A stretch of DNA of 61,214 nucleotides. It comes from Promethearchaeota archaeon (GTDB taxonomy: Archaea > Asgardarchaeota > Lokiarchaeia > Sigyniarchaeales > SOKP01). Positions 1 to 61,214 of the stretch are shown here, one piece after another. The translations under genes were made by a program, and so were the position numbers. Within the stretch, counting starts at the first letter, position 1. Every line of letters begins with the position of its first letter. The stretch covers positions 1 to 61,214 of the forward strand of contig JBHLNF010000016.1 of the NCBI GenBank assembly GCA_048937405.1, given 5' to 3'. The notes beneath the pieces were generated by a model. That model saw only the letters and a program-made list of their open reading frames with translations, was not told the DNA's origin and did not search any database.

Positions 1-17
1 CTCTCTGGTTTTGACAT
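1..17 (-). CDS. Probable first codons (MSKPE...) of the next gene of the por operon, likely the beta subunit, running off the window edge
   Basis: ATG TCA AAA CCA GAG starts 1 nt after the porA stop, with GGGGTGG upstream. Identity is inferred from operon order only. Confidence 0.4.
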
Positions 18-18
18 T

Positions 19-1248
19 TTATCTATCCACCCCATAAATGTTTTCTTTAGTTTCTCGTACTCCTAGATATTGATATAATTGTCCCTTCATATTTGATACA
101 GATTCCATTTTCCTTTTTGCAATGTCAAACTCATCGCGAGTTACATCCCTTCCTCCTAACCCAACAATGAAACTTCTAAAAATTGTTCCTAATGGATATA
201 AAGCGGACGCAACAGACATTGAAAAAGGTGGTAGCAACCCGTTCAAAGAATCACTTTTTTCTAATAGAATTAATTTCTCCAAATTATATTCTTCTACAAT
301 TTTTCGCAATTCTTCAAATGGAAATGGTCGATATGCTCTTACTTTAATCAAACCGACATCCTTATTTTTTGTCATCCAACTTATAATATTGCCGCACATT
401 GAACCCATTGTACAAAATGCAGTTTTAGATGAATTGTTTAAATTGTAAGTTTCGATTAAATTATATTTTCTTCCTGTTTCTGTTTTAAATTTATTAAAAG
501 CATTATCCATTTGGCCTAAAACAGGTTTTTTTGCTTCTTCTAGTTTTGCTCTTCCTTCCATAAAATAAGCAGGAGTTACAATACCTCCCCAAGTTCCTGG
601 TTTTGATGGATCAATACTATGTCGTGGTTTCTTAGGAGTCATTCTTCTAACAGTTTCATCTGGGATTAGAGTCAATTTCTGGACTGAATGTGATATTATA
701 AACCCATCATGAACGAACATGGTTGGAAATAAGGTATCTTCAGCAATCATAACTGAGAGAATAGCAGCATCGTATGTCTCTTGAACATTTTCAGATACAA
801 TTATGTTCCACCCAAGTTCAGAATTAGTTTGGGCAAATTCCCAAGAATTCCAAATAGATAGATTAGGTGAATTAAAAGCTCTCGCTGAAATCATCATTGT
901 TAAAGGTAATCTCCATCCTACAGCCATAGGAAGTGCTTCAGTCATTAATAAATACCCTTGACTAGCTGTAGCTGTAAAAGCTCTTGCTCCAGCGGCACAG
1001 GCAGCTGTAGAAAAGCTTATTGCTGCTAGTTCTGATTCTACATTTACAAATGCTGCTTTTAATCTTCCATGATGAACAACATCAGATAGTCCTTCAACTG
1101 ATTGAGTCTGAGGTGTGATAGGAAAAGCGCATATCACATCTGGATCAGTTTGAGTTACTCCTCCTGCAACAGCATAATTTCCAATCATAGTAGTTTCTAT
1201 TGGTTCCTTTATTTCCTTAAAAAACATTTTCATAGGCTCTATTGACAT
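19..1248 (-). CDS. porA: Pyruvate/2-oxoacid:ferredoxin oxidoreductase alpha subunit
   Basis: Motifs GNYAVA, AFPITPQT, VESELAA, TATASQG, GLGGRD. Start moved from 1281 to the ATG at 1248, which follows GAGGTG + 6 nt and avoids overlap with the upstream gene. Confidence 0.9.
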   Translation of the reverse strand: MSIEPMKMFFKEIKEPIETTMIGNYAVAGGVTQTDPDVICAFPITPQTQSVEGLSDVVHHGRLKAAFVNVESELAAISFSTAACAAGARAFTATASQGYLLMTEALPMAVGWRLPLTMMISARAFNSPNLSIWNSWEFAQTNSELGWNIIVSENVQETYDAAILSVMIAEDTLFPTMFVHDGFIISHSVQKLTLIPDETVRRMTPKKPRHSIDPSKPGTWGGIVTPAYFMEGRAKLEEAKKPVLGQMDNAFNKFKTETGRKYNLIETYNLNNSSKTAFCTMGSMCGNIISWMTKNKDVGLIKVRAYRPFPFEELRKIVEEYNLEKLILLEKSDSLNGLLPPFSMSVASALYPLGTIFRSFIVGLGGRDVTRDEFDIAKRKMESVSNMKGQLYQYLGVRETKENIYGVDR

Positions 1249-1262
1249 TTTTTTCACCTCAA

Positions 1263-2252
1263 TTATTCTGGAGCAGCACAAGCTGCTGGACCTTGTTTTA
1301 ATCTTTTGCTAATTGCCCCTACTGGGCAAATCTCAAGACAATTTTGACAGGATTTACAATGGGATTGGTCAATACCCTTCATGTGCCATAACCCATCTTC
1401 TCCTTTTTCTCTTATAATAGTAAAATCAGGACAAATATACCAACATTGAGCACAATCAGTACATTTTTCTTCATCCCAAATCATATCCCATTCACCCCAA
1501 GAACCTGTATTAACCTGTTTACTGCCAATTTCTATAACATCTTCATCGCAATACCATACTCCCGCTTTATTAATGTCTTTATATCCTGGTAATCCTGGAT
1601 AAACTTGTTGCCAAGGAACTTTTGTATCAACACTAAAATCAATATCAGAAGCTTCTGGTGCCTCATAAATACAAGTTTCCTCAAAGGCTCGTTTAATAGC
1701 TGCAACATTTTTCCCAGCAATTTCACCTTTAAATCGTCTCATTATAGCATCTGCTAAATCATCAATAGAAAAAATTGGCATAACTCTTAATAAAGTACCT
1801 AATATGATGGTATTTGTTATATTCCTACCAAGAATTTCCATTGCAATGTTTAATGCATCAATAGTTGCAATGTTTATATCTTTTCGGCCAATGATTTGTT
1901 GAATAGTAATTTGATCCATAGTGGTATTTACAACAAGCCATCCTCCTGGAGCAATTCCCGCTGTTACATCAACCTCTCCTAAAAGAGAAGGATCTAATAC
2001 TGAAACAGCATGCGGAGCATAAACCTGTTCATTTGTTCTTACCAGATCCTCATTTGCACTAAGTCTCACGTAACTCTCAGTTGGAGATCCCATACGTTCT
2101 GCCCCAAATAAAGGTTGACACACTCCATACCCATAAAAAGCCTCCACACATAGATTAGAAGCAGTAACTCCACCCTGTCCACCACGAGCGTGAAATCTAA
2201 GATTAATCACGTGTTCTTTTAATATTTCTTTCATTTGATCTGGAGTTATCAT
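1263..2252 (-). CDS. porC: 2-oxoacid:ferredoxin oxidoreductase gamma subunit fused to delta (2x[4Fe-4S]) subunit
   Basis: N-terminal RFHARGGQGGVT and FGAERMGSP (gamma). C-terminal TGSW, CTDCAQCWYICP and CKSCQNCLEICP (delta). Confidence 0.9.
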   Translation of the reverse strand: MITPDQMKEILKEHVINLRFHARGGQGGVTASNLCVEAFYGYGVCQPLFGAERMGSPTESYVRLSANEDLVRTNEQVYAPHAVSVLDPSLLGEVDVTAGIAPGGWLVVNTTMDQITIQQIIGRKDINIATIDALNIAMEILGRNITNTIILGTLLRVMPIFSIDDLADAIMRRFKGEIAGKNVAAIKRAFEETCIYEAPEASDIDFSVDTKVPWQQVYPGLPGYKDINKAGVWYCDEDVIEIGSKQVNTGSWGEWDMIWDEEKCTDCAQCWYICPDFTIIREKGEDGLWHMKGIDQSHCKSCQNCLEICPVGAISKRLKQGPAACAAPE

Positions 2253-2398
2253 TTTCTCTTACTTTTTGGTTATTTTTTCAATAGTTAAATTTATAAAAAA
2301 AAAAACTTAGGATAAACATTAAATTATGTATATTTTATCTTATAACTTTTATAGATTTTGGTTAAAAAAAATAACTAAAATCTTATAGAAAAAAATCC

Positions 2399-2634
2399 CT
2401 ATCTTAAAATGGTCCAGATATAAAAGGAAGTCTTTAAATCTTCTTTTTTTATCGAATTATAACCTGCCTTCTTGAATTCATCTATGATAATTTCTATTGC
2501 CTTTTTCTACCCTTCTGCTCCTATTAATCGAGGAAATACTAGCTTTTCTGTTATACAATATGCATTATCCACATTGAGTTTTTTAATTTTTTACTAGAAT
2601 TTTTTAGCTTATTTTCTAATTGTTCTACACTCAT
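2399..2634 (-). pseudogene. Degraded N-terminal remnant resembling an M28-family peptidase
   Basis: Not in the ORF track. ATG at 2634 (MSVEQLENKLKNSSKK), a frameshift, then LNVDNAYCITEKLVFPRLIGAEG*KKAIEIIIDEFKKAGYNSIKKEDLKTSFYIWTILR*. The RxxGxEGExxA...F...GY pattern resembles M28/M20 peptidase N-termini. Confidence 0.6.
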
Positions 2635-2648
2635 TTTTATTTTAAAAA

Positions 2649-3584
2649 TCATATCTCTTTTTTAGTTATTAGATATTTAAACCACTCGAGAGGTAGGGTT
2701 TTTTTAACTTTTCGTAAGAATTTTGAAATACTTAACACACCTAAATCAGAAATTATTCCAGAAATATATTTTGGTGGAGTAATATCAAAATAGAAATTAT
2801 GAACCTCTAAAAACTTATTTGTTATTATTTTATTGTAAACTTCCTTAATTGGCTTTTTCAAAATCTCAATCATATAACCATAGTGACTTTTTAAATTGTA
2901 TTTAAAAGAATCACATACTACAATCACTTCAATTTTTTGGGTATAAGCTAATAAGCATAATGGAAATGTTCCAACTTTATTAATGATTGAACCATCCTTT
3001 AATATACTATCCGCACCTATTAAAACTACGTCGATATCATTAATAAAATAACCAATTGCGGCATCTATAATTAAATGGGTTTTGAAATGTTTAGATAAAA
3101 TTTCTGCTACACGTTGTCCTTCAAGTAAAGGTCTTGATTCTAACACATAAATTTCAAAATTTAATTCTTTGTTTTCAAGTAATAAATTGATAATTGTTGA
3201 ACTATAGGAAATTAATATTATTTTTTGTGTTTTTAATTTCCCATCTTTCCAAAAATTATGAAAATTTGACGCTAATAATCTCTTTCTTTTTTCTTCATCC
3301 TCCTCAAACTGATTTAATCTATCTTCTATAATAATTTTAGAAAAATTTTCCAAATTGTTTACAAGATAACCCATTGTATTAATAAGAGGAGCCATACTTG
3401 GACGAGTGCCTATTATTCGATTTAATAAATAAATAATATCATTTCTTATATCTCTATGTGGATCTTTGATTAGTTTAAGTTGAGCTTTTACTATTTCAAG
3501 AGCTTTATCAATAAACTCACTTGCACCAGATGTGTTATCCTTTCTCATAACATCAAGAATCTCTTCTAATTCTTTAATTTTCAA
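2649..3584 (-). CDS. eIF-2B alpha/beta/delta family (IF-2B) protein
   Basis: DNTSGAS, RPSMAPL, ISYSSTI, ESRPLLEG, GADSILKDGSIINKVGT, FDITPP. TTG start. Confidence 0.85.
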   Translation of the reverse strand: MKIKELEEILDVMRKDNTSGASEFIDKALEIVKAQLKLIKDPHRDIRNDIIYLLNRIIGTRPSMAPLINTMGYLVNNLENFSKIIIEDRLNQFEEDEEKRKRLLASNFHNFWKDGKLKTQKIILISYSSTIINLLLENKELNFEIYVLESRPLLEGQRVAEILSKHFKTHLIIDAAIGYFINDIDVVLIGADSILKDGSIINKVGTFPLCLLAYTQKIEVIVVCDSFKYNLKSHYGYMIEILKKPIKEVYNKIITNKFLEVHNFYFDITPPKYISGIISDLGVLSISKFLRKVKKTLPLEWFKYLITKKEI

Positions 3585-3869
3585 ATTAATTTACCATTAA
3601 TCAGTGATAAATTTTTGTTGATTATTTTAAATTAAGTAAACTTTCTTTTAAAATACAGATTTCCTCTCATAAACTATAAAAATTCAATAAATAATCAATA
3701 CAATCCAGCAAACTAATTCTCTATATTAGGATATTAATAATTTGATACTATTAAATAACTCTGATATAATTAGCCTTAAATTGAATTTTTAAAATTCTAA
3801 TTTAATAAGATTTGGTTTAAATTAAAAAAAAAAAAAATTATTTAATTGTTTTTTTTGCTTTTTACGCTT

Positions 3870-6032
3870 TTAATCTCTTACGTTAACACCTATAACATAA
3901 TCAGAAGTTAAAATATGATCTGCACGATTGCTGACAATGATTAATCGAATATTATCTTCTTTTGAAGGTGAAACCAACATTATACCACTTTGTGTGGTAG
4001 AACGAACCCACATATGACGAACATAATTCAGATCTAATACAACTTCTGGATCTAAGAGAGGATAGTCTAAATTTAATACCGTAACTTCCCAGTTATTTTG
4101 GAGGATACCATCAGTTATATACCAACCATCTGTTACCCAGCCATCTTCTCCATTCTCTACATCGTCGAGAGGAAATACATCATTTGTAATTTCAATATCA
4201 TCAACGTACATATTTTGAAGGGTAAATGCACCATCCTGCCATAAGCGGAAGTGAACTTCTATCGTTTTTCCCGCAAAAGGGGTCAAATCCATACTAACGG
4301 GCACCCAACCATCACTTAAACCCGTGAATCCATACCATCTTCCAGCAGCTTCATAATCAGTTGGTTCTTGACCAGTAGGACAATTTGGATTGTCTTGTGC
4401 AATTGCTACAAAATCTCTCATAGGTACATAATCATAGCTATGAGTAATGGAATTGTATACATACATCATAAATGAAGGATCATTTAAAGTATACCATTCA
4501 CCCTCACATTCTACTTCTACATACCCATAATCCCAATCATCCTCTATCTCAAAATAGGTATAGAAATTAAGAGTGGTAATACCATCCTCAGGAATATCAA
4601 AACTTTGACTAAAACTTTGCCAAGCCCAAGCATTAGCATCAGAATACCATTCATATGTTCCGCTATGAGCAGGTGTCCCAGAAGTATCATCTCCGTCTAT
4701 ATATACTTTCGCCCAATCATCATTAGTAAACCTGTAATAGTGTGGAGTATATGGTTGTGGACTACCCCACCAACCTGATAACTCCCAATCCCCAGAAAAA
4801 ATAGGTTCTCCCCAGTAATCAGATAGAAAAGCGTCAATTGACCAAAATCCTGTATCTTCACTTGGGATATCTAATGTATAATAGCCATATTTCCCACCCT
4901 TTCTCGAAGTATCATCAAGATAGTTAGCTATTGTCCAATCGTCGAATATTTCATTAAAACTTGGTGTACGATGCCAAGGACAACAATGACGATGATGGCA
5001 ACTCATCGTTTTTAAAGCATTTTCAATACCTTCAATACCATTTGCTTGTTCTTGGACTAAAGTTCGGAAGAATTCATCTCCCCCATAATGTTCATAGAGA
5101 TAAAGTGCAAAGAGATAACTAGCTCCATAATCTTCTAAACCATTTCCCCAGAAAGTAAGAGCTGTAGTCCAATGAAAAGCAAGATAGTATATAATGTGAT
5201 TGGTCCAATGCCCATAACCACATAAATAACTAGCTAAATCTGCGCATCCCTCATCGACCCAAGAAGGCTCATCAGGATCTTGATCGAAGTGTACTAAATG
5301 CTCGAATTCATGAGCAAAAACACCTTCCATGACTTGGCTTGAGCCGGGACCAACACGATTTTCCCAGTCAAAAGTATCACAATGCATAATGTTTTTATTA
5401 TATTCAGCACTTGTGGAAGCTGAAAAATATCCTACAATATAAGATCCAGCAGCATCATTGTAATAGGATTCATCGCGAATATTGAATATTAAAGTCCAAA
5501 TTTTTTGACCCTCATCACCACGGGGAAGAGGTTCTCCAAACACATTTGTGACTGTTGGGTAGATTGTATTATCAAATTCATCCTTCAAATATTCAAGTTG
5601 TTCAGGGGTTATTAAATGTTCATCAAATCCCCAGGTACCATATGGATTATCATAATGATAATATGCACCATCAAAACTATCATATGCTTCGGTCGTGATA
5701 AGAATAAGACAATGATCTCCTTCCAATAAAACAATAAATTCTTCAGGATATTCCGTACCATAATAATCATCAGAAAGATCAAAGGTAAATGTATCCCCAA
5801 CCTGAGCAGGTTCACCCATAGCTGAAGCACCAGTCGCGAGAGCAGATCCTACTTCTGCGGCTTGTTTTCGTATTGCAATTTCTTTTTGACCCAAATCTTC
5901 AGGTGTTAAATCTCTTATTCCACGTTCTAAAGTTTTTGTTGATGATTGAGATGCACCGAATATTACTGTTGTACCCGCAATATTTATAAAGACGAAGACT
6001 ATCAATAATACGATAATTTTATTTTTTTTCAT
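3870..6032 (-). CDS. Secreted zinc metallopeptidase (M30/immune-inhibitor-A-like) with C-terminal beta-sandwich domain
   Basis: Basic plus hydrophobic signal peptide, AHEFEHLVH zinc motif, downstream WVDEGCAD, and InhA/MAM-like YFEIEDDWDYGYVEV and DLTPFAGKTIEVHFR. Confidence 0.85.
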   Translation of the reverse strand: MKKNKIIVLLIVFVFINIAGTTVIFGASQSSTKTLERGIRDLTPEDLGQKEIAIRKQAAEVGSALATGASAMGEPAQVGDTFTFDLSDDYYGTEYPEEFIVLLEGDHCLILITTEAYDSFDGAYYHYDNPYGTWGFDEHLITPEQLEYLKDEFDNTIYPTVTNVFGEPLPRGDEGQKIWTLIFNIRDESYYNDAAGSYIVGYFSASTSAEYNKNIMHCDTFDWENRVGPGSSQVMEGVFAHEFEHLVHFDQDPDEPSWVDEGCADLASYLCGYGHWTNHIIYYLAFHWTTALTFWGNGLEDYGASYLFALYLYEHYGGDEFFRTLVQEQANGIEGIENALKTMSCHHRHCCPWHRTPSFNEIFDDWTIANYLDDTSRKGGKYGYYTLDIPSEDTGFWSIDAFLSDYWGEPIFSGDWELSGWWGSPQPYTPHYYRFTNDDWAKVYIDGDDTSGTPAHSGTYEWYSDANAWAWQSFSQSFDIPEDGITTLNFYTYFEIEDDWDYGYVEVECEGEWYTLNDPSFMMYVYNSITHSYDYVPMRDFVAIAQDNPNCPTGQEPTDYEAAGRWYGFTGLSDGWVPVSMDLTPFAGKTIEVHFRLWQDGAFTLQNMYVDDIEITNDVFPLDDVENGEDGWVTDGWYITDGILQNNWEVTVLNLDYPLLDPEVVLDLNYVRHMWVRSTTQSGIMLVSPSKEDNIRLIIVSNRADHILTSDYVIGVNVRD

Positions 6033-6070
6033 TTTTTTTCATTTTTTTTTTTTAAATTATTTGTTTTAAG

Positions 6071-6152
6071 CCAAAATATAGATCTCCTCTTTATCATAAA
6101 ATCTATATTTTGGTGAACGTCCAAAAGATTTGAAATATAAGATAATTTCAAA
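6071..6152. promoter_or_regulatory. Cluster of inverted repeats just upstream of the peptidase gene
   Basis: Perfect 13-bp IR CCAAAATATAGAT (6071-6083) / ATCTATATTTTGG (6101-6113), overlapping TTTTGG/CCAAAA hairpin (6108-6126), and TTTGAAAT/ATTTCAAA (6129-6152). Confidence 0.5.
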
Positions 6153-6424
6153 AGGCTTTCGTTAATCTGTATATTTGAAGCTTTGGTATTTAAGATTTCT
6201 GTTTATTTTGACAGAAATGTATGAGAATAGTGGGTCTCTATTCCCATTATTTAACACTTTTATCTAAAAATTTGTTATTTGAGATCTCCCTTTTTTAGAC
6301 AAAAATGGATAAAAATTACAGGAGTCAATTATCATCAGGAGAGAATAATTCTGAATTCTATAATGAAAAAAATAATGAAAACCATACAATCTGAAAAATT
6401 TAATTTTATGAAAAATTTGAAGAA

Positions 6425-7858
6425 ATGATGATTAAGAAAGTCTCAACGGGATTAAACATTAAGGATCTGACATTTATTAACAATATCAAGTCTATTGCAG
6501 TAATTGGTCCATCAAAAAAGAGAGATTATTTCTTTTTGAGAAATCATTATGAGAATTTTAAAGGACCTGTTTATGCGGTACACCATTCAGTTGAAAAAAT
6601 ACCTAATTTTGATAATAATAATCTTTTTCCTGCGCTAAAAGACATTCCTGGAGAAATTGATTTTGCCTTTATAGCAGTTCCACCATCTCAGATTTTAGAT
6701 GTTATTGAACAATGTGTTAAAAAAGAAGTTAAATTAGTTACAGTGTTTACTTCTGAATTTTCAGATTCAGGTAAAGAAGAAGGTATTAAATTAGAAAATG
6801 AATTATTAAAACGAGCCCAAAATAAAGTAAGAATCTTTGGACCAAATGGATTGGGATTATTTTATCCTAAATTGGGAATTGCGTGGCGTAATCAATTTCC
6901 AACTACACCAGGGAATATAGGATTTATTGCACAATCAGGAGGAATATGTAACATTGCTATATATGGAGCAGAAGCCTTAGGGATTAATTTTTCTAAAGTC
7001 TTTTCATTTGGAAATGGAGCGGATTTGGATTTTGTTGACCTACTTTACTTTTTAAGCAATGATTCTGAAACAGATCTTATCTTATGTTATATAGAAGGTA
7101 TTAAAGAAGGAAGAATCGATGATTTAAAAGTAATTCTCAAACAAAATAAAAAACCAATTATAGCATTAAAAGGAGGTCAAACTGAAACGGGATCTATTGC
7201 AGCTAAAACTCATACCGCTTCAATTTCCGGAGATAATCGTCTCTGGGAGACACTATTTAAGCAATATAATATAATTAAAGTAGATTCTTTAGAGCAATTG
7301 TTAAATACAGCTCGTTTAATTGATTTTTATGGACTTTTTCAATTAAAAAACTTAGCAATCTTTAGTGTTAGTGGAGGATACGGTGTGATCTTAGTTGATT
7401 TACTTGAAAAAGCGGGATTAAAAGTATCGCCATTTAGTCCTGAAATTCAGGATAAGTTGAATTCTAAATTTTTTTTACCAGGAACAAGTTCGAAGAATCC
7501 TTTAGATATGGCAGCACAATTTTTTTATGGAAATACGGCATATGATATCATTGATCTTGCTTTATCCGATAGTAATATAGATGGGTTAATTTTAGACATG
7601 CCAAGTTTTTACTTAACTCCAGTCCTTAAAACATCTAGTATTGAATCATTCATATCTACTATGGTAGAATGCTTAAGCTTGGGACATAAACATAATAAAC
7701 CATTAATCCCAATAATTCAACGTTTAAGTCAACCCCAAGAAAGAGAAAATATTTCAAGAAAGTTGACTAAAAACAAAGTTCCAGTTTTTGGAGATCCTCT
7801 AGAATTTATTCCTTTATTACCAAAAATTTCCAATTATTTAAGAAAAAGTAAAAAATAA
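6425..7858 (+). CDS. ADP-forming acyl-CoA synthetase alpha subunit (CoA-binding + ligase domains)
   Basis: SIAVIGPS, RIFGPNGLG, FIAQSGG, SFGNGADL, phospho-His motif AAKTHTASISG, NPLD. No beta subunit in the window. Confidence 0.85.
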   Translation: MMIKKVSTGLNIKDLTFINNIKSIAVIGPSKKRDYFFLRNHYENFKGPVYAVHHSVEKIPNFDNNNLFPALKDIPGEIDFAFIAVPPSQILDVIEQCVKKEVKLVTVFTSEFSDSGKEEGIKLENELLKRAQNKVRIFGPNGLGLFYPKLGIAWRNQFPTTPGNIGFIAQSGGICNIAIYGAEALGINFSKVFSFGNGADLDFVDLLYFLSNDSETDLILCYIEGIKEGRIDDLKVILKQNKKPIIALKGGQTETGSIAAKTHTASISGDNRLWETLFKQYNIIKVDSLEQLLNTARLIDFYGLFQLKNLAIFSVSGGYGVILVDLLEKAGLKVSPFSPEIQDKLNSKFFLPGTSSKNPLDMAAQFFYGNTAYDIIDLALSDSNIDGLILDMPSFYLTPVLKTSSIESFISTMVECLSLGHKHNKPLIPIIQRLSQPQERENISRKLTKNKVPVFGDPLEFIPLLPKISNYLRKSKK

Positions 7859-7862
7859 ATAA

Positions 7863-10232
7863 TTATTTTAAAGCTACTTTACTTACCTGTGAGACTAAAT
7901 CAGCAAACTTTTTTCCTTCTGCAGCAGATATCCAGGCAATAACAAATCTTTCATCAGAAATATTATTTCTTTTCATCCAGCTTCTTATCCTTTTTTCTCG
8001 CTTTATAGCCCAATCATTTCCAGAAATATAATGACAATCTTGAGGATGGCATCCAGTCAACATAACAGCTCCAGCTCCACGATCAAAACAGTGTTTAATA
8101 AAAGATATTTTAACTCGTCCTGAACACATAGTTCTAACAATCCTAGTATTAGTTGGATATTGAATTCGACTTGTTCCCGCCAAATCCGCTCCTGCATATG
8201 AGCACCAATTACAAGCAAAAATCAAGACCTTCTTTGAGGCATTTTCATGGAGAGCAATATCTATTTGTCTAAGGATCATGGCATCTGTAAAATTTGTCAT
8301 AGTAATAGCATCTGTTGGACAATCTGCTGCACATGTCCCGCATCCCTTACATAATACAGGAATAATTCTTGCTGGTGTTTTCTTCTCTCGATCAACACTT
8401 ATGGCACCATAGGGACAACGAGATACACAAGTCCCACAACTAGTACATTTTTCTATATCTACAAATGCATATAAGGGCTCTACATGAAATTCTTCTTTTG
8501 CAATTAAATTTCCACAGCGTCCTGCTGCAGCACTTGCTTGAGTAACAGTTTCTCTGATATCTTTTGGTGATTCAGCACCTCCAGCAATGAATATACCATC
8601 TGTTGGAGTATCAACTGGTCGAAGTTTAGGATGCGCTTCAATATAAAAACCTTTAGGATCCTTAGCAATAGGAAATGGAATAGATTCTGAAGAACCTTGA
8701 ACACCTATAGAAAGAACTACTAAATCATATTCTTCAGATAGCATTGTTCCAGTGCTAATATTTTCAACATTGATAATAAGATTTTTATTGATGGGCTTTT
8801 CTTTAATCTGACCAGGACGTCCACGTATAAAAAGAATTCCTTCTTCTCTTGCTCTAGAGTATAATTCCTCAAATCCCTTACCAAAAGCTCTGATATCAAT
8901 AAAAAATATTGTAACCTCAACTTCAGGCCAATGTTCTTTAATTAAAAGACTATCCTTTATACTTTCCATACAACAGAAGTTAGAACAATATGGATTAAAT
9001 CTCTTATCACGTGATCCTACACAATTTATAAAAGCAACTTTTTTTGGTTTCTTAAGATCACTAGGACGTACGAGTTCTCCATTTGTAGGTCCTGCAGCAT
9101 TAATTAATCTCTCAAATTCAAAGGTTGTTATAACATTAGGATAATTACCCCATCCATATTCGGGAAGATTAGAGGCATCAAAAAGCTCAAACCCTACTGC
9201 GATAATAATGGCTCCTACTTTATATTTAAAAATTTTTTCAGAATCTTCATACACAATAGCTTCTTTTTCACATTCAGGAACGCATTTTCCACATGCTAAA
9301 GGAGAAAGACCTAAACAGTTTTTTTCATCAATTATATAGCTGGCAGGTACGGCTTGGGGATATGGGATATATATTGCTTTTCTCCAACCCAAGTTACCAG
9401 AATACTCATCAACAACGTTTTCAGGGCAAATAGCAACACAATCCCCACATGCAGTACAAAGGTTTTCATCAACATAACGAGGTTGTTTTTTTATAGTGAC
9501 TTCAAAATTACCAATATATCCAGATATTTCTGTAACTTCAGCACAGGAAATTAAATTAATATTTTCATGATTCCCTACATCTGCCATTTTTGGACCTAAA
9601 ATACAAATCGAACAATCCATTGTTGGAAAAGTTTTATCGATAAGAGCCATTTTTCCTCCAATTGTAGGTGATTTTTCGACAAGAATAACTTCATAATCGT
9701 CAGCTAGATCTAATGCAGCCTGAATTCCTGCTACACCTCCTCCAATGATTAAAACCCTTTGGGTAATTGGAACAACGATATCATCAATTGCTTCCAATAA
9801 TTCTGCTTTAGCAATTGCCATGTCAACAATTTCCTTAGCTTTTTTAGTCGCTTCTTCCTTCTCTGAAAGATGGATCCAACTACATTGTTCTCGGATATTA
9901 GCAACCTCCACCAGTGATGGATTTATTCCAACTCTTCTTAAAAGCGCTTTCCATGTTGGACCATGTAATCTCGGGGAACATGCAGCTACAACAATTTTCT
10001 CTACACCTTGCTCTTTAATAGCAGTTTCGATCTCTACTTGCCCTGGATCTGAGCAAGTATAAGTATTAACTTGAATTAGTTTGACTCTTGGATCATCTTC
10101 TAATTCTAGCGCTAATTGATCAATATCAACAGTTCCACCAATATTTTTTCCGCATTTACATAGGAAAACTCCAATCTTAGGTTCAATTTCCGTTTTATCA
10201 ATATTTTTTGTCTTATTTTCACTTTCAGTCAT
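7863..10232 (-). CDS. hdrA: Heterodisulfide reductase subunit A fused to MvhD
   Basis: GVFLCKCG, VVAACSPR, NIREQCSW, IGGGVAG, DKTFPTMDCSIC, CVGSRD, CSNFCC, ferredoxin motifs. C-terminal MvhD CNWCSYAGAD, MCSGRV, GCHPQDCHY, WISAAEG. Start placed at the ATG at 10232 after GAGTG. Confidence 0.92.
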   Translation of the reverse strand: MTESENKTKNIDKTEIEPKIGVFLCKCGKNIGGTVDIDQLALELEDDPRVKLIQVNTYTCSDPGQVEIETAIKEQGVEKIVVAACSPRLHGPTWKALLRRVGINPSLVEVANIREQCSWIHLSEKEEATKKAKEIVDMAIAKAELLEAIDDIVVPITQRVLIIGGGVAGIQAALDLADDYEVILVEKSPTIGGKMALIDKTFPTMDCSICILGPKMADVGNHENINLISCAEVTEISGYIGNFEVTIKKQPRYVDENLCTACGDCVAICPENVVDEYSGNLGWRKAIYIPYPQAVPASYIIDEKNCLGLSPLACGKCVPECEKEAIVYEDSEKIFKYKVGAIIIAVGFELFDASNLPEYGWGNYPNVITTFEFERLINAAGPTNGELVRPSDLKKPKKVAFINCVGSRDKRFNPYCSNFCCMESIKDSLLIKEHWPEVEVTIFFIDIRAFGKGFEELYSRAREEGILFIRGRPGQIKEKPINKNLIINVENISTGTMLSEEYDLVVLSIGVQGSSESIPFPIAKDPKGFYIEAHPKLRPVDTPTDGIFIAGGAESPKDIRETVTQASAAAGRCGNLIAKEEFHVEPLYAFVDIEKCTSCGTCVSRCPYGAISVDREKKTPARIIPVLCKGCGTCAADCPTDAITMTNFTDAMILRQIDIALHENASKKVLIFACNWCSYAGADLAGTSRIQYPTNTRIVRTMCSGRVKISFIKHCFDRGAGAVMLTGCHPQDCHYISGNDWAIKREKRIRSWMKRNNISDERFVIAWISAAEGKKFADLVSQVSKVALK

Positions 10233-10254
10233 AATTTCACTCACTTTCCTAATT

Positions 10255-11121
10255 TCATTTTGTAACTTTTTTATTTTGTGCATCAATACGAATTTGTTCT
10301 ATTCTTTTACTGAATCCTTTACGTTGTTCATTAACAAATTCCCCACATATTATAATACCTTCCTTGTAATCAAAAGTTGCTTGATGGGGGGGCCAATCAA
10401 CCTTAATTTTAATTTGTTTTTGTAACCATTGCAGCATTTCTATCGCATCACCTAATTTATTTTTGGATCCATATTGGACAAAACAAGGAGCTAAAACTTC
10501 TATAAAACTAAATCCTTCATTATCAATAGATTTAAAAATACTTTTCTGTAGTCTAAGGGTGTCATATCCAGGCCATCTTGCAACATATGTCGCACCTGCC
10601 GCTGCTGCTAGACTAACCAAATTAAAGGGAGGTTCCACATTTCCATAAGGTGTTGTAGCAGTAATATCACCAATCTGACTTGTAGGAGCTACTTGTCCTC
10701 CAGTCATTCCATATATATTATTATTTACACAGAGAACTGTAATTTCTATATTTCTCCTAGCAGCGTGAATGAAATGATTTCCACCAATCGCAAAAAGATC
10801 TCCATCTCCCGATAGAACTATGACCTTTAATTTTGGGTTAGCTAATTTTATACCAGTTGCAAAAGGTATAGCTCTCCCATGTGTTGTATGGAAAGCAGGT
10901 GCTTTAAAACAGCCACTAGATCGACCAGTACATCCTATGCCAGATACAATAGCATAATCTCTATATGTGAGACCCCTTTCTTTTAAACAACTTGTAATTG
11001 ATGTAATTACAGTTCCAATTAGGCAACCTGGACAAAAAATAAATCGATTTAATTTTAACATTTCACTTAGGGGATGACAAGCTGATTCAGGGGGAATTGA
11101 TATTTGATCTGATGGGGTTAT
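10255..11121 (-). CDS. korB: 2-oxoacid:ferredoxin oxidoreductase beta subunit; proposed ATA start at 11121 (first ATG at 11061)
   Basis: FCPGC, SGIGC, HTTHGRA, SGDGD, NNNIYGMTGGQ. The frame is open 20 codons upstream of the ATG and contains the HPL..L segment typical of KorB N-termini. Confidence 0.88.
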   Translation of the reverse strand: MTPSDQISIPPESACHPLSEMLKLNRFIFCPGCLIGTVITSITSCLKERGLTYRDYAIVSGIGCTGRSSGCFKAPAFHTTHGRAIPFATGIKLANPKLKVIVLSGDGDLFAIGGNHFIHAARRNIEITVLCVNNNIYGMTGGQVAPTSQIGDITATTPYGNVEPPFNLVSLAAAAGATYVARWPGYDTLRLQKSIFKSIDNEGFSFIEVLAPCFVQYGSKNKLGDAIEMLQWLQKQIKIKVDWPPHQATFDYKEGIIICGEFVNEQRKGFSKRIEQIRIDAQNKKVTK

Positions 11122-11124
11122 ATG

Positions 11125-12270
11125 TTACACCTCCTCCATTAACTTTTTATAAATAAATTTTGGACTAAAGGGTATGGTTGTTGGAATTGTAATTCCTGAA
11201 ACAGTAAACAAATGCCTAAATCTCTGAACTTCTCTAATTATCATTCCATTGTTCATTTCACACACAATAACTTTTGAAATTCCCATTTTCCCAATTCTTT
11301 CCATTAATTCATCAGGGAAAGGCCATAGCGTTTTTAATCGTACAAGACCCACTTTATGTCCTTCCTTTCGTACGCGCTCAACGACTTCTGGTATGCCTCT
11401 TGCGTTAATACCATATGCTAAAAGAATAACATCAGCATCATCCAAATATTTTTCCTCCCAATCATTAATATCTGGTCTTGCTTTTATAATCTTTTCACAG
11501 AGGCGTTTAATAAGAGTTTCTGCTGCTTCTGGGGTCATCTGTGGATTCCCTTCACTATCATGAGTTAATCCAGTAACATAAAAAGAATAATCTGTACCTG
11601 CCACTGCCATTCCGGGCACAAGATCATCATCAAGAATCTCAAAAGGTTTATATTCTTCGGGTGGAACTTGAGGCTTTTTACGTCCTATTATCTCAATATT
11701 TGAATGAATATTAACAACTTCCATCATTTGTCCAAGAATTCCATCTGAAGCTACAATTACAGGTACACGATATTTCTCAGATAGATTAAAAGCCCGAATA
11801 GTTAAATCATACATTTCTTGGACTGTAGCTGGTGCTAATACAATTATTTCATAATCACCATGAGACGCATATCTCGTTTGATATACATCAGATTGAGAGG
11901 CATTTGTCGGTTGACCAGTGCTAGGACCTCCTCTCATAATTGTAACGATAACTGTTGGTGCCTCTAACATCACACCTAAACCTATACTTTCAGCCATAAG
12001 TGAAAGTCCAGGTCCAGAAGTTGCTGTCATAGCTTTTTTTCCAGTGTAAGAGGCTCCAAAACAACTTGTAATAGATGCCAGTTCATCCTCCATTTGAACA
12101 AATGTACCATTAACTTCAGGTAGTCTTCTTGACATATATGCTGCAATTTCTGAGGATGGTGTAATAGGGTAACCGGCAAAATAACGACATCCTGCTGTAA
12201 TAGCACCTTCTGCTGAGGCATAATTCCCTGAAGTTAAAATTTTTCTTTCTTGGAAATCTGTTTTACTCAT
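11125..12270 (-). CDS. korA: 2-oxoacid:ferredoxin oxidoreductase alpha subunit
   Basis: GNYASAEGA, AGYPITPSSE, QMEDE, TATSGPG, RGGPSTGQPT, VTGLTHD. Confidence 0.92.
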   Translation of the reverse strand: MSKTDFQERKILTSGNYASAEGAITAGCRYFAGYPITPSSEIAAYMSRRLPEVNGTFVQMEDELASITSCFGASYTGKKAMTATSGPGLSLMAESIGLGVMLEAPTVIVTIMRGGPSTGQPTNASQSDVYQTRYASHGDYEIIVLAPATVQEMYDLTIRAFNLSEKYRVPVIVASDGILGQMMEVVNIHSNIEIIGRKKPQVPPEEYKPFEILDDDLVPGMAVAGTDYSFYVTGLTHDSEGNPQMTPEAAETLIKRLCEKIIKARPDINDWEEKYLDDADVILLAYGINARGIPEVVERVRKEGHKVGLVRLKTLWPFPDELMERIGKMGISKVIVCEMNNGMIIREVQRFRHLFTVSGITIPTTIPFSPKFIYKKLMEEV

Positions 12271-12550
12271 TGTTTATATCCTCTTTTATTTTCGTTTCTA
12301 TAATATATAAACTAACAGTTGGACATAACCGTTCACACTGTCGGCATCCTCCACACTCTTTAGAATTAACTACGATTGCATAGTGAAGCATGCGACTGTT
12401 GAATTTATCTTTACTTATTTCTATTAAATCTTTTGGACAGAATGCCAAACATAATTCACAACCATCACATTGCTCAGAATCTATTAATATCTCATAATTT
12501 TTCTCTTGTGAAGGAGGTGGTAAAATAGGTTTTCGTTTAGATTTTAACAT
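12263..12550 (-). CDS. korD: 2-oxoacid:ferredoxin oxidoreductase delta subunit (ferredoxin)
   Basis: CDGCELCLAFCP and CGGCRQCERLCP; overlaps the korA start. Confidence 0.85.
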   Translation of the reverse strand: MLKSKRKPILPPPSQEKNYEILIDSEQCDGCELCLAFCPKDLIEISKDKFNSRMLHYAIVVNSKECGGCRQCERLCPTVSLYIIETKIKEDINNE

Positions 12551-12742
12551 TTTTTAATCCTCTAAAATACAAACTTTTCTGAATATATTTTATTCTCTTA
12601 TGGATAAAAAAAAATGATTCTCTATTAAATTTGCTTTTTCTAAGTATAAGTGACTCATTAAATAGTTATTCCTTTTTATGAAATTACTTTAATGAGATGT
12701 TTATAGTTAAATCTAATAAAAGTTTACTACAAAAAATATTCA

Positions 12743-13312
12743 TTATGCTTTATTTATTATTTCTTGATAGAGCGCTTGTCCAATTTGATAAGCGTGTATA
12801 TTTATAGCTCTAAACTTTTTTGGCAAATTATTTAGGACTTGAGTAAAATAATCTTCTTTTAAATCAATTTTACCATTCTTTTTGAGATGTTGAGAAAGAA
12901 ATCCTAAAGTAACAATATTAGCACTCTTAGGTAAATTGCTTTCATCAGCTCGTCTTGTAATTGGTACACGGTGGATTTTACCTTCCTTGATAATATCCTC
13001 AGCATTTGCAATTGTATGCTCATCAATAAAGGAGAAGGTGTTTTCATATATACATTCAGCTGCACGTTCGAATCCATTTTGATCTATTGCGAAAAAAATA
13101 TCGGCATCTTTATCGCAAAAAGGATATGAAATAGGTTTAGAATCTAAAATTACATCACAAAAAATAGGACCACCTCTTACAGAAGGTGTATAGTCAACAG
13201 TAAGTGTAGCATAATAATTTCCTACCATTGCAACACGAACTAGTACACTTCCCAAAAATTTTATGCCTTGACCGCCTCTACCTGAAAATCTTATTTTTAA
13301 TTTATCGTTCAT
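12743..13312 (-). CDS. korC: 2-oxoacid:ferredoxin oxidoreductase gamma subunit
   Basis: IRFSGRGGQG, YTPSVRGG, ANIVTLG; directly upstream of korDAB. Confidence 0.85.
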   Translation of the reverse strand: MNDKLKIRFSGRGGQGIKFLGSVLVRVAMVGNYYATLTVDYTPSVRGGPIFCDVILDSKPISYPFCDKDADIFFAIDQNGFERAAECIYENTFSFIDEHTIANAEDIIKEGKIHRVPITRRADESNLPKSANIVTLGFLSQHLKKNGKIDLKEDYFTQVLNNLPKKFRAINIHAYQIGQALYQEIINKA

Positions 13313-13401
13313 GTAGATTATAAAAATTTTTTTTATCTATTATTTTTTTTGGTTTATCCTCAATATATTCTAGTTCACTATCCCTAATTCAAAATTAATA
13401 T

Positions 13402-15978
13402 TTACAGCCCAAATGGTATAGATAGCATAGATATAATTAAGAAATTTAAATGTAAACTGAAAATTAGAGAAATAGAACTAACTATAATTAAATTTTTTGT
13501 CTTAAAATATACATAGGTATAAAATATACTTATGAAAAAGTAGTATATCAATTCTATTAAAACTAAAGGGATATTTCTATATCCCTCTCTTGAACTCATA
13601 AGATAAATCGGGAAAGGGAAAAAAGCAATAGGTAGAAATAGATAAAAAATTAGAATTATCATGTAAATTACACAATTTAATATGATTGCTTTCCATTTTT
13701 TAAATTTACTTGAAAGAAATGGAAAAATTAAAGCCCGGAAGATAAATTCTTGCCAGAAACAAATGGTAAAAACAAACAAAATGATAAAAACATAGAATAT
13801 GTTTATTAGAGGTATTACTTCATAACCAGCATTAAAAATAAAAAAAATAAGAAGGTTAATTAAAAGAACTAAAATGGCAATAATAATACTTAGAATAACC
13901 TTTTTTGTATTTGTGATATCTTCTCCGAATATTGTTGAGTTTAGAAAGTTTTTTATTGACATTTTACCATATGGAATTCCAAAAGATAATTGATTTATAA
14001 AAATCAAAAAAATTATATAAATTATATTTAAAATGAACAAATTAATTGAATAATGTCTGATTAGGGAATTAGAAAATGTAAAATTTATAGGAAATATCAG
14101 GAGATTTGCTAAATAATTTAAATACGTAATTATAAGACTAATCACTAATATTACTATTATCGAAATCCAAGGGCGTAGAGTAAACCAAGTTTGTCTTCCT
14201 TCAAATTGTAAACGAATTTTCCTTTCTTTAACAGGCGATCTTAGTCTTTTTAGTGGAAAAAATCTGATAAAAATAATAAAAACAACAATTATTCCAATAA
14301 CTACAAAAAGTGTTTCAACAGTAACTAAGGAAATTAAATCTTGAAATCCATAACTTATAAAGGAAAAAGTAAGAGTCCATAAATAAATCGAATATCCTGC
14401 TATATATATAAGAATCCATTTAAAATTTTTATTTTCTGGTTTTACATCTTCAATTACGTAATAATTTTTAAGTTTACCAAAAAGATAGATCTTTATCTCA
14501 AACATCACAATCAAAATTAGTAATATTAATGGCAAGGCTAATAATGCTGTACCTAGTGAAATTAAAAAGACATCTTGTCCAAGATACATTAAAGAAGGTG
14601 CTAATACTGTAATTGTTTGAATCAACAACATTAAATACAATTTTGATTTTGCCTGATCTCGTGGTATTATTGGGAGAGCTGCAAATATCGAGGTTCCAGA
14701 TTCTTCAATATTTAAAATACCATGTATAATCATGCCTGAAACAACTAAATTAAATCCTATAATGACAAACATATTTAAAATAAAGTCAATTTCAAAGGGA
14801 TTAATACCTCCTACATTTATACTATTATATGTTAATATAAAAACGAATCCAATTACAATTGGCATTACAAATGATAAGAAACTTTTAAGATTTCGAGTAG
14901 CTATTATAATATCTTTACGGATAAAAGCCCAAACAGGATTTCTAATTTTTAAAATGGTTTGCTTTTTTAATATAGCTGTTTTATTTATATCTGCTTTTTT
15001 ATCTATCTTAAGTTTTGAATATGAAGATTTTTTAATCCCTTTGATTGATTGTTGATATATTAAATACACTAAGATTAAAAAAAGAAAAAATCCAACTAAA
15101 ATATTGAACCAAATATATGTTGGAATATGTTTTGGAGAGATAAAAGTGGAAATGAGATAACCAGGAGCAATCGGATAAGGAATTAAACTCAAGATCAACA
15201 CAATTAGAGTGGGATATTGTGAACTAGCAAATGCATTAAAAAATTCATCAATAGAATTTAATGCCCATTGGATTAGAAATACACTTCCAATTACAATAAT
15301 TATATAACTACTTAAATTACTTAAACGAATAAAATGCGTTTTTTTGTCTCCAATATTATTAATATTTAAAATTCTGTTTAATCTTTCGCTGAAAAGAATT
15401 AATAATGCTAATGAGAAAATTGTGTCCAATGTTGAAACACCAAAACAAATTAAGAAAATAATTATATTTTGGGTTCCAATAAGCATTATAATAGGAAAAG
15501 CAATAGTTATTGCTATTAGTGGAATATCTAAAGTACGAATTATTGTAAGAAAAATTAGTTGTTTTAATTTTGTTCTTGAAATTGGTAAGGTTTCAAACCA
15601 ATCGAATATCCTTCCTGATAAAATCTTCATTGTGCTTAACATAGCCATAAGAAAAAAGTTAAAAAATTGGAAAAGAAAGTATATTCCAAAAAGTACACTA
15701 CCAGCAAATAAAATTCTTTCAATTGGAACGTTACCTTCATTTACAAGTGATAAAACCTCGAAATATGTTAATAATGGAATTATTGGTAAAATTCCAAAGA
15801 GGATTGCTCCAAAGATTTTTGATGCCAAAATCCTTCTTCTAAGCGACTTTTGATTTGATAAAAAACTCGTAAAGTATCTAAACCTAGAAGTTTCTAATTG
15901 CTCAACTTGCTCCTCTACCAATATTTCCTTTGTAGCAATCTTTGAAAGTGAAAAAATACTTAAATTTTGGGCCCTCAT
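13402..15978 (-). CDS. Large polytopic membrane protein: ABC-2-permease-like N-terminal part plus degenerate CPBP/Abi (CAAX protease-like) C-terminal domain
   Basis: Many hydrophobic helices. Twin FETLPIS / FAALPII and FIRKDIIIATRN motifs resemble ABC-2 permeases. FWQEFIFRAL resembles the CPBP EExxFR motif. Confidence 0.6.
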   Translation of the reverse strand: MRAQNLSIFSLSKIATKEILVEEQVEQLETSRFRYFTSFLSNQKSLRRRILASKIFGAILFGILPIIPLLTYFEVLSLVNEGNVPIERILFAGSVLFGIYFLFQFFNFFLMAMLSTMKILSGRIFDWFETLPISRTKLKQLIFLTIIRTLDIPLIAITIAFPIIMLIGTQNIIIFLICFGVSTLDTIFSLALLILFSERLNRILNINNIGDKKTHFIRLSNLSSYIIIVIGSVFLIQWALNSIDEFFNAFASSQYPTLIVLILSLIPYPIAPGYLISTFISPKHIPTYIWFNILVGFFLFLILVYLIYQQSIKGIKKSSYSKLKIDKKADINKTAILKKQTILKIRNPVWAFIRKDIIIATRNLKSFLSFVMPIVIGFVFILTYNSINVGGINPFEIDFILNMFVIIGFNLVVSGMIIHGILNIEESGTSIFAALPIIPRDQAKSKLYLMLLIQTITVLAPSLMYLGQDVFLISLGTALLALPLILLILIVMFEIKIYLFGKLKNYYVIEDVKPENKNFKWILIYIAGYSIYLWTLTFSFISYGFQDLISLVTVETLFVVIGIIVVFIIFIRFFPLKRLRSPVKERKIRLQFEGRQTWFTLRPWISIIVILVISLIITYLNYLANLLIFPINFTFSNSLIRHYSINLFILNIIYIIFLIFINQLSFGIPYGKMSIKNFLNSTIFGEDITNTKKVILSIIIAILVLLINLLIFFIFNAGYEVIPLINIFYVFIILFVFTICFWQEFIFRALIFPFLSSKFKKWKAIILNCVIYMIILIFYLFLPIAFFPFPIYLMSSREGYRNIPLVLIELIYYFFISIFYTYVYFKTKNLIIVSSISLIFSLHLNFLIISMLSIPFGL

Positions 15979-16300
15979 TAAAATTAAATCTAATTTTATT
16001 ATATTCTAAATAAGACTTATTAATAAATATAGAGGCTAAGTAATAATAATCTTATTAGAAATATTTAAAGAAGTAAAATAGAGTGAATTAAAAAAAGTTA
16101 CATCTATTTTTATCAAAATTTTGATTTTTAATGGATATAATGAATATTGAAGATTTAAATAAAGTGATTATTACATTCTTAACAAGAGAATTATTAAATG
16201 TATGTTCTAATTATTATTCTTATATATCATACAATTTATAGATTGAACTTGTTTGATTATCTAAGTAAAGTTCACTATATCAAATATGGAGGTATTGGTT

Positions 16301-16501
16301 TTGGGAAAATATGATGATGAGGATTATGTCTATTGTAATAATTGTGAGGAAGAAATACTCCAAGATAAAGCAATTTATGTAAAAGGAAAACCTTATTGTG
16401 AGAAATGCTATCAAAAGGCTGATGAGTATGGCATCTATGATGAATATGATGACGATGATGATGACGATGATGATGACGACGATGATGATGATGACGATTA
16501 A
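16301..16501 (+). CDS. Small acidic zinc-finger protein (CxxC-x17-CxxC) with poly-Asp tail
   Basis: CNNC...KGKPYCEKCY followed by 17 Asp. The TTG at 16301 follows GGAGGT + 7 nt; alternative ATG at 16286. Confidence 0.7.
   Translation: MGKYDDEDYVYCNNCEEEILQDKAIYVKGKPYCEKCYQKADEYGIYDEYDDDDDDDDDDDDDDDDD
16448..16498 (+). repeat. (GAT/GAC)17 trinucleotide tract encoding poly-Asp
   Basis: Directly visible; mixed GAT/GAC codons end at the TAA. Confidence 0.95.
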
Positions 16502-16676
16502 TCTTCTTTACATAAATTTATAACTCGTAGCTAAAATAATAGTAAAAGTCCTAAAAAAAAATATATTACTAACCAATATTTTAATTAGAAATTCTTTTAA
16601 AAATTGATTTCTTTTAATAATTTTATTTAAATTATTTGTTGAAACTAAATTGTTTCTTAAAAAATTGGAATAAATT

Positions 16677-18353
16677 ATGAATTTTAAGAGTAAGTTTGTT
16701 TTTGTTACAGGCGGTGTTATGAGTGGCATAGGAAAAGGTGTTGCTACTGCTAGTATAGGTAAGGTATTACAATTTCGTGGTTTTAAAGTATCAGTAGTAA
16801 AAATTGATCCTTATTTGAATGTAGATCCCGGAACTTTAAACCCAATCGAGCATGGTGAATGCTTTATTACCGAGGATGTATGGGATTTCAGACCAGTTCC
16901 TGGTTCTGATGAACGATCATATAGAATTTCCGAAATTGATCAGGATTTTGGGACCTATTCAAGGATTTTAGGAATTGAAATGCATCCATCCCATAATATA
17001 ACATCAGGTCAAATTTATCTATCTACAATCCTTAGTGAAAGAAAAGGAAGATTCTTAGGGAAAACAGTTCAAATAATTCCACATGTAACAGATATTATAA
17101 AAGAAAGATTAATGGAAATTGCGGATAAAGAAGATTTAGATGTATTATTAATTGAATGTGGTGGAACGGTGGGTGATTTAGAATCAAGTATATTTTTGGA
17201 AGCGTTTCGTCAATTAAAATTAGAATATCCAAAACGTACTGCATTTGTACATGTTACTCTCATTCCTTATTCAAAAGCTGTAGGGCAGCAAAAGTCAAAA
17301 CCAACTCAACACTCAGTAAAAATGCTTCAAAGTGTAGGATTACAACCTGATATAATAATTGGTAGAAGTGAAAAACCCTTAGATAAAGACATAAAGAGGA
17401 AAATTTCATTGTTTTCTAACGTTCCTGAAAACGCAGTAATCTCAAATCCAGATTTAGAAATAGTTTATGAATTACCATTATTTTTTGAAGAACAAGGATT
17501 AGGGGACTTAATTTGTGAGCTTATTGATTTAAAGGCAAAATTGGTTGCATATAGTGAAGTAACAAATTACTCAGAATGGGTTAAAATGGTTGAATTATTT
17601 AAAAGTACAAAGGAGACTCTAAAGATTGCAATGCCTGGTAAATATTTTAACATATCAGATTCCTATATCTCAATAAATGTGGCTTTAGAAGATGCTGCTG
17701 CTCATCTTGGCTATAAAACAGATTTAAAAATGATTAGCATTGATGAAAAAACAAATATTGCTGAAGAACTAAAAGATTGTAACGGAATTTTGCTTACACC
17801 GGGATTTGGTAAAAGAGCAGTGGAAGGAATGATTAAATCAGCAGAATATGCCATGGAAAATAAGATTCCATTTCTAGGTATTTGTTTTGGAGCTCAATTG
17901 TTTTTTGTGGCCTTTTGTAGAAAATACCTTGGCTTAAAAGGGGCCAATTCTACAGAACTTGACCCTAACACACCATATCCTGTTGTTGATATTTTAGCAA
18001 GTCAGAAAGAAGTAACTGAAAAAGGAGGAACAATGAGATTAGGAGCACAGAAGATCTTAATTGAGAAGAATACACATTTATATGATGCGTATAAACAAGA
18101 ATTCATCTATGAACGATACCGACATAGATTTCATATTCAACAGAGATTTATTAAAGATGAAGCTAAAGAAAAAGGTTTGCGTATATCAAGTACTGATGAA
18201 ACGGGAACTATAATTAATAGTATAGAGTTAGATAGAAAAGATCATTGGATGGTTGGTACCCAATTTCACCCAGAATTTAAAAGTCGACCATATAATCCAT
18301 CTCCACTATATTTAGAATTTATAAAAGCATGTATTAAAAATAAGAAAAAATAA
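16677..18353 (+). CDS. pyrG: CTP synthase
   Basis: FVTGGVMSGIGKG, KIDPYLNVDPGT, GGTVGD, KSKPTQHSV, GICFG, QFHPEF. Confidence 0.97.
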   Translation: MNFKSKFVFVTGGVMSGIGKGVATASIGKVLQFRGFKVSVVKIDPYLNVDPGTLNPIEHGECFITEDVWDFRPVPGSDERSYRISEIDQDFGTYSRILGIEMHPSHNITSGQIYLSTILSERKGRFLGKTVQIIPHVTDIIKERLMEIADKEDLDVLLIECGGTVGDLESSIFLEAFRQLKLEYPKRTAFVHVTLIPYSKAVGQQKSKPTQHSVKMLQSVGLQPDIIIGRSEKPLDKDIKRKISLFSNVPENAVISNPDLEIVYELPLFFEEQGLGDLICELIDLKAKLVAYSEVTNYSEWVKMVELFKSTKETLKIAMPGKYFNISDSYISINVALEDAAAHLGYKTDLKMISIDEKTNIAEELKDCNGILLTPGFGKRAVEGMIKSAEYAMENKIPFLGICFGAQLFFVAFCRKYLGLKGANSTELDPNTPYPVVDILASQKEVTEKGGTMRLGAQKILIEKNTHLYDAYKQEFIYERYRHRFHIQQRFIKDEAKEKGLRISSTDETGTIINSIELDRKDHWMVGTQFHPEFKSRPYNPSPLYLEFIKACIKNKKK

Positions 18354-18415
18354 AATAATTCTCTGAGAATTACCAATACATAAATAAGTTCTTTTGGTTT
18401 AGATTGAATAGGGTA

Positions 18416-19861
18416 TTAATCAATTTCAAGAATCCTTTTTGCAATCTTTTTCTTTTCTTCAAGATCTGCTTGTCGAGTAATCATAATTCTCTGTGCTTGG
18501 GGAGACCCTGCTCCATGCATAGATTCTGTTCTATAACTTACAGAAGCTACACCCATAGTTAAGTTCTCTATAAAACGCAGAACTTTATATCTATCTTCAG
18601 CACAAATATCTTCACACGTAGTTAAATATTTTTCAATTAAATGTCCAACTTCTTCAGAATTCATATCTGCTTCAGAAGGCATGGTGCAGATTATTCCTCC
18701 TGCGAGATCTTCTGCTAGTCTTCCTATTTCGTAAGGAAAGCGTGTAACATTTTGCTTACACACATTAGCTAATAGCATATCCATTTCGTAATTTCCTGCT
18801 TCTCTTTGGAAACCTAAGGAACTGCACGCTATACCACAACTATATAGTGTTTCATTTAAATGTATCATTTCCACAAGCTTATCTTTCACATGAGATGCTT
18901 TTTCAGTACCATTGTATTCGCTAATTAAAGCTGTTGCTCCAATTAACGCATCCCCTACCCCTACTTTACATCCTCCATAGGATTGACGATGAAATCCTGC
19001 AAAACGGTTAACTAATTCTCCTGAAAATTCAATTTCGCCTTTCATGAAAATATTTTCTTTGGGAATAAAAACATCGTCAAAAACTACGAATATTTCTTGG
19101 CCACCATATTTAAAATTTCCAATATCTAATTTCCCTTCCTCCATTTTTCGAGTATCACAAGATTGCCTGCCATATATCATAGTAATTCCCTTTTCGTTAG
19201 TATCCATACCAAAACTTACTGCATATTCTTCTTCACCTTCTCTTAATCTGAGAGTAGGCATAACAATAGCTCTGTGAGAATTAAGAAATCCGGTTTGATG
19301 AACTTTAGCACCTCTAACGATAATACCATCATCATTTTCATCAACAATATGTAAAAATGCATCAGGATCTGGTTGATCTTTTGGTCTTTTGCTTCGATCT
19401 CCTTTAGTATCGGTCATTGCTCCATCTACCATTAGATCCTGTGTTTGAACTTCAATCCAATATTTTTTAAATCTCTCGTGATAATTTGTTTTATATTTTT
19501 TATCCAATTCATAAGTTACGCTATATAAAGCATTCGCTGTATCAAAGCCTACACACCTTTGAAAACAACATGCCGTATGTTGACCTAATAATCTTTGCAT
19601 CTTAACTTTTTTAATTAAATCATCTATAGATTGGTGAATATGTGTAAACCGATTTATTATTTCTCCTGTTAGATGTGATTTTGCTGTCATTAAATCTTTA
19701 AATTCTTCGATTTGTGCTAATTCATAAATCTTCATTACTGAATTAATCGAAGGTTTAATAATTGGATGATTCCAGAATTCTTCAACTTTTTTTCCAAACA
19801 TATATAAATTAACTGGTCTTTTTATGCTTTCTAAATACTCTTCTGGAGTTTTTAATGGCAT
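18416..19861 (-). CDS. abfD: 4-hydroxybutyryl-CoA dehydratase / vinylacetyl-CoA isomerase
   Basis: CFQRCVGFD, GAMTDTKGDRS, HRQSYGGCKVG, ESMHGAGSP. Confidence 0.9.
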   Translation of the reverse strand: MPLKTPEEYLESIKRPVNLYMFGKKVEEFWNHPIIKPSINSVMKIYELAQIEEFKDLMTAKSHLTGEIINRFTHIHQSIDDLIKKVKMQRLLGQHTACCFQRCVGFDTANALYSVTYELDKKYKTNYHERFKKYWIEVQTQDLMVDGAMTDTKGDRSKRPKDQPDPDAFLHIVDENDDGIIVRGAKVHQTGFLNSHRAIVMPTLRLREGEEEYAVSFGMDTNEKGITMIYGRQSCDTRKMEEGKLDIGNFKYGGQEIFVVFDDVFIPKENIFMKGEIEFSGELVNRFAGFHRQSYGGCKVGVGDALIGATALISEYNGTEKASHVKDKLVEMIHLNETLYSCGIACSSLGFQREAGNYEMDMLLANVCKQNVTRFPYEIGRLAEDLAGGIICTMPSEADMNSEEVGHLIEKYLTTCEDICAEDRYKVLRFIENLTMGVASVSYRTESMHGAGSPQAQRIMITRQADLEEKKKIAKRILEID

Positions 19862-19983
19862 TTATTTATCATCATTTATTTTATTTTGTTAATTGATAAA
19901 AATTTGATTAATTATTAAAAATATCTTTAATATAAGTTAAGATCTTACTTCGATCTTTTTTTTTTTGATAAGACTTCTTGTAT

Positions 19984-22836
19984 TTATAAAATAGTCTTTT
20001 CCGAAACTTCTAACATGTTTTTTATGTGGATCAAGAAGTCATCATTCGTACAGAGAGAGGAAAGTTCTTTTTTAGCTATTTCTGCATCATCACTTCGTTC
20101 TCTAAACTCAAAGGGAGATAAAATACCTGAAGAACTCTTCTTTTTTAATTCTTCCATAATTTTATCAATTTCTTGATTGAATTCATTTATATTATTTAGA
20201 TAATCTGATAATGCTGCTGGGAGATTTGGATGAATTTTTTTCAATATATTAGAAAATTTCAATAAATTTTTAGAGAAAAATAGTCTATTCTCGAGATTCT
20301 CATTAGCTTTTTCGGATTCTTTAAGAAGTTTAAACATAATATCATAAAATTTCAATTCATTTTTATCCCTACTAAGGAATTTCGTTAAATTTCTAATTTT
20401 ATCAGATGTATCGAAATCTCCCATCAGTTCATATTCTTTTATTTTATCTTCTGTTTCTTTAATCTCTAAATTCAATTGCTCTAATTTCCAATTACTCAGA
20501 TAAGTATCCAATTTCATTATTTTCTTTTGGTATTCCTGTTCATCGAGAATAGTTCTAGTTATATTAAGAACATCTGGTAAACAATCATACAAATACTTTA
20601 GTAATGATATATAAATTGTGTGTTCTGTATTTGCAATAGGTCTCTCAAAAAATTCAATTGCATTCATGTTGTCACTTAATTCCAATAATGATTTGAAGAA
20701 TTTTCTGATAGTTAGCATATTTTTTTGAGCATCTGTCGCTATTGAATACATCTCTTCAAAATATTTTTTGTAAAATCTTATTGCTAAATCAAGTTCCATT
20801 AAGAAATTATTTACTAATGGGATTAAATCACCCGAAACACTTGCTTTTTTATACTCCTCTCCAATATCTTTTAATCGATCTTCTTCTCTAACAGTTATCA
20901 TTTTAACAATAAACTCTGGAAAATCTTTTGTAACAATGTCATAAGTTTTAATGAAATATCTTTTTTTGCTTAAAATAGGGATAATAGTATTAATTGTCAT
21001 AGTTCTTTTTTGAATGGCTTTTAAATCTTCATCTAATATTGTATTGATGTGTTCATCTATTTTCTTTTTATTCTCTGGATTTGAAACTTTTCTATCTTTT
21101 AATAGTTGATTAAGCCGTATTGATCGTATTTGAGCATTTCGACCCCCAAAAATTTCTACAAATATTCCACCTAGAATTCTAAGAGCCAAAGCTCCTGCTA
21201 TTATTTTATCATTCTGTTCATTAACCAGAATTTGATTTGTTAGCATATTCATTAATCTGAACATAAAAGTTTTTTCTTTTTCTCTGGGCATTTCTAAAAT
21301 TTTGGATCTGTATTTCTCGACGATTTGTTCCTCTGGTAGTTTATTTTCCCATAATAAATCTAATATTCGATCTCCTTCAGTTTTTGGAAGTATATCTAAA
21401 TAGCGAGGGATTATTTCAATTAAAGCTTTAGCCCAATTTGAGTGCTCAATTGCTAATGGAATTTCTTCATGAAGATCAGATAACAAATCATGTATTAATC
21501 CCCCTTTTTCTAAAACTTTAGGTCCACTATACTTTCCTAATGTATGATCAAGTATTTCATCAAAATTTGGTTCTAAAGAAAAAGGCATACGGATTTCGAT
21601 TTTTTTCAGAAATTCTAAATATAAATCAAATAACCCACGAACTTTATGGTTAGATCTATTTATAATGAATTGATTCATTTCTGCTTTATTTAAGTCACCA
21701 ATGTCTATTAAAGAATTAGCAAACATGATGGCTCCATTGAACACTAACTCTACTTTTTCAGGCTCATGATAAGAAGCAGTTTCTGAAAATTTGAATATAT
21801 ATTTAGCTAGATCCGAACCAAGATACTCTCTGTGCTGTTCTGGTATTTGATTAATTGCATCCAATAACTCCTCCATCAACATATGAATCATATCTTCTCC
21901 AAGAATGAGAGTATATTTTTTTTCTGCTCTTTTTAAAAAAGCTTCCACATCTGTAAATTGAACGCGTTCCTCCTCTTCTCCAAAAAAATAAGTTAAAACA
22001 TCTTCGAAATTTATGCTAGTGTCTAGAATATTATTTTCTTTAGCTACTTCAATACAAGTTTTAAATAGATCTAATAAAGACCCTAATTTATTCTCACTTC
22101 TCTTTCTTATTTCTTGATTAATCTGATTTCTATTCTTTCCTTCTAAGTTTGTAATTGAAGTTGAAAATATTAAAACATTAGTCAATATATTATCTAAAGT
22201 TTTACTATTCAAGTCATCAAGATGTTGAGAAATTGTAAATAAATGTTTTGATATTTCAGAACTCATATAATCTCGATGAGCTTCATCTATTTCTTCGAAG
22301 GCTTTCATAATTTTAACAGAGTATTCTTGGGTCTTGTCATTTCCTAATTTTTCTGAAAAATTTTTTTCAGCACGTTTAATAAATAATTCAACATCACTCA
22401 ATTGGGTAACTTCCTCTACACTACCCACCATATACGTCAAAATATCTTCAAAAGTCTCAAAATTTTCTATTACTACTCCATTTTTGGCTTTTTTGATAAA
22501 GTTATTTAGTAAATCAGAAAGGTTTCTCATCGAATTATTACTTCTTTTTATTAGCATCTGATTTACTTGGTTTCTATCTTTGTTTGCTAGATCTTTGAGT
22601 GATTTAGCAAATATAAAAATATGATTCAAAACACCCTCAGTAATAGCTGGCGATATATCTTCAATCTCTTGTGAATAATTGAATAAAAGCTTTGGGATTT
22701 CTGAACCAATAACTCTTCTAAATTTAATAGGAATCTCGTTGGTGACCTTTTTAATATTATTTAAAATAGTATTTGTTTTTTCTTCTCCTAACTTTTCCTT
22801 AAAAGAACGTTCAGACCTTTTTAAAAAAACTTCCAT
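19984..22836 (-). CDS. Hypothetical 950-aa helical protein with three approximately 150-aa N-terminal tandem repeats
   Basis: Long ORF with GTG-type SD. Repeats begin EVFLKRSERSF, ELFIKRAEKNF and EAFLKRAEKKY. Confidence 0.8.
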   Translation of the reverse strand: MEVFLKRSERSFKEKLGEEKTNTILNNIKKVTNEIPIKFRRVIGSEIPKLLFNYSQEIEDISPAITEGVLNHIFIFAKSLKDLANKDRNQVNQMLIKRSNNSMRNLSDLLNNFIKKAKNGVVIENFETFEDILTYMVGSVEEVTQLSDVELFIKRAEKNFSEKLGNDKTQEYSVKIMKAFEEIDEAHRDYMSSEISKHLFTISQHLDDLNSKTLDNILTNVLIFSTSITNLEGKNRNQINQEIRKRSENKLGSLLDLFKTCIEVAKENNILDTSINFEDVLTYFFGEEEERVQFTDVEAFLKRAEKKYTLILGEDMIHMLMEELLDAINQIPEQHREYLGSDLAKYIFKFSETASYHEPEKVELVFNGAIMFANSLIDIGDLNKAEMNQFIINRSNHKVRGLFDLYLEFLKKIEIRMPFSLEPNFDEILDHTLGKYSGPKVLEKGGLIHDLLSDLHEEIPLAIEHSNWAKALIEIIPRYLDILPKTEGDRILDLLWENKLPEEQIVEKYRSKILEMPREKEKTFMFRLMNMLTNQILVNEQNDKIIAGALALRILGGIFVEIFGGRNAQIRSIRLNQLLKDRKVSNPENKKKIDEHINTILDEDLKAIQKRTMTINTIIPILSKKRYFIKTYDIVTKDFPEFIVKMITVREEDRLKDIGEEYKKASVSGDLIPLVNNFLMELDLAIRFYKKYFEEMYSIATDAQKNMLTIRKFFKSLLELSDNMNAIEFFERPIANTEHTIYISLLKYLYDCLPDVLNITRTILDEQEYQKKIMKLDTYLSNWKLEQLNLEIKETEDKIKEYELMGDFDTSDKIRNLTKFLSRDKNELKFYDIMFKLLKESEKANENLENRLFFSKNLLKFSNILKKIHPNLPAALSDYLNNINEFNQEIDKIMEELKKKSSSGILSPFEFRERSDDAEIAKKELSSLCTNDDFLIHIKNMLEVSEKTIL

Positions 22837-23105
22837 ATTTTAATCACGGATTAATTAAAGAAAATGTAAAATATTCAATATCTAATTAAAATTGATTCAT
22901 GAAATAAATCAGATAAATAAATAACCTAGATGATAAATTTAAATTTATGTTAAAGAAAAAAAATACAGGATTCCAGTGAGCACCAGTAATGAATTCCTTT
23001 TTTCTTAAAATTTATAAACTCTTAAATTAAATTAGAAAATATTGGAAAAAAAAAATTTCGATTAATAATAAAGTAAATAACTAAAAATAAATTAATGAAA
23101 ATGGG

Positions 23106-24245
23106 ATGAAAATTATGGCTGAGAGTGATGACCAATATAAAAAAGCTGCTGAGATATTAAATAAAGCAGGAGGGGGTGGTTATCCAGTTACAAACACGAT
23201 AATTGATATATTAAAGATCAATATTAATGAACAAGATTTAGATCTTATAATGGCTTTTGAAAAAAATATATCTCAAACAATGGAACAATTAATGGAAAGT
23301 AGTGGATTATCTGAAGAACAGATATTAATGAAAGCTGATAACTTAGCAAAGAGAGGAGTGTTATTTAATCAACCAAATCGTAATGGTATCATGGTTTATC
23401 GCCTATTACCAATTGCTAGACAGTTTGAATATAACTTCATGAAAAAACTTGATAAAACCGAAGAAAATCTTCAACTTGCAAATGTATTTGAAAGGTATCA
23501 TGAAGAAAATAGAGAACTTGTTAAATCAAACATCGATAGATTTAAAACAGTATTTAAAACAAGACCTCCTATAGATAGAACAGTTCCAATTCGAGAGAAT
23601 CGGGAAACAGGAGAGGAGCTTAATATCATTGTTAATGAAGAATTAGAAGCACCTATCGAGCAAATATTACCAACCCAAAAAATTGAAGAATTAATTGAAA
23701 AATATGACGAGATTGCTGTAGGAAATTGTTTTTGTAGGCAACATAGTGAGTTTATTGGGAACCCATGTAAACAAATCGATCTTATACCAAGTTGTTTTAC
23801 TTTGGGTAAATCTGCTAGGCACACTTCAAATCATGGCTTTTCAAAATTAGTATCTAAGGAAGAAGCTCTAAAAATCTTAAAACAATGTGAAGAAGCGGGA
23901 CTAGTTCACAAAGCATATCATTTGCATGGGGATACTAACAAAGAGGAGGTAGCAGTTTGCAACTGTTGCAGTTGTTGTTGTTTAAATGCAAGAGGGTGCT
24001 TAATTTTTCCTACGGCTAATGCTACTAATTACTTAGCAGAAATAGATCCTGATTTATGTATAGGTTGCGGTACATGTATTGAAAAATGTCATAATAAAGC
24101 AATTGAATTAAATGATGATAACAAAGCTGAGAGAATAGAAGAATATTGTATCGGATGTGGTGTTTGTGCTTATTTCTGCCCTGAAAATGCGATATCTCTT
24201 ATTGAAGGGCCAAGAATCGTAAGAATATTCCCAGAAATAAAATAG
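23106..24245 (+). CDS. Cys-rich Fe-S protein (N-terminal wHTH-like region, CxCR and CNCCSCCC motifs, C-terminal 2x[4Fe-4S])
   Basis: NCFCRQH, VCNCCSCCC, CIGCGTCIEKC, CIGCGVCAYFCP. Start may be 23115. Confidence 0.85.
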   Translation: MKIMAESDDQYKKAAEILNKAGGGGYPVTNTIIDILKININEQDLDLIMAFEKNISQTMEQLMESSGLSEEQILMKADNLAKRGVLFNQPNRNGIMVYRLLPIARQFEYNFMKKLDKTEENLQLANVFERYHEENRELVKSNIDRFKTVFKTRPPIDRTVPIRENRETGEELNIIVNEELEAPIEQILPTQKIEELIEKYDEIAVGNCFCRQHSEFIGNPCKQIDLIPSCFTLGKSARHTSNHGFSKLVSKEEALKILKQCEEAGLVHKAYHLHGDTNKEEVAVCNCCSCCCLNARGCLIFPTANATNYLAEIDPDLCIGCGTCIEKCHNKAIELNDDNKAERIEEYCIGCGVCAYFCPENAISLIEGPRIVRIFPEIK

Positions 24246-24260
24246 TAAAAAAAATTATAA

Positions 24261-25565
24261 TTAAATATTTGTGTTTTCAATAATCATTGCAGTTCCCTGA
24301 CCACCACCACAGCACATAGTAGCAAGCCCATATTGAGCTTTCTTTTCTTTTAAAATTCTTGCTAAAGTACCAACAATTCTGGGACCTGTTGCTGCAATTG
24401 GATGTCCTATTGCAATACCACCACCTTTAACATTTATATCATCTAATCTGTCATCTAATCCCATCTCATGCATCCAATTAAGAGCAACAATAGCAAAGGC
24501 TTCATTAATCTCAAAATAAGATATGTCATCAGTAGTAAATCCTGCATGTTTTAATGCCATCCATGATGCAGGAACTGGCCCTCTCCCCATAACTGTAGGA
24601 TCTACAGCACCAAATCCAATAGAAACAATACGAGCTAATGGATCTAGATCATGTTTCTTTATAGCATCTTCAGACATCAATACCAAGGTTGCGGCTCCTG
24701 CATTTACAGGACATGAATTTCCCGCAGTAACCAAACCTTGCTCCGTACCAAAAGCTTCAATATATTCTTCTTTAGTCAGGAGTGGTCTATAGTATCCACC
24801 AGCCCAACCAGGAGTAGTTAATCCCCTTAAATCTTTTGTACCCTCGTATGTAGCCTTTTTTCTAATTGATGTATCATGATCGATTAATAATGGAGTATCT
24901 ATATCACCTTCTATATGTCCCATTATTGGTACTATTTCACCCTTGAAGAATCCTTCTTCTAAAGCCTTTGCGGCTAATTGATGGCTACGAACTGCAAATC
25001 TATCATTATCCTCTTTTGAAAAGATATCAACATTCATTTCATGGAGTTTTTGTGCGGTCTCTAACATTGAATACGAGCAACGGAAGTCAACAACATCATC
25101 AACAAAAAACTCATGTCCTTTCAACATGGCTGGGGATGGTTCTCTTACCGTAGGAGCTTTTGATCTTGACATAGTGGCATTATTTTTCCCTGCGGCTATT
25201 GCAACATCAGAATAGCCTAAAGCAATATTGTCATATGCTATAGAAGCAGCTGTCATTCCTGAACCACATGCTCTATCTAATGCTACAGATGATACTTTTA
25301 CTGGAAATTTCGCTAAAAATATGGGATATCGTCCTCCAAAGGTTACGTATTCATGATTAAAATGAGTAGCCCCGATATAAAACTCCTCTACATCTTCAGG
25401 TTTGACTTTACCATTTAATCGATTATCAAACATTTCTGTTAATGTTATTGCCGTTAATTCATCTGGCCGTAAATTTCCAAAAACATCTCTTGATGGCTCT
25501 CTTGGTCGAGATCTTGAAAATGGTGTTCTAATATAATCTGTAATATAAACATCTCTTAATTTCAT
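24261..25565 (-). CDS. Acetyl-CoA C-acyltransferase (thiolase), catalytic residues intact
   Basis: RTPF, DRACGSG, TAGNSCP, NEAF, GHPIAATG, CCGGGQG. Confidence 0.93.
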   Translation of the reverse strand: MKLRDVYITDYIRTPFSRSRPREPSRDVFGNLRPDELTAITLTEMFDNRLNGKVKPEDVEEFYIGATHFNHEYVTFGGRYPIFLAKFPVKVSSVALDRACGSGMTAASIAYDNIALGYSDVAIAAGKNNATMSRSKAPTVREPSPAMLKGHEFFVDDVVDFRCSYSMLETAQKLHEMNVDIFSKEDNDRFAVRSHQLAAKALEEGFFKGEIVPIMGHIEGDIDTPLLIDHDTSIRKKATYEGTKDLRGLTTPGWAGGYYRPLLTKEEYIEAFGTEQGLVTAGNSCPVNAGAATLVLMSEDAIKKHDLDPLARIVSIGFGAVDPTVMGRGPVPASWMALKHAGFTTDDISYFEINEAFAIVALNWMHEMGLDDRLDDINVKGGGIAIGHPIAATGPRIVGTLARILKEKKAQYGLATMCCGGGQGTAMIIENTNI

Positions 25566-25611
25566 TCTTTTTAAACCTCTTTTTATTATTTTAAATTTAT
25601 ATTTTATTTTA

Positions 25612-26943
25612 TTAATCTAAATTTTCAATTATCACAGCTGTTCCCTGACCACCACCACACGACATTGCAGCTAGTCCATATTTTGCATTTTTTTCCTTAA
25701 GAATTCTAGCTAATGTTGCCGTGATTCTCAGTCCTGTAGCGGATGCTGGATTACCGATTGCTATCGCGCCCCCATGAATATTCATCTTATTTTCCCAATC
25801 AATCCCTAATTTATTTGCAGCATTAAGAGCGACGATACTAAATGATTCGTTAATTTCCCAATAATCTATATCATCCACTTTTAAATTTGCATGCTTTAAA
25901 GCCATTTGGGCTGCCGGTACCACGCCTCGCCCACGTACAGTTGGATCTACACCTGCAAAACCAATCGAAACGACTTTTGACATGGGTTTTAAATTGTATT
26001 CTTTTAGTGCTTCTTTAGATGTTAACAAACAAAGTGAAGCTCCATCACTCAATGGAGCGCTATTACCCGCAGTTATAATACCTTTCTCTGTACCGAATTT
26101 TGCGATATATTCATCTTTTGTGAATACAGGATTTTTATAGCCACCTGACCATCCAGGAGTACTTATGACGGGTGAATTAACAATATTATCTAAAGTAACT
26201 GCTTTTTTAATGGATTGATCTTTTTCAATCTCAATTTCATTATTAGAATCTCCTACTATATGACCTTTAATACTCATAATCTCTTGATTGAAATATCCGT
26301 TTTCCTGAGCTTTTTCTGCTAAATTATGACTTCGTGCACTAAATTTATCCAAATCATCTTTAGTAAAAAGATCTGCTTCCTCCTCCACAAGTTTTTGTGC
26401 TGCCTGAAATAACAACCGACTAGTTTTCCAATCATATAAATCATCATTATACCATTTATTCTCTGGATCAAGCATCAGGTTATCAGGAGGAGTACCAAAT
26501 ATTTTTACTTTTCCATCATAAGTGTGTAATGGAACTCGAGTAAATTGTTCAAATCCCACAGAAACCACTACATCAGAATAACCTAATGAAATATTTGAAT
26601 ATCCAACATGTAAAGTCGTCATGGCAGAACCATCTTGTTTATCAAATACCGTTGCAGGTACATGGAAAGGAAATTTTGCCATAAATATAGGAATTCTTCC
26701 CCCATATGTACCGTGTTCATGCTGCAATAAAGAACAGCCAACCAAAAACTCACTAACATTCTCACGCTTTAGAGTACAACCCTTGTTTGGTATTCTATTA
26801 TCAAACATATCAACTAAAACATGAGCTGCGAGTTCGATGCCCCATTTCTTACTAAAAACGTCATCGTCTGGATTTAGAGGATTTGCTTGAGAAAAAGGAG
26901 TTCTTACATGGTCTACTAAATATACTTCTTTTGCATCTTTCAA
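25612..26943 (-). CDS. Thiolase-family protein with all three catalytic residues substituted
   Basis: Full-length thiolase fold, but DKQDGS (Cys>Asp), GNPASATG (His>Asn) and MSCGGGQG (Cys>Ser). Confidence 0.9.
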   Translation of the reverse strand: MKDAKEVYLVDHVRTPFSQANPLNPDDDVFSKKWGIELAAHVLVDMFDNRIPNKGCTLKRENVSEFLVGCSLLQHEHGTYGGRIPIFMAKFPFHVPATVFDKQDGSAMTTLHVGYSNISLGYSDVVVSVGFEQFTRVPLHTYDGKVKIFGTPPDNLMLDPENKWYNDDLYDWKTSRLLFQAAQKLVEEEADLFTKDDLDKFSARSHNLAEKAQENGYFNQEIMSIKGHIVGDSNNEIEIEKDQSIKKAVTLDNIVNSPVISTPGWSGGYKNPVFTKDEYIAKFGTEKGIITAGNSAPLSDGASLCLLTSKEALKEYNLKPMSKVVSIGFAGVDPTVRGRGVVPAAQMALKHANLKVDDIDYWEINESFSIVALNAANKLGIDWENKMNIHGGAIAIGNPASATGLRITATLARILKEKNAKYGLAAMSCGGGQGTAVIIENLD

Positions 26944-27084
26944 ATTTCATTTTCACTTTTTTATTGTAAATATAAAGAGTTTAATGTTGTATTATAGTGA
27001 TTGAATAAATCTTTTCAGGTTTTCAAAATTTTCCTAATTATATTTTATAAAAAAAAGAAATTTTAAGAGTATTTATTACCTAAA

Positions 27085-27927
27085 TTAATCTACAATAGCA
27101 TAAGCATTTCCCAGAACTACAGTTCCTCGCTCAGATCGTACTTGAACTATATAACGTCCGTTTTCTTTCCAACCTTCAGTAGTTAGGGCTTCTCCAGGAT
27201 AAACTTCACTCGTAAATCGTGCATTGAATTCTTTAAATCGAGAAACATCACCCTCACATAAACCATATACTATAGCACGAGTCGCATGACCATATGTGCA
27301 TAATCCATGTAGAATTGGTCGGTCAAATCTTCCACTTCTTTTTGCAAAAGTTGGATCTATATGTAAAGGGTTAAAATCACCGCTCAATCTATATATTGCT
27401 GCTTGATTTATATTAGTTTTATAAGTTATACTAAAATCAGGATCTTTACCTTCAGGAGGATCTAGTGTTTCAGCCTTTGGACCACGATCTCCCCCCCATC
27501 CACCTTCTCCAATATAGAAATGAACATATTTTGCATCAAAAATTTGTTCATCTTCCATAGAGCTTCCAGATATTTTTGTATGAATAACTGCTGCTTTTCC
27601 TTTATCAAATATATTTTCACATACTCCTTTAACCTTAATCTCTCCTTCGGAGGGAAAAGGTTTATAGAGTTTGATCATTTGTTCTCCATGAATAAAACGG
27701 GCACCATCAATTCCTTTTTTACTAAATCTTGGAAAGCCACCACCCCCAACAATGCAAGCGTAACTAGGAAAAACTTGTACACCTCCAGGATATCTTTCAT
27801 AAACAAATTGTAACTCATCGGGTTGAGCACCAATCCCTAAATTATATAAAATTACATCTTTCCAAGTATATTTACGAATTCTCTCTTCTGTTTCTTTCCC
27901 TATTATATCTAAATCTAAACTTGTCAT
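27085..27927 (-). CDS. MaoC double-hot-dog (R)-specific enoyl-CoA hydratase 2
   Basis: LYNLGIGA, HGEQ, DKGKAA, hydratase-2 motif YRLSGDFNPLHIDP, PILHGLCTYG. Confidence 0.92.
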   Translation of the reverse strand: MTSLDLDIIGKETEERIRKYTWKDVILYNLGIGAQPDELQFVYERYPGGVQVFPSYACIVGGGGFPRFSKKGIDGARFIHGEQMIKLYKPFPSEGEIKVKGVCENIFDKGKAAVIHTKISGSSMEDEQIFDAKYVHFYIGEGGWGGDRGPKAETLDPPEGKDPDFSITYKTNINQAAIYRLSGDFNPLHIDPTFAKRSGRFDRPILHGLCTYGHATRAIVYGLCEGDVSRFKEFNARFTSEVYPGEALTTEGWKENGRYIVQVRSERGTVVLGNAYAIVD

Positions 27928-28226
27928 TTTTGATCAATTTGAAATTTTAAAAATTTATAGTATATTTTTATCACGAATAATTTATTTATTATTCCATCTA
28001 AAAATATTTTCACATAAATTTTGAAATTTCTTTTATTTTTTCAATAAGGTTTGTATTACTGAAAAAAAATAAAAAAAGATGATTTTTTAAGAGATCACTC
28101 GATTATAGTAAAAACTTCACTAAGTATGATTGTTTTATCTTTTCATATTTGGTTAATATATCAATTCTTATTTGGTATTCTATTGTTAAACATTAGCAGG
28201 TTAAAATAAAAAATAAGATATGAATA

Positions 28227-30128
28227 TTATTTTCCTCCTATTGTCTTCACTTGATTTTTAAGATCTTCTAAATCTTTTTCTAACATTTCAATTTTTCTTT
28301 CAGCTACTTTTAGTCCCATAGTCAATCGGTCAATCTTACCTTGTTCTTTATCATGAAGATCAATTTGACGCTTTAATTTCTTAATATAAGTATAAAGGTC
28401 TTCACAAAATTTAGTAAATTGTTCTTCCTCCCTAAAGTCACATTCAATTCCTAATTCACGATTTAAACCAATTTTAGAAAGGTCTTCCCAACCAAGTTCT
28501 TTTGCTTTTACAGGAATTACTTGCACATTATATTCTCTAGACAATTTTAATTCATATTGACAATCAACAGAATTAACAGAATTTGATGTTGCAATAAAAA
28601 GTACTATTTGTGAATCAGGAATATTCTTATCCATAAATCCATCAATATTTCCACTTAAATCACGTTCACAAATATAGGCGATATTAACTTCTAATTGATT
28701 TTCTAAAAATAGACTTAATTCATTTAAACGACAGGGTTCATAATCAGCGACAGCATGGCTGATAAAAACATTTATCGCCATTTTCTTTTTTCCATATTCT
28801 TTTATCTCAGGAAGAGTTTTAGCTGAAATTAATTTATCATTTAATTCGAGAGGATTATTTTCAATAGTAAAATCAATTAAATTGGTCAATTTAAACACAG
28901 AATATGGTAAATAATGCAATTGGTTATTAGATAATGTTAATATTTCTAATGAGGGCAGTTTTTCTAATTTATCCGGAAATAATTTAAGATTATTATTATA
29001 TAAATTAAGCGTCCGAAGATTTGATAGACCAAAAAGTGATGCTGGAAGGGATTCTAATGCTAAGTTCCCTGTTATTATTAAAGATTCTAAATTATCTAAA
29101 TTTCCAATATTTTCTGGAAGTTGCTTTAATGAACGACAATTAGTTATCACCAATTCTTTCAAGGATGTTAATTCTGTTAAAACATCTGAGAGTGTTTCAT
29201 TTTTAGATGAACTAATAATTAAAGTTCTCAAATTTTCTAATTTTCTGAAATGTTCGGGGAATAAATTAGATACTAAAAGCTTAAGATTCTTTAGATGAAC
29301 GATAGATTGAGGAAATCCGACCATTTGCAAGGGAAGCTCAAGTTCTTCAAGGAATTTCAATTCACTAAGAAATTCAGGAATTTCCTTAATGTTAGTTTCA
29401 GATAAATTCAATTTTTTTAGATTTTTAGCTTTTGTTAGTTCTTCAGGAAAAATCTCCAGCGGATTATTATTTATTATCAAAGTTTCAAGTTTATCAATTT
29501 TTTCTGATTCTGTGCTAAATTTAGTGATTTTATTATAAGATACATCTAAATACTTTAGGTTAATCAATGGTTTTATAAATTCTACATATTCTAACATACA
29601 CTGTGATACATCAAGATATTCAATTTCGGGTAATAAATTTAACTGAAGGTAAATATCTTTAAAGTTTAATCCGTAAATTGGTTGATTTAAATCTCGCCTT
29701 GCTTTAGCCTCTGCCTCTCGTCTTTCCTCTATTGAGCGATACAATGCACGCGTAGCCTTCCAAAAATCTTCCTGTCTTCTATTTAATTCATTAATATAAT
29801 TTGCAAAGACTTTTTCCCATCCATTTAAATCCAAAGCTTTAAGCATTTTAAATTCTGATATTTTTGGCATAAATTCAGGCATCTGAATTTTTCTTTCATT
29901 TGTGCTATTAAAACTTAACCCTAATTCAATTACATGATTATCTTGCGCAACAAATCCAAATTGATGTTGTTTAAAAGTTTCTACATGATGTGTTTGTTCA
30001 TCAATTCTAAAATCATCCCATGCTATTTTTTCAATATGAGGTATCGATATTCCAAATATCTGTTCCATATATTTAAGGATTTCAACTTCTTCTTCAATCA
30101 AATCCACATTTTCATATTTTGCAATCAT
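28227..30128 (-). CDS. Leucine-rich-repeat protein with C-terminal TIR domain and coiled-coil tail
   Basis: Repeated LxxLxLxxNxL units, then NVFISHA...IVLFIATSNSVNSVDCQYEL...VIPV, then a heptad-like tail. Confidence 0.88.
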   Translation of the reverse strand: MIAKYENVDLIEEEVEILKYMEQIFGISIPHIEKIAWDDFRIDEQTHHVETFKQHQFGFVAQDNHVIELGLSFNSTNERKIQMPEFMPKISEFKMLKALDLNGWEKVFANYINELNRRQEDFWKATRALYRSIEERREAEAKARRDLNQPIYGLNFKDIYLQLNLLPEIEYLDVSQCMLEYVEFIKPLINLKYLDVSYNKITKFSTESEKIDKLETLIINNNPLEIFPEELTKAKNLKKLNLSETNIKEIPEFLSELKFLEELELPLQMVGFPQSIVHLKNLKLLVSNLFPEHFRKLENLRTLIISSSKNETLSDVLTELTSLKELVITNCRSLKQLPENIGNLDNLESLIITGNLALESLPASLFGLSNLRTLNLYNNNLKLFPDKLEKLPSLEILTLSNNQLHYLPYSVFKLTNLIDFTIENNPLELNDKLISAKTLPEIKEYGKKKMAINVFISHAVADYEPCRLNELSLFLENQLEVNIAYICERDLSGNIDGFMDKNIPDSQIVLFIATSNSVNSVDCQYELKLSREYNVQVIPVKAKELGWEDLSKIGLNRELGIECDFREEEQFTKFCEDLYTYIKKLKRQIDLHDKEQGKIDRLTMGLKVAERKIEMLEKDLEDLKNQVKTIGGK

Positions 30129-30377
30129 TTATATTACTCTTTTTAAAGAAGATTGTTTTCGGATTAAATTATATTAATTAAAACATAATATTTAAAAACA
30201 TACTATTTAGCAACCTATTTTATATTTTTATGATAAAAGAATTGAAATGTATTCGAAAGGGGAATTTAAACTGCTAAAGAGGCATTCCAAACTTTGAAAT
30301 TATTATAGGTTCTTATTATATCAATAAAATATATTTTACAATAGGAAAAAAATAAAAAAAACTTGATTTTTAAAGAA

Positions 30378-31220
30378 CTAGTCGATTATAGCATAAGCAT
30401 TTCCTAGAACTACATTCCCTCGCTCAGATCGTACTTGAATTATATAGCGTCCATTATCTTTCCAACCTTCGGTGGTTAGGGTTTCTCCAGGAAATACAAC
30501 ACCTTTAAATCTTGCACTGAATTCTTTAAAGCGAGTAACATCACCTTCACATAGTTCATTTACAATAGCACGTGTTGCAATCCCGTATGTGCATAAACCA
30601 TGAAGGATTGGTTTTGGTTGACCTGCCATTTTAGCAAAATTTGGATCTATATGTAATGGATTAAAATCTCCATTTAATCTATAAAATGCTGCTTGATTTG
30701 AACTGGTCTGAAAGGAACTACTAAAAACTGGTTCTACATTCTCGGGAGGATTTAAGGGCACACTTTTTGGTCCTGGATCCCCGCCGAAACCTCCTGAACC
30801 AGCAACGAAATATACATATCTAGAATCAAATAAATGCTCGCCTTCTAGTGAATGACCGGTTATTTTTATATGTATGACAGCAGCTTTACCTTTATCGTAT
30901 ATATGTTCTATTATCCCTTTTGTGTTTATTTTTCCATTTGGTTTAAAAGGTGTATAAAGATGGATTAATTGCTCACCATGTAATAAACGAACAAAATTAA
31001 CTCCTGGTGGGAAAATCATTCCGCTACTTGCTGCTATCGTTGCAAAACTCGGAAACACTTTCATACCACCTTGTGCCCTCTCAAAAACAAAAGATAAATC
31101 TTCTGCTTGTGCACCAACACATAAATTATACAAGGCACTATCTTTCCAAGTATACTCAAATGTTCCCTCTCTTGTCTGTCCTGCTGAATTTACATCTAAA
31201 TCAGGCATTTCTAATTTCAC
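30378..31220 (-). CDS. MaoC double-hot-dog (R)-specific enoyl-CoA hydratase 2, second copy
   Basis: LLHGEQ, YRLNGDFNPLHIDP, PILHGLCTYG. GTG start. Confidence 0.92.
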   Translation of the reverse strand: MKLEMPDLDVNSAGQTREGTFEYTWKDSALYNLCVGAQAEDLSFVFERAQGGMKVFPSFATIAASSGMIFPPGVNFVRLLHGEQLIHLYTPFKPNGKINTKGIIEHIYDKGKAAVIHIKITGHSLEGEHLFDSRYVYFVAGSGGFGGDPGPKSVPLNPPENVEPVFSSSFQTSSNQAAFYRLNGDFNPLHIDPNFAKMAGQPKPILHGLCTYGIATRAIVNELCEGDVTRFKEFSARFKGVVFPGETLTTEGWKDNGRYIIQVRSERGNVVLGNAYAIID

Positions 31221-31444
31221 TTATTTTTATAAATTGATTTTTAATTGTACTAATAAATATAGATTCAATTAAAAATGATTACAGTTAATAAAAATTTTAA
31301 AAGAAAAAATAATTTGCTGTATAACTTAAATTGATCTTCTAAATGTATTATAAAATCACTCTAAGTAATGTTTATATTAAAAAATATAAAATTATAAAAA
31401 AAAGAATAGTATTTTGTTTATTTCAAATGATAAAAAATATAGTT

Positions 31445-32725
31445 TTATGCATCAAGATTTTCAATTATAGTTGCTACTCCCTGTCCGCCTCCAACACAGG
31501 CGTTTGCACAACCGAATCTTGCTTTCTTATCTTTAAGGATCCTTGCTAAAGTTCCAGTAAGTCGAATCATAGTAGACCCTAGTGGATGGCCGATAGCCGT
31601 TGAACCACCCATAATATTAACTTTATCCCAAGAGAGATTATATTTATCAATGCAATTCAGGGTTACAATGCAAAAAGCTTCATTAATTTCCCAATAATCA
31701 ATATCCTCCGCTTCCATGCCAGCAACTTTTAAAGCTTTTTTTGTAGCAGGAACAGGACCTCGTCCCATTACTGTTGGATCTACTGCTGCCCAACCAATTG
31801 ATACAATTCTTGCCATGGGTTCAATACCTCGTCTTTCAGCCTCCTTTGCATCCATACAAACAGCAGTTGTAGCACCAGCATTTAGCGGAGAGGAATTTCC
31901 AACAGTTATAACTCCTTGTTCCGTACCTTCTCTTTTAACATATCCCTCTTTTCCTCCATTTTTTTCTAAATAAAATGGTCGTGATAATCGTGGTAATTTT
32001 GCATGTGATTCCATAGTTGAAGCTCTAGCATTCATATCTCTATCAACCATTAGGGGCGTATTAGCATCACCTTCAACATGACCTTCGATAGGTATAATCT
32101 CACCTTTAAACCATCCTTCTCCATGGCTTTTCACCGTTAAATTATGACTTCTCACTCCAAACTTATCTAAATCTTCTTTAGTAAATGTAGGTACTTCTTG
32201 TTCATATAACTTTTGAGCAGTCTGAAGCATACTAAAAGTTGTTGGCATGTCAAGGTCAGGTCGATAATATTTACTATTTTTGTCATTTAACTTCATATTT
32301 GGGCTAGCTCCAGTACCTCTACCACGACCCATATGTTCAAATCCATTAGCTAACGTAATTTTTGCGTTTCCAGTCATAATTTCCATAATTCCTACATGCA
32401 TACCAGAACCTGCTGAACCACATTGTCTATCTATAAAGAATGCAGGAACCTCTGGTGGAAAGCCTGCCATAAAGATGGGAAGTCTCCCTCCATAGGTCCA
32501 CCCCTCCCCCACACCTGCTGCGACTCCAACAGAAGATTCTTCTATATCTTTCTTTTCTATGCCTTTATCTGCCAACTTTTCATCAAAGAATTTCATTAAT
32601 AACTGAGCTAACAATTCATCTCCTCTTATCTCGCCAAAAACATCTCTTTCTGGCGTTCTTGGTCTGCATCGAGAAAATGCTGTACGGGCATAATCAATTA
32701 ACCAAACTTCGTTTATTTCAACCAA
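31445..32725 (-). CDS. Thiolase
   Basis: DRQCGS, GNSSPLNAGA, NEAF, GHPLGS, CVGGGQG. TTG start. Confidence 0.93.
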   Translation of the reverse strand: MVEINEVWLIDYARTAFSRCRPRTPERDVFGEIRGDELLAQLLMKFFDEKLADKGIEKKDIEESSVGVAAGVGEGWTYGGRLPIFMAGFPPEVPAFFIDRQCGSAGSGMHVGIMEIMTGNAKITLANGFEHMGRGRGTGASPNMKLNDKNSKYYRPDLDMPTTFSMLQTAQKLYEQEVPTFTKEDLDKFGVRSHNLTVKSHGEGWFKGEIIPIEGHVEGDANTPLMVDRDMNARASTMESHAKLPRLSRPFYLEKNGGKEGYVKREGTEQGVITVGNSSPLNAGATTAVCMDAKEAERRGIEPMARIVSIGWAAVDPTVMGRGPVPATKKALKVAGMEAEDIDYWEINEAFCIVTLNCIDKYNLSWDKVNIMGGSTAIGHPLGSTMIRLTGTLARILKDKKARFGCANACVGGGQGVATIIENLDA

Positions 32726-32812
32726 TTTTTTTTCACTTTTTTTAAATTTGATTTTTAATGAAAAATTTAGTACTACAGTTTAAAATTAAAAATAATATTT
32801 TAAGAATTTTAA

Positions 32813-32846
32813 AATAACATATCAACTTTATAAACTTGATGTTATT
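32813..32846. promoter_or_regulatory. Imperfect inverted repeat centred on TTTATAAA (possible operator over a TATA box)
   Basis: AATAACAT(AT)CAAC-TTTATAAA-CTTGATGTTATT, about 100 nt upstream of the thiolase start at 32725. Confidence 0.4.
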
Positions 32847-33042
32847 GAAGTCCTACAGCAGAGGCTATACAGGCAAAACTAGGAAAAACTTTTAATCCAC
32901 CTGGAAACCCTTCGTATAAGAATTGTAATTCATTAATCTTGGTACCAATACCAAGTGCGTATAAAACAACATCCTTCCAGGTATAATTAAAGACTCTTTC
33001 CTCTGTTTTTTTCCCAATTATACTTAAGTCTAATTCTTTCAT
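32842..33042 (-). pseudogene. Truncated third MaoC hydratase copy (first ~62 aa only)
   Basis: LDLSIIGKKTEERVFNYTWKDVVLYALGIG...VFPSFACI matches the N-terminus of 27085..27927. Homology stops abruptly and the catalytic motif is absent. Confidence 0.88.
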
Positions 33043-33075
33043 TTATAATCTCTAATAATTAACTCTTGCCTGTAT

Positions 33076-34371
33076 TTATGCTTTAAGGTTTTCTATAATT
33101 GTTGCAACTCCTTGTCCACCACCGCAACATGCATTAGCTACTCCGTATTTTGCCTTTTTATCAATTAAAATTCTAGCTAAAGTCCCACAAAGACGAATCA
33201 TTGTTGATCCTAATGGATGACCAATTGCAGTTGATCCTCCCATAATATTAACTTTCTCTTCTGGAAGATTAAACTTATTCATGCAGTTTAAAGCGACTAT
33301 AGTAAATGCTTCGTTGATCTCCCAAAAATCGATATCTTCAGCAGTCATATTTGCATATTCTAATGCATGACGTGTAGCTGGAACTGGACCTCGTCCCATA
33401 ACTCGTGGATCGACTCCTGCCCAACCAATTGATACAATTCTAGCTAATGGTTCAAGTCCTCTTTTCTTTGCCTCCTCTGCTTCCATCAATAAGCATGTAG
33501 TAGCACCAGCATTGAGAGGTGAAGAATTTCCAGCAGTAATAACTCCCTCTTCTGTGCCTTCTCTTTTAATATAACCTTCCTTTCCTCCATTTTTTTCTAA
33601 ATAAAATGGAGTAGATAGCCTGCGTAATTTTCCAACGACTTCCAATTCAGACTTTCTAGCTGCCATATCTCTATCCACCATCATTGGTTCTTCAACATTT
33701 CCTTCAACGTGTCCTTCAATAGGTACTATTTCCCCACCATTCACTCCACTTGTAAACCATTTTGCTTCTGTACTTTGAACAGTTAAATTATGTGATCTTA
33801 CCCCGAACCTGTCTATATCCTCTTTAGTAAATGTAGGTACTTCTTCTTCATATAATCTCTGTGCTGTTTGTAACATATTCATTGAATTTTCAATATCAAC
33901 TTCAGGATTGTAAAAAGGACTGTTTTTATCATTAAATCTTTCTCTTCCTGGATCCACACCTCTTCCTCTTACTCTCGTCATATGTTCATAACCGGTTGCT
34001 AAGCCAACTTTTGTATGACCGGTCATTATTTCCATAGTTAATACATGCATTCCAGCTCCAGCAGAGCCACATTGTTTATCAATAAAGAATGATGATATTT
34101 TAGGTGGAAATCCATTTAGAAAAAGAGGAATTTTGGCACCATAACTCCAATTCTCCAATACACCAGCAGCAATCCCTAACGAAAATTCCTCAACGTCATT
34201 TTTCGTTATTCCTTTATTAGCTAATCGTTCATCAAAAAAATTCCTTAGGAGTCTAGATAATAATTCATCCCCTCGAATTTCCCCAAATACATCTCTTTCA
34301 GGTTGTTGTGGTCTGGAACGTGAAAATGCTGTTCGAGCATAATCAACTAACCATACTTCTTTAAAATTCAT
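33076..34371 (-). CDS. Thiolase (close paralogue of 31445..32725)
   Basis: DKQCGS, NEAF, GHPLGS, CCGGGQG. Confidence 0.93.
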   Translation of the reverse strand: MNFKEVWLVDYARTAFSRSRPQQPERDVFGEIRGDELLSRLLRNFFDERLANKGITKNDVEEFSLGIAAGVLENWSYGAKIPLFLNGFPPKISSFFIDKQCGSAGAGMHVLTMEIMTGHTKVGLATGYEHMTRVRGRGVDPGRERFNDKNSPFYNPEVDIENSMNMLQTAQRLYEEEVPTFTKEDIDRFGVRSHNLTVQSTEAKWFTSGVNGGEIVPIEGHVEGNVEEPMMVDRDMAARKSELEVVGKLRRLSTPFYLEKNGGKEGYIKREGTEEGVITAGNSSPLNAGATTCLLMEAEEAKKRGLEPLARIVSIGWAGVDPRVMGRGPVPATRHALEYANMTAEDIDFWEINEAFTIVALNCMNKFNLPEEKVNIMGGSTAIGHPLGSTMIRLCGTLARILIDKKAKYGVANACCGGGQGVATIIENLKA

Positions 34372-34487
34372 TTTTTTTTCCTTGTAATTTTATGATATTT
34401 TTGATTAGAAAAAATTCGTTCATTTTAAAAGTTATTGACTTATAAACATCAAAAAATCAAAAAAAAAAACAAAAAAATAGTTCTATT

Positions 34488-35315
34488 TTATTCTCCTTTA
34501 AATACTGGTTTTCTTTTCTCTAAAAATGCAGAAACTCCTTCATTAACATCCTTGCTTCGTGAATTTATAGCATAACTAAGTAGTTCAAATTGTAAACCTA
34601 CATTTAATGGTACCTGAGTTCCATAATTAATGCATTTTTTAATTACAAACAGACTGTTTGTGGCAGCATTTCCTAGGAAGGATGCTTTTTCATGAACAAA
34701 ATCTTCGAATTTGTCATCATCTACCACATAAGAAATAACACCCCAATTGTACATTTCTTCAGCAGTATAATGGTCACCAAAGAACATCAATCTTTTTACT
34801 CTCATTTTACCAAGATTCTCAATCAATCGTTGAGTACCACCATTTCCAGGAAAAATACCACGTTGTATTTCAGGAAAACCAAACATTGAGCGTTTAGAAG
34901 CTATAGCTATATCACAAACTAATACTAATTCAAATCCTCCACCTAAAGCAAACCCATCAATAGCAGCTATAATTGGTTTATGAAATTCCTCGATTAAGTC
35001 ATAATACTTATGTCTTCTGTACATTGCATGACTTTGATGTCGTAAATTTTCAGGATCAAGATCACTACTAGATCTATCTGACAGGTCAGCACCAGCAGAG
35101 AAAGCAGGCTTTTTAGTAAATTCTTTAGTTCCACGTAATACTACACATCGGACTTCTCGATTAACTTCGACCATCTCTAATGCCTCTGAAATTTCTCTTA
35201 ACGTTTTAGTTTGGAGAGCATTTAATCTTTCAGGTCTCGTTATTGATATTACTGCATAATTTCCTTCTTTTACTTTTTCTAACTTAACATGCTCAAATTT
35301 TTTGTCATCAACCAT
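34488..35315 (-). CDS. Enoyl-CoA hydratase (crotonase family)
   Basis: RPERLNAL, FSAGADL, GGGFEL and PEIQRGIFPG, with both catalytic Glu present. Confidence 0.9.
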   Translation of the reverse strand: MVDDKKFEHVKLEKVKEGNYAVISITRPERLNALQTKTLREISEALEMVEVNREVRCVVLRGTKEFTKKPAFSAGADLSDRSSSDLDPENLRHQSHAMYRRHKYYDLIEEFHKPIIAAIDGFALGGGFELVLVCDIAIASKRSMFGFPEIQRGIFPGNGGTQRLIENLGKMRVKRLMFFGDHYTAEEMYNWGVISYVVDDDKFEDFVHEKASFLGNAATNSLFVIKKCINYGTQVPLNVGLQFELLSYAINSRSKDVNEGVSAFLEKRKPVFKGE

Positions 35316-35506
35316 ATTAAATACCTTTTTTCTTTTTTTTATCTTTAATTTTCAATTATTATAATGATTAGAAATGGAATAATTAATATTTGAATATTTT
35401 TAATGTTATAACTTTTTTTAAACTAAAATTTATTAATTTTAAGATATATCTAATTCAATAGGCAGTAAATAGATAAATCTCAGAAAATTATAATAGAGAA
35501 TTTTAT

Positions 35507-36739
35507 ATGGTAAAAAATAACAATAAAACAAAAGATAACGAGCTACAATCCGAACAGGTTTTTGGTAATGTAAATATTAAATTTAGTAAACCTTTACCAG
35601 ATGTTTATACAGCTAGAGTTATTATTTCTAGTTGTGGATGGATTGATACTACTGAAGGGATTGTATTAATTGATACATTAAATAGAAGACATCTTGCTAA
35701 ACAAGTGAAAGATAGAATTAGAAATAAGATTAAATACATTATTTATACACATGGTCATATAGATCATGTAGGAGGAGCATCTGTATTTCTTGATGATAAT
35801 CCAGAGATAATTGCTAGTAAATATCTTCCAGACAGATTTGATAAATACAAAATGTTAGCACAACATCGTGCTCACATTAATGCTATACAATTTAATGTAC
35901 CAGAAACCTTAGATTCAATAAATTATGTTTATCCAACTAAAACCTTTTTGGGAGATTTAACCATTAAACTTGGAGATAAAACTTTTGAACTGCATACAAC
36001 TCGTGCAGAAACTGATGATGCTCTATGGGTATATGTTCCTGAAATTAATGCTGCGTTTATCGGTGATTTGATAATTGGCAGACGTTTTCCAAATATAGGA
36101 AATCCTTGGAAACCGACGCGTTTCGCTTTGGATTGGGTAAAGACTTTGGAAAAAATACGTGCGATAAAACCAAAATATATCTTTTGCAATGGTGGAGGAG
36201 TAATGCTAAAAGAAGAAGCAGCAATTGAAGCCTTAGATGCAAATATTGAAGTTATTCACAATCTGCATGATCAGGTTGTAGATTTTATTAACCAAGGAAT
36301 GCATATCACAGAAATGATTCATACTGTAAAAATTCCAAAACATCTAGAAAATAATCCCTATCTTAATCAAGTATATTCTCGCGTTGAATTTTTTGTTTAT
36401 AATGTATATAGATGGTATCATGGTTATTTTGATGATAATCCTGCACATCTTTTACCAAGACCGGAGAAAGAGGTATTAAATGAGATTTATAATCTAATTG
36501 GGAATCCTCAAAAAATATTGAAAAGAGTGAATGAATTATTTACTCAAAATCATACTCAACTTGCACTTCAAATACTAGATATTCTTATTCAAACAGAACC
36601 TATAAATGTGGATGCCCGAAGATTACGTATTGAACTTATGAAGAATTTAGGTAAAAATGATGTTTCTCTTATGTCAAAAAACGCTTGGTTTTATTATGTA
36701 AATAAAGATAAAGAATTTCTTAAATCTCTGAGGAAATGA
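35507..36739 (+). CDS. Metallo-beta-lactamase-fold hydrolase, alkyl/aryl-sulfatase (SdsA1-like) with dimerisation domain
   Basis: YTHGHIDHVGG, AETDD, IGDL...FPNIGNP, YRWYHGYFDDNPAHL. Confidence 0.82.
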   Translation: MVKNNNKTKDNELQSEQVFGNVNIKFSKPLPDVYTARVIISSCGWIDTTEGIVLIDTLNRRHLAKQVKDRIRNKIKYIIYTHGHIDHVGGASVFLDDNPEIIASKYLPDRFDKYKMLAQHRAHINAIQFNVPETLDSINYVYPTKTFLGDLTIKLGDKTFELHTTRAETDDALWVYVPEINAAFIGDLIIGRRFPNIGNPWKPTRFALDWVKTLEKIRAIKPKYIFCNGGGVMLKEEAAIEALDANIEVIHNLHDQVVDFINQGMHITEMIHTVKIPKHLENNPYLNQVYSRVEFFVYNVYRWYHGYFDDNPAHLLPRPEKEVLNEIYNLIGNPQKILKRVNELFTQNHTQLALQILDILIQTEPINVDARRLRIELMKNLGKNDVSLMSKNAWFYYVNKDKEFLKSLRK

Positions 36740-36841
36740 TTCTTTACTAAAATACTCAATATATCATGAAAAATAACACAGAGCTCTGATATGATATAAT
36801 AATTTACTTTATCAATATCTTTCATACTATCACTTAAAATT

Positions 36842-37411
36842 CTAATATTTCTGCTTTTTAAATTTTGGCTTGAATATTATAGACGGTCTGACCTTCTCAT
36901 AATAATTAAAACCTTCTGCATCATGAATATCACCATATTTTTTTTGTAATTCCTTAAATGATGCTACATCAAGAGCATACATAGGACATGCTTCAACACA
37001 GATGGTTTGTTGTCCTTGTTCTAGACGGTCAAAACAAAAATTACATTTTTCCATTTTTGAATTTTCTTCATCACGAAATTGAGGAATATCCCAAGGACAA
37101 GCTTTTAAACATTTTGCACCACACTCTTTCTTTCCTATACATTTCTTAGAATTAACAATAACAATTCCATCTGATTCTCTTTTAGTGATAGCTTCCACGG
37201 GACATGCTTTTATACATGGTGGATTAACACAATGATTACAAGCAATTGATAAATAAGCTAAAAACAACTCAGGAAATGTTCCATTCTCAATAATATTGAT
37301 TTTTCTCCAATTAACACCAACAGGGAGATCATTCCAATCCTTGCAAGCTAATACACATGTATAACAACCAATACATCTTGTTTGATCAAAATAAAAACCC
37401 ATTTGCATCAT
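36842..37411 (-). CDS. dmsB: DmsB-like 4Fe-4S electron-transfer subunit
   Basis: GFYFDQTRCIGCYTCVLACKDWN, SIACNHCVNPPC, KCNFC...CVEACP. Confidence 0.85.
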   Translation of the reverse strand: MMQMGFYFDQTRCIGCYTCVLACKDWNDLPVGVNWRKINIIENGTFPELFLAYLSIACNHCVNPPCIKACPVEAITKRESDGIVIVNSKKCIGKKECGAKCLKACPWDIPQFRDEENSKMEKCNFCFDRLEQGQQTICVEACPMYALDVASFKELQKKYGDIHDAEGFNYYEKVRPSIIFKPKFKKQKY

Positions 37412-39684
37412 TTAAATACCTCTATTTTATTCTTAGGAGATAATTCAATTTCTACTAAAGAACTATTTAAAGGAAAGGCACCACCAGGTGAATAATTATC
37501 ATTCGTTAAAACATTAGCACATCCACCAAGATCGACACCATCTTTATCTGGATTATACCATGCACCTTGATATACACAGACAGCTCCAGGTATAATACGT
37601 TCTGTAACCTTAGCAGGAATTCTAATCCTACCTCTATCATTAAATACATCTACTATATCTCCATTGTTTATGTTGCGTTTCAGAGCATCAACAGAGTTTA
37701 TCCAAACGGCATGAGTTTCCACCTCTTCTAACCATGGAATAATACTTAAAGTAGAATGGGTTCTTCTTTTATTATGAGGAGTAAGAAGTTGTAATGGAAA
37801 TCTCTTTGCTTTAGGGGAGTCATAATGTTCTTCATGGGTTAAATATTTTGGAATTGGAGGAATTAATGGATTATTGTTCTCTGCAATATGTTCACAAAAA
37901 ATTTCAATTTTTCCCGATAACGTAGGAAAGGGATTATTCTCAAGATCTACAATTTGTTCTTTAAAGGCAACAAAAGGTTCTTCAACCTTAACTTTAAAAT
38001 ATCCATCTCTCTTCATCTTATTGTAATTTTTTATATCTTTTCGAGGAGCGGTAAACATTCTTAGAAGTTCATCCTCTGATAAATCTAATAGACTGTTTTT
38101 TATTCCCAATTTTTTCGATAATTCTTTACATATTTCTAAATCTGATTTTGATTCATATAAGGAATCAATTGCTTTATTTAAATAGATATAATAAGGTGAT
38201 CCTAACCATGGAACTGCAATATCATTGCGTTCCATAAATGTATTAACTGGTAAAACAATATCTGCTAATTGTGCCGTAGGAGTCATGAATTGTTCATATA
38301 CTACGATAAATTCTAGAGATTTTAGAGCTTTAATGCCTTTATTGACATTTGCATACTGGTTTAAACGATTCGTTGCTGCTATATATGCCATTTTAATATC
38401 AGCAGGATACCCTCCCTTTCTACCTTCTAACATTGCATTATAATAATCATTAGAATGAATACGAGTATTTGCAGGATTAGTTCCACCTCTTAATTTATAA
38501 AGACTATCTTTACGAGGAGGGGCATTTAAATCAATAGGGTTATCTTGGATCCTAGGTTTTTTAGCTTTTTCCTCATCTAATTTGATTGGACCAATCTTTT
38601 TTTTCCCTCCTGTGATAATTCTCTCCCGACTATAGTAGGCACGCATGAATCCAGATGCATAACCACCATTAATTCCAATATTGCCTGTTATTACACATAA
38701 TATGTTAGCAGCTCTAGAGTATTGTTCACCAAACATTGTTCTAGCGGGGCCCCAACCCGCAATCAATGCAGCCGGTTTCGCTGTAGCGTACTCCCGAGCA
38801 AGATCAATAATTGTTTCTGAAGGTACAGAAGTAATTTTTTCTGCCCATTCAGGGGTTTTTGGAATTCCATCTTCTTTACCAATAACATATTCCTTGAATT
38901 TTTCAAACCCCACAGTATATTTTTCAATAAATGACTTATCGTGTAAATTTTCAGTTATAATCACATATGCCATAGCTAATAACATAGCAGTGTCAGTGCC
39001 AGGGCGAATAGGAATCCATTGATGGGCTATAGTCGCGGCAGAATCTGTAAATATTGGATCAATCGCTTTTATTTTTATTCCCTTTTCTCGAGCTCTAGCC
39101 AACCATAGACTAGTACCAGGATCCCAAATAGTATTTACGGGATTCCAACCCCACATAATTATAAATTTGGAATTAAGTAGATCTTCTCTAGCATTTCCAG
39201 TCATCAATGTGCCATAAGTTGCCATAGAAGCAAAAAGAGCACCTTCATAGGAGGCAGCACCCCACATTCTAGTATATCCTCCAATTTGATTAAGCATCAA
39301 TGCATGAGGAGTAATTCCATGGAGCATCCCTTGATTCCCACTTCCAGGAACAAGTAAAATAGCGGAGTTTCCATATTTTTTTTTTATTTCTGTAATTTTA
39401 GAAGCAATTTCATCTAATGCATCCTCCCATGATATTTTTTCAAATATTCCTACACCACGTTTACCAACACGACGTAAAGGGTGCTTAAGTCTCTCATCAG
39501 AGTAAACTCTCTGTCTATACGCTCTTCCTCTTAAACATGCTCTTAATTGTGGTTGTTCTTCATTATCGGTTTCTAACCGAATGATCTTTCCATCTCTTAT
39601 AAGAGCACGTAGAACACAACGCCCTCCACAATCATGACAACAACCTGTTTTAACTATTTTAATTTCATTTTTTTTTGCATCTAT
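37408..39684 (-). CDS. dmsA: DMSO-reductase-family molybdopterin oxidoreductase catalytic subunit; proposed ATA start at 39684 (758 aa), no Tat signal
   Basis: The ORF track starts at 39327, but the frame stays open for 119 more codons encoding CCHDCGGRC, LRACLRGR, RLKHPLRRVGKRG and ISWEDALD. Core motifs WGWNP, PIRPGTD, MTPTAQLADIVLP, SGKIEI, RTHS. Confidence 0.85.
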   Translation of the reverse strand: MDAKKNEIKIVKTGCCHDCGGRCVLRALIRDGKIIRLETDNEEQPQLRACLRGRAYRQRVYSDERLKHPLRRVGKRGVGIFEKISWEDALDEIASKITEIKKKYGNSAILLVPGSGNQGMLHGITPHALMLNQIGGYTRMWGAASYEGALFASMATYGTLMTGNAREDLLNSKFIIMWGWNPVNTIWDPGTSLWLARAREKGIKIKAIDPIFTDSAATIAHQWIPIRPGTDTAMLLAMAYVIITENLHDKSFIEKYTVGFEKFKEYVIGKEDGIPKTPEWAEKITSVPSETIIDLAREYATAKPAALIAGWGPARTMFGEQYSRAANILCVITGNIGINGGYASGFMRAYYSRERIITGGKKKIGPIKLDEEKAKKPRIQDNPIDLNAPPRKDSLYKLRGGTNPANTRIHSNDYYNAMLEGRKGGYPADIKMAYIAATNRLNQYANVNKGIKALKSLEFIVVYEQFMTPTAQLADIVLPVNTFMERNDIAVPWLGSPYYIYLNKAIDSLYESKSDLEICKELSKKLGIKNSLLDLSEDELLRMFTAPRKDIKNYNKMKRDGYFKVKVEEPFVAFKEQIVDLENNPFPTLSGKIEIFCEHIAENNNPLIPPIPKYLTHEEHYDSPKAKRFPLQLLTPHNKRRTHSTLSIIPWLEEVETHAVWINSVDALKRNINNGDIVDVFNDRGRIRIPAKVTERIIPGAVCVYQGAWYNPDKDGVDLGGCANVLTNDNYSPGGAFPLNSSLVEIELSPKNKIEVFK

Positions 39685-40148
39685 CTTAAAATCAACCTTC
39701 CATTTTATTATAAACTGAATCTTAACTATAAATATGCATGATGTTTAAAGACTTTTTATGTAATGAGTTAATGAAAGTTTAATTGCTATTTACCCTATTT
39801 GTTGGAGAGAAATAAGAGAAGATTAAGAAAAATTACTTATTATTCATATCATGGTTTTCTTCTCTCATATATCATATAGCAATTTATTCCCATAAAAATA
39901 TAAAACTTCTCTCAATGATCTACAACAAATTCAGATTATCTTGTTTTCAACGGAGAATTTTATGAGAATATTTTGCATAGAAAATATCGCCTTTAATACT
40001 AGTGATAATATATATCAATAGATTTTCAAATTAATCTTATATTATTTGATACTTCTTTTTAACCTTTTCACAATTCTTTTCCAAGATTTTTTAATTTATT
40101 GTGTATAGTTATAACTTAAATTTACATAACAAATTAGAGTTGATATAA

Positions 40149-41324
40149 ATGACAAATATTAAGAATATAGTTCAGCTTGGTTTTGGCGATATGGGAAAAG
40201 GAATCGCCCAAGTTTGCTTGATGGCAGGCTATAATGTCACAGCGGTTGATGTAAATAGTGAAATAATTGAAAAAGGTTCAAATTACATAAAAACAGGATT
40301 CCAAAAGTTAGAAGAAAAAGGGAAATTACCCACAGGTTCGAGCGCGGCAGATTTTATTGCAAAATTAAAAACATCTGATAATATTATTGAAGTTTCTAAG
40401 GATGCAGATTTAGTTATTGAAGCAGTAGCAGAGATTCTAGATTTAAAACAAAAACTATGTAAGGATGTTATTGAAAACTCTCCTGATCATTGTATTTTTG
40501 CTTCGAATACTTCTACGATGAGTATTACTGAGATCGCTGAGAAATGTAATAAACCTGAAAATGTGATAGGCATGCATTTCTTCAATCCAGCTCCCTTGAT
40601 GCGTCTCGTAGAAATAATTAAGGGAGATAAGAGTTCTGATGAGTCTATGGAAATAGGGGTTAAAGTTGCGGAAACTCTACCAGTTTTGAGAGGAGAAAGA
40701 TACGTTGCTCGTGTATTAAAAGATCGTCCTGGCTTTATTGTTAATCGTGTGCTTGCACCTCGAGGTATCTACACTAATTACATTATTGATATGGCTTATG
40801 AGAAAGGTATTCCTTGGGAAGAAGTAGATGCTGATCTATCTGGACCAAATGCTCCCATGACTTCATTAACTTTAGCGGATTTTACAGGACGTGATATTGC
40901 ATATCATGGTGGGCTTTATTATGCAGAAAAACTTTCACCCGATTTTGCACCTGGAAAAGTAACAAAAATGCAAGTAGAAAAAGGAACACTAGGTAAAAAA
41001 ACTGGACAAGGGTTTTATGATTGGTCAAAAGGGAGACCTCAACCCGATCTCTCTAAAAAAGCTGGAATTGTTAATCGTGATATTTTTACCGCCATTGCAG
41101 CTAATGAAGGTTGTAGAATATTGGAAGAAGGCGTTGTTTCAAGTTGGAAAGTTATCGATGAAGCAATCTTAGCAGGTATGAATTTTCCCGGTCCAATGGA
41201 ATCTGCAACAAAGAATTATGAACGTTATGCTAGTCTTTTAGAAGAAACTGCTGAAAAATTAGGTAAATCTTATCTAAAACCATGTGAATTACTTAAATCT
41301 GGAAAGTTTGTAGATATGTTGTAA
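40149..41324 (+). CDS. 3-hydroxyacyl-CoA dehydrogenase (FadB/Hbd family, extended C-terminus)
   Basis: GFGDMGKGIA, VIEAVAE, ASNTST, GMHFFNP...LVE, PGFIVNR, LGKKTGQGFY. Confidence 0.93.
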   Translation: MTNIKNIVQLGFGDMGKGIAQVCLMAGYNVTAVDVNSEIIEKGSNYIKTGFQKLEEKGKLPTGSSAADFIAKLKTSDNIIEVSKDADLVIEAVAEILDLKQKLCKDVIENSPDHCIFASNTSTMSITEIAEKCNKPENVIGMHFFNPAPLMRLVEIIKGDKSSDESMEIGVKVAETLPVLRGERYVARVLKDRPGFIVNRVLAPRGIYTNYIIDMAYEKGIPWEEVDADLSGPNAPMTSLTLADFTGRDIAYHGGLYYAEKLSPDFAPGKVTKMQVEKGTLGKKTGQGFYDWSKGRPQPDLSKKAGIVNRDIFTAIAANEGCRILEEGVVSSWKVIDEAILAGMNFPGPMESATKNYERYASLLEETAEKLGKSYLKPCELLKSGKFVDML

Positions 41325-41390
41325 TTTATACAAAATTTTTTTTTTTAAAAAATTCTTAAAAATATTCATTAATTCAAAAGGAGGAACAAA

Positions 41391-42422
41391 ATGATAGAAA
41401 CAAATATAACAAAAATGTTTGGGATTAAATATCCAATATTAAGTGCCCCAATGGGACCATTTTTTACTCGAGATTTAGCACTTGCAGTAAGTGAAGCTGG
41501 CGGCTTGGGGGTATTATCAAATGTAAATATAGTGGGAACAGATCCAGTTGAGGAACATAAAAGAAGCTTGGAATATATGATTGAACATACAGATAAACCA
41601 TTTGGGCTTAATATTCTTACTTCTCGTAATAATAGAGGAGTCCAAGAAATGGTAACAGAATTACCAAAAATAGTTATGGACAATCCAAAAATGAGAGACC
41701 AGTGTTTGTATTGGTTAACTTCGGCAGGATCTTCAAAGTTTCTTCCCGCCTCTAAATCATTCCAAGAATTAAGAAAAAATTCCAATGTTAAACACTTTCA
41801 TGTATCACCCGCTGTGTGGTTAGCACAGAAATGTATAGATGCTGGAGTGGATGGGGTAGTAGTAACTGGTGGAGAAGGAGGAGGTCATCAATCCTATGAA
41901 AAGGTTTCAACATTAGTATTACTACAACAGATTAATAAAACGTTTCCTGATTTACCCAAAATAGCATGTGGGGGATTTGCAACAGGAGAAGCACTATCAG
42001 CAGCATTATCTTTAGGAGCAGGAGCCATCGCTATGGGATCTAGATTTATTGCTTCAAAACAAAGTGAATTTCATGAAAAGTATAAGGCTTTAATTCCACC
42101 AGGAAAACCTCAAGATACAGGACTCTACACCGGTTCATTTGGTCCTATCCGTTTATATAGAAATAAATACGCTATTGCACATCCAGCACCCGGCTCTAAA
42201 GAGGAGATGATAGCTTATGAGCAATCTATACCCCCAGAGGTAAAAGCTTTAGATTCAGGGGCTTATGATAGAGTTTATAACGGAGATACTGAAACTGGTG
42301 CGGTATTACTAGGTCAATCAATTGGTATTATTGATAGTATTGATGATGTTTCTGAAATTATTGAAAGAATAATGAAAGAGGCAGAAAAAGCAATTAAAAA
42401 TAACTATTCTATGTTGAAATAA
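41391..42422 (+). CDS. FabK/nitronate monooxygenase-family FMN oxidoreductase, copy 1
   Basis: IKYPILSAPM, AVSEAGGLG, TDKPFG, GGEGGGH, ACGGF, MGSRF, GQSIG. Confidence 0.9.
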   Translation: MIETNITKMFGIKYPILSAPMGPFFTRDLALAVSEAGGLGVLSNVNIVGTDPVEEHKRSLEYMIEHTDKPFGLNILTSRNNRGVQEMVTELPKIVMDNPKMRDQCLYWLTSAGSSKFLPASKSFQELRKNSNVKHFHVSPAVWLAQKCIDAGVDGVVVTGGEGGGHQSYEKVSTLVLLQQINKTFPDLPKIACGGFATGEALSAALSLGAGAIAMGSRFIASKQSEFHEKYKALIPPGKPQDTGLYTGSFGPIRLYRNKYAIAHPAPGSKEEMIAYEQSIPPEVKALDSGAYDRVYNGDTETGAVLLGQSIGIIDSIDDVSEIIERIMKEAEKAIKNNYSMLK

Positions 42423-42736
42423 AAAATAATATGTAATGGATTGAAAATAGAATAATTAGAATAACAAGAATAATCAAATTATGAATTATGAGTTGGGAGT
42501 GAACTAAATGATTAAAAATTACATCTAATTAAAGAAAATAAAATCATGAAAGTATTTCCAACATATAAAACATAAAATTGATATATTTTTATTAATTTTT
42601 TCTTGATAACAATCAAAATTTATAATTAATAGACGTATTATATTTAAATCATAGTTACTTAATTTATTATACAATATAGTAAATCTATTTTATTATTCAT
42701 TATATCCTTATTTGAAAATAGAAGGAGCAAAATAAA

Positions 42737-43450
42737 ATGGTTGAAAAATCCTCTAAAATGTCTGAAACATCTGTTAAAAGAAGAACTCGATGTCGTTCTC
42801 CCGAAAAAAAAGCTGCTCAATTTGAAGAAATTTTAGAAGCAGGAAAAAAGTTATTTGAAGAAAGGGGAAGAGACGGTTTCAGTTTGCGAGCTTTGGCTAA
42901 ATCTCTTGGAATGAATCAAAATAATTTATATAATTATGTGGAAAGTAAACGAGAGTTATATATAGCCATCAGAAATAAGTATTTTAAGCAATATCGAGAA
43001 GAAAATTTAGATATAATCAATGATCACAAGAGCTCCTCTTTTGAGCTTCTAATGAAGTTATTTAATCACTTTTTAAAGTTTGCTGAAAGAGATTTTGGTG
43101 CATTTCGCATGATGCATCTTAGGCAATCTCCTCCTTCTGATAAGATAGGTCCTATTGAGAAGGAATATCGTGAATTTAGACTTTTAACAGGTACAAATAA
43201 ATTAATAAGAAAAACGATTCAAGAAGGGGATATTATTAATACTAATGATGAAATGCTTACTTTTTTTGTTTATAGTGTTGTTTTGGGTGCTGCTATGATA
43301 GAACGTCATATGAGAGAAATGCTAAAAATTAGTATGAAAGGAGATTTTGCAAGTGAACTCATACAATTTGGAGATACTAATTTTTCAACAGAAGAATTTC
43401 GAAATTTTGTTTTAGAAAATCTAGAATTTATTCTACGTGAAAAAACATAA
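42737..43450 (+). CDS. TetR/AcrR-family transcriptional regulator
   Basis: ILEAGKKLFEERGRDGFSLRALAKSLGMNQNNLYNYVESKREL helix-turn-helix. Confidence 0.9.
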   Translation: MVEKSSKMSETSVKRRTRCRSPEKKAAQFEEILEAGKKLFEERGRDGFSLRALAKSLGMNQNNLYNYVESKRELYIAIRNKYFKQYREENLDIINDHKSSSFELLMKLFNHFLKFAERDFGAFRMMHLRQSPPSDKIGPIEKEYREFRLLTGTNKLIRKTIQEGDIINTNDEMLTFFVYSVVLGAAMIERHMREMLKISMKGDFASELIQFGDTNFSTEEFRNFVLENLEFILREKT

Positions 43451-43523
43451 TTTAATAAAATCTAATAATTAAGAAAATCTAGATTTAATATTCATTATGT
43501 AATTATAAGAGGTTGAAATAATA

Positions 43524-44468
43524 ATGGGAATGTTAGATGGAAAAGTTGCATTAATTACTGGGGCTGGACGAGGTGTAGGTCGTGAGGAAGCACTTGCAAT
43601 GGCAAAAGAGGGTTGCAACTTAGTAATTAATGATATTGGTGGAGGCTCCGATCATTTAACAAAGGATTCTAAAATTGCGGATAGTGTAGTTGAAGAATGC
43701 AAAAGCCTTGGAGTAAAAGCAATAGCAAACTATGACTCTGTTGTAGATTATAACAAAGCAAAAGCTATGTTAGAGCAAGCAATTTCTGAATTTGGGAAAT
43801 TAGATATTATTGTCAATAATGCTGGTATATTAAGGGATAGAATGATTTTCAATATGACAGAAGAAGAATTTGATGCTGTAATCGCAGTTCATTTAAAGGG
43901 AACCTTTAATCTTACTAAACATGCAGCAGTTTATTTCAGAACATTAGGAAAAGAAAACCCAAATTTAAAAAATTTTGGTAGAATTATAAATACCGCATCT
44001 GATTCTGGTCTATATGGTAATCCAGGTCAATCAAATTATGGTGCTGCCAAATCAGGTATTGCAACTTTCAGTGTTATAGTGTCAAGGGAACTTGCAAAAT
44101 ATGCAACTGTGAATTGCGTTGTACCGAGTGCCAGAACCCGTATGACTACAGATTTAACTCCTAAAATGACCGGATATATGAGTACAAAAACTAAAGATGG
44201 ATTTGATGTTTTTCACCCTTCACACTTTGCACCATTAGTTGTTTTTTTAGCATCTGATGCAGCCAGTAATATTAATGGAGAAATATTTAAAGCAATTGGA
44301 GATAAAGTATGGGTATATCGTGGTTGGCGGGCTGTAAAGAAAATTTCAAATAATTGGAAAACGTTTACACCCCAACAATTAGCTGAACGTGTTGAATCAG
44401 AATTAATGACAGATTTACCATCGAAAAGAGAAGGAGCAGCAACTAAAGAAGATTTATTTAATTTATAG
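43524..44468 (+). CDS. SDR oxidoreductase, MFE-2/HSD17B4-type (R)-3-hydroxyacyl-CoA dehydrogenase-like
   Basis: TGAGRGVG, VINDIGG, NNAGILRD, VHLKG, GRIINTAS, GQSNYGAAK. Confidence 0.88.
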   Translation: MGMLDGKVALITGAGRGVGREEALAMAKEGCNLVINDIGGGSDHLTKDSKIADSVVEECKSLGVKAIANYDSVVDYNKAKAMLEQAISEFGKLDIIVNNAGILRDRMIFNMTEEEFDAVIAVHLKGTFNLTKHAAVYFRTLGKENPNLKNFGRIINTASDSGLYGNPGQSNYGAAKSGIATFSVIVSRELAKYATVNCVVPSARTRMTTDLTPKMTGYMSTKTKDGFDVFHPSHFAPLVVFLASDAASNINGEIFKAIGDKVWVYRGWRAVKKISNNWKTFTPQQLAERVESELMTDLPSKREGAATKEDLFNL

Positions 44469-44475
44469 ATTTAAA

Positions 44476-45267
44476 GTGATTATTTTAACAGAATATATTT
44501 TAACCAAAACAGAAGACAGAGTTTTTCATATAATTTTAAACAGACCTAGTAAAAAGAATGCATTAACAAGAGCAATGTATAAAGGTTTGGCTGATGCATT
44601 AGAAGCCGCAGAAACGGATAAAAATGTTATGGTAATACTAATGTATGGTAATGGAGATTCGTTTTGTGCAGGAAATGATTTAAAAGATTTTCAAGATGTA
44701 AAGTATATAACTGGAGCTAAAACTGAGGAAAGACCCGCAGTGGCTCTTTCAAAATGGTTATTGGGGGCTAAAAAGCCAGTAATTGTAGCTATACACGGTT
44801 ATGCAGTAGGTATTGGAAGTACAATGCCATTGAATTGTGATTTAATTTATGCATCAGAAGATGCTAAATTTCAATTTCCTTTTACAAGCCTAGGTTTAAT
44901 ACCTGAATTTGGATCAACATTTATTCTTCCAGAATTAGTAGGAAAATTTCGAGCAGCTGAGTTATTTTTTTTAGGTGATTTCTTTACTGCTGAAGAGGCA
45001 GTTAAAATAGGAATGGTAAATAAAATTTTCCCAAAAGAGGAACTGATTGAGAAAGTAACAAATATTGCTAAATCACTAGCAGAAAAACCACCAAAAGCAT
45101 TGAGATCAACAAAAGAATTAATAAATAAATATCACAAAAGTATTTTGGAAAATCTAAAGCAAGAAGAATCCATGGAATTTAGAAGAAGATTAGTATCACC
45201 AGAAGCGCAAGAAGCATTTTCTGCTTTTTTTGCTAAAAGAAAGCCTGATTTCTCACAATTTGATTAA
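44476..45267 (+). CDS. Crotonase-family protein, probably delta3,delta2-enoyl-CoA isomerase type
   Basis: NRPSKKNAL, FCAGNDL, AVGIGST, PFTSLGLIPEFGS. Lacks the hydratase GGGxE glutamate and has the ECI2-like PExGS. Confidence 0.85.
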   Translation: MIILTEYILTKTEDRVFHIILNRPSKKNALTRAMYKGLADALEAAETDKNVMVILMYGNGDSFCAGNDLKDFQDVKYITGAKTEERPAVALSKWLLGAKKPVIVAIHGYAVGIGSTMPLNCDLIYASEDAKFQFPFTSLGLIPEFGSTFILPELVGKFRAAELFFLGDFFTAEEAVKIGMVNKIFPKEELIEKVTNIAKSLAEKPPKALRSTKELINKYHKSILENLKQEESMEFRRRLVSPEAQEAFSAFFAKRKPDFSQFD

Positions 45268-45387
45268 ATATCAACAAAAAACCTTAATTACCCAGATTTC
45301 GGATAATTATATTTTCAAACTAAAGAAAAGTGTAAATTAAAATAAATCAAAATATATCAATAAAATATAAAATTTTAATGAAAAAGC

Positions 45388-46530
45388 ATGACGGAAATAT
45401 TAGATCAAGAAACATATGAGAAATATGAAGAAGCAGCAAAAATAATCAATAAAGCAGGACGCACATCTTATCCTATAAATGATACGTTAATTATGATTTT
45501 AAGACACGTCATTCCTGATGAAAAGGACCTCAAATTAATAAAACTCTTTGAAAATAAGAACTCGCAAACATTAGAACAACTACAAGAAATTAGCAATCTA
45601 TCTGAAGAAGAAATAATAAAAAATGCTGAGAATTTAGCTAAAAAAGGAGTAATCTTTGATCAACCAAGTAGGACTGGCCTTAAAGTATATAGATTGATGC
45701 CTTTCATTAATGTGGGTATTTTTGAATATACTTTCATGGGAAAATTAGAGGATACTAAGGAAAACAGAGAATTAGCAAAACTATATGTCAAATTAGGATC
45801 AAATTTGAGAAGTAGAATAATGCAAAATTATGAAGCACTTTTGATTCGTCAGAAGAAAAGACCACCTGTAGATAGGACAATACCTTTCACCATAAATAAA
45901 GATACTGGAACTGAAATAGAAATTATAGTAGATAAATCAATAGAAGTCCCTGAAGAAAAAATTCTTCCTGTTCAGAAAGTAGAAGAACTTATTAAAAAAT
46001 TTGATGATATTGCTGTTGGTCATTGTTTCTGCCGGCATCAGCATGATTTATTAGGAGATCCATGCAAACAAACTTATATAAGAGAAAATTGTTTTACATT
46101 TGGAAAATCTGCTCGATATACTTCGGACCACGGATTTAGTAGAAAAATTTCAAAAGAAGAAGCTTTGGATATAATAAGACGATCAAATGAGGATGGATTA
46201 GTTAATAAAGCCTATCATCCGAATTTTGACATCACTAAAGATGAAACAAGTTTGTGTATGTGTTGCAATTGTTGTTGCGGTCAAACACGAGGTTTTAATG
46301 TCAATCAAACAAATCATATAGCCATAATTGATCAAGAATTATGTAATGGGTGTGGTATTTGCGTTGAAAAATGTCATACTGGAACAATGCAATTAAATGA
46401 TGATAATATTGCCTATAATGGAGATCTCTGTATTGGTTGCGGCGTTTGTGCATATTTCTGTCCCGAGCAAGCGATATCTTTAAAAGAAAAGGAAAGAATT
46501 GTTCGCTTTACTCCACCTCGAGTACAATAA
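45388..46530 (+). CDS. Cys-rich Fe-S protein, paralogue of 23106..24245
   Basis: HCFCRHQH, LCMCCNCCC, CNGCGICVEKC, CIGCGVCAYFCP. Confidence 0.85.
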   Translation: MTEILDQETYEKYEEAAKIINKAGRTSYPINDTLIMILRHVIPDEKDLKLIKLFENKNSQTLEQLQEISNLSEEEIIKNAENLAKKGVIFDQPSRTGLKVYRLMPFINVGIFEYTFMGKLEDTKENRELAKLYVKLGSNLRSRIMQNYEALLIRQKKRPPVDRTIPFTINKDTGTEIEIIVDKSIEVPEEKILPVQKVEELIKKFDDIAVGHCFCRHQHDLLGDPCKQTYIRENCFTFGKSARYTSDHGFSRKISKEEALDIIRRSNEDGLVNKAYHPNFDITKDETSLCMCCNCCCGQTRGFNVNQTNHIAIIDQELCNGCGICVEKCHTGTMQLNDDNIAYNGDLCIGCGVCAYFCPEQAISLKEKERIVRFTPPRVQ

Positions 46531-46646
46531 TCATGTATGACTTTTTTTTTTCTAATAATTTGAATCATATTCTCTAACTTTATTATGACTCCTAAATTGA
46601 TTTAAAGTAACAATAAAAAAATTCAAAAATTAAAATTGTGTTTAAA

Positions 46647-47744
46647 ATGGTTTTGGAAACAAATATAACAAAAATGCTAGGAATTAAACATCCTATTGTT
46701 GGTGCTCCTATGGGCCCCTTCTACACAACTGATATGTGTGTAGCTATTTCTGAAGCAGGAGGTTTGGGTATATTATCCCACACTACTATTGCACGAGGAC
46801 AAGAAATTGGAAATGAACCAAGAAAAGATCGAGTCTCGACTGATGCTCTTGGACCAATGAAAAAAAATATGGAGTATGTTGTTGAACATACAGATAAACC
46901 ATTTGGATTTAATATAAGGACCTCTAGAAATGAAGTACAGGCTCCAACACTCTGTAGAGAAATACCAAAATTTATTATGGAGAATCAAAGAATTAGAGAA
47001 CAGTGTGTATATGCTCTCACAAGTGCAGGATCTTCTAAAACATTACCTCAAAGTAAAACTTGGCAAGAACTAAAAGAAAAATCTGAAATTAAACATTTTC
47101 ATGTAGCCCCTGCGTTATGGCTTGCAGACAAATGTGTTGCTTCTGAAGTGGATGGTATGGTCGTAACTGGTGGAGAAGGTGGAGGACATCAATCATTTGA
47201 AAAAGTAAGCACTCTTGTCTTACTTCAGCAGGTTCATCAAAAATATCCTGATTTTCCCGTAATTGCATGCGGAGGATTTGCAACTGGAGCGGGTTTAGCT
47301 GCTGCATTATCAATGGGTGCTGGAGGTATAGCTATGGGTTCTCGTTTTATTGCTAGCAAAGAAAGCGAATTCCATGAGAATTATAAAAATGTTGTACCTC
47401 CTTCAAAAGCTCAAGATACAATATATACTGCAGGAGTGTTAGGACCAATTAGATTATGGAAGAATGAGTATAGTCTCCATCATGCAGCAGTAAATTCAAA
47501 GGAGGAACTCATGGCACATGAACAGCAACTCAGATCACTCCCGCCTGAAGAATTTATAAAACAGGCTCTTGAAACTTCAAATGCCTATCTTGCTGCTTAT
47601 AGAGGAGATATAAATTCTGGAGCAGTACTACTAGGACAAAGTATCGGTATTATTGAGAGTATTGAGAGTGTATCAGATATAGTCATTAATATAGTATCTG
47701 ATGCAGAAACATTGTTGAAAAGCGCAGCAGGTAAGATTAAATAA
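46647..47744 (+). CDS. FabK/nitronate monooxygenase-family FMN oxidoreductase, copy 2
   Basis: Same motifs as copy 1. The ATG at 46647 is chosen by alignment with the paralogues. Confidence 0.9.
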   Translation: MVLETNITKMLGIKHPIVGAPMGPFYTTDMCVAISEAGGLGILSHTTIARGQEIGNEPRKDRVSTDALGPMKKNMEYVVEHTDKPFGFNIRTSRNEVQAPTLCREIPKFIMENQRIREQCVYALTSAGSSKTLPQSKTWQELKEKSEIKHFHVAPALWLADKCVASEVDGMVVTGGEGGGHQSFEKVSTLVLLQQVHQKYPDFPVIACGGFATGAGLAAALSMGAGGIAMGSRFIASKESEFHENYKNVVPPSKAQDTIYTAGVLGPIRLWKNEYSLHHAAVNSKEELMAHEQQLRSLPPEEFIKQALETSNAYLAAYRGDINSGAVLLGQSIGIIESIESVSDIVINIVSDAETLLKSAAGKIK

Positions 47745-47831
47745 ATTATTTATTTACAATGACTTTTTTTTTGTAATTCTTTTTATTTTCAATAAGTAAT
47801 TTCAATTAATTAAAAGGGATCACTCTTTGTT

Positions 47832-47963
47832 TATAACGGAGATCTCTGTATTGGTTGTGGAGTTTGTGCATATTTTTGTCCCGAACAAGCGATATCCTTA
47901 AAAGAAAACGATAGGATTGTTCGCTTTTTTCCTCCCAAAGATAATAAAAATTCTAATAATTGA
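47832..47963 (+). pseudogene. 3' remnant of a third Cys-rich Fe-S protein gene
   Basis: Encodes YNGDLCIGCGVCAYFCPEQAISLKENDRIVRFFPP, nearly identical to 46414-46530. In-frame TAA at 47811 and no start codon. Confidence 0.88.
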
Positions 47964-48071
47964 AATTCTTCCTATCATTTTGGATACTATTTCTTTAACT
48001 TTATTTTGTCTACTAAATTTAACTAAAGTAACTAATAAAAAAAAAAATGAATAAAAGAAATAGTGATTATA

Positions 48072-49124
48072 ATGGTTTTAGAAACAAATATAACAAAAAT
48101 GCTAGGAATTAAACATCCTATTGTTGCTGCCCCTATGGGTCCATTTTATACAACTGAACTAACAATTGCAGTATCAGAGGCAGGAGGTTTAGGTGTATTA
48201 AGTCATAGTGCTTTGATAAGTGATGTTTTAGCCAATAAATCCCCTGTGGCGATAATGAAAGAAAATATGCTTAAAGTAGTAGAGCACACAGATAAACCTT
48301 TTGGTTTCAATATTAGGACTTCTCGTAGAGAAGCTGCCGCTATAGAACTTGTTAGAGATATTCCCAAATTCATTAGAGAAACTCCAAGAGTAAGAGAGCA
48401 GTGTGTATATGCTATTACTAGTGCTGGATCTTCAAAAACGCTACCTCAATCAAAACAATACCAAAAATTAAAAGAAAGTGGTTCAAATATCAAACATTTT
48501 CATGTAGCTCCAGCATTATGGCTAGCAGAAAAATGTGTTGCCTCAAAGGTAGATGGAATGGTAGTAACTGGTGGAGAAGGAGGAGGTCATCAATCTTATG
48601 AAAAGGTTAGTAGCTTGGTCTTACTTCAACAAGTATTACAACAACATCCTGATTTTCCAGTGATCGCATGTGGAGGATTTGCTACTGGTAACGGACTTGC
48701 TGCTGCTTTAGCTTTGGGAGCGGGAGCTATTGCAATGGGATCTAGATTTATTGCCTCTCATGAAAGTGAATTTCATGAAACATATAAAAATGTTGTACCC
48801 CCTGCAAAAGCACAAGATACAGTATTGGTCACCGGAGCATTAGGACCAATTAGGCTTTGGAAAAATGATTATTCATTACATCATGGACTTGTAACAAGTA
48901 AGGAAGAAAAAATGGCAGAGGAAGCAGCATTTACCCAAGAAGATATAATTAATGAAGGTAAGGCATATGAAGCAGCATACAAGGGTGATATTAATTCTGG
49001 AGCTGTTTTATTAGGGCAGAGTATAGGAATAATAAACAATTTAAAGAATGTTAAGGATATTGTCGATTCAATTGTTCAAGATGCAGAACATCTTTTGAAG
49101 AAAGCCAATGCATCAATTAAATAA
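48072..49124 (+). CDS. FabK/nitronate monooxygenase-family FMN oxidoreductase, copy 3
   Basis: Same motifs; MVLETNITKMLGIKHPIV is identical to copy 2. Confidence 0.9.
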   Translation: MVLETNITKMLGIKHPIVAAPMGPFYTTELTIAVSEAGGLGVLSHSALISDVLANKSPVAIMKENMLKVVEHTDKPFGFNIRTSRREAAAIELVRDIPKFIRETPRVREQCVYAITSAGSSKTLPQSKQYQKLKESGSNIKHFHVAPALWLAEKCVASKVDGMVVTGGEGGGHQSYEKVSSLVLLQQVLQQHPDFPVIACGGFATGNGLAAALALGAGAIAMGSRFIASHESEFHETYKNVVPPAKAQDTVLVTGALGPIRLWKNDYSLHHGLVTSKEEKMAEEAAFTQEDIINEGKAYEAAYKGDINSGAVLLGQSIGIINNLKNVKDIVDSIVQDAEHLLKKANASIK

Positions 49125-49337
49125 TCAAAATAAAAGGAGTTTTTATTAAATCACTTCTTTAATTTATTTTTTATATATTATCTTGACTTAATATTTATAG
49201 CATATAAATCTTTTAAGGATTCTAATATCTAAATATATAATTTGAATTTAAATAATTTAACATATGATCAAAGACTATATAAGATTAAAAAATTTAAATC
49301 GATTTAATAAATTCATTAGACTTAATAATTAGTTGCT

Positions 49338-50393
49338 ATGGTAAATCCAATTAATAAATTCAAAATTTATAAATCCGATGCAGCCCCATTTTTCTTTTAT
49401 ATAGAAATATTTCCTCCCAATCTTACATCTTATAATAAAGAATATGCTCTAGTACTCTTAAAAAAAATAAAGGAAAATCCAATAATGCCTTTACCTATGA
49501 GAGTGGATCGGGTATTTAATGGAGAAAAATCACTTTTAATCCGCCCTAGAGAACCAATCTCCTTCCCAATAATGGATGATCTAGAAGCATGGGTCAATCC
49601 CTCTATATTTCTTCAATATGGAATAGAAAAATTGCTGTATTTTACTGAAATTCGTGCTTTTGAATTATTTATAAGTCATCTTAAGATAGAAAAAATTAAT
49701 AAATGGTGGAAGGCATCAAAATTCCTTTATGCAAAAATTCGACAAATTGAGGAAGATTTCTCAGCATCTTTAAAAGCTTATATTAGTACAGTATTAAAAG
49801 CAAAACTTAATAATGAAGATATTATAAATGCTGCAAAGGATTATTGTAAAATTATTAAGGAACTATGTGAAAACAGAATGAACCAAAATTCTATTATAGT
49901 TGAAACAATAAGTAAAGTAGGTAATGTTAGAATGTATATAGAAAAAACAGGAAGATATCGTGAAAAAGGGAAAAAAGTTGAAAAGATTGAATATCATCCT
50001 GAGCTTATAGATATTGATGTATATAACCTAGTCGAGAAGGGCTTTAAGTACAATAGAGATAATCAAGACATAAATTTAGATGAATTAAAACCAAAACAGA
50101 TAAAATACATTCCACTATTATTCTATGATGATTTACTTGAATGTATGCTCCAAAATCTTAAAATATTAGAAGATGGAAATGAAAATATATTAGATCCTTC
50201 ATTTTTATTGGATAGGAATATAATTCTTCTACATGAAACTAAAAAAACAGAAGAATTAAAAATTCATGACTTTTCTTGGTTTAAAACTTTCGAGGAATTA
50301 AAATTTGAGTCAATACTTGAATCAATAAAAGCTACTCTTTTAGATCTTTATAAATCTAAAGGATATATTGATAATAATAAAATAAATTCCTAA
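49338..50393 (+). CDS. Hypothetical protein (351 aa)
   Basis: Long ORF in AT-rich DNA; no family motif that I recognise. Confidence 0.75.
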   Translation: MVNPINKFKIYKSDAAPFFFYIEIFPPNLTSYNKEYALVLLKKIKENPIMPLPMRVDRVFNGEKSLLIRPREPISFPIMDDLEAWVNPSIFLQYGIEKLLYFTEIRAFELFISHLKIEKINKWWKASKFLYAKIRQIEEDFSASLKAYISTVLKAKLNNEDIINAAKDYCKIIKELCENRMNQNSIIVETISKVGNVRMYIEKTGRYREKGKKVEKIEYHPELIDIDVYNLVEKGFKYNRDNQDINLDELKPKQIKYIPLLFYDDLLECMLQNLKILEDGNENILDPSFLLDRNIILLHETKKTEELKIHDFSWFKTFEELKFESILESIKATLLDLYKSKGYIDNNKINS

Positions 50394-50512
50394 AGTTCTC
50401 GAGTTGGATTTAGTTAAAGTTAATTTTATTTAATTAGTTAATAAATAACCTTAATAACAGTAATGTTTTTCTTATTTTAAGGATTTAAAAGTAGAATTTT
50501 ACAAAAGAGTAA

Positions 50513-51652
50513 ATGCAATACAAGAAAGAAAGACCCGCAATTTTAATGCTCCAAGATGGTCGGTATTTTCAAGGAATTGGTTTTGGGGCAACAAAAATTG
50601 TAACAGGCGAATTTGTATTTAATACTATGACTGGTGCGGGGTACCTTGAAACTCTCACAGATCCATCTTATTGGGGACAAATAGTTGTAATGACTCATCC
50701 CCTTATAGGAAATTACGGAGTTCCTCCATGGGAGAAAGATGAATATGGTATAACTAAACACTTTGAATCAGATTCTGTTAAAGTAACTGGTTTTGTTGTA
50801 AATGAATGTTGTAAATACCCTAATCATTATCAAAGTGTTAAAACTCTTGATGAATTTTTGACTGAACAAGATATTCCTGGAATTGAATGGATTGACACTC
50901 GAGCAATTACTAAAATTTTACGTGAAGAGGGTGTTCAAGTTGGAGCACTAGCAGTATATAATTCAGGGGAGAATCCTGATATTGATTATTTAAAACAGCT
51001 TGCAGCAAAAGTAGTAGACCCAAATCTCCGCAATCTTGTAAGCGAGGTTTCAACAAAAGAGGTTTGTATCTATAAGTCACCTAATCCAATTGGCAAAGTT
51101 GTTTTGTTAGATTTAGGTTATAAACTGAATATTTTACGAAATCTTGTCTCTAGAGGATTAGAAGTAATAATAGTACCACATAATTATACATATGAGCAAA
51201 TTATGTCTTACAATCCAGATGGAGTATTTATTTCAAATGGTCCTGGTGATCCGGCATTATGTAAAGAAGCAATCGAAGTTTCCAGTAAACTTATCGAACA
51301 AAGCATTCCTACTATGGGAATATGTATGGGAAATCTTATCTTAGCTTTAGCCACTGGAGCTGTTTCATATAAACTCAAATACGGACATCGAGGAGGAAAT
51401 AAAACAGTTATTAGTCTTCAATCGAATAAATGTTATATTACATCTCAAAACCATGGTTTTTGTGTAAAAGATTTTGAAAAAGGAGGATTCAAAGAGATCC
51501 TTAGAAATGTTGATGACCAGACTAATGAGGGTATTGAACATAAAACTAAACCTATTTTTGCAGTCCAATTTCATCCAGAAGCCTGTCCTGGACCTTTAGA
51601 TTCATTATATTTATTTGATAAATTCATAGATAACATGAGGTTAACTTCCTAA
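50513..51652 (+). CDS. carA: Carbamoyl-phosphate synthase small subunit
   Basis: GEFVFNT, LTDPSY, PLIGNYGVP, SNGPGDP, GICMG, SQNHG, QFHPEA. Confidence 0.96.
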   Translation: MQYKKERPAILMLQDGRYFQGIGFGATKIVTGEFVFNTMTGAGYLETLTDPSYWGQIVVMTHPLIGNYGVPPWEKDEYGITKHFESDSVKVTGFVVNECCKYPNHYQSVKTLDEFLTEQDIPGIEWIDTRAITKILREEGVQVGALAVYNSGENPDIDYLKQLAAKVVDPNLRNLVSEVSTKEVCIYKSPNPIGKVVLLDLGYKLNILRNLVSRGLEVIIVPHNYTYEQIMSYNPDGVFISNGPGDPALCKEAIEVSSKLIEQSIPTMGICMGNLILALATGAVSYKLKYGHRGGNKTVISLQSNKCYITSQNHGFCVKDFEKGGFKEILRNVDDQTNEGIEHKTKPIFAVQFHPEACPGPLDSLYLFDKFIDNMRLTS

Positions 51653-54600
51653 TGCCATTAAATAAAAATATTAAAAAAGCTCTTGTTTTAGGAAGTGGAG
51701 GTATTAGGATCGGTCAAGCAGGTGAATTTGATTATAGTGGTTCTCAAGTACTTAAAGCTCTTAAGGAAGAAGGTATAGAAACCATCTTAATCAATCCTAA
51801 TATCGCAACTATTCAAACTGATCCTGAATTATCGGATAAGGTTTATTTATTACCGATCAATGTAAATTATGTAGAAGAAGTTACCAGAAAAGAGAAACCT
51901 GATGGAATTTTACTAGCATTTGGAGGACAGACTGCTTTAAATGTAGGTGTTGAATTAAATGAATTAGGAATTCTTAAAAAGTATAACGTTAAAGTTTTAG
52001 GTACTCCAATTGAAGCAATCGAAGCAACTGAAGATAGAGATCTTTTTGTACAAGCTATGGATAAGTCAGGAGTTAAAGTGTGCAAAAGCAAAGCTGTATC
52101 TTCATATAATGATGCAATAAAAGCAGCAGAAGAGATTGGATTTCCATGTATGATTCGAGTGGCTTATACATTGGGTGGCAGAGGATCAGGGATATGTACT
52201 AATATGAGAGAATTTGAAAAGATGGCTAAGAAAGGTCTTGCTCAATCAAGAATAAGCCAAATATTAATTGAAGAAAGTATATGGGGTTGGAAGGAGATTG
52301 AATATGAAGTAGTAAGAGATGCCGAAGATAATTGTTTTATTAATTGTAATATGGAGAATTTTGATCCCGTGGGAATTCACACAGGTGAATCAATTGTTGT
52401 TGCACCTAGCCAGACCTTAACAAATGAAGAATATCAAATGCTTCGTTTAGCCTCTATTCGTGTAATAAGAAATCTGGGAATTATTGGTGAATGCAACATT
52501 CAGTATGGATTAGATCCATTTTCAAGAGAATTTAGAGCAATAGAAGTAAACGCTCGTCTTTCACGGTCTTCAGCATTAGCTTCAAAAGCTACAGGATATC
52601 CATTAGCATATATAGCCGCAAAATTAGCAATAGGGTATACATTACCAGAACTAAAAAATAAAATTACTGGTATTACTACAGCATGTTTCGAACCTGCTTT
52701 AGATTATCTCGTGTTAAAAATACCTCGATGGGACTTGACAAAATTCCAAAGAGTAGATCGAAAAATCGGCTCACAAATGAAATCTGTAGGTGAAGTAATG
52801 GCAATTGGTCGTACATTTGAAGAAGTACTTCAAAAAGCTTTGAGAATGCTGGATATTGGTATGAAAGGATTAGTTGGAAATGAAATCAAACCAATTGAGG
52901 ATATAAATGAATTAAAATTTAGCTTAAGCAATCCCACTGATTTAAGAGTCTTTAGGATTGTCGAAGCTATAAATAAAGGAATTTCTATAGATGAAATATA
53001 TCAATTATCTCGAATAGATAAGTGGTTCCTCTTTAAAATAAAAAATATTATTGATATTGAAAAAGAATTAGAGAATATAGAGTTTTTAGAAACCAGTGAT
53101 GATGATAAAATTTATTGGTTTGAACGAGCAAAACGTTTTGGTTTTTCTGATGGACAAATAGCTAAAATCATGGGATTAGATGTAATTACAATAAGACAAA
53201 TTCTAAAGAGAAAATATCAAATCCAACCATACGTAAAAAGAATTGATACATTAGCAGCAGAATGGCCTGCTATCACAAATTACCTTTATATTACCTATGC
53301 TGCCTCTGAACATGATATTGACTTTGAACATGAAAGCAAACAGAACTTAAGAAAAGTAATAGTTCTTGGGTCTGGAACTTATCGCATTGGAGCTTCTGTA
53401 GAATTTGATTGGGGTTCAGTGAATTGTCTATGGGGCTTAAAAAAACTCGGGGTTGATCAGGCAATTATGGTAAATTACAATCCAGAAACGGTCTCTACGG
53501 ACTATGACATATCAGATAAACTTTATTTTGAGGAATTATCAGGTGAACGTGTATTAGATATCGTTGAGCTTGAAAAAGCTGATGGAGTGATAGTATCTGT
53601 AGGTGGTCAGATTGCACAAAATCTAGCAGCAAAGTTTTCAAAATATTCTGAATTTTTCAGAAAAGTAAATCTAAATATATTAGGAACACATGGAAGTAGA
53701 ATTGACATGGCAGAAGACCGTTCGAAATTTAGTAACTTATTAGATCAATTAAAAATTAGTCAACCTCGATGGAGTATGTTGACGAATAAAGAGCAAGCAC
53801 TGAAATTCGCAAAAAAAGTAGGGTATCCCGTTTTAGTACGACCTTCCTACGTTTTAAGTGGTGCAGCAATGAGAGTATCTTATGATGAAAAGACTTTAAG
53901 AGATACTTTAGATCTGGCTGTAGCTATTTCTCAGGAATATCCTGTTGTTATTACTAAATTCTTTACAGGTGCAAGAGAGATTGAAGCTGATGGAATATGC
54001 GATGGGACCAATGTCTTTATAGGAGCAATAGTAGAGCATATAGAGAATGCGGGGGTGCATAGTGGAGATGCAACAATGTCAATTCCTCCACAAACAGTTT
54101 CTGACAAAGTTATTAAAACAATTGAAAAAAATACTGAAGAAATTGCATTAGCATTAAAGATTAGAGGTCCATTTAATGTACAATATCTTGTCAAAGACGA
54201 ACAAGTATATGTAATAGAGTGCAACCTCAGATCAAGCAGGAGTATGCCTTATGTTTCAAAAACAAGAGGTATTAATCTGATGAGATTAGCTGCTGAAGTG
54301 TTTTTGGGAGCTAAAATCCCTCAGTCGATAATGGAACTTCCCTATGGAGATTTTGTTTCCATTAAAGCTCCAATGTTTTCTTTCATGCGTCTTGATAAAG
54401 CTGATCCTGTTTTAGGTGTAGAAATGGCATCTACAGGTGAAGTTGCATGTATAGGAGAAGATTTTTCAGATGCTTTAATTAAATCGCTTGAAGCCACGGA
54501 GATGAGCATTCCAGTCCAAGGGGGAAATGTTTTAATATCAGTAGGAGGTAAAGAATTAAAACAAAAAGTAATACCTTTAGCACATAAATTAAAAGCTTTA

Positions 54601-54966
54601 GGTTTTACAATTTTTGCTACTGAAGATACTGCTATTGCGTTAAAAGATAATGGTATCTATGCCGTTAAACTTTATAAAATCCATGAATATGGTATGGAGC
54701 CAAATATAATGGAATGCCTGCAAAATGGAGCTATTGATTTAGTGATTAATATCCCTCTCCCTACAACAATTCAAGAAAAATTCAGAACTATAATGGAAGA
54801 TGAATATAAAATTAGAAGAATGGCAGTAGATTACAATATCCCTGTAATTATCAATTTACAACTGGCAGAAGCTTTAATAGATGCTATAGAAAAGGTTCGT
54901 AGAAAAAGACTTGAGATCAAATCTCTAAATGAATATCATAAAAGTTTAAAAGAAATTTACTGGTAA
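51652..54966 (+). CDS. carB: Carbamoyl-phosphate synthase large subunit
   Basis: IGQAGEFDYSG, NPNIATIQTD, EVNARLSRSSALASKATG, NPETVSTDYD, C-terminal MGS domain. TAATG overlap with carA. Confidence 0.97.
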   Translation: MPLNKNIKKALVLGSGGIRIGQAGEFDYSGSQVLKALKEEGIETILINPNIATIQTDPELSDKVYLLPINVNYVEEVTRKEKPDGILLAFGGQTALNVGVELNELGILKKYNVKVLGTPIEAIEATEDRDLFVQAMDKSGVKVCKSKAVSSYNDAIKAAEEIGFPCMIRVAYTLGGRGSGICTNMREFEKMAKKGLAQSRISQILIEESIWGWKEIEYEVVRDAEDNCFINCNMENFDPVGIHTGESIVVAPSQTLTNEEYQMLRLASIRVIRNLGIIGECNIQYGLDPFSREFRAIEVNARLSRSSALASKATGYPLAYIAAKLAIGYTLPELKNKITGITTACFEPALDYLVLKIPRWDLTKFQRVDRKIGSQMKSVGEVMAIGRTFEEVLQKALRMLDIGMKGLVGNEIKPIEDINELKFSLSNPTDLRVFRIVEAINKGISIDEIYQLSRIDKWFLFKIKNIIDIEKELENIEFLETSDDDKIYWFERAKRFGFSDGQIAKIMGLDVITIRQILKRKYQIQPYVKRIDTLAAEWPAITNYLYITYAASEHDIDFEHESKQNLRKVIVLGSGTYRIGASVEFDWGSVNCLWGLKKLGVDQAIMVNYNPETVSTDYDISDKLYFEELSGERVLDIVELEKADGVIVSVGGQIAQNLAAKFSKYSEFFRKVNLNILGTHGSRIDMAEDRSKFSNLLDQLKISQPRWSMLTNKEQALKFAKKVGYPVLVRPSYVLSGAAMRVSYDEKTLRDTLDLAVAISQEYPVVITKFFTGAREIEADGICDGTNVFIGAIVEHIENAGVHSGDATMSIPPQTVSDKVIKTIEKNTEEIALALKIRGPFNVQYLVKDEQVYVIECNLRSSRSMPYVSKTRGINLMRLAAEVFLGAKIPQSIMELPYGDFVSIKAPMFSFMRLDKADPVLGVEMASTGEVACIGEDFSDALIKSLEATEMSIPVQGGNVLISVGGKELKQKVIPLAHKLKALGFTIFATEDTAIALKDNGIYAVKLYKIHEYGMEPNIMECLQNGAIDLVINIPLPTTIQEKFRTIMEDEYKIRRMAVDYNIPVIINLQLAEALIDAIEKVRRKRLEIKSLNEYHKSLKEIYW

Positions 54967-55063
54967 AAAAATTCCATGTCATTATAGTAATTTTATAACT
55001 TTAACAAGAAAAACTTTATACAAATTAATAAAAAAAATTTTTGATTAGTTCAAATGATAGTTA

Positions 55064-55576
55064 TTATTTTTTCCCTTTAATTAATGCGATTAGGATTACT
55101 AGTAATCCAAATATCAATGCATTTACTGTACCTGTAATTAGAATTCTAATTATCCCGTCAATTAATGTGGCGGTAAAACTGATATAATTTAAATTGAAAT
55201 CATCAATGGAAATTATAGCTATAAACATTAGCATATAACAGATTGCTGTTATCATCCAACCTCCTATAGATTCACCAATATTACTCCCCATAAGCCCTGC
55301 AACAATTGCAGCAATAATAAAAGATATTAAACCTGCCATATAAAAAAATTTAAATGCAAAGCTAGATGCATCGACAGAATTAGTTATAAGTTCCCAGGGG
55401 AAGTATCGAGAAGGGTAAATCAATAAAAAAACACTACTGGATGGATGGTCTGCGATTGTATCAAACACAGAATCTAAAATGTCTCCAATTGCGAATGAAA
55501 TAATGTAAAAAAGGAAATTTAATACTAAGAAAACAATTAAACTGAATATAAAAGCCCTACCTGTACTTCTTTTCAT
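55064..55576 (-). CDS. Hypothetical membrane protein (about 4 TM helices)
   Basis: Hydrophobic segments; AGGGG SD-like site upstream. Confidence 0.7.
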   Translation of the reverse strand: MKRSTGRAFIFSLIVFLVLNFLFYIISFAIGDILDSVFDTIADHPSSSVFLLIYPSRYFPWELITNSVDASSFAFKFFYMAGLISFIIAAIVAGLMGSNIGESIGGWMITAICYMLMFIAIISIDDFNLNYISFTATLIDGIIRILITGTVNALIFGLLVILIALIKGKK

Positions 55577-55800
55577 TAAATAAAACCCCTTCTGTCTATT
55601 TTTAAAAATTTAAAATATAATAATTAATAGATGTAGGAGAATTTATAAGGTTTTTATATATATAAAGAGAATTAGAAAAAAAAACCATTACATTAAAGAA
55701 TATACATCGGTTCAATAATAGAAATCTTGAAAAATAGTGCAAATATAATTCTACTTATTATTTATGCTATATTTTAAGTTATAATTTTGGTGTTAGAGAG

Positions 55801-56085
55801 ATCTATTATCGTGGATATATTTTAATTCGACTGAAAATCATTGGTACACAGTGGAAAGTATCAGAAAAATTAAGGAATTTGAATTTTCAGAAGAAAAGTG
55901 AAAAATGGCAGATCACTTATGTAACACCATTGTATGGTGGTTGGGATTTATTAGTTGAATGTAAATTTAGCAATCTAGAGGATTTAGATGAAATTGTTAC
56001 ATTCTGCAGAACTGACTTAGAATTAGCTCAATGGATAGAAACAACGACCACTCTAATTAGTACAAAGAAGAATTATAAAGATTAG
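55801..56085 (+). CDS. Stand-alone Lrp/AsnC ligand-binding (RAM) domain protein; proposed ATC start (94 aa)
   Basis: LYGGWDLLVE and IETTTTLI are Lrp/AsnC C-domain motifs. The first strand (YRGYILIRL) and helix (WKVSEKLRNL) lie upstream of the TTG at 55879. Confidence 0.75.
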   Translation: MYYRGYILIRLKIIGTQWKVSEKLRNLNFQKKSEKWQITYVTPLYGGWDLLVECKFSNLEDLDEIVTFCRTDLELAQWIETTTTLISTKKNYKD

Positions 56086-56124
56086 GTTTATTATTGAGAT
56101 ATAAAAAATTTATTAACTTTCTAA

Positions 56125-56265
56125 TTATTTAGATATATTCTCTAGGATTAATCTATGATATTCTCTTGGAATTAGTTGTAGCTCTTCTAATAACCAGATT
56201 TTAAGCTTTGCTTTTTCTAGTTCTTCTTCCAACCTTATATCATATGCAATTACTTTATCGGACAC
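56125..56265 (-). CDS. Possible 46-aa small protein or gene remnant
   Basis: Open frame VSDKVIAYDIRLEEELEKAKLKIWLLEELQLIPREYHRLILENISK with protein-like composition; weak start signal. Confidence 0.3.
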   Translation of the reverse strand: MSDKVIAYDIRLEEELEKAKLKIWLLEELQLIPREYHRLILENISK

Positions 56266-56383
56266 AACTAGTTTATAATTGTTTTCATATTTAAATTAAT
56301 CCGTAATAAATCATAGAAATTTGTCGGAATTATTAACTAATTAATATAATTACTTTTTTTGTGTACAAAAAGTATTAGCAAAA

Positions 56384-56878
56384 CTAAAGAAACTTCTCCA
56401 TGAATATTTCATCTTCATAAATATTATCAATTTTAACTTGTCTTGTGAGTACTCCTTTTTCAATGAAACCCAAATCTTTATAGAAATCTATAGCATTCGT
56501 ATTTCTAGCTCGAACATATATTACAAGTTTTTCATAACCGTTTTTTCGAGCAAAATTAAACACAAAGGTAGCTATTTTTTTTCCTATTTGTTTCTTACGC
56601 CAAAGAGGAAGGATAAAAGTCCCAATTGTCCCAACATGTTCAAATGAGTCTGAATAATTTATCCATTTATCTAATGATTGAAAACCTATAATTTGATCAT
56701 CAACTTCAGCCACAAAGATACCCTCACGATCAGAAAGATTAGATATATATTCTTTCTCTTGTTCAGGTGTAAAAGGTTTATTTATAGCAGAATATTTTCT
56801 TTCTGAGCAAATAACTGACCATATAGAGGATATTTTCTCCGCATCCTTAACAGAAGCTTTTCTAATCAAGATTTCCAA
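56384..56878 (-). CDS. GNAT-family N-acetyltransferase
   Basis: IRKAS, FVAEVDDQIIGF, LPLWRKKQIGKK, NTNAIDFYKDLGF. Confidence 0.88.
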   Translation of the reverse strand: MEILIRKASVKDAEKISSIWSVICSERKYSAINKPFTPEQEKEYISNLSDREGIFVAEVDDQIIGFQSLDKWINYSDSFEHVGTIGTFILPLWRKKQIGKKIATFVFNFARKNGYEKLVIYVRARNTNAIDFYKDLGFIEKGVLTRQVKIDNIYEDEIFMEKFL

Positions 56879-57018
56879 AGTTTTTCTACCCCAAAGTTGA
56901 CTCTCTTAATGTAGAATTTTAAAACTTTATAATTTAAATGTAAAAGACCTATTAAGAATTAAACATTTCGTAAATAATACTACGAGAATTATAATGTTTA
57001 CCAAAGAAGAGTAAAAAA

Positions 57019-58857
57019 ATGCAGAAAACTACTACTAACATTATCAATACACGTTATGTCGAATTTTCTCCAGGAAAGGATCCTTTTGAAAAATCTCGTC
57101 AGAAAGGACCCAGACGCTGGATCTTAAAACACATTTTTCATGGTTCTAATAAGATATTGTTTTTTATTGTTTTAATCACAACAATCGTCGCTTCAAATTT
57201 AAACTCGATTATTTTCATAATAATTGGAAATGCAATTTCTGATTTTTTACTTGGAAACTATTCTACTTTAGTTTTTTACACTCAAATTATTTTATTTTTA
57301 AGTATTGGAACACCAATAATGAGATTAATCAATAATATGTTACGAGAAGTAATCGCCCAAAGAATGGAGAGAGATTGCAGGAAAGAATTTTATACAAATC
57401 TCCTAGGAAAAAGTCAGTCATTCCATGAACAACAGAAAATTGGAGAACTCATGGCACGAGTAACCGATGATGTTCGACAACTAAACTTCTTAATAAGTCC
57501 AGCTCTTTCCTTAATTTTTGACTCATTTACGTCATTAGTTGTTCCCTTAATATATATTATAATTTTTTATCCTCCCCAATTAATTCTTGCTCCTCTAATG
57601 TTTTCTATACTTTTTCTATTTTCTTTAAGATCATATGTCCATAAATTAGGGCCAGTTACAGGAAGATTAAGGGGTTCTTTTGGAATGATGAATGCTACTT
57701 TAAATGAAACACTAACAGGCATAGAAGTGGTTAAAGCAACCGTTCAAGAGGACAAAGAATTAGAAAAATATTATTCAAAAGCTAAATTGTATCGGGATGC
57801 CTATATAGAACAGGGAAAAATTCAAGCAAAATATCTTCCAATCTTAATTTTATCCATCTCATTAACATTAGCATTTGCTCATGCTGTAGTTTTAAATTTT
57901 TTAAATTTAATGAGTATAGGTGAAATTATAGCATACTACGGATTAATTGCTCAATTAAGATTTCCAACTTTTATTTCCATTTTTGTATTCGCAATAATTC
58001 GACTTGCTATTTCAAGTTCAGAAAGATTGCTTGATTTAATGAATAAGGAAACTGAAATTGATGAAAATATAAAAGGTATCAAAAAAGTCATAGACGGGGA
58101 AATTAAATTCGAAAAAGTATCATTTACATATCCAGAAAGTAAAAAACCTGTTTTAAAAAATATTTCATTCACTATTCAACCAGGTCAAACCGTAGCATTT
58201 GTTGGGACAACAGGATCTGGAAAAACTACTCTAACAAAATTAATCTCTCGTTTGTATGATGTAAATGAAGGAAAAATATTAATAGACAATATAAACATAA
58301 AAGATTATGCTTTAGAATCACTAAGAAGTCAGATCTCTTTTATCGAACAGGATGTTTTCTTATTCTCTGATACTATATTCAGCAATATATCATTTGGAAG
58401 GACTTCATTTTTAGATGAAATTATTCAAGTGGCTAAAGAAGCTCAAGCTCACGAATTTATTATTAACTTTCCTAATCAATATGAATCAGAGGTGGGTGAA
58501 AGGGGTGTTCAACTCAGTGGTGGTGAAAGACAAAGGATAGCAATTGCTCGTGCCTTTCTTTCGGATCCAAAAATTCTTGTCCTAGATGATTCTACTTCTG
58601 CAATTGATTCAAACACGGAAGATAAAATCCAAAGAGCCATTCAAAATATCCTAAAAGACAGAACAACGATTCTTATAACTCATAGACTCTCCCAAATTAG
58701 ATGGGCTGACTTAATAATTGTCTTGAAAAAAGGTGAAATTTCTGCTATGGGGTCACATGAAGATCTTCTAATATCATCAGAGGAATACAGAAAAATATTC
58801 ATTAAAAAATTTGATATTGATATTAATGAATTAATAAAAAAAGAGCAGGTGTCGTAA
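57019..58857 (+). CDS. ABC exporter, TMD-NBD half-transporter A
   Basis: TM domain, GTTGSGKT, LSGGERQR, degenerate Walker B LVLDDS. Confidence 0.93.
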   Translation: MQKTTTNIINTRYVEFSPGKDPFEKSRQKGPRRWILKHIFHGSNKILFFIVLITTIVASNLNSIIFIIIGNAISDFLLGNYSTLVFYTQIILFLSIGTPIMRLINNMLREVIAQRMERDCRKEFYTNLLGKSQSFHEQQKIGELMARVTDDVRQLNFLISPALSLIFDSFTSLVVPLIYIIIFYPPQLILAPLMFSILFLFSLRSYVHKLGPVTGRLRGSFGMMNATLNETLTGIEVVKATVQEDKELEKYYSKAKLYRDAYIEQGKIQAKYLPILILSISLTLAFAHAVVLNFLNLMSIGEIIAYYGLIAQLRFPTFISIFVFAIIRLAISSSERLLDLMNKETEIDENIKGIKKVIDGEIKFEKVSFTYPESKKPVLKNISFTIQPGQTVAFVGTTGSGKTTLTKLISRLYDVNEGKILIDNINIKDYALESLRSQISFIEQDVFLFSDTIFSNISFGRTSFLDEIIQVAKEAQAHEFIINFPNQYESEVGERGVQLSGGERQRIAIARAFLSDPKILVLDDSTSAIDSNTEDKIQRAIQNILKDRTTILITHRLSQIRWADLIIVLKKGEISAMGSHEDLLISSEEYRKIFIKKFDIDINELIKKEQVS

Positions 58858-60672
58858 ATGGGGATGTATGTAGGACTTGAAGCTGAAGAATATGATAGAA
58901 AATTTCGTGATAGAGACCTATTAAAAAGAATTTTTCATTATTTCGGTCCATATAAACGAACTATGATGCTTGTAATTATCTTTCTTACCATATCTTCTTT
59001 ATCAAGTTCATTTGTGCCTGTTCTTGTCAGTATAGCGATCAGTAACCTAGCATCAAATAGAAATGGTTTATATTTATTTTTCTTAATAAGTATCATTTTA
59101 TCACTAAACCTACTTACATGGTTATTTAATTACATTACAGCTAGATATTCATCTCAAGTAATTGGAAATGTGGTTCTAGATCTAAGGAGAAATGCTGGAC
59201 AAGCAGTTTTAACTCATGATCTTTCATTTTTTGATCGAAATCCTATTGGAAAAATCGTCTCTAGAATTAATACAGATTCAAGTGACTTTGGACAGACCGT
59301 AGATTTAACTCTTCAATTCATTTCTTCAATATTAGTTATTAGCTTTCTATTAATTATTATGACATTGATTAATTTGACATTAACACTCATTACTATTATT
59401 ACGTTTCCAGCATTTTTTATATTAGCTTTATCTATTAGAAAATTAGCCCGTTCTAAAACACTTTTAGGACAAAGAGCCTTAGCCTCTGTAAATGCATATG
59501 TTAAAGAAAGTTTTTCTGGCATTCAAATAGCAAAAACGTTTCGACAAGAGGAGAAATTATATAAGAACTTTAATGAAGTAAATACAACATCCTATAAAGT
59601 AAATTTAAGAAGAGCTTTTGTATTAAATGGTATTTTTCCTTCATTAGGTATTATTCAAGGAGTGGTATTAACTTTAATAATTTATTATGGTGGAGTTAAT
59701 GTTCTAGGAAACGATATTAGTATAGGAGAATTAAATTTATTCATACAGGGATTAAGTTATCTGTTTTTTCCATTATTAACGTTAGCTTCTTTTTGGCCCA
59801 CTTTTCAGACTGGTATGGCTGCTTCAGAAAGAATATTTGCTCTTATAGACACATTACCCTTGGTGCTTCAAAAAAATAATATGAAGCCTGATAAACTTAA
59901 AGGTGAAATTGAATTTCAAAATCTTTCATTTAGGTATGAAGAATCAAATGAAGTATTTACAAATTTTAATTTGAAAATTGAGCCTGGAGAATCAGTTGCA
60001 ATTGTTGGTCATACTGGTGCAGGAAAATCAAGCTTAGCAAAACTTTTAGCAAGATTTTATGAATTTCAGAAAGGAGATATTCTAATCGATGGAATAAGTA
60101 TTAGAAATTATGATCTTATAGAATATCGAAAATATATCGGAATTATTCCACAAACTCCATTCCTATGGGCAGATACAATTCAAAATAATATTAAATATGG
60201 TAACAAAAAGGCAACTAAAAAAGATGTTCAAAATGCCTTAGATTCAACAAGTGGTTCTGATTGGATTAGTGATTTATCGAAAGGCTTAGCGACTGAAACT
60301 GGTGAAAGAGGTAGTTTAATCTCAATGGGACAACGTCAATTAGTTGTTTTTGCGCGAGTTCTATTAGAAAATCCAGCAATCCTTATATTAGACGAAGCAA
60401 CCGCTTCAGTTGATCCATTTACTGAAACACGAATTCAAGATGCCCTTCAAAAAACAATTGAAGGTCGTACTTCAATCATAATTGCTCATCGTCTCTGGAC
60501 AGTACGACATGTCAATAGAATAATTGTACTCGATCATGGGAAAATTATAGAAGAAGGAAATCATGATGAGTTAATGGCTAAGGGGGGAATGTACGCTGAG
60601 CTTTACAACACCTACTTCAGACATCAGAGCCTTGAGTACATTGAAAAAATGAAGGAAAAAAAGTATGCCTGA
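58858..60672 (+). CDS. ABC exporter, TMD-NBD half-transporter B (heterodimer partner)
   Basis: GHTGAGKS, degenerate signature ISMGQRQ, LILDEAT, IAHRL. Confidence 0.93.
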   Translation: MGMYVGLEAEEYDRKFRDRDLLKRIFHYFGPYKRTMMLVIIFLTISSLSSSFVPVLVSIAISNLASNRNGLYLFFLISIILSLNLLTWLFNYITARYSSQVIGNVVLDLRRNAGQAVLTHDLSFFDRNPIGKIVSRINTDSSDFGQTVDLTLQFISSILVISFLLIIMTLINLTLTLITIITFPAFFILALSIRKLARSKTLLGQRALASVNAYVKESFSGIQIAKTFRQEEKLYKNFNEVNTTSYKVNLRRAFVLNGIFPSLGIIQGVVLTLIIYYGGVNVLGNDISIGELNLFIQGLSYLFFPLLTLASFWPTFQTGMAASERIFALIDTLPLVLQKNNMKPDKLKGEIEFQNLSFRYEESNEVFTNFNLKIEPGESVAIVGHTGAGKSSLAKLLARFYEFQKGDILIDGISIRNYDLIEYRKYIGIIPQTPFLWADTIQNNIKYGNKKATKKDVQNALDSTSGSDWISDLSKGLATETGERGSLISMGQRQLVVFARVLLENPAILILDEATASVDPFTETRIQDALQKTIEGRTSIIIAHRLWTVRHVNRIIVLDHGKIIEEGNHDELMAKGGMYAELYNTYFRHQSLEYIEKMKEKKYA

Positions 60673-61114
60673 TAAAGATAAAATTCTTGAAAACTATGTA
60701 GAACCAGATATTACCATAGAATACATATTTATTGAGAAGGCTGATAAACAGGTCAAACCTATAAATGATGATCAAGGGTATCTAATGGGATTTTTTAATC
60801 TTTTTATCACGGGCACTTTTAAAAATGACAATCTTAAAGACTTTAAGAAAATGCTTTTAGATGAATTGAATTATTGCGTAAAGACATATGATCACTTCAA
60901 ATCAGAAGATATTGATTTAGAAGAATATAAATTTGGGCTTATAGACAATGATCGAAATGTCAAAGAATTCAATGAAATGGATGAAGTTTTTTTTCAGGCT
61001 TTATTAGGTTCCCTTCGAAATTTAATGATTGTAGATAAAAATTTCGATATTGAAGAATTCAAGCTTCATAAGATCTTTAATCGTTGGTTTGATGAATACA
61101 CTAATAGAGTATAA
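60665..61114 (+). CDS. Hypothetical acidic protein (149 aa)
   Basis: ORF overlaps the ABC stop by 8 nt, so it is probably co-transcribed. Confidence 0.65.
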   Translation: MPDKDKILENYVEPDITIEYIFIEKADKQVKPINDDQGYLMGFFNLFITGTFKNDNLKDFKKMLLDELNYCVKTYDHFKSEDIDLEEYKFGLIDNDRNVKEFNEMDEVFFQALLGSLRNLMIVDKNFDIEEFKLHKIFNRWFDEYTNRV

Positions 61115-61214
61115 TTCCTCTTTGATTTATAAAATTAGATTCCTTTTTCTAAATAAAAAAAGAAAGTAAATGATTTTTTTTGAAAATTTTTTATTCAATC
61201 AGCGATTTTAGCTA

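Follow-up and report, generated by a model that had tools for sequence, protein, structure and literature searches.

Known near-cognate starts

Several bacterial genes have non-canonical start codons led by a Shine-Dalgarno (SD) sequence, among them infC and pcnB of E. coli, both with AUU. An SD-led ATT start is also described for ebpA of Enterococcus faecalis (PMC4447247). In these cases an AUN-type near-cognate codon directly follows a good SD and is used with the normal initiator tRNA, and annotations tend to choose a downstream ATG. The same traits are seen or predicted in korB, the gene for the beta subunit of a 2-oxoacid:ferredoxin oxidoreductase in an uncultured Loki-type Asgard archaeon, for which we propose an AUA start. 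However, the bacterial cases are rare, gene-specific and usually regulatory, whereas here near-cognate codons account for about a quarter of the strongly SD-led starts; the ATA of korB arose by recent substitution and is not conserved, in contrast to a retained regulatory feature such as the start of infC; and korB belongs to an archaeon, whose initiation factors resemble those of eukaryotes.

In eukaryotes, near-cognate initiation occurs under the stringency control of eIF1 and eIF5, in combination with scanning and the Kozak context. Its codon set (AUA, AUU, AUC, ACG and CUG) is shared with the organism studied here, and Asgard archaea carry aIF1, a homolog of the eukaryotic factor, but start selection here appears to be made by an SD at fixed spacing rather than by scanning and a Kozak context. 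Coupling of termination and reinitiation at close or overlapping stop-start pairs is known from both archaea and bacteria (e.g. Haloferax volcanii and E. coli). As in coupled pairs, the stop codon of korA lies 3 nt before the proposed start of korB and the SD is located inside the last codons of the upstream gene; this geometry, from which we judge coupling in the present case, would suit an enzyme whose subunits are needed in equal amounts.

In the Kariarchaeaceae, the Asgard tubulin gene atubA has been proposed to start at an upstream ATT, which lies at a plausible distance from a ribosome-binding site and restores the conserved N-terminus; as is very probably true of korB, its deposited protein is N-terminally too short (PMC13394414). 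The atubA start, from a different Asgard family, was regarded as an isolated "rare" case and rests on a structure prediction (PMC13394414), whereas for korB the codon is ATA and the evidence consists of orthologous ATG codons, a confirmed base and genome-wide usage. In the literature that we searched, this single-gene remark was the only one on such starts in Asgard archaea (PMC13394414).

The korA-korB junction and the KorB protein

We analyzed a contig of 61,214 nt (JBHLNF010000016.1, hereafter "the window") from a metagenome-assembled genome comprising 29 contigs. The features discussed below are as follows:

10255..11121, minus strand: korB as re-read here, a frame of 288 codons that opens at ATA 11121 and is closed by the stop codon 10257-10255 (Pfam, NCBIfam, orthologs)
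11059..11061, minus strand: internal ATG of the public annotation, giving a 268-aa product (this exact 268-aa sequence is on record)
11062..11118, minus strand: 19 codons, TPSDQISIPPESACHPLSE, lost if the start is ATG 11061 (family alignment)
11119..11121, minus strand: proposed AUA start codon of korB (alignment with ortholog ATG, confirmed base, modal SD spacing)
11125..11127, minus strand: TAA that ends korA, lying in the korB frame 3 nt ahead of the ATA
11128..11137, minus strand: putative SD, GGAGGAGGTG, within the last korA codons (spacing statistics)
11125..12270, minus strand: korA, alpha subunit, 381 aa (POR_N and PFOR_II; NCBIfam PRK08659, 485 bits, above the cut-off of 411)
12263..12550, minus strand: korD, ferredoxin-like delta subunit, 95 aa (Fer4 dicluster domains; best matches OGOR_delta / OorD, below their cut-offs)
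12743..13312, minus strand: korC, gamma subunit, 189 aa (Pfam POR, E 2e-21)

On the minus strand the junction reads ATG GAG GAG GTG TAA (the end of korA), CAT, ATA (11121-11119), ACC CCA, and korA and korB share one frame with a single TAA between them. A first-pass annotation, made from the sequence alone, had proposed AUA initiation at this site, citing a strong SD 6 nt before an in-frame ATA, an in-frame korA stop 3 nt upstream of it, and the absence of ATG, GTG or TTG before 11061. These observations are borne out: the SD core GGAGGTG (11134-11128) ends 6 nt upstream of 11121, the stop is the TAA at 11127-11125, and no canonical start occurs among the 21 in-frame codons between it and the ATG at 11061-11059. 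The likeness drawn to the spacing at the porA ATG also holds, as GAGGTG-N6-ATG occurs just once in the window (1260-1246, minus strand), in front of a gene for a 409-aa PorA-like protein. Expressed as GGAGG+8, GAGGT+7 or AGGTG+6, the distance to the ATA of korB lies each time within the peaks observed for the ATG genes of this genome, for which GGAGG+8 / GAGGT+7 is the modal spacing. Upstream of ATG 11061, inspection of the sequence revealed no SD and no G-rich motif. The additional N-terminal segment translates as I-TPSDQISIPPESACHPLSE-M, and the N-terminal tryptic peptide predicted for the long form is (M)TPSDQISIPPESACHPLSEMLK.

KorB is the TPP-binding beta subunit in a four-subunit 2-oxoacid:ferredoxin oxidoreductase; korC, korD and korA immediately precede korB on the minus strand, and the same genome contains six matches for 2-oxoacid oxidoreductase beta paralogs. 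The TPP-binding domain (PF02775, TPP_enzyme_C, E 2.2e-33) spans residues 73-210. The best NCBIfam match, PRK09628 (2-oxoglutarate ferredoxin oxidoreductase beta), scores 240.7 bits, below its cut-off of 364, and thus the name "korB" denotes the type of subunit without fixing the substrate as 2-oxoglutarate. Residues C31, C34, C65 and C214, which we take to be the ligands of a [4Fe-4S] cluster, are invariant across 38 sequences, and every invariant column of the family alignment is kept in KorB from the window. Residues 27-242 align with the solved beta subunits 8ys5_C (E 3.5e-60), 5b46_B and 6n2n_B, which share with KorB the TPP-binding fold as well as a CxGC motif near the N-terminus; the FCPGC of KorB aligns with the WCPGC of 5b46_B. 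Before the Cys motif, the solved chains have 10 to 23 residues, the long form of KorB 28 and the short form eight. Since the length of this segment varies, structure alone does not decide where korB starts.

Start codons of the korB orthologs

In 59 non-identical orthologous junctions, the codon at the position of the korB start is ATG in 53, TTG in three, ACG in one and ATA in two. The start Met of these 53 orthologs aligns codon-for-codon with the ATA of the window, and none of the orthologs inspected at the DNA level begins at the internal MLKLNR, which the first-pass annotation had named as the competing N-terminus. KorB orthologs of 288 aa, with 85-90% identity, cover 100% of the 288-codon reading, and the orthologous proteins start with M-[STND]-PSDQISIPPE..HPL. 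The HPL of the extension had been recognized as part of a conserved segment on first reading, and in 37 orthologs P18 and L19 are indeed nearly invariant, while H17 is the majority residue. The divergence of the window over the 19 codons is not an outlier among 33 orthologs, in a test that is weak with only 19 codons. At the DNA level, (A)GGAGGT is kept at the SD position in all close orthologs, all close orthologs listed keep a TAA or TAG stop at the same place or abutting the ATG, and congeners show the same geometry of stop, start and SD. A Met at the internal 11061 position is widespread among the orthologs. Three database proteins (P0023, P0084 and P0041) are called from it; their 90% clusters also include full-length members of 287-294 aa. 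ATA at the korB start is confined to this species and has thus arisen recently, by a G>A change in an ancestral ATG.

The base itself was checked against Logan k-mer contigs. In three sediment samples (runs X1-X3), contigs of 219-236 bases cross the site with 0 differences (11027-11245, depth 42.5; 10992-11227, depth 27.6; 11008-11234, depth 12.6) and show ATA, not ATG, at 11119-11121. The agreement of these three sets at depths of 12-42 excludes a slip of assembly. This confirmation comes from three samples of one study, one of which is probably the source sample; run X4, from another study, has essentially no cover at 11071-11138. In each of the three samples with cover here, ATA thus predominates, although a minor ATG allele may exist in the population.

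Near-cognate starts across the genome and the genus

Genome-wide, 107 gene starts behind a strong SD are canonical and 37 near-cognate, the latter comprising ATT (18), ATA (11), ATC (6), CTG (1) and ACG (1). Of the 31 strong SD sites that have an open frame and no canonical start, 25 carry ATT, ATA or ATC at a distance of 8-9 nt from GGAGG, against 5/30 for three control motif sets pooled (the set ctrl2 was left out, as its GGTGA-like words do not make a clean control). The arrangement of SD and ATA therefore exceeds chance. How many SD sites a canonical start could account for was discarded as a measure: this share is mostly due to chance, and it is equal for control motifs.

In several of the near-cognate genes the Pfam domain starts upstream of the first canonical codon. 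The gene for ETF-alpha, with a CTG start, encodes a Fer4 domain at residues 2-24, while its first canonical codon is located 101 codons downstream; in a PPAT-like gene with an ATT start (domain 8-145) that distance is 50 codons. The domain spans residues 2-157 in a Usp gene starting with ATC and 2-123 in a NifU gene starting with ATA, and in the Rpp14 gene the near-cognate ATA is needed for an intact domain. The aIF1 gene of this organism has no ATG at all. Near-cognate starts are also shared across the genus: the PPAT-like gene has ATT (24/24), often right behind a stop codon, uL15 has ATT in 19 of 30, IscU has ATT or ATA in 22 of 25 (ATT 12, ATA 10, with ATG in two), and a RagA-like GTPase has ATA (9), ATT (8), ATC (2) or ACG (1). 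The gene for uS4 resembles korB, and differs from the genes with genus-conserved ATT or ATA, in having ATA only in this species (according to the assembly sequence). We regard it as likely that start choice is relaxed throughout the genus, with AUA, AUU and AUC (rarely ACG and CUG) serving as ordinary starts for about a quarter of the strongly SD-led genes, including those of ribosomal proteins, IscU and aIF1, and freely replacing AUG, or being replaced by it, within short evolutionary spans; in this species, korB and uS4 would be fresh examples of a change from AUG to AUA.

Proposed initiation at the AUA codon

Because genes in this genome and genus often start at ATA or ATT behind a ribosome-binding site, korB very probably does begin at its ATA. 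The starts of the orthologs, the confirmed base and this usage of ATA and ATT all argue for the AUA initiation suggested in the first-pass annotation. With good confidence, we propose from these comparisons that korB is translated by SD-directed initiation at AUA 11121-11119, probably helped by coupling to korA termination, to give a 288-residue beta subunit, and that the public annotation is very probably 20 residues too short. The GGAGGTG in the last korA codons, 6 nt upstream of the AUA, would pair with the 16S rRNA and so position the small ribosomal subunit; the anti-SD sequence was assumed, since two patterns did not locate the 16S rRNA 3' end in the assembly. The AUA would be read by the ordinary initiator tRNA with a third-position mismatch, and consequently the first residue is expected to be Met. 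An initiator tRNA with the anticodon CAU and an intron is present (it was found by a hand-made pattern; ARAGORN reported only 7-14 tRNAs and no tRNA-Met), and a crude scan with an anticodon-stem pattern found no initiator-like tRNA with another anticodon. Ribosomes terminating on korA at the TAA (11127-11125) 3 nt upstream of the ATA (11121-11119), with the SD at 11137-11128, would probably raise the local supply of ribosomes, so that a weak start codon could be tolerated. The change from ATG to ATA in korB would have been tolerated because the genus accepts AUA, AUU and AUC, and less often ACG or CUG, when a strong SD precedes them.

Alternative explanations

The change may instead have destroyed the ancestral start, leaving KorB as a 268-residue protein made from ATG 11061, either as the sole product or beside weak AUA initiation. 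This ATG is the first canonical codon, it corresponds to the deposited 268-aa form and to a position at which orthologs widely have Met, and the uniqueness of ATA to this species means that the start mutation could be null or mildly harmful. A short N-terminus is structurally possible, given that the beta subunit of Sulfolobus tokodaii OFOR has only 10 residues before WCPGC, and a form with eight residues before FCPGC might work. However, nothing resembling an SD or a G-rich stretch precedes 11061, despite its location inside an operon, while the strong SD is still positioned for the ATA. The segment that would be lost contains the nearly invariant P18 and L19 and shows no stops, no frameshifts and, as far as the weak test of divergence goes, no excess of changes, and essential genes in the genome and the genus use the same combination of SD and ATA. 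We therefore consider a 268-residue product unlikely. It is more doubtful still that korB is decaying, with the loss of the start codon as the first step of pseudogenization and no functional KorB made from this locus: the start has been lost compared to all close relatives and the genome does have those six matches to beta paralogs, but the 288-codon frame is intact and 89-90% identical to the orthologs with all invariant residues kept, the ATA allele dominates in three samples, and the neighboring korA, korC and korD are intact.

An error of sequencing or assembly in an organism that really has ATG would require only a single G>A difference in a metagenome-assembled genome, and the same species-specific change in uS4 could hint at a systematic artefact. 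This reading is close to refuted by the k-mer contigs from three runs, which match without a difference, and by the conserved ATT and ATA starts of the genus, which recur in some 30 further assemblies and cannot all be errors. Finally, korA and korB share a frame and are separated by no more than TAA-CAT, and readthrough of the TAA, or an effective korA-korB fusion, would dispense with a start for korB altogether. Yet the stop (TAA or TAG), the SD and the start codon are conserved at the junction in all close orthologs, the spacing of SD, stop and start by itself imposes the in-frame arrangement, and there is no sign of stop-codon reassignment, as the ORFs of the window end normally under table 11; we find such readthrough scarcely credible.

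Implications

With AUA initiation as the preferred reading, korB is a concrete, testable case and a lineage-specific example of a near-cognate start. It indicates that a change from ATG to ATA in a subunit of a central-metabolism enzyme can still rise to dominance (in the three samples covering the site), and uS4, an essential ribosomal protein, has the same species-specific start change, here from the assembly only. Because gene finders allow only ATG, GTG and TTG, near-cognate genes are mis-annotated, and the same truncation error affects dozens of genes per genome. Together with the genus-conserved ATT and ATA starts, korB and uS4 point to start-codon recognition of unusual tolerance among archaea closely related to eukaryotes, a lineage that uses initiation factors of the eukaryotic type. 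If the relaxation is indeed genus-wide, current Asgard proteomes would be systematically truncated at such genes, and the stringency of initiation in these archaea would be unlike that of any well-studied prokaryote.

The korB start and its surroundings

The kor operon, with korB encoding the beta subunit of a 2-oxoacid:ferredoxin oxidoreductase, lies on the minus strand of the window in the order korC, korD, korA, korB:

12743-13312, minus strand, korC
12263-12550, minus strand, korD
11125-12270, minus strand, korA

The 3' end of korA reads ATG GAG GAG GTG TAA (stop codon 11127-11125); CAT, ATA (11121-11119) and ACC CCA TCA come next. The first-pass annotation proposed this ATA as the korB start, and its description of the site was borne out: the korA stop lies in frame 3 nt upstream, a strong Shine-Dalgarno (SD) sequence is present (GGAGGAGGTG, 11137-11128) with its core GGAGGTG ending 6 nt 5' of the ATA, and ATG, GTG and TTG are absent from the frame between the korA stop and ATG 11061-11059. 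The likeness to porA in spacing also holds, as GAGGTG-N6-ATG occurs just once in the window (1260-1246, minus strand), ahead of a 409-aa PorA-like gene. Directly downstream of korB we found a gene for an 807-aa HdrA-like flavoprotein (7863-10286, minus strand) that carries several Fer4 domains and, at its C-terminus, an MvhD/FlpD domain; the longest ORF of this gene overlaps the end of korB. The oxidoreductase may be connected to an electron module of the heterodisulfide-reductase type.

Orthologous starts

When the 288-aa reading from the ATA was searched against ~5.8 billion proteins, it matched Asgard (Promethearchaeota/Loki-type) proteins at 85-90% identity and 100% query cover, which are themselves 288 aa long, some being longer at the C-terminus. 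Their aligned N-termini follow the pattern M-[S/T/N/D]-PSDQISIPPE..HPL..ML.LNRFIFCPGC, in which the start Met aligns with the ATA-encoded Ile of the window. Within the extension, P18 and L19 hardly vary across this alignment, in agreement with the earlier recognition of an HP...L segment ahead of CPGC. At the DNA level, 17 of 19 same-genus orthologues read ...AGGAGGT-TAA/TAG-NNN-ATG at precisely the korB start. When same-genus, metagenome and GTDB-species contigs were pooled and identical junctions collapsed, the orthologues, inspected for ATG at the same position, had it at 53 of 59 junctions, the others being TTG (3), ACG (1) and ATA (2). The ACG, known from the assembly of isolate H2M.194 (JBHLPN010000009.1, loci L015/L152), stands behind the same SD, with TAG as the stop; the ATA junctions are the window itself and locus L059, where ATG comes directly after ATA. 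Given the predominance of ATG and the position of the second ATA directly before one, these comparisons indicate that the korB ATA is a derived, species-specific G>A change from an ancestral ATG. Close Asgard-type korB genes (68-90% identity) also occur on contigs named as Nanopelagicaceae, Deltaproteobacteria and Desulfobacterales (L139, DATKTW010000167.1; L166, CP070652.1; L173; L177), which suggests mis-binning or lateral transfer.

Base call and alternative explanations

The first-pass annotation had pointed to the reads at 11119-11121 as a check, and the ATA is reproduced there in Logan contigs, whose construction from raw reads owes nothing to the deposited assembly. Contigs from three samples cover 11027-11245 (depth 42.5, probably the source sample), 10992-11227 (depth 27.6) and 11008-11234 (depth 12.6), each with 0 differences; the three are sediment samples of one study, and the site was not covered in a run belonging to a different study. 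These contigs exclude an assembly slip at the ATA and bring a sequencing error close to refutation. A minor ATG allele may accompany ATA in the population.

Production of korB from the internal ATG 11061 as a 268-aa protein is the form in the public record, and solved beta subunits have 10 (5b46_B), 15 (8ys5_C) or 23 (6n2n_B) residues before the Cys motif, the short form having 8. However, this ATG has no preceding SD, a strong SD is retained ahead of the ATA, and divergence is not raised in the 19 additional codons (a weak test), and we regard the shorter protein as improbable. A single TAA divides korA from korB in one reading frame; the conservation of stop, SD and start alike in relatives makes readthrough of this stop or a korA-korB fusion unlikely. 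Pseudogenisation is likewise unlikely, since the korB frame is intact and every invariant residue is retained. AUA initiation, as originally proposed, is the interpretation supported at the sequence level by the orthologous ATG codons, the base check, the SD spacing and the usage in genome and genus.

Near-cognate starts across the genome and the genus

We scanned the whole assembly (4.47 Mb, 29 contigs), in which only ~1/10 of genes have an SD. These genes show a G-rich peak at -12 to -7 and modal spacers (nt) of GGAGG+8-10, GAGGT+7 and AGGTG+5-10, and the korB ATA falls on this modal spacing. A scan for strong SD 6-mers lacking a canonical start (ATG/GTG/TTG), with an open frame of at least 100 codons from spacing 6-12 and an in-frame stop just upstream, yielded ~40 sites, mostly with ATT, ATA or ATC at spacing 8-10. 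One of these three codons stood at spacing 8-9 in 25/31 such cases vs 5/30 in three clean control motif sets, the background at spacing 9 being ~8% over all SD sites. With each strongly SD-led start counted once, 107 were canonical (ATG 80, TTG 19, GTG 8) and 37 near-cognate (ATT 18, ATA 11, ATC 6, CTG 1, ACG 1), a near-cognate share of 26% under the criteria used. In many near-cognate-start genes the Pfam domain begins upstream of the first canonical codon.

Genes with near-cognate starts in the assembly
L113:101-1291, ETF-alpha fused to an N-terminal 4Fe-4S ferredoxin domain (residues 2-24), CTG behind AGGTGA
L117:101-541, PPAT-like nucleotidyltransferase, ATT, domain 8-145, next canonical codon 50 down, within the domain
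Usp, ATC, domain 2-157
NifU/IscU, ATA, domain 2-123
Rpp14, ATA, domain 8-104
M28 peptidase, ATA, next canonical codon 131 down
L125:101-601 (contig C28:552393-552896, plus strand), uS4, ATA behind AGGTGA+6, begins IGDPRR
uL15, ATT behind AGGTGA+6, begins ITRKYPRK

The ETF-alpha fusion appears to start at CTG, its first ATG/GTG/TTG being 101 codons downstream, within the ETF domain. A short-chain dehydrogenase-like gene of the window (43521-44468, plus strand) has ATA directly before ATG, 8 nt after GAGGT; either may be the start, an ambiguity of a trivial kind.

Within the genus, the PPAT-like gene has ATT in 24/24 genomes, down to 58% protein identity (L272-L295), often directly after a stop codon, and uL15 has ATT in 19/30. 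IscU starts with ATT (12), ATA (10) or ATG (2), and the RagA/Arf-like GTPase with ATA (9), ATT (8), ATC (2), ACG (1) and some ATG forms. From this genus-wide conservation we infer that AUA and AUU are long-standing functional starts, interchanging mutually and with AUG. uS4 has ATA in the window's own assembly only and ATG in 29/29 congeners examined (L212-L241), a species-specific ATG>ATA pattern shared with korB, which by these comparisons is a fresh case of the genus's AUA starts.

Proposed initiation mechanism

Contig C3 encodes an initiator-type tRNA on its minus strand (index 10368 in reverse-complement numbering). Its anticodon arm is GGGCTCATA, with three G-C pairs flanking the anticodon CAU, and an intron follows position 37; no initiator-like tRNA bearing a different anticodon emerged from a crude pattern scan. 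ARAGORN reported no more than 7-14 tRNAs for the entire assembly, hence most are probably intron-containing or otherwise atypical. On the simplest reading, the SD would place AUA in the P site and Met-tRNAi would decode it with mismatch tolerance; as the korA stop is only 3 nt away, termination-reinitiation coupling, suggested by geometry alone, may add efficiency. The aIF1 (SUI1) product proofreads start codons, and its own gene (L131, contig C29:22004-22219, minus strand) lacks ATG throughout a 107-codon frame, in which ATT comes third after the stop and a canonical codon first appears at codon 23 (TTG), within the protein.

Relation to known near-cognate starts

Translation table 11 gives ATA, ATT, ATC and CTG as rare starts, infC and pcnB being among the classic bacterial examples. 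An ATT start is described for a further bacterial gene, ebpA (PMC4447247). Ribosome profiling of Haloferax placed ~30% of putative alternative initiation sites at near-cognate codons, but these were set aside (PMC7261190). For Asgard archaea, the literature searched, an incomplete collection, contained one single-gene remark, that a 'rare ATT start codon' restores the N-terminus of AtubA (PMC13394414), and no description of genome-wide use of such starts. The new point is that the korB and uS4 ATA starts are species-specific. korB would be one SD-led near-cognate start within a wider genome-wide pattern.

Follow-up and report, generated by a model that had tools for sequence, protein, structure and literature searches.

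Genes in a lokiarchaeial Asgard genome that most likely start at ATA, ATT or ATC behind strong ribosome-binding sites

In bacteria, AUH starts are limited to a handful of genes per genome, among them infC, which encodes IF3 and uses its AUU start for translational autocontrol, and rare AUU/AUA starts such as that of E. coli pcnB. Eukaryotes initiate at near-cognate codons (CUG, ACG, AUU) under low stringency. Mitochondrial codes combine ATA, ATT and ATC starts with extreme A+T content, lack of a ribosome-binding site (SD) and, often, ATA read as Met. Eukaryotic eIF1 is autoregulated via a poor start context, and Sulfolobus aIF1 has been reported to reject AUU in vitro (PMC4705826). For the Asgard archaea, a ‘rare ATT start codon’ has been proposed for AtubA in a Kariarchaeaceae MAG (Sci Adv 2026, PMC13394414). 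Our literature search found this single-gene remark and no systematic report of such starts.

We analyzed a window of 61,214 nucleotides, the whole stretch of DNA considered here, from the MAG (G000) of an uncultured Promethearchaeota/Lokiarchaeia (Asgard) archaeon with a genome of 4.47 Mb and 29% G+C. Among its 44 non-shadow frames of at least 70 codons, three have no ATG, GTG or TTG start at the conserved N-terminus, namely korB, a dmsA-like gene and a RAM-like gene. N-termini were checked by eye in alignments with up to six congeners, a few frames being without any orthologue for comparison. This count confirms the ‘three of roughly 45 genes’ of the preliminary description, which had also placed the three codons correctly (korB ATA at 11121, dmsA-like ATA at 39684 and ATC at 55801). 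As it had further stated, each of the three frames is open and intact and carries conserved, family-typical sequence ahead of its first canonical codon; no in-frame ATG, GTG or TTG lies between the upstream stop and the conserved N-terminal sequence, and frames are intact across the whole window. The SD that it had assigned to all three genes at 6–8 nt is present in korB (6 nt) and the RAM-like gene (8 nt), but the dmsA-like gene has only AGGT at 10 nt. The three genes represent three distinct cases, and the initial observation was partly confirmed. Across the genome, at least about 50 genes lack an ATG, GTG or TTG start and most likely begin at an ATH codon (ATA, ATT or ATC) that closely follows a strong ribosome-binding site. 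Because these starts are not ATG, GTG or TTG, ordinary gene finders truncate or miss the genes, as had been predicted and as follows directly from the ORF lists.

The genome-wide evidence comes from the spacing between SD and start codon. We used 1527 ATG genes to define the SD consensus and its spacing. The consensus, GGAGGTGA, is complementary to the 3' end of 16S rRNA (...GAUCACCUCCU); no 16S rRNA was found in this MAG, and the 3' end was taken from a genome of the same order (GGATCACCTCCT). Sites were included if they carried a strong 5-mer SD, opened a frame of at least 100 codons, had an upstream stop no more than 12 codons away and had no canonical start nearby. At spacings of 5–7 nt after the SD, we found 132 canonical codons, 53 ATH codons and 39 codons of all other kinds, compared with 43, 37 and 223, respectively, at off-peak spacings (ATH, peak versus off-peak: odds ratio 8.2, P = 4.6e-15). 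The control codons AAA, AAT, TAT and TTA were close to zero at the SD peak. The enrichment of ATA, ATT and ATC at the SD spacing, which the preliminary description had named as supporting evidence, was strongly positive over the whole 4.47-Mb genome, and the ATH pattern is far beyond chance.

Near-cognate codons at the peak were almost all third-base variants (AUA, AUU, AUC), CUG and ACG accounting for three each. ATH codons are also spaced more tightly than ATG, with 32 of 63 at spacing 6 versus 33 of 162 for ATG (P = 1.4e-5), which fits selection by ribosome-binding-site position. Most SD-like 5-mers lie within genes, so that simply tallying the trinucleotides behind each of them gave no ATG peak; the spacing test is informative only once limited to the 5' ends of long frames. 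Since roughly 70% of this genome's genes have no SD, it speaks for SD-led genes only. In a genome of another family, of which 760 kb were sampled, the signal was weak (4 ATH versus 26 canonical, P = 0.04).

Of the window genes, the dmsA-like gene departs from the pattern, and neither the ribosome-binding site nor the exact start codon given for it in the preliminary description is supported. Its features are as follows:
37408..39684, minus strand: dmsA-like molybdopterin oxidoreductase, candidate start ATA at 39684..39682
39697..39699, minus strand: AAG at the ancestral start position, from a codon table of 20 orthologues
36842..37411, minus strand: dmsB-like 4Fe-4S subunit (Pfam Fer4_11), whose ATG overlaps the dmsA-like stop (ATGA)

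With its three Pfam domains (Molybdop_Fe4S4, Molybdopterin and Molydop_binding) and a 4Fe-4S partner subunit downstream, the predicted product qualifies as a DmsA-like member of the DMSO reductase family, and the ATGA overlap suggests that its translation feeds that of the dmsB-like gene. A twin-arginine signal is not visible in the translation. The frame is under purifying selection (dN/dS 0.12 against the congener G048, which itself has no canonical start here), and initiation at the first canonical codon, ATG 39327, would cost the protein 119 residues counted from the ATA, or 139 when the open frame is taken as a whole, and with them the CxxCxxxC Fe4S4 domain.

Orthologue comparison places the ancestral dmsA-like ATG five codons upstream of ATA 39684. 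At that position or one codon upstream, ATG is found in 10 congeners and TTG in one, and the ancestral ATG has been lost in 9 of the 20 orthologues, G000 included, with AAG, ACG, AGT, GGT, AAT or ATA in its place. The codon at 39684 is ATA or ATC in all 20. This conservation is not in itself evidence of a start, because the codon is an internal Ile codon in those orthologues that begin at the ATG five codons upstream. ATA 39684 nevertheless appears to be the best candidate, since no other near-cognate codon ahead of the Fe-S motif is invariant. It is possible, although we do not favor it, that translation begins instead at another non-canonical codon, such as AAG 39699..39697 or an ATA elsewhere upstream or downstream; the mRNA might then be leaderless, or have a short leader, and lack an SD. 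The position of the ancestral ATG, the lack of an SD before it in the orthologues that use it, the poorly spaced AGGT at ATA 39684 and a frame that in both G000 and G048 extends, still open, another 20 codons upstream all point in this direction. Against such a start, the AAG position is occupied in some congeners by AGT, AAT or GGT, which are two to three changes away from ATG, so that it is not a common start; many orthologues, moreover, have GTGA 7 nt before the codon at 39684, the only near-cognate one that is invariant. Two other routes were considered and rejected. In one, a −1 frameshift at the A9 run in the leader would join an out-of-frame ATG (ATG CAA AAA AAA A) to the main frame, but both that ATG and the A9 run are missing from the closest relative. 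In the other, ribosomes would re-initiate after a three-codon upstream frame (ATG GAA GGT TGA), which is not conserved in G048.

For korB, the features are as follows:
10255..11121, minus strand: korB, 2-oxoacid:ferredoxin oxidoreductase beta subunit, from ATA (11121..11119) to the stop (10257..10255), open for 289 codons
11128..11137, minus strand: korB ribosome-binding site GGAGGAGGTG, within the last korA codons, 6 nt before the ATA
11125..12270, minus strand: korA, alpha subunit with an ATG start, from the ORF list (Pfam POR_N, E = 1e-66)

A TPP_enzyme_C domain (Pfam, E = 2e-33), an FCPGC motif in the translation and the POR_N alpha subunit directly upstream identify the predicted protein as a korB/porB-type 2-oxoacid:ferredoxin oxidoreductase beta subunit. 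The korA stop TAA lies one codon ahead of the korB ATA. The ribosome-binding site fits the genome consensus and the usual spacing, and it was recovered by the genome-wide scan. The first canonical start, ATG 11061, would drop the conserved HPL...FCPGC lead-in. The ATA aligns with ATG in nine of nine congeners, including G048, the closest one, and is private to this MAG's assembly.

Such a private codon could in principle reflect an error in the consensus or assembly, or an allele carried by a minority, with ATG being the true codon of the organism in korB and at the other private ATH starts. We consider this unlikely, even though the ATG in all nine congeners and an estimated contamination of 5.7% for this MAG are in its favor. 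The same type of private change stands behind a strong, well-spaced SD in uS4, whose ATA aligns with ATG in 31 of 35 other genomes (5 of other families and 26 of the 30 of the same family), and has arisen independently in the MAGs of another genus, where uS4 begins with ATA and, separately, with ATC, each 5–6 nt after AAGGTGA. Random errors would not concentrate in the third position of start codons that follow strong SDs, nor are frames broken anywhere in the window. Private ATG-to-ATH changes were found in korB, uS4 and a ferredoxin-domain gene; when seven further ATH starts of G000 were compared with congeners, six were common to at least one congener and one was private. Family-typical N-termini right at the ATH codon were seen in uS4 (GDPRR), uL15, actin-like, IleRS-like, GTPase and response-regulator genes. 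In aIF1, the frame reads TGA TAA GAG AGT ATT, with no canonical start before the zinc-ribbon cysteines.

A change in decoding seems quite improbable, whether through the mitochondrial reading of ATA as Met or through AUH being read by a modified anticodon or an additional initiator tRNA. Mitochondria do pair ATA = Met with ATH starts, and tRNA recovery from this MAG is poor: ARAGORN finds 7 tRNAs (14 with introns allowed) and no initiator, and a pattern search of the MAG for an initiator anticodon arm found none with CAT. Internal ATA codons, however, align with Ile in 74%, Val in 11%, Leu in 7% and Met in just 2% of cases, resembling ATT and ATC and not ATG, which is not the profile of a reassigned codon. 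ATT and ATC are used as starts as well, and no result here favors an extra tRNA.

The third window gene has a different history:
55801..56085, plus strand: RAM-like (Lrp/AsnC ligand-domain-like) stand-alone protein of 94 aa, ATC start at 55801-55803
55789..55792, plus strand: core GGTG of the RAM-like ribosome-binding site, 8 nt before the ATC; AGGTG in most relatives
55714..55735, plus strand: AT-rich element of 22 nt preceding the RAM-like gene, nearly invariant in a 20-congener alignment

Across 80 public homologues, the RAM-like start codon is ATT in 62, ATC in 17, ATA in one and ATG in none, with an AGGT/GGTG ribosome-binding site 6–9 nt upstream. The codon before the ATH is an in-frame stop in 21 of the 80, and in two genomes an ATG lies one codon upstream. 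This comparison of sequences makes the RAM-like gene a firm case of an ancient non-canonical start. The first canonical codon, TTG 55879, would drop strand β1 and helix α1 of the predicted fold. That the genes are pseudogenes, or encode shorter proteins from the first downstream ATG, GTG or TTG as standard calling rules would have it, can be dismissed as highly improbable, given dN/dS of 0.12–0.15 (RAM-like, and dmsA-like within this range), upstream parts conserved as protein, the loss of the Fe4S4 cysteines, RAM strand β1 or the conserved korB N-terminus that a downstream start entails, and the same pattern in the essential genes uS4, uL15 and aIF1.

We consider it likely that these genes use near-cognate initiation anchored by the ribosome-binding site under relaxed aIF1 proofreading. 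Strong pairing of the SD with the 16S 3' end would place the small ribosomal subunit, and initiator Met-tRNA would then start at AUA, AUU or AUC about 6 nt after the SD, with a mismatch at the third base only. Such starts would be tolerated because aIF1 proofreading is comparatively lax or limiting, and the AUU start of the aIF1 gene would make the production of aIF1 depend on cellular stringency. Strong A+T mutation pressure (29% G+C) would produce ATG-to-ATH changes again and again, and those behind a strong SD would persist; some may be recent and private (korB, uS4) and others ancient, maintained by selection as weak starts (RAM-like). ATH starts would probably also lower expression.

Both readings offered in the preliminary description have found support. 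Start selection driven by SD position agrees with the clustering of ATH at one spacing, relaxed start-codon tolerance with the recent private changes in korB, uS4 and the ferredoxin-domain gene, and weak starts for regulation with a RAM-like family that never has ATG in 80 homologues and with the non-canonical start of aIF1 itself. A more ambitious reading, toward which we are divided with a slight lean against, would make AUH a regular third class of start at strong, well-spaced SDs, would have aIF1 in a feedback loop through its AUU, and would see the RAM-like family and aIF1 as weak starts held by selection.

A close parallel is infC, with which these genes share a near-cognate AUH codon behind an SD and a start-policing factor on a weak codon, here ATT in aIF1 (PMC4705826). 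By these standards, an SD at canonical spacing is present in korB (GGAGGAGGTG plus 6 nt) and the RAM-like gene ((A)GGTG plus 8 nt) and absent in the dmsA-like gene, while an ATH at the orthologues' start position is found in korB, uS4 and the RAM-like gene and again not in the dmsA-like gene. In contrast to the few bacterial genes of the infC type, the cases backed by an SD number at least about 50 here, with 3 of 44 genes in one window, and proofreading falls to aIF1, which is homologous to eIF1 and unrelated to IF3 and for which autocontrol is only proposed. aIF1 is the orthologue of eIF1, and the logic of a weak start site that senses the stringency of the cell would be the same (PMC4705826). 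In contrast to eukaryotes, however, the start is placed by SD pairing instead of scanning and Kozak context, and the codons are nearly all AUA, AUU or AUC. Mitochondria resemble the present case in having ATH starts in an A+T-rich genome and differ in that here ATA stays Ile internally and starts depend on the SD. In AtubA, as here, the deposited protein was N-terminally truncated and an upstream ATT, plausibly spaced from a ribosome-binding site, restores the fold; that report was a single-gene methods remark on another Asgard group, without a genome-wide statement, statistics or a link to aIF1 (PMC13394414).

With gene callers restricted to ATG, GTG and TTG, a few per cent of the proteins in these Asgard genomes come out truncated or are lost altogether. 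Among them are ribosomal proteins, aIF1 and the products of cytoskeletal and GTPase genes, on which work on the origin of eukaryotes draws; for one published tubulin, a correction by hand has already been needed (PMC13394414). If the proposed mechanism is true, non-AUG initiation at such a scale, tied to the SD and with an eIF1 orthologue on a weak codon, would amount to a natural experiment on start-codon fidelity in initiation machinery of the archaeal and eukaryotic type. How far start-codon selection can relax would become measurable from ATH starts that are repeatedly gained and reverted under A+T pressure.

The AlphaFold model of the RAM-like protein (pLDDT 80) has the order β-α-β-β-α-β, with β1 formed by residues 3–11. 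The top Foldseek matches (2cvi, 2cyy, 2e1a, 1ri7 and 2zbc; E about 6e-4, TM 0.6–0.7) are stand-alone RAM and Lrp/AsnC proteins, and other ferredoxin-like folds score nearly equally; a profile search reached 2cvi with E = 0.02. Because the match to Pfam AsnC_trans_reg falls below the cut-off (17.3 bits against 25, E = 0.0045) and other ferredoxin-like folds score nearly as well, ‘RAM-like’ is the safe name. The AT-rich 22-nt element upstream of the gene is a possible promoter or operator.

The window makes up all of contig C2 in a metagenome-assembled genome (MAG) of 4.47 Mb (29 contigs, 29% G+C). It contains 44 non-shadow open frames that reach 70 codons or more, and we checked their N-termini against syntenic DNA from up to six congeners. 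Where a comparable orthologue was available, the conserved N-terminus carried a canonical start (ATG, GTG or TTG) in all frames except three: korB (2-oxoacid:ferredoxin oxidoreductase beta subunit), a dmsA-like molybdopterin oxidoreductase gene and a gene resembling the Lrp/AsnC ligand-binding domain (RAM). The same three had been singled out in the preliminary description as starting at ATA or ATC (with ATT, ATH).

The Shine-Dalgarno (SD) motif of the genome was derived from 1527 frames in which no more than 6 codons separate the upstream stop from the first ATG. The resulting ribosome-binding site, GGAGGTGA, shows G enriched at −14 to −8 and leaves a spacer of ~6 nt to the ATG; between perhaps a quarter and a third of genes carry such a site. 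For each 5-mer of the motif genome-wide, we tallied the codon following at every spacing, requiring that it open at least 100 codons with an in-frame stop no more than 12 codons upstream, and excluding cases with a canonical start upstream, near the motif or in the next 8 codons. Spacings 5–7 yielded 132 canonical, 53 ATH and 39 other codons, versus 43, 37 and 223 at the off-peak spacings 0–3 and 10–14 (odds ratio for ATH 8.2, p = 4.6e-15), so the ATH enrichment at SD spacing anticipated from the window holds genome-wide. The commonest A+T-rich codons (AAA, AAT, TAT, TTA) were at about zero at the peak. Spacing 6 held 32/63 ATH starts versus 33/162 ATG starts (p = 1.4e-5), as expected if a weak codon requires optimal placement. 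A count without selection on the ribosome-binding site agreed with this test: 163 frames run for 30 codons or more ahead of their first canonical start, and in 76 of these an in-frame ATH follows an SD that is 4 nt or longer. The ATH excess over control codons was ~60–80 of 3602 frames, a lower bound of roughly 2%.

The korB frame (ATA 11121, minus strand) opens one codon past the korA stop TAA, and its ribosome-binding site lies within korA:

Window 11125–11137, minus strand: korB ribosome-binding site GGAGGAGGTG, 6 nt before the ATA, formed by the final four korA sense codons (ATG GAG GAG GTG TAA)

The korA C-terminus M-E/K-E-V is kept in all congeners; korA coding sequence and korB SD thus constrain each other. 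The codon aligned to the ATA is ATG in eight congeners and the closest relative (G048), and the same (N/S)PS(D/N)Q...HPL...FCPGC sequence follows it in congeners. The ATA originally picked is therefore exactly the orthologous start codon, with A as its third base in this assembly, a change private to this MAG among the nine congeners compared.

The start of the RAM-like gene (94 aa, ATC 55801; dN/dS 0.12–0.15) is firmly non-canonical and ancient. Twenty congeners have ATC or ATT at the aligned position, with AGGTG + 8 nt ahead; in most of them an in-frame TAG, TAA or TGA directly precedes this codon. Across several genera of the family, 28/30 homologues have ATT or ATC, and the remaining two carry ATG one codon upstream, giving M-T-YYRGY. 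The proposed ATC start was borne out by ATH in all 80 loci from public MAGs (ATT 62, ATC 17, ATA 1, ATG 0), each with an AGGT or GGTG core 6–9 nt upstream; a stop codon precedes the start in 21 of them. The complete absence of ATG across such divergence suggests that selection keeps the weak codon. In the AlphaFold model (pLDDT 80, order beta-alpha-beta-beta-alpha-beta), strand beta1 spans residues 3–11, so that the fold would be destroyed if translation began at TTG 55879, the first canonical codon. The model most closely matches stand-alone RAM modules and Lrp/AsnC proteins in structure; since the score against Pfam AsnC_trans_reg was under the cut-off, we call the protein RAM-like.

Window 55714–55735, plus strand: 22-nt AT-rich element AATAATAGAAATCTTGAAAAAT, ~65 nt upstream of the RAM-like gene

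This element is nearly invariant in 20 congeners, with variable flanks, and may be a promoter or operator. Titles of loci matching the RAM-like protein (L236–L315) include the names of four other Asgard phyla, Odin-, Hod-, Hermod- and Thorarchaeota, besides a bacterial one, Nanopelagicaceae. These odd titles look like labelling errors by submitters or wrongly binned contigs, because at least one such MAG (Odinarchaeota-titled, behind L236) belongs by genome placement to the window's own genus.

The dmsA-like gene (ATA 39684, minus strand) encodes all three molybdopterin-oxidoreductase domains, and its Fe4S4 cysteines lie upstream of the first canonical ATG (119 codons). A codon table of 20 orthologues places the ancestral start 5 codons upstream of ATA 39684. 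There, or at the preceding codon, ten orthologues have ATG and one TTG; the other nine have AAG (this MAG and G048), ACG, AGT, GGT, AAT or ATA, with no alternative canonical start ahead of the cysteines. All orthologues retain frames of 765–823 codons, and between this MAG and G048, neither with a canonical start, dN/dS is 0.12 (dS 0.26); the gene is thus functional despite lacking a canonical start, its ATG having been lost several times. The codon at 39684, ATA or ATC, is the sole near-cognate codon invariant in 20/20 orthologues, is an internal Ile in those starting with ATG, and has GTGA + 7 nt ahead in many relatives. Of the initial proposal, the intact gene and missing canonical start stood, whereas the more upstream ancestral start and a poor ribosome-binding site in this genome (AGGT + 10 nt) weaken the case for the exact codon, leaving ATA 39684 the best candidate at about even odds.

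Window 39744–39762, minus strand: BRE/TATA-like element ACATAAAAAGTCTTTAAA, conserved in most congeners, ~45 nt before the ancestral start position
Window 39663–39679, minus strand: A9 run in the dmsA-like 5' end, with an out-of-frame ATG before the run

The position of the putative BRE/TATA-like element would imply a short leader. A −1 slip on the A9 run joining the main frame was rejected, as the closest relative has neither that ATG nor A9.

We propose SD-anchored initiation under lax aIF1, based on the 16S 3' end of a same-order genome (GGATCACCTCCT, complementary to the SD motif), the non-canonical aIF1 start and the literature on aIF1, IF3 and eIF1. Met-tRNAi would start at near-cognate ATH codons anchored by the SD, lowered or self-limiting aIF1 proofreading would permit such starts, and the ATG-to-ATH changes would arise from A+T mutation pressure. 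aIF1 reportedly rejects AUU on Sulfolobus 30S subunits, and both IF3, with its AUU start, and eIF1, with a poor start context, are known to autoregulate via weak start sites (PMC4705826). Comparably, the aIF1 frame of this MAG reads ATT, with no canonical start ahead of the zinc-ribbon cysteines:

Contig C29:22004–22219 (L071 1477–1791), minus strand: aIF1 (SUI1), reading TGA TAA GAG AGT ATT AAA

In four genomes of another family, aIF1 starts with ATA (G024), ATG (G071), ATG or TTG (G061) and TTG (G026). Less probably, a second initiator tRNA reads ATH starts, an alternative left by the poorly recovered tRNA set: ARAGORN predicted 7 tRNA genes, or 14 if introns were permitted, in a MAG whose completeness is rated at 100%, and neither 16S rRNA nor initiator tRNA was found in the whole MAG, whose tRNAs may be intron-rich or unassembled.

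Candidates throughout the genome with a family-typical N-terminus beginning at ATH include uS4 (I-GDPRR), uL15, actin-like, IleRS-like and GPN-type GTPase genes, together with those for small GTPases, PPAT, UspA and response regulators.

Contig C28:552393 (L102 394–396), plus strand: uS4 ATA start behind GAAGGTGA + 6 nt
Contig C10:126079, minus strand: private ATT start of a ferredoxin-domain gene, ATG in three congeners

The position of the uS4 ATA is occupied by ATG in five genomes of other families, 26/30 same-family genomes and 5/5 sampled congeners. Independently, another genus has ATA in two genomes and ATC in one; every uS4 ATH case lies behind AAGGTGA + 5–6 nt. When seven further ATH starts were compared with five congeners, one was private, an ATT behind a better SD than that of its relatives, and six were common to at least one congener, namely uL15 (ATT in five of six genomes, ATG in the sixth) and five more. 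The SD of the ferredoxin-domain gene, GAGGT, is better than its congeners' GAGAGTTGA, a pattern that looks like a joint change in SD strength and codon weakness. ATH starts are thus both deeply conserved and subject to ongoing turnover in independent assemblies, which argues against assembly error as their general explanation. The way internal ATA codons are substituted rules out that ATA has been reassigned to Met.

Initiation at AUH codons is itself already known; our literature search found no systematic description of such ATH starts, only a remark on a 'rare ATT start codon' in one Asgard tubulin gene (PMC13394414). By sequence comparison, the trait is plain in the genus, and single genes show it across the family. 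In 760 kb sampled from a genome of another family, the spacing peak held 26 canonical, 4 ATH and 6 other codons (p = 0.04), which is only suggestive of the trait there.

Follow-up and report, generated by a model that had tools for sequence, protein, structure and literature searches.

FabK-like flavoproteins as candidate redox enzymes in a conserved acyl-CoA gene island of a Promethearchaeota genome

Which enzyme handles the C2=C3 double bond in a fatty-acyl-CoA gene island that has no acyl-CoA dehydrogenase (ACAD) of its own? The question is raised by a 26 kb island in a Promethearchaeota genome (Lokiarchaeon-type, Asgard), which lies on a contig of 61,214 nucleotides that was analysed over its whole length (the window). 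The FabK-like flavoproteins of the island appear to stand where the double-bond enzyme normally is, which we consider an interesting variant, not a proven new pathway.

Gene content and layout of the island

Pfam confirms the gene content of a fatty-acyl-CoA cycle as listed in the initial annotation, with thiolases, (R)- and (S)-type hydratases and dehydrogenases, an isomerase, a TetR regulator and three NMO genes (Table 1). The island holds four thiolases, two MFE-2-type (R)-hydratases, a crotonase and an isomerase-like crotonase, together with an (S)-3-hydroxyacyl-CoA dehydrogenase, an MFE-2-type (3R)-dehydrogenase, the TetR gene and three NMO genes of the FabK clade. CoA ligase and CoA transferase genes are absent from the island, and no profile match to ACAD (PF00441), ETF (PF01012), ACP (PP-binding) or KAS was found in the window. 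One thiolase, thl2, is dead. The cycle genes do not form a single operon but a mosaic, interspersed with genes for an LRR-TIR protein, an MBL/alkylsulfatase-like hydrolase and a DmsAB-type molybdoenzyme, and with the remnants of two genes. The LRR-TIR gene between the two MaoC genes is probably an unrelated insertion, while the MBL/alkylsulfatase-like gene turns up repeatedly where the cluster is conserved and also adjoins another NMO gene on contig C28.

Table 1. Positions of features in and around the island, numbered from the first letter of the window.
Feature	Position	Strand	Basis
AbfD, 4-hydroxybutyryl-CoA dehydratase/vinylacetyl-CoA isomerase	18416..19861	-	PDB 1u8v, E 4e-200
XFer4_a	23106..24245	+	Winged-helix-like N-terminus, Cys-rich middle domain, 2x[4Fe-4S] tail
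Thiolase thl1, predicted active	24261..25565	-	Pfam; Cys/His/Cys kept in alignment
Thiolase thl2, catalytically dead	25612..26943	-	Alignment: Cys to Asp, His to Asn, Cys to Ser
maoC1, MFE-2-type (R)-specific enoyl-CoA hydratase 2, double hot-dog	27085..27927	-	Pfam
LRR-TIR protein	28227..30128	-	Pfam LRR and TIR_2
maoC2, MFE-2-type hydratase 2	30378..31220	-	Pfam; identity to maoC1
Thiolase thl3, predicted active	31445..32725	-	Pfam, catalytic-residue alignment, NCBIfam
MaoC N-terminus remnant	32848..33051	-	tblastn, 63% identity over 65 aa
Thiolase thl4, predicted active	33076..34371	-	Pfam, catalytic-residue alignment; identity to thl3
Crotonase ECH1	34488..35315	-	Pfam; motifs GGGFE, FPE
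Metallo-beta-lactamase-fold (MBL) hydrolase with alkyl-sulfatase dimerisation domain	35507..36739	+	Pfam
DmsB-type four-cluster Fe-S subunit	36842..37411	-	Pfam Fer4_11; NCBIfam DmsB, 181 bits
DmsA-type Mo-bisPGD catalytic subunit with FS0 motif	37408..39699	-	Pfam
hcdh, (S)-3-hydroxyacyl-/3-hydroxybutyryl-CoA dehydrogenase	40149..41324	+	Pfam 3HCDH, NCBIfam
nmo1, FabK-clade NMO	41391..42422	+	Pfam, NCBIfam, PDB search; conserved-core partner of hcdh
TetR-family regulator	42737..43450	+	Pfam
MFE-2-type (3R)-hydroxyacyl-CoA dehydrogenase (SDR)	43524..44468	+	PDB 2et6, E 4e-87; also 1gz6, 1zbq
Crotonase-superfamily ECH2	44476..45267	+	Pfam
XFer4_b	45388..46530	+	Winged-helix-like N-terminus, Cys-rich middle domain, 2x[4Fe-4S]
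nmo2, FabK-clade NMO	46638..47744	+	Pfam, NCBIfam, PDB search
XFer4 3' end remnant	47826..47939	+	tblastn, 84% identity over 38 aa
nmo3, FabK-clade NMO	48063..49124	+	Pfam, NCBIfam, PDB search
Conserved protein after nmo3-type genes	49338..50393	+	Within 10 kb of NMO in 8 assemblies

Four of the five bacterial-type thiolases of the 4.47-Mb genome, both of its MFE-2-type hydratases and three of its seven close NMO paralogs concentrate in these 26 kb, and the clustering is therefore far beyond chance. Local tandem duplication accounts for part of this enrichment; pairwise identities are 70% for thl3/thl4, 61% for maoC1/maoC2 and 70% for nmo2/nmo3, and the MaoC and XFer4 remnants are traces of a thl-maoC and an XFer4-NMO tandem duplication, respectively. 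Next to nmo3, the conserved product of 49338..50393 gave no Pfam or NCBIfam match and a poor AF2 model.

The (S)-route is encoded by crotonase ECH1 and the 3-hydroxyacyl-CoA dehydrogenase, and the (R)-route as a split, peroxisome-like MFE-2, with hydratase 2 and (3R)-dehydrogenase as separate genes. MaoC1 matches the human MFE-2 hydratase 2 (PDB 1s9c) at E 4e-60 and contains the GDFNPLH motif. ECH1 keeps both catalytic Glu residues and is, judged by its sequence, a true hydratase, whereas ECH2 looks isomerase-like because both canonical crotonase Glu residues are absent. Thl1 scores 325 bits with NCBIfam TIGR01930 (cut-off 240) and matches PDB entries 1ulq and 1wdk, which points to the bacterial FadA/acetoacetyl-CoA thiolase type.

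The flavoproteins and their conserved neighbourhood

The assignment of the three flavoproteins as FabK-like is well supported: their top PDB matches are FabKs (E 1e-31 to 1e-38), as opposed to E 1e-5 to 1e-7 for 2-nitropropane-dioxygenase entries, which we take to be H. pylori FabX. PA1024 is the next PDB match behind the FabKs, and class I NMO and FabX also trail them. The GGEGGGH motif with the catalytic GGH is invariant in all three proteins, and the His noted earlier is thus retained. FabK is also the top NCBIfam model, but with 153-179 bits against an equivalog cut-off of 453, and the substrate is therefore not transferable by homology. The parallel that had been drawn to the [4Fe-4S] flavoenzyme FabX of H. 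pylori does not hold, as no [4Fe-4S] Cys motif was found in the sequences of nmo1-3, and a FabX-like identity is thereby ruled out. As for the proposed chemistry, FabK is routinely assayed with crotonyl-CoA and NADH (PMC11091888), and the FabK homolog IpdC has a CoA thioester substrate, in a TetR (KstR2)-controlled regulon with SDR, crotonase and thiolase (PMC5380842), so that FabK-type action on CoA thioesters has precedent.

The initial annotation had recommended a check of synteny in relatives, and this revealed that the flavoprotein genes belong to a conserved, operon-like core, the other members of which encode thiolase, crotonase, 3-hydroxyacyl-CoA dehydrogenase and TetR. Neighbourhoods were counted at distances of 1.5 kb or 10 kb for 80 related NMO loci from 66 Asgard assemblies. 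More than 20 species-level assemblies retain the recurring core, THL-ECH / DmsBA / HCDH-NMO-TetR. The nmo1 orthologs in Asgard MAGs show 74-95% identity, and the NMO linkage outlasts rearrangements (L020, L066, L073, L087, L090). HCDH lies within 1.5 kb of the NMO gene in 17/80 loci and within 10 kb in 28/80, TetR within 1.5 kb in 19/80, and ECH, THL and DmsA within 10 kb in 22/80, 9/80 and 23/80, respectively, the latter often as two pairs and in a linkage that likewise withstands rearrangements. Just 3 of the 80 loci have ACAD within 10 kb, and none has Etf. About half of the loci have none of the island's families nearby, and four of the seven close NMO paralogs of the genome itself are outside an acyl-CoA context, with neighbours that include a tRNA endonuclease, GNAT, HisIE and a PEMT-like gene. 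The region can be described as a supercluster for the metabolism of CoA thioesters that is conserved in the lineage and associated with a TetR regulator.

Redox proteins in the cluster and elsewhere in the genome

AbfD is encoded 3 kb upstream of the island and outside its limits. It keeps all four Fe-S ligands (C99, C103, H291, C298) and is predicted to be a bona fide 4-hydroxybutyryl-CoA dehydratase, which would provide a context supplying crotonyl-CoA. An AbfD ortholog is located beside the cluster at L048, and in 10 relatives AbfD paralogs with all Fe-S ligands kept are found inside the cluster, between DmsB2 and NMO. The initial annotation contained neither AbfD, which is positioned just beyond the stretch it covered, nor the conserved DmsAB-type Mo enzyme.

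The three Cys-rich Fe-S genes that had been proposed as partners of the flavoproteins are present, but one of them encodes DmsB, which by sequence would be the partner of the adjoining Mo subunit, with no specific tie to the FabK-like genes, and the linkage of the other two to NMO is weak, as XFer4 (at least 40% identity) occurs within 10 kb of NMO in 5/80 loci. XFer4_a and XFer4_b are 52% identical, and XFer4_b ends 107 nt upstream of nmo2. Pfam detects Fer4 only at the C-terminus of XFer4_a, the N-terminus resembles a MarR/ArsR winged helix on fold evidence, and bacterial XFer4-like cores were found fused to GltD-type NAD(P)H/FAD modules. The DmsA-like protein, whose near-cognate start codon was positioned by alignment to orthologs, matches TorA/DorA/DMSO reductases in the PDB at E 1e-79 to 1e-73. 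Its N-terminus, which was read through, carries no Tat signal, and no DmsC/NrfD anchor was found across the genome (100% complete by marker genes). The molybdoenzyme is thus predicted to be anchor-less and cytoplasmic, and would therefore require a soluble partner.

The absence of ACAD, ETF and ACP is local to the window and not genome-wide. A profile search of the other contigs identified nine ACAD genes, among them one cluster of three without adjoining ECH, HCDH or THL, and two EtfAB pairs, which form two ACAD-EtfAB modules; ACAD is present in 138/151 Asgard genomes and in 29/29 of the same family. The initial annotation had named co-regulated genes of this kind elsewhere as what would undo its proposal, and their presence goes half way in this direction. 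The genome also encodes an ER-KS-AT-ACPx3-KR-DH-PPTase megasynthase of about 3,300 aa with an NMO-type ER domain, adjoining biotin carboxylase (acetyl-CoA-carboxylase parts), and DUF35 matches outside the island, of which one lies close to an ECH-SDR-ACAD group on contig C7.

Possible roles of the flavoproteins

We tentatively favour, at somewhat less than even chances, that the NMOs catalyse the redox step between enoyl- and acyl-CoA, with CoA thioesters as substrates and reduction as the likeliest activity. In known operons, Bcd-EtfAB, ACAD or Ter hold the C2=C3 redox position, and in the island a FabK-clade NMO would take that slot. The FabK affinity, the hcdh-nmo1-tetR core with a gap of just 66 nt between hcdh and nmo1, the crotonyl-CoA context of AbfD and the chemistry of FabK and IpdC speak for this assignment, as does an apparent division of labour between the thiolase-rich island and the three-ACAD cluster. 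Enoyl-CoA reduction would be the preferred direction, because FabK enzymes work with NAD(P)H, whose potential lies far below that of the enoyl/acyl-CoA couple. The formation of butyryl-/acyl-CoA could then serve a fermentation as electron sink, or crotonyl-CoA and acetyl-CoA could feed a chain elongation. The ACADs and ACAD-EtfAB modules elsewhere may then serve an oxidative or bifurcating route that borrows the thiolases and hydratases of the island, and the two XFer4 proteins could be redox-sensing regulators or soluble electron carriers. Against this assignment stand the NMO paralogs outside acyl-CoA contexts and a possible PA1024-like role, as a protein of the NMO family may be no more than an NADH:acceptor reductase. 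The MFE-2-type enzymes, which are catabolic in eukaryotes, would argue against a purely reductive direction, and since ACADs are abundant in genome and phylum, there is no gap that the NMOs need to fill.

These same points, together with the orphan three-ACAD cluster and the location of most of the genome's thiolases in the island, lend weight to ordinary beta-oxidation, in which ACAD or ACAD-EtfAB dehydrogenate in trans. The NMOs would then be accessory and not carry out the core step, for example as NADH:acceptor oxidoreductases or as ene-reductases that act on unusual double bonds. We nevertheless regard ordinary beta-oxidation as unlikely, albeit to be taken seriously, because the tight and conserved hcdh-nmo1-tetR arrangement beside THL and ECH occupies the usual slot of the cycle's fourth enzyme, and ACAD is so rarely nearby. 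The ferredoxin-linked acyl-CoA dehydrogenase of the initial annotation is thermodynamically implausible, because the enoyl/acyl-CoA couple (about -10 mV) is far from ferredoxin (about -420 mV). The enoyl/acyl-CoA couple could reduce DMSO (about +160 mV) or TMAO (about +130 mV), and a quinone-independent oxidative chain can be envisaged, in which the NMOs act as IpdC-like acyl-CoA dehydrogenases and pass electrons via XFer4 and DmsB to the cytoplasmic DmsAB S-/N-oxide reductase; if true, DMSO/TMAO reduction would pull beta-oxidation without a membrane respiratory chain. The conserved DmsAB linkage, the closeness of DmsA to TMAO/DMSO reductases, its need for a soluble partner and the GltD-type fusions of XFer4-like cores, which point to electron transfer, agree with such a chain, but it is clearly improbable, as nothing directly connects the NMO, XFer4 and DmsAB proteins, XFer4 is seldom linked to NMO and its winged helix fits a regulator, the NMOs lack an Fe-S site of their own, and those FabKs that have been characterised take their electrons straight from NAD(P)H. 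An oxidative direction has, however, been proposed for IpdC (PMC5380842).

There is also a slim chance that the island serves the catabolism of a specific class of unusual substrates, such as 4-substituted butyrates, alkyl or sterol-like sulfate esters, or branched or alicyclic acids, with AbfD-like radical enzymes, the MBL/alkylsulfatase-like hydrolase, the Mo enzyme and NMOs acting on pathway-specific CoA esters as in the actinobacterial KstR/KstR2 regulons. The recurrence of the hydrolase gene, the AbfD paralogs of the 10 relatives and the resemblance of the dead/active thiolase pair, MFE-2-type enzymes and TetR plus NMO to steroid-type clusters would fit, but no substrate-specific marker gene was found, a CoA ligase or transferase is lacking, and the enzymes are all generic family members below equivalog cut-offs. 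Least probable of all is ACP-independent, CoA-based de novo synthesis of fatty acids for membrane or other lipids, from thiolase via MFE-2-type SDR and MaoC to a FabK-like enoyl-CoA reductase. All four chemical steps are encoded, the (R)-specific SDR and MaoC are shared with the S. acidocaldarius pathway, and the TetR regulator has a counterpart in Sulfolobus (PMC6449355). The island route would be a variant of the archaeal FAS of Sulfolobus. Against it, the known system relies on an MDR enzyme as enoyl reductase, and the bacterial-type thiolases of the island have no DUF35 partner. Cultured Loki-type archaea are reported to have isoprenoid ether lipids, which also argues against this route, and it is less needed because an ACP-dependent megasynthase, with an ER domain of the NMO type, is already encoded in the genome.

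Conserved core of the acyl-CoA gene cluster

The acyl-CoA gene cluster of the window is real, conserved and unusual. A scan of species-representative genomes with an NMO query (nitronate monooxygenase family) gave 423 related loci, of which we took the best 80, from 66 assemblies; these best 80 are labelled Asgard in all named cases but one, a short Thermoplasmata contig, and several are called "uncultured archaeon". Homologs of window proteins carry the labels Promethearchaeota, Lokiarchaeota or other Asgard metagenome-assembled genomes. Neighbours of the best 80 loci were counted by tblastn with the island proteins and with the acyl-CoA dehydrogenase (ACAD) and Etf proteins of the source genome. 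The synteny check that the initial annotation had called for came out in favor of a common core of THL–ECH, DmsBA and HCDH–NMO–TetR genes. The recurrent order is THL(−) ECH(−) [MBL(+)] DmsB(−) DmsA(−) / HCDH(+) NMO(+) TetR(+), often followed by a second DmsA–DmsB pair, an AbfD paralog, another NMO gene and the gene of the 351-aa protein hyp351, and in rearranged loci (L020, L066, L073, L087, L090) the NMO, TetR, SDR, HCDH, ECH and DmsAB genes are still found together. Look-ups from the side of the Cys-rich XFer4 proteins, on three contigs (Promethearchaeota, Hodarchaeota, Thorarchaeota), gave NMO, MBL, TetR, SDR, HCDH, ECH and Mo-enzyme neighbours. The hyp351 protein, of no known family, is encoded downstream of nmo3-type genes in 8 assemblies with 53–84% identity among them, and its AlphaFold2 model (pLDDT 46.5) is too poor to classify it.

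Genes found near the NMO gene in the best 80 of 423 related loci
Neighbour	Within 10 kb	Within 1.5 kb
HCDH	28/80	17/80
TetR	21/80	19/80
DmsA	23/80	4/80
ECH	22/80	5/80
SDR	12/80	6/80
THL	9/80	2/80
ACAD	3/80	0/80
Etf	0/80	0/80
Cys-rich protein (>=40% identity)	5/80	1/80

Positions of the features discussed (window positions unless a contig of the same genome is named)
Feature	Position	Strand	Description
AbfD	18416-19861		4-hydroxybutyryl-CoA dehydratase
ORF, 950 aa	19984-22836		between AbfD and the island
Island	23106-49124		acyl-CoA gene region
XFer4_a	23106-24245		Cys-rich, 2x[4Fe-4S]
Thiolase	25612-26943	-	full-length, substituted active site
LRR-TIR	28227-30128		splits the MaoC pair
MaoC remnant	32848-33051
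ECH1	34488-35315		crotonase
DmsB	36842-37411		Fe-S subunit
DmsA	37408-39699		Mo subunit
Putative DmsA start	39697-39699	-	AAG in the window
HCDH	40149-41324		3HCDH-type dehydrogenase
nmo1	41391-42422		FabK-clade NMO
TetR	42737-43450		regulator
SDR	43524-44468		MFE-2-like dehydrogenase
ECH2	44476-45267		crotonase, isomerase-like
XFer4_b	45388-46530		Cys-rich, 2x[4Fe-4S]
nmo2	46638-47744		FabK-clade NMO
Fe-S gene remnant	47826-47939
nmo3	48063-49124		FabK-clade NMO
hyp351	49338-50393		351 aa
ACAD-EtfB-EtfA module	C6:19103-24674		adjoins a Mo-oxidoreductase pair
LRR-TIR/NMO region	C7:722628-728328		NMO at 727327-728328
AbfD paralog	C22:15612-17042
Megasynthase	C22: about 23,998-33,972	-	single ORF
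AbfD paralog	C26:63915-65372
NMO/MBL pair	C28:69815-72530

The three NMO proteins share 58–70% pairwise identity, match PF03060 with 137–150 bits and all carry GGEGGGH; the motif His, which had been described as retained, is invariant in the three paralogs and in a 26-sequence alignment. They resemble FabK (PDB 2z6i, 5gvh, 7l00, 4iql) in the NMO-type FMN TIM-barrel fold and the GGH catalytic motif, and solved FabKs are their best PDB matches (E 1e-31 to 1e-38), followed by the NADH:quinone reductase PA1024 and then by class I NMOs. However, at 172.5, 153.3 and 178.6 bits they fall well short of the FabK equivalog threshold (TIGR03151, 453 bits), and they are therefore FabK-clade proteins, but not FabK. 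Also unlike FabK, they stand outside any ACP/FabD/FabF/FabG operon, as PP-binding and KAS matches are confined to a megasynthase on contig C22, and there are seven close paralogs in the genome. Four of these seven lie away from any acyl-CoA gene, and about half of the best 80 of the 423 related loci have no acyl-CoA gene adjoining, so the NMO family is clearly not confined to a single pathway. A close NMO paralog on C28 has, 320 nt downstream of it, the gene of another MBL protein with an alkyl-sulfatase-dimerisation domain, the second in the genome, and the NMO–MBL pairing thus recurs outside the island. The conserved Cys residues of the NMOs are three, scattered, and form no four-Cys [4Fe-4S] motif, and the 2-nitropropane-dioxygenase entries 7e1q and 9lt5, which we take to be H. 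pylori FabX, are matched at E 1e-5 to 1e-7 only. A FabX-like Fe-S flavoenzyme was rejected on these grounds. A literature search for FabK/NMO proteins in Asgard acyl-CoA clusters found nothing relevant.

Gene content of the island and its surroundings

The source genome comprises 4.47 Mb on 29 contigs with about 29–31% GC, and the window is its contig C2. The island is flanked by 2-oxoacid:ferredoxin oxidoreductases, an HdrA-MvhD fusion, an ADP-forming acetyl-CoA synthetase subunit and IF-2B, and these flanks are typically archaeal and fermentative. Pfam bore out all gene classes listed in the initial annotation where it had placed them, namely four thiolases, two double hot-dog MaoC proteins, two crotonases, one 3HCDH-type dehydrogenase, one SDR, one TetR, three NMO-family genes and three Fe-S genes. 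All three of the latter, which had been taken as Cys-rich Fe-S genes, are present, but one of them is DmsB. The gene picture is nevertheless more mosaic than had been described: the MaoC pair is split by an LRR-TIR gene, and the remnants of a MaoC gene and of an Fe-S gene are traces of past tandem duplications of [thl-maoC] and [Fe-S-NMO] units. The genome has two places where an LRR-TIR gene adjoins an NMO or MaoC gene, one here and one on C7 beside an NMO gene.

The thiolases are of the bacterial FadA/PhaA type and have no DUF35 association, and SCP2-type thiolases were rejected by this comparison. One full-length thiolase has its nucleophile Cys replaced by Asp, the His of the GHP motif by Asn and the acid/base Cys by Ser; as an intact thiolase is encoded 46 nt away, it may be a pseudo-enzyme partner. 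The best solved relative of the SDR is the yeast MFE-2 (3R)-hydroxyacyl-CoA dehydrogenase (2et6, E 4e-87), and that of MaoC is human MFE-2 hydratase 2 (1s9c, E 4e-60). The island thus encodes a peroxisome-type (R)-route in split form as well as an (S)-route of ECH1 and HCDH, and the earlier assignment of both (R)- and (S)-type enzymes stands. In contrast to eukaryotic peroxisomal MFE-2 (HSD17B4/Fox2), which these best matches recall, the two activities reside in separate genes, an SCP2 domain and an acyl-CoA oxidase are lacking, and the host is an anaerobe. ECH1 keeps both crotonase Glu residues, and ECH2, which has neither, is therefore an isomerase-like member, in agreement with the isomerase previously listed.

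Just outside the island, AbfD is a clear 4-hydroxybutyryl-CoA dehydratase (1u8v, E 4e-200) with the HpaB-family fold and the Cys, Cys, His, Cys ligands of a [4Fe-4S] cluster. It is a FAD/[4Fe-4S] enzyme of the ACAD fold yielding crotonyl-CoA. AbfD paralogs with 37–41% identity to the window protein are found beside NMO genes in ten relatives (L031, L039, L041, L083, L044, L022, L090, L094, L056, L025), in several of them between the second DmsAB pair and the NMO-hyp351 pair, and two more occur in the source genome on C26 and C22; all [4Fe-4S] ligands are kept in the five of the ten relatives checked and in both own-genome paralogs. The 950-aa ORF between AbfD and the island has no Pfam family and may be absent from the relative L048, where it has no match and where the AbfD and Cys-rich-protein matches are only ~1.6 kb apart.

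With regard to regulation, a search of 16 intergenic regions for TetR operators, by shared 12-mers and perfect palindromes, found nothing outside one coding remnant. Phylogenetic footprints upstream of hcdh and tetR comprise only AT-rich promoter-like blocks (TGTATA-N-TTATA ... TTAAAT) and are therefore too weak for scanning a genome of 29% GC. Sequencing runs covering 40149-49124 are sediment DNA metagenomes only, with no RNA dataset listed.

Cys-rich proteins and the DmsAB-type enzyme

The XFer4 family is large, with more than 2,000 database matches, of which the best 120 with a source name come from Promethearchaeota, Hodarchaeota or Thorarchaeota, and about 12 paralogs are present in this genome. 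The AlphaFold2 model (pLDDT 82) has three parts: an N-terminal winged helix resembling MarR/ArsR regulators (VIA-align, Z about 8), a Cys-rich middle with the motifs CFCR...C...C and CxCCxCCCG, and a 2x[4Fe-4S] ferredoxin tail. Foldseek found no full-length match to the model in the PDB, and VIA-align gave winged-helix and ferredoxin-domain matches only. In the ESM Atlas, the first 305 residues fall into bacterial "Fe-S binding" clusters (TM 0.76–0.79), some members of which are fused to GltD-like NAD(P)H/FAD modules. The modeled winged helix suggests a redox-sensing regulator, and the bacterial GltD-like fusions suggest an electron carrier. The complex prediction for NMO2 and XFer4_b, both supplied as alignments, returned "no answer" with scores of 0.00 and 0.00 and carries weight neither way.

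The DmsB gene overlaps the stop of the gene for a DmsA-type Mo subunit. As in the E. coli DmsABC and TorA-type S-/N-oxide reductases, a Mo-bisPGD subunit with an FS0 cluster is paired with a four-cluster DmsB-type subunit, and both score below their equivalog cut-offs, DmsA, scored as the 639-residue ORF that lacks the N-terminal extension, with 504.6 bits (cut-off 777.7) and DmsB with 181.2 bits (cut-off 214.1). Including its hidden N-terminus, the DmsA-like protein has 758 residues with the FS0 motif CCHDCGGRC, and it is closest to TMAO/DMSO reductases (PDB, E 1e-79 to 1e-73). At the aligned start position, 8 orthologs have ATG, the window and two close relatives have AAG, and other relatives have ATA or ACG, which suggests near-cognate initiation of this gene. 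Unlike E. coli DmsABC, the enzyme is embedded in acyl-CoA gene clusters, its N-terminus has no twin-arginine motif, and the whole genome, which is 100% complete by marker genes, has no match to a DmsC/NrfD anchor (PF04976, PF03916); DmsAB must therefore be soluble and cytoplasmic. An anchor-less DmsAB-type enzyme is a conserved part of these clusters.

The enoyl-/acyl-CoA step and the rest of the genome

Under a TetR regulator, a single thiolase, crotonase, 3-hydroxyacyl-CoA dehydrogenase and FabK-clade flavoprotein each make up the conserved core. Butyrate and beta-oxidation operons are laid out in this way, except that Bcd-Etf, ACAD or Ter occupies the slot that the NMO has here. In the clostridial butyrate (reverse beta-oxidation) operon thl-hbd-crt-bcd-etfBA and in the systems with a Ter-type NADH enoyl-CoA reductase, the genes for thiolase, (S)-3-hydroxyacyl-CoA dehydrogenase and crotonase are likewise grouped with that of a single enoyl-/acyl-CoA enzyme, and in the island AbfD adds a crotonyl-CoA context. 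In the Asgard host, by contrast, a FabK-clade FMN protein with a TIM barrel stands as fourth enzyme in place of Bcd-EtfAB or Ter, and the cluster further includes an MFE-2-type (R)-route, poly-Fe-S proteins, an MBL hydrolase and a DmsAB-type Mo enzyme. FabK accepts crotonyl-CoA in vitro, and its reduction with NADH is a standard assay (PMC11091888). The FabK homolog IpdC (Rv3553) of Mycobacterium and Rhodococcus has a CoA-thioester substrate, belongs to a KstR2 (TetR) regulon that also includes SDR, crotonase and thiolase genes, and has been proposed to run in the desaturating direction (PMC5380842). The island also places a FabK homolog in a TetR-associated CoA-thioester cluster, with the conserved order hcdh-nmo1-tetR-sdr-ech2, and the likeness is one of family and gene context. 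The IpdC substrate is a bicyclic steroid-derived CoA ester, and its hosts are aerobic actinobacteria with many ACADs (FadE) nearby. The operon slot, the reduction of crotonyl-CoA by FabK and the IpdC precedent make the enoyl-/acyl-CoA step the most likely one for the NMOs; assigned in this way by position and family, their catalysis of that step on CoA esters has, in our estimate, a little less than an even chance. NAD(P)H-linked chemistry and the nearby source of crotonyl-CoA would favor reduction, as an electron sink or for chain elongation. For synthesis, the known archaeal CoA-based pathway relies on a ketothiolase/DUF35 pair, an SDR and MaoC, with an NADPH enoyl-CoA reductase of the MDR family (bioRxiv 10.1101/2024.07.05.601840). 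The island shares with it, and with the FadR-regulated cluster of S. acidocaldarius (PMC6449355), the archaeal host, the TetR link, the lack of ACP, the SDR ketoacyl-CoA reductase and the MaoC dehydratase. It differs in its bacterial-type thiolases, its MFE-2-type double hot-dog hydratase, the lack of any ADH_N/ADH_zinc_N (MDR) protein in the island and the lack of DUF35 in the window. Genome matches to DUF35, a hallmark of Sulfolobus CoA-based synthesis, are on C15, C19 and C7 only, and on C7 an ECH-SDR-ACAD group lies close to one of them.

An oxidative chain may be the alternative, since MFE-2-type enzymes are catabolic in character and the conserved DmsAB is of a high-potential type. The ferredoxin-linked acyl-CoA dehydrogenase that the initial annotation had offered is thermodynamically implausible by established redox potentials; acyl-CoA oxidation coupled to an S-/N-oxide reductase is thermodynamically not implausible. 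We regard as quite unlikely a soluble, quinone-free Asgard beta-oxidation, in which the NMOs would be IpdC-like acyl-CoA dehydrogenases whose electrons would pass via the winged-helix/poly-Fe-S proteins to anchor-less DmsAB-type reductases, with DMSO or TMAO being reduced without a membrane chain. The gap in the island could also potentially be filled by the rest of the genome. ACAD, ETF, PP-binding and KAS profiles have zero matches on the contig (C2), so that the absences reported earlier hold for it, but not for the genome, which has nine ACAD genes and two ACAD-EtfBA modules, both on C6. On C28, three clustered ACAD genes lack any neighbouring gene for a hydratase, dehydrogenase or thiolase, and the island holds four of the five bacterial-type thiolases of the genome, which together make cooperation in trans plausible. 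Phyletic complementarity of ACAD and NMO was rejected, as nearly the whole phylum has ACAD (found in 138 of the 151 Asgard genomes sampled, and in 29 of 29 of the same family).

If the NMOs were enoyl-/acyl-CoA redox enzymes, they would be a third, undescribed solution beside ACAD/ETF and MDR/Ter reductases, used by the closest archaeal relatives of eukaryotes at the thermodynamically awkward step of the acyl-CoA cycle and combined with peroxisome-like MFE-2 enzymes. This would bear on the fermentation and elongation of short acyl chains by Asgard archaea in sediments, on the capacity of these archaea for fatty-acid synthesis (the "lipid divide") and on where the beta-oxidation enzymes of eukaryotes came from.

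One of the ACAD-EtfB-EtfA modules on C6 adjoins a third anchor-less Mo-oxidoreductase/Fer4_11 pair, and Mo enzymes thus accompany acyl-CoA redox genes more than once in the genome. The missing ACP and KAS are likewise a property of C2 only, as a single ORF of about 3,300–3,500 aa on C22 contains a KS and three ACPs. Its predicted domain order (NMO-type ER, KS, AT, three tandem ACPs, KR, PKS-type DH, PPTase) identifies it as an Asgard megasynthase of a type I FAS/PUFA-synthase-like kind, so an ACP-dependent route exists in the genome. Next after it come genes for an alpha/beta hydrolase, a biotin carboxyl carrier and a divergent biotin carboxylase.
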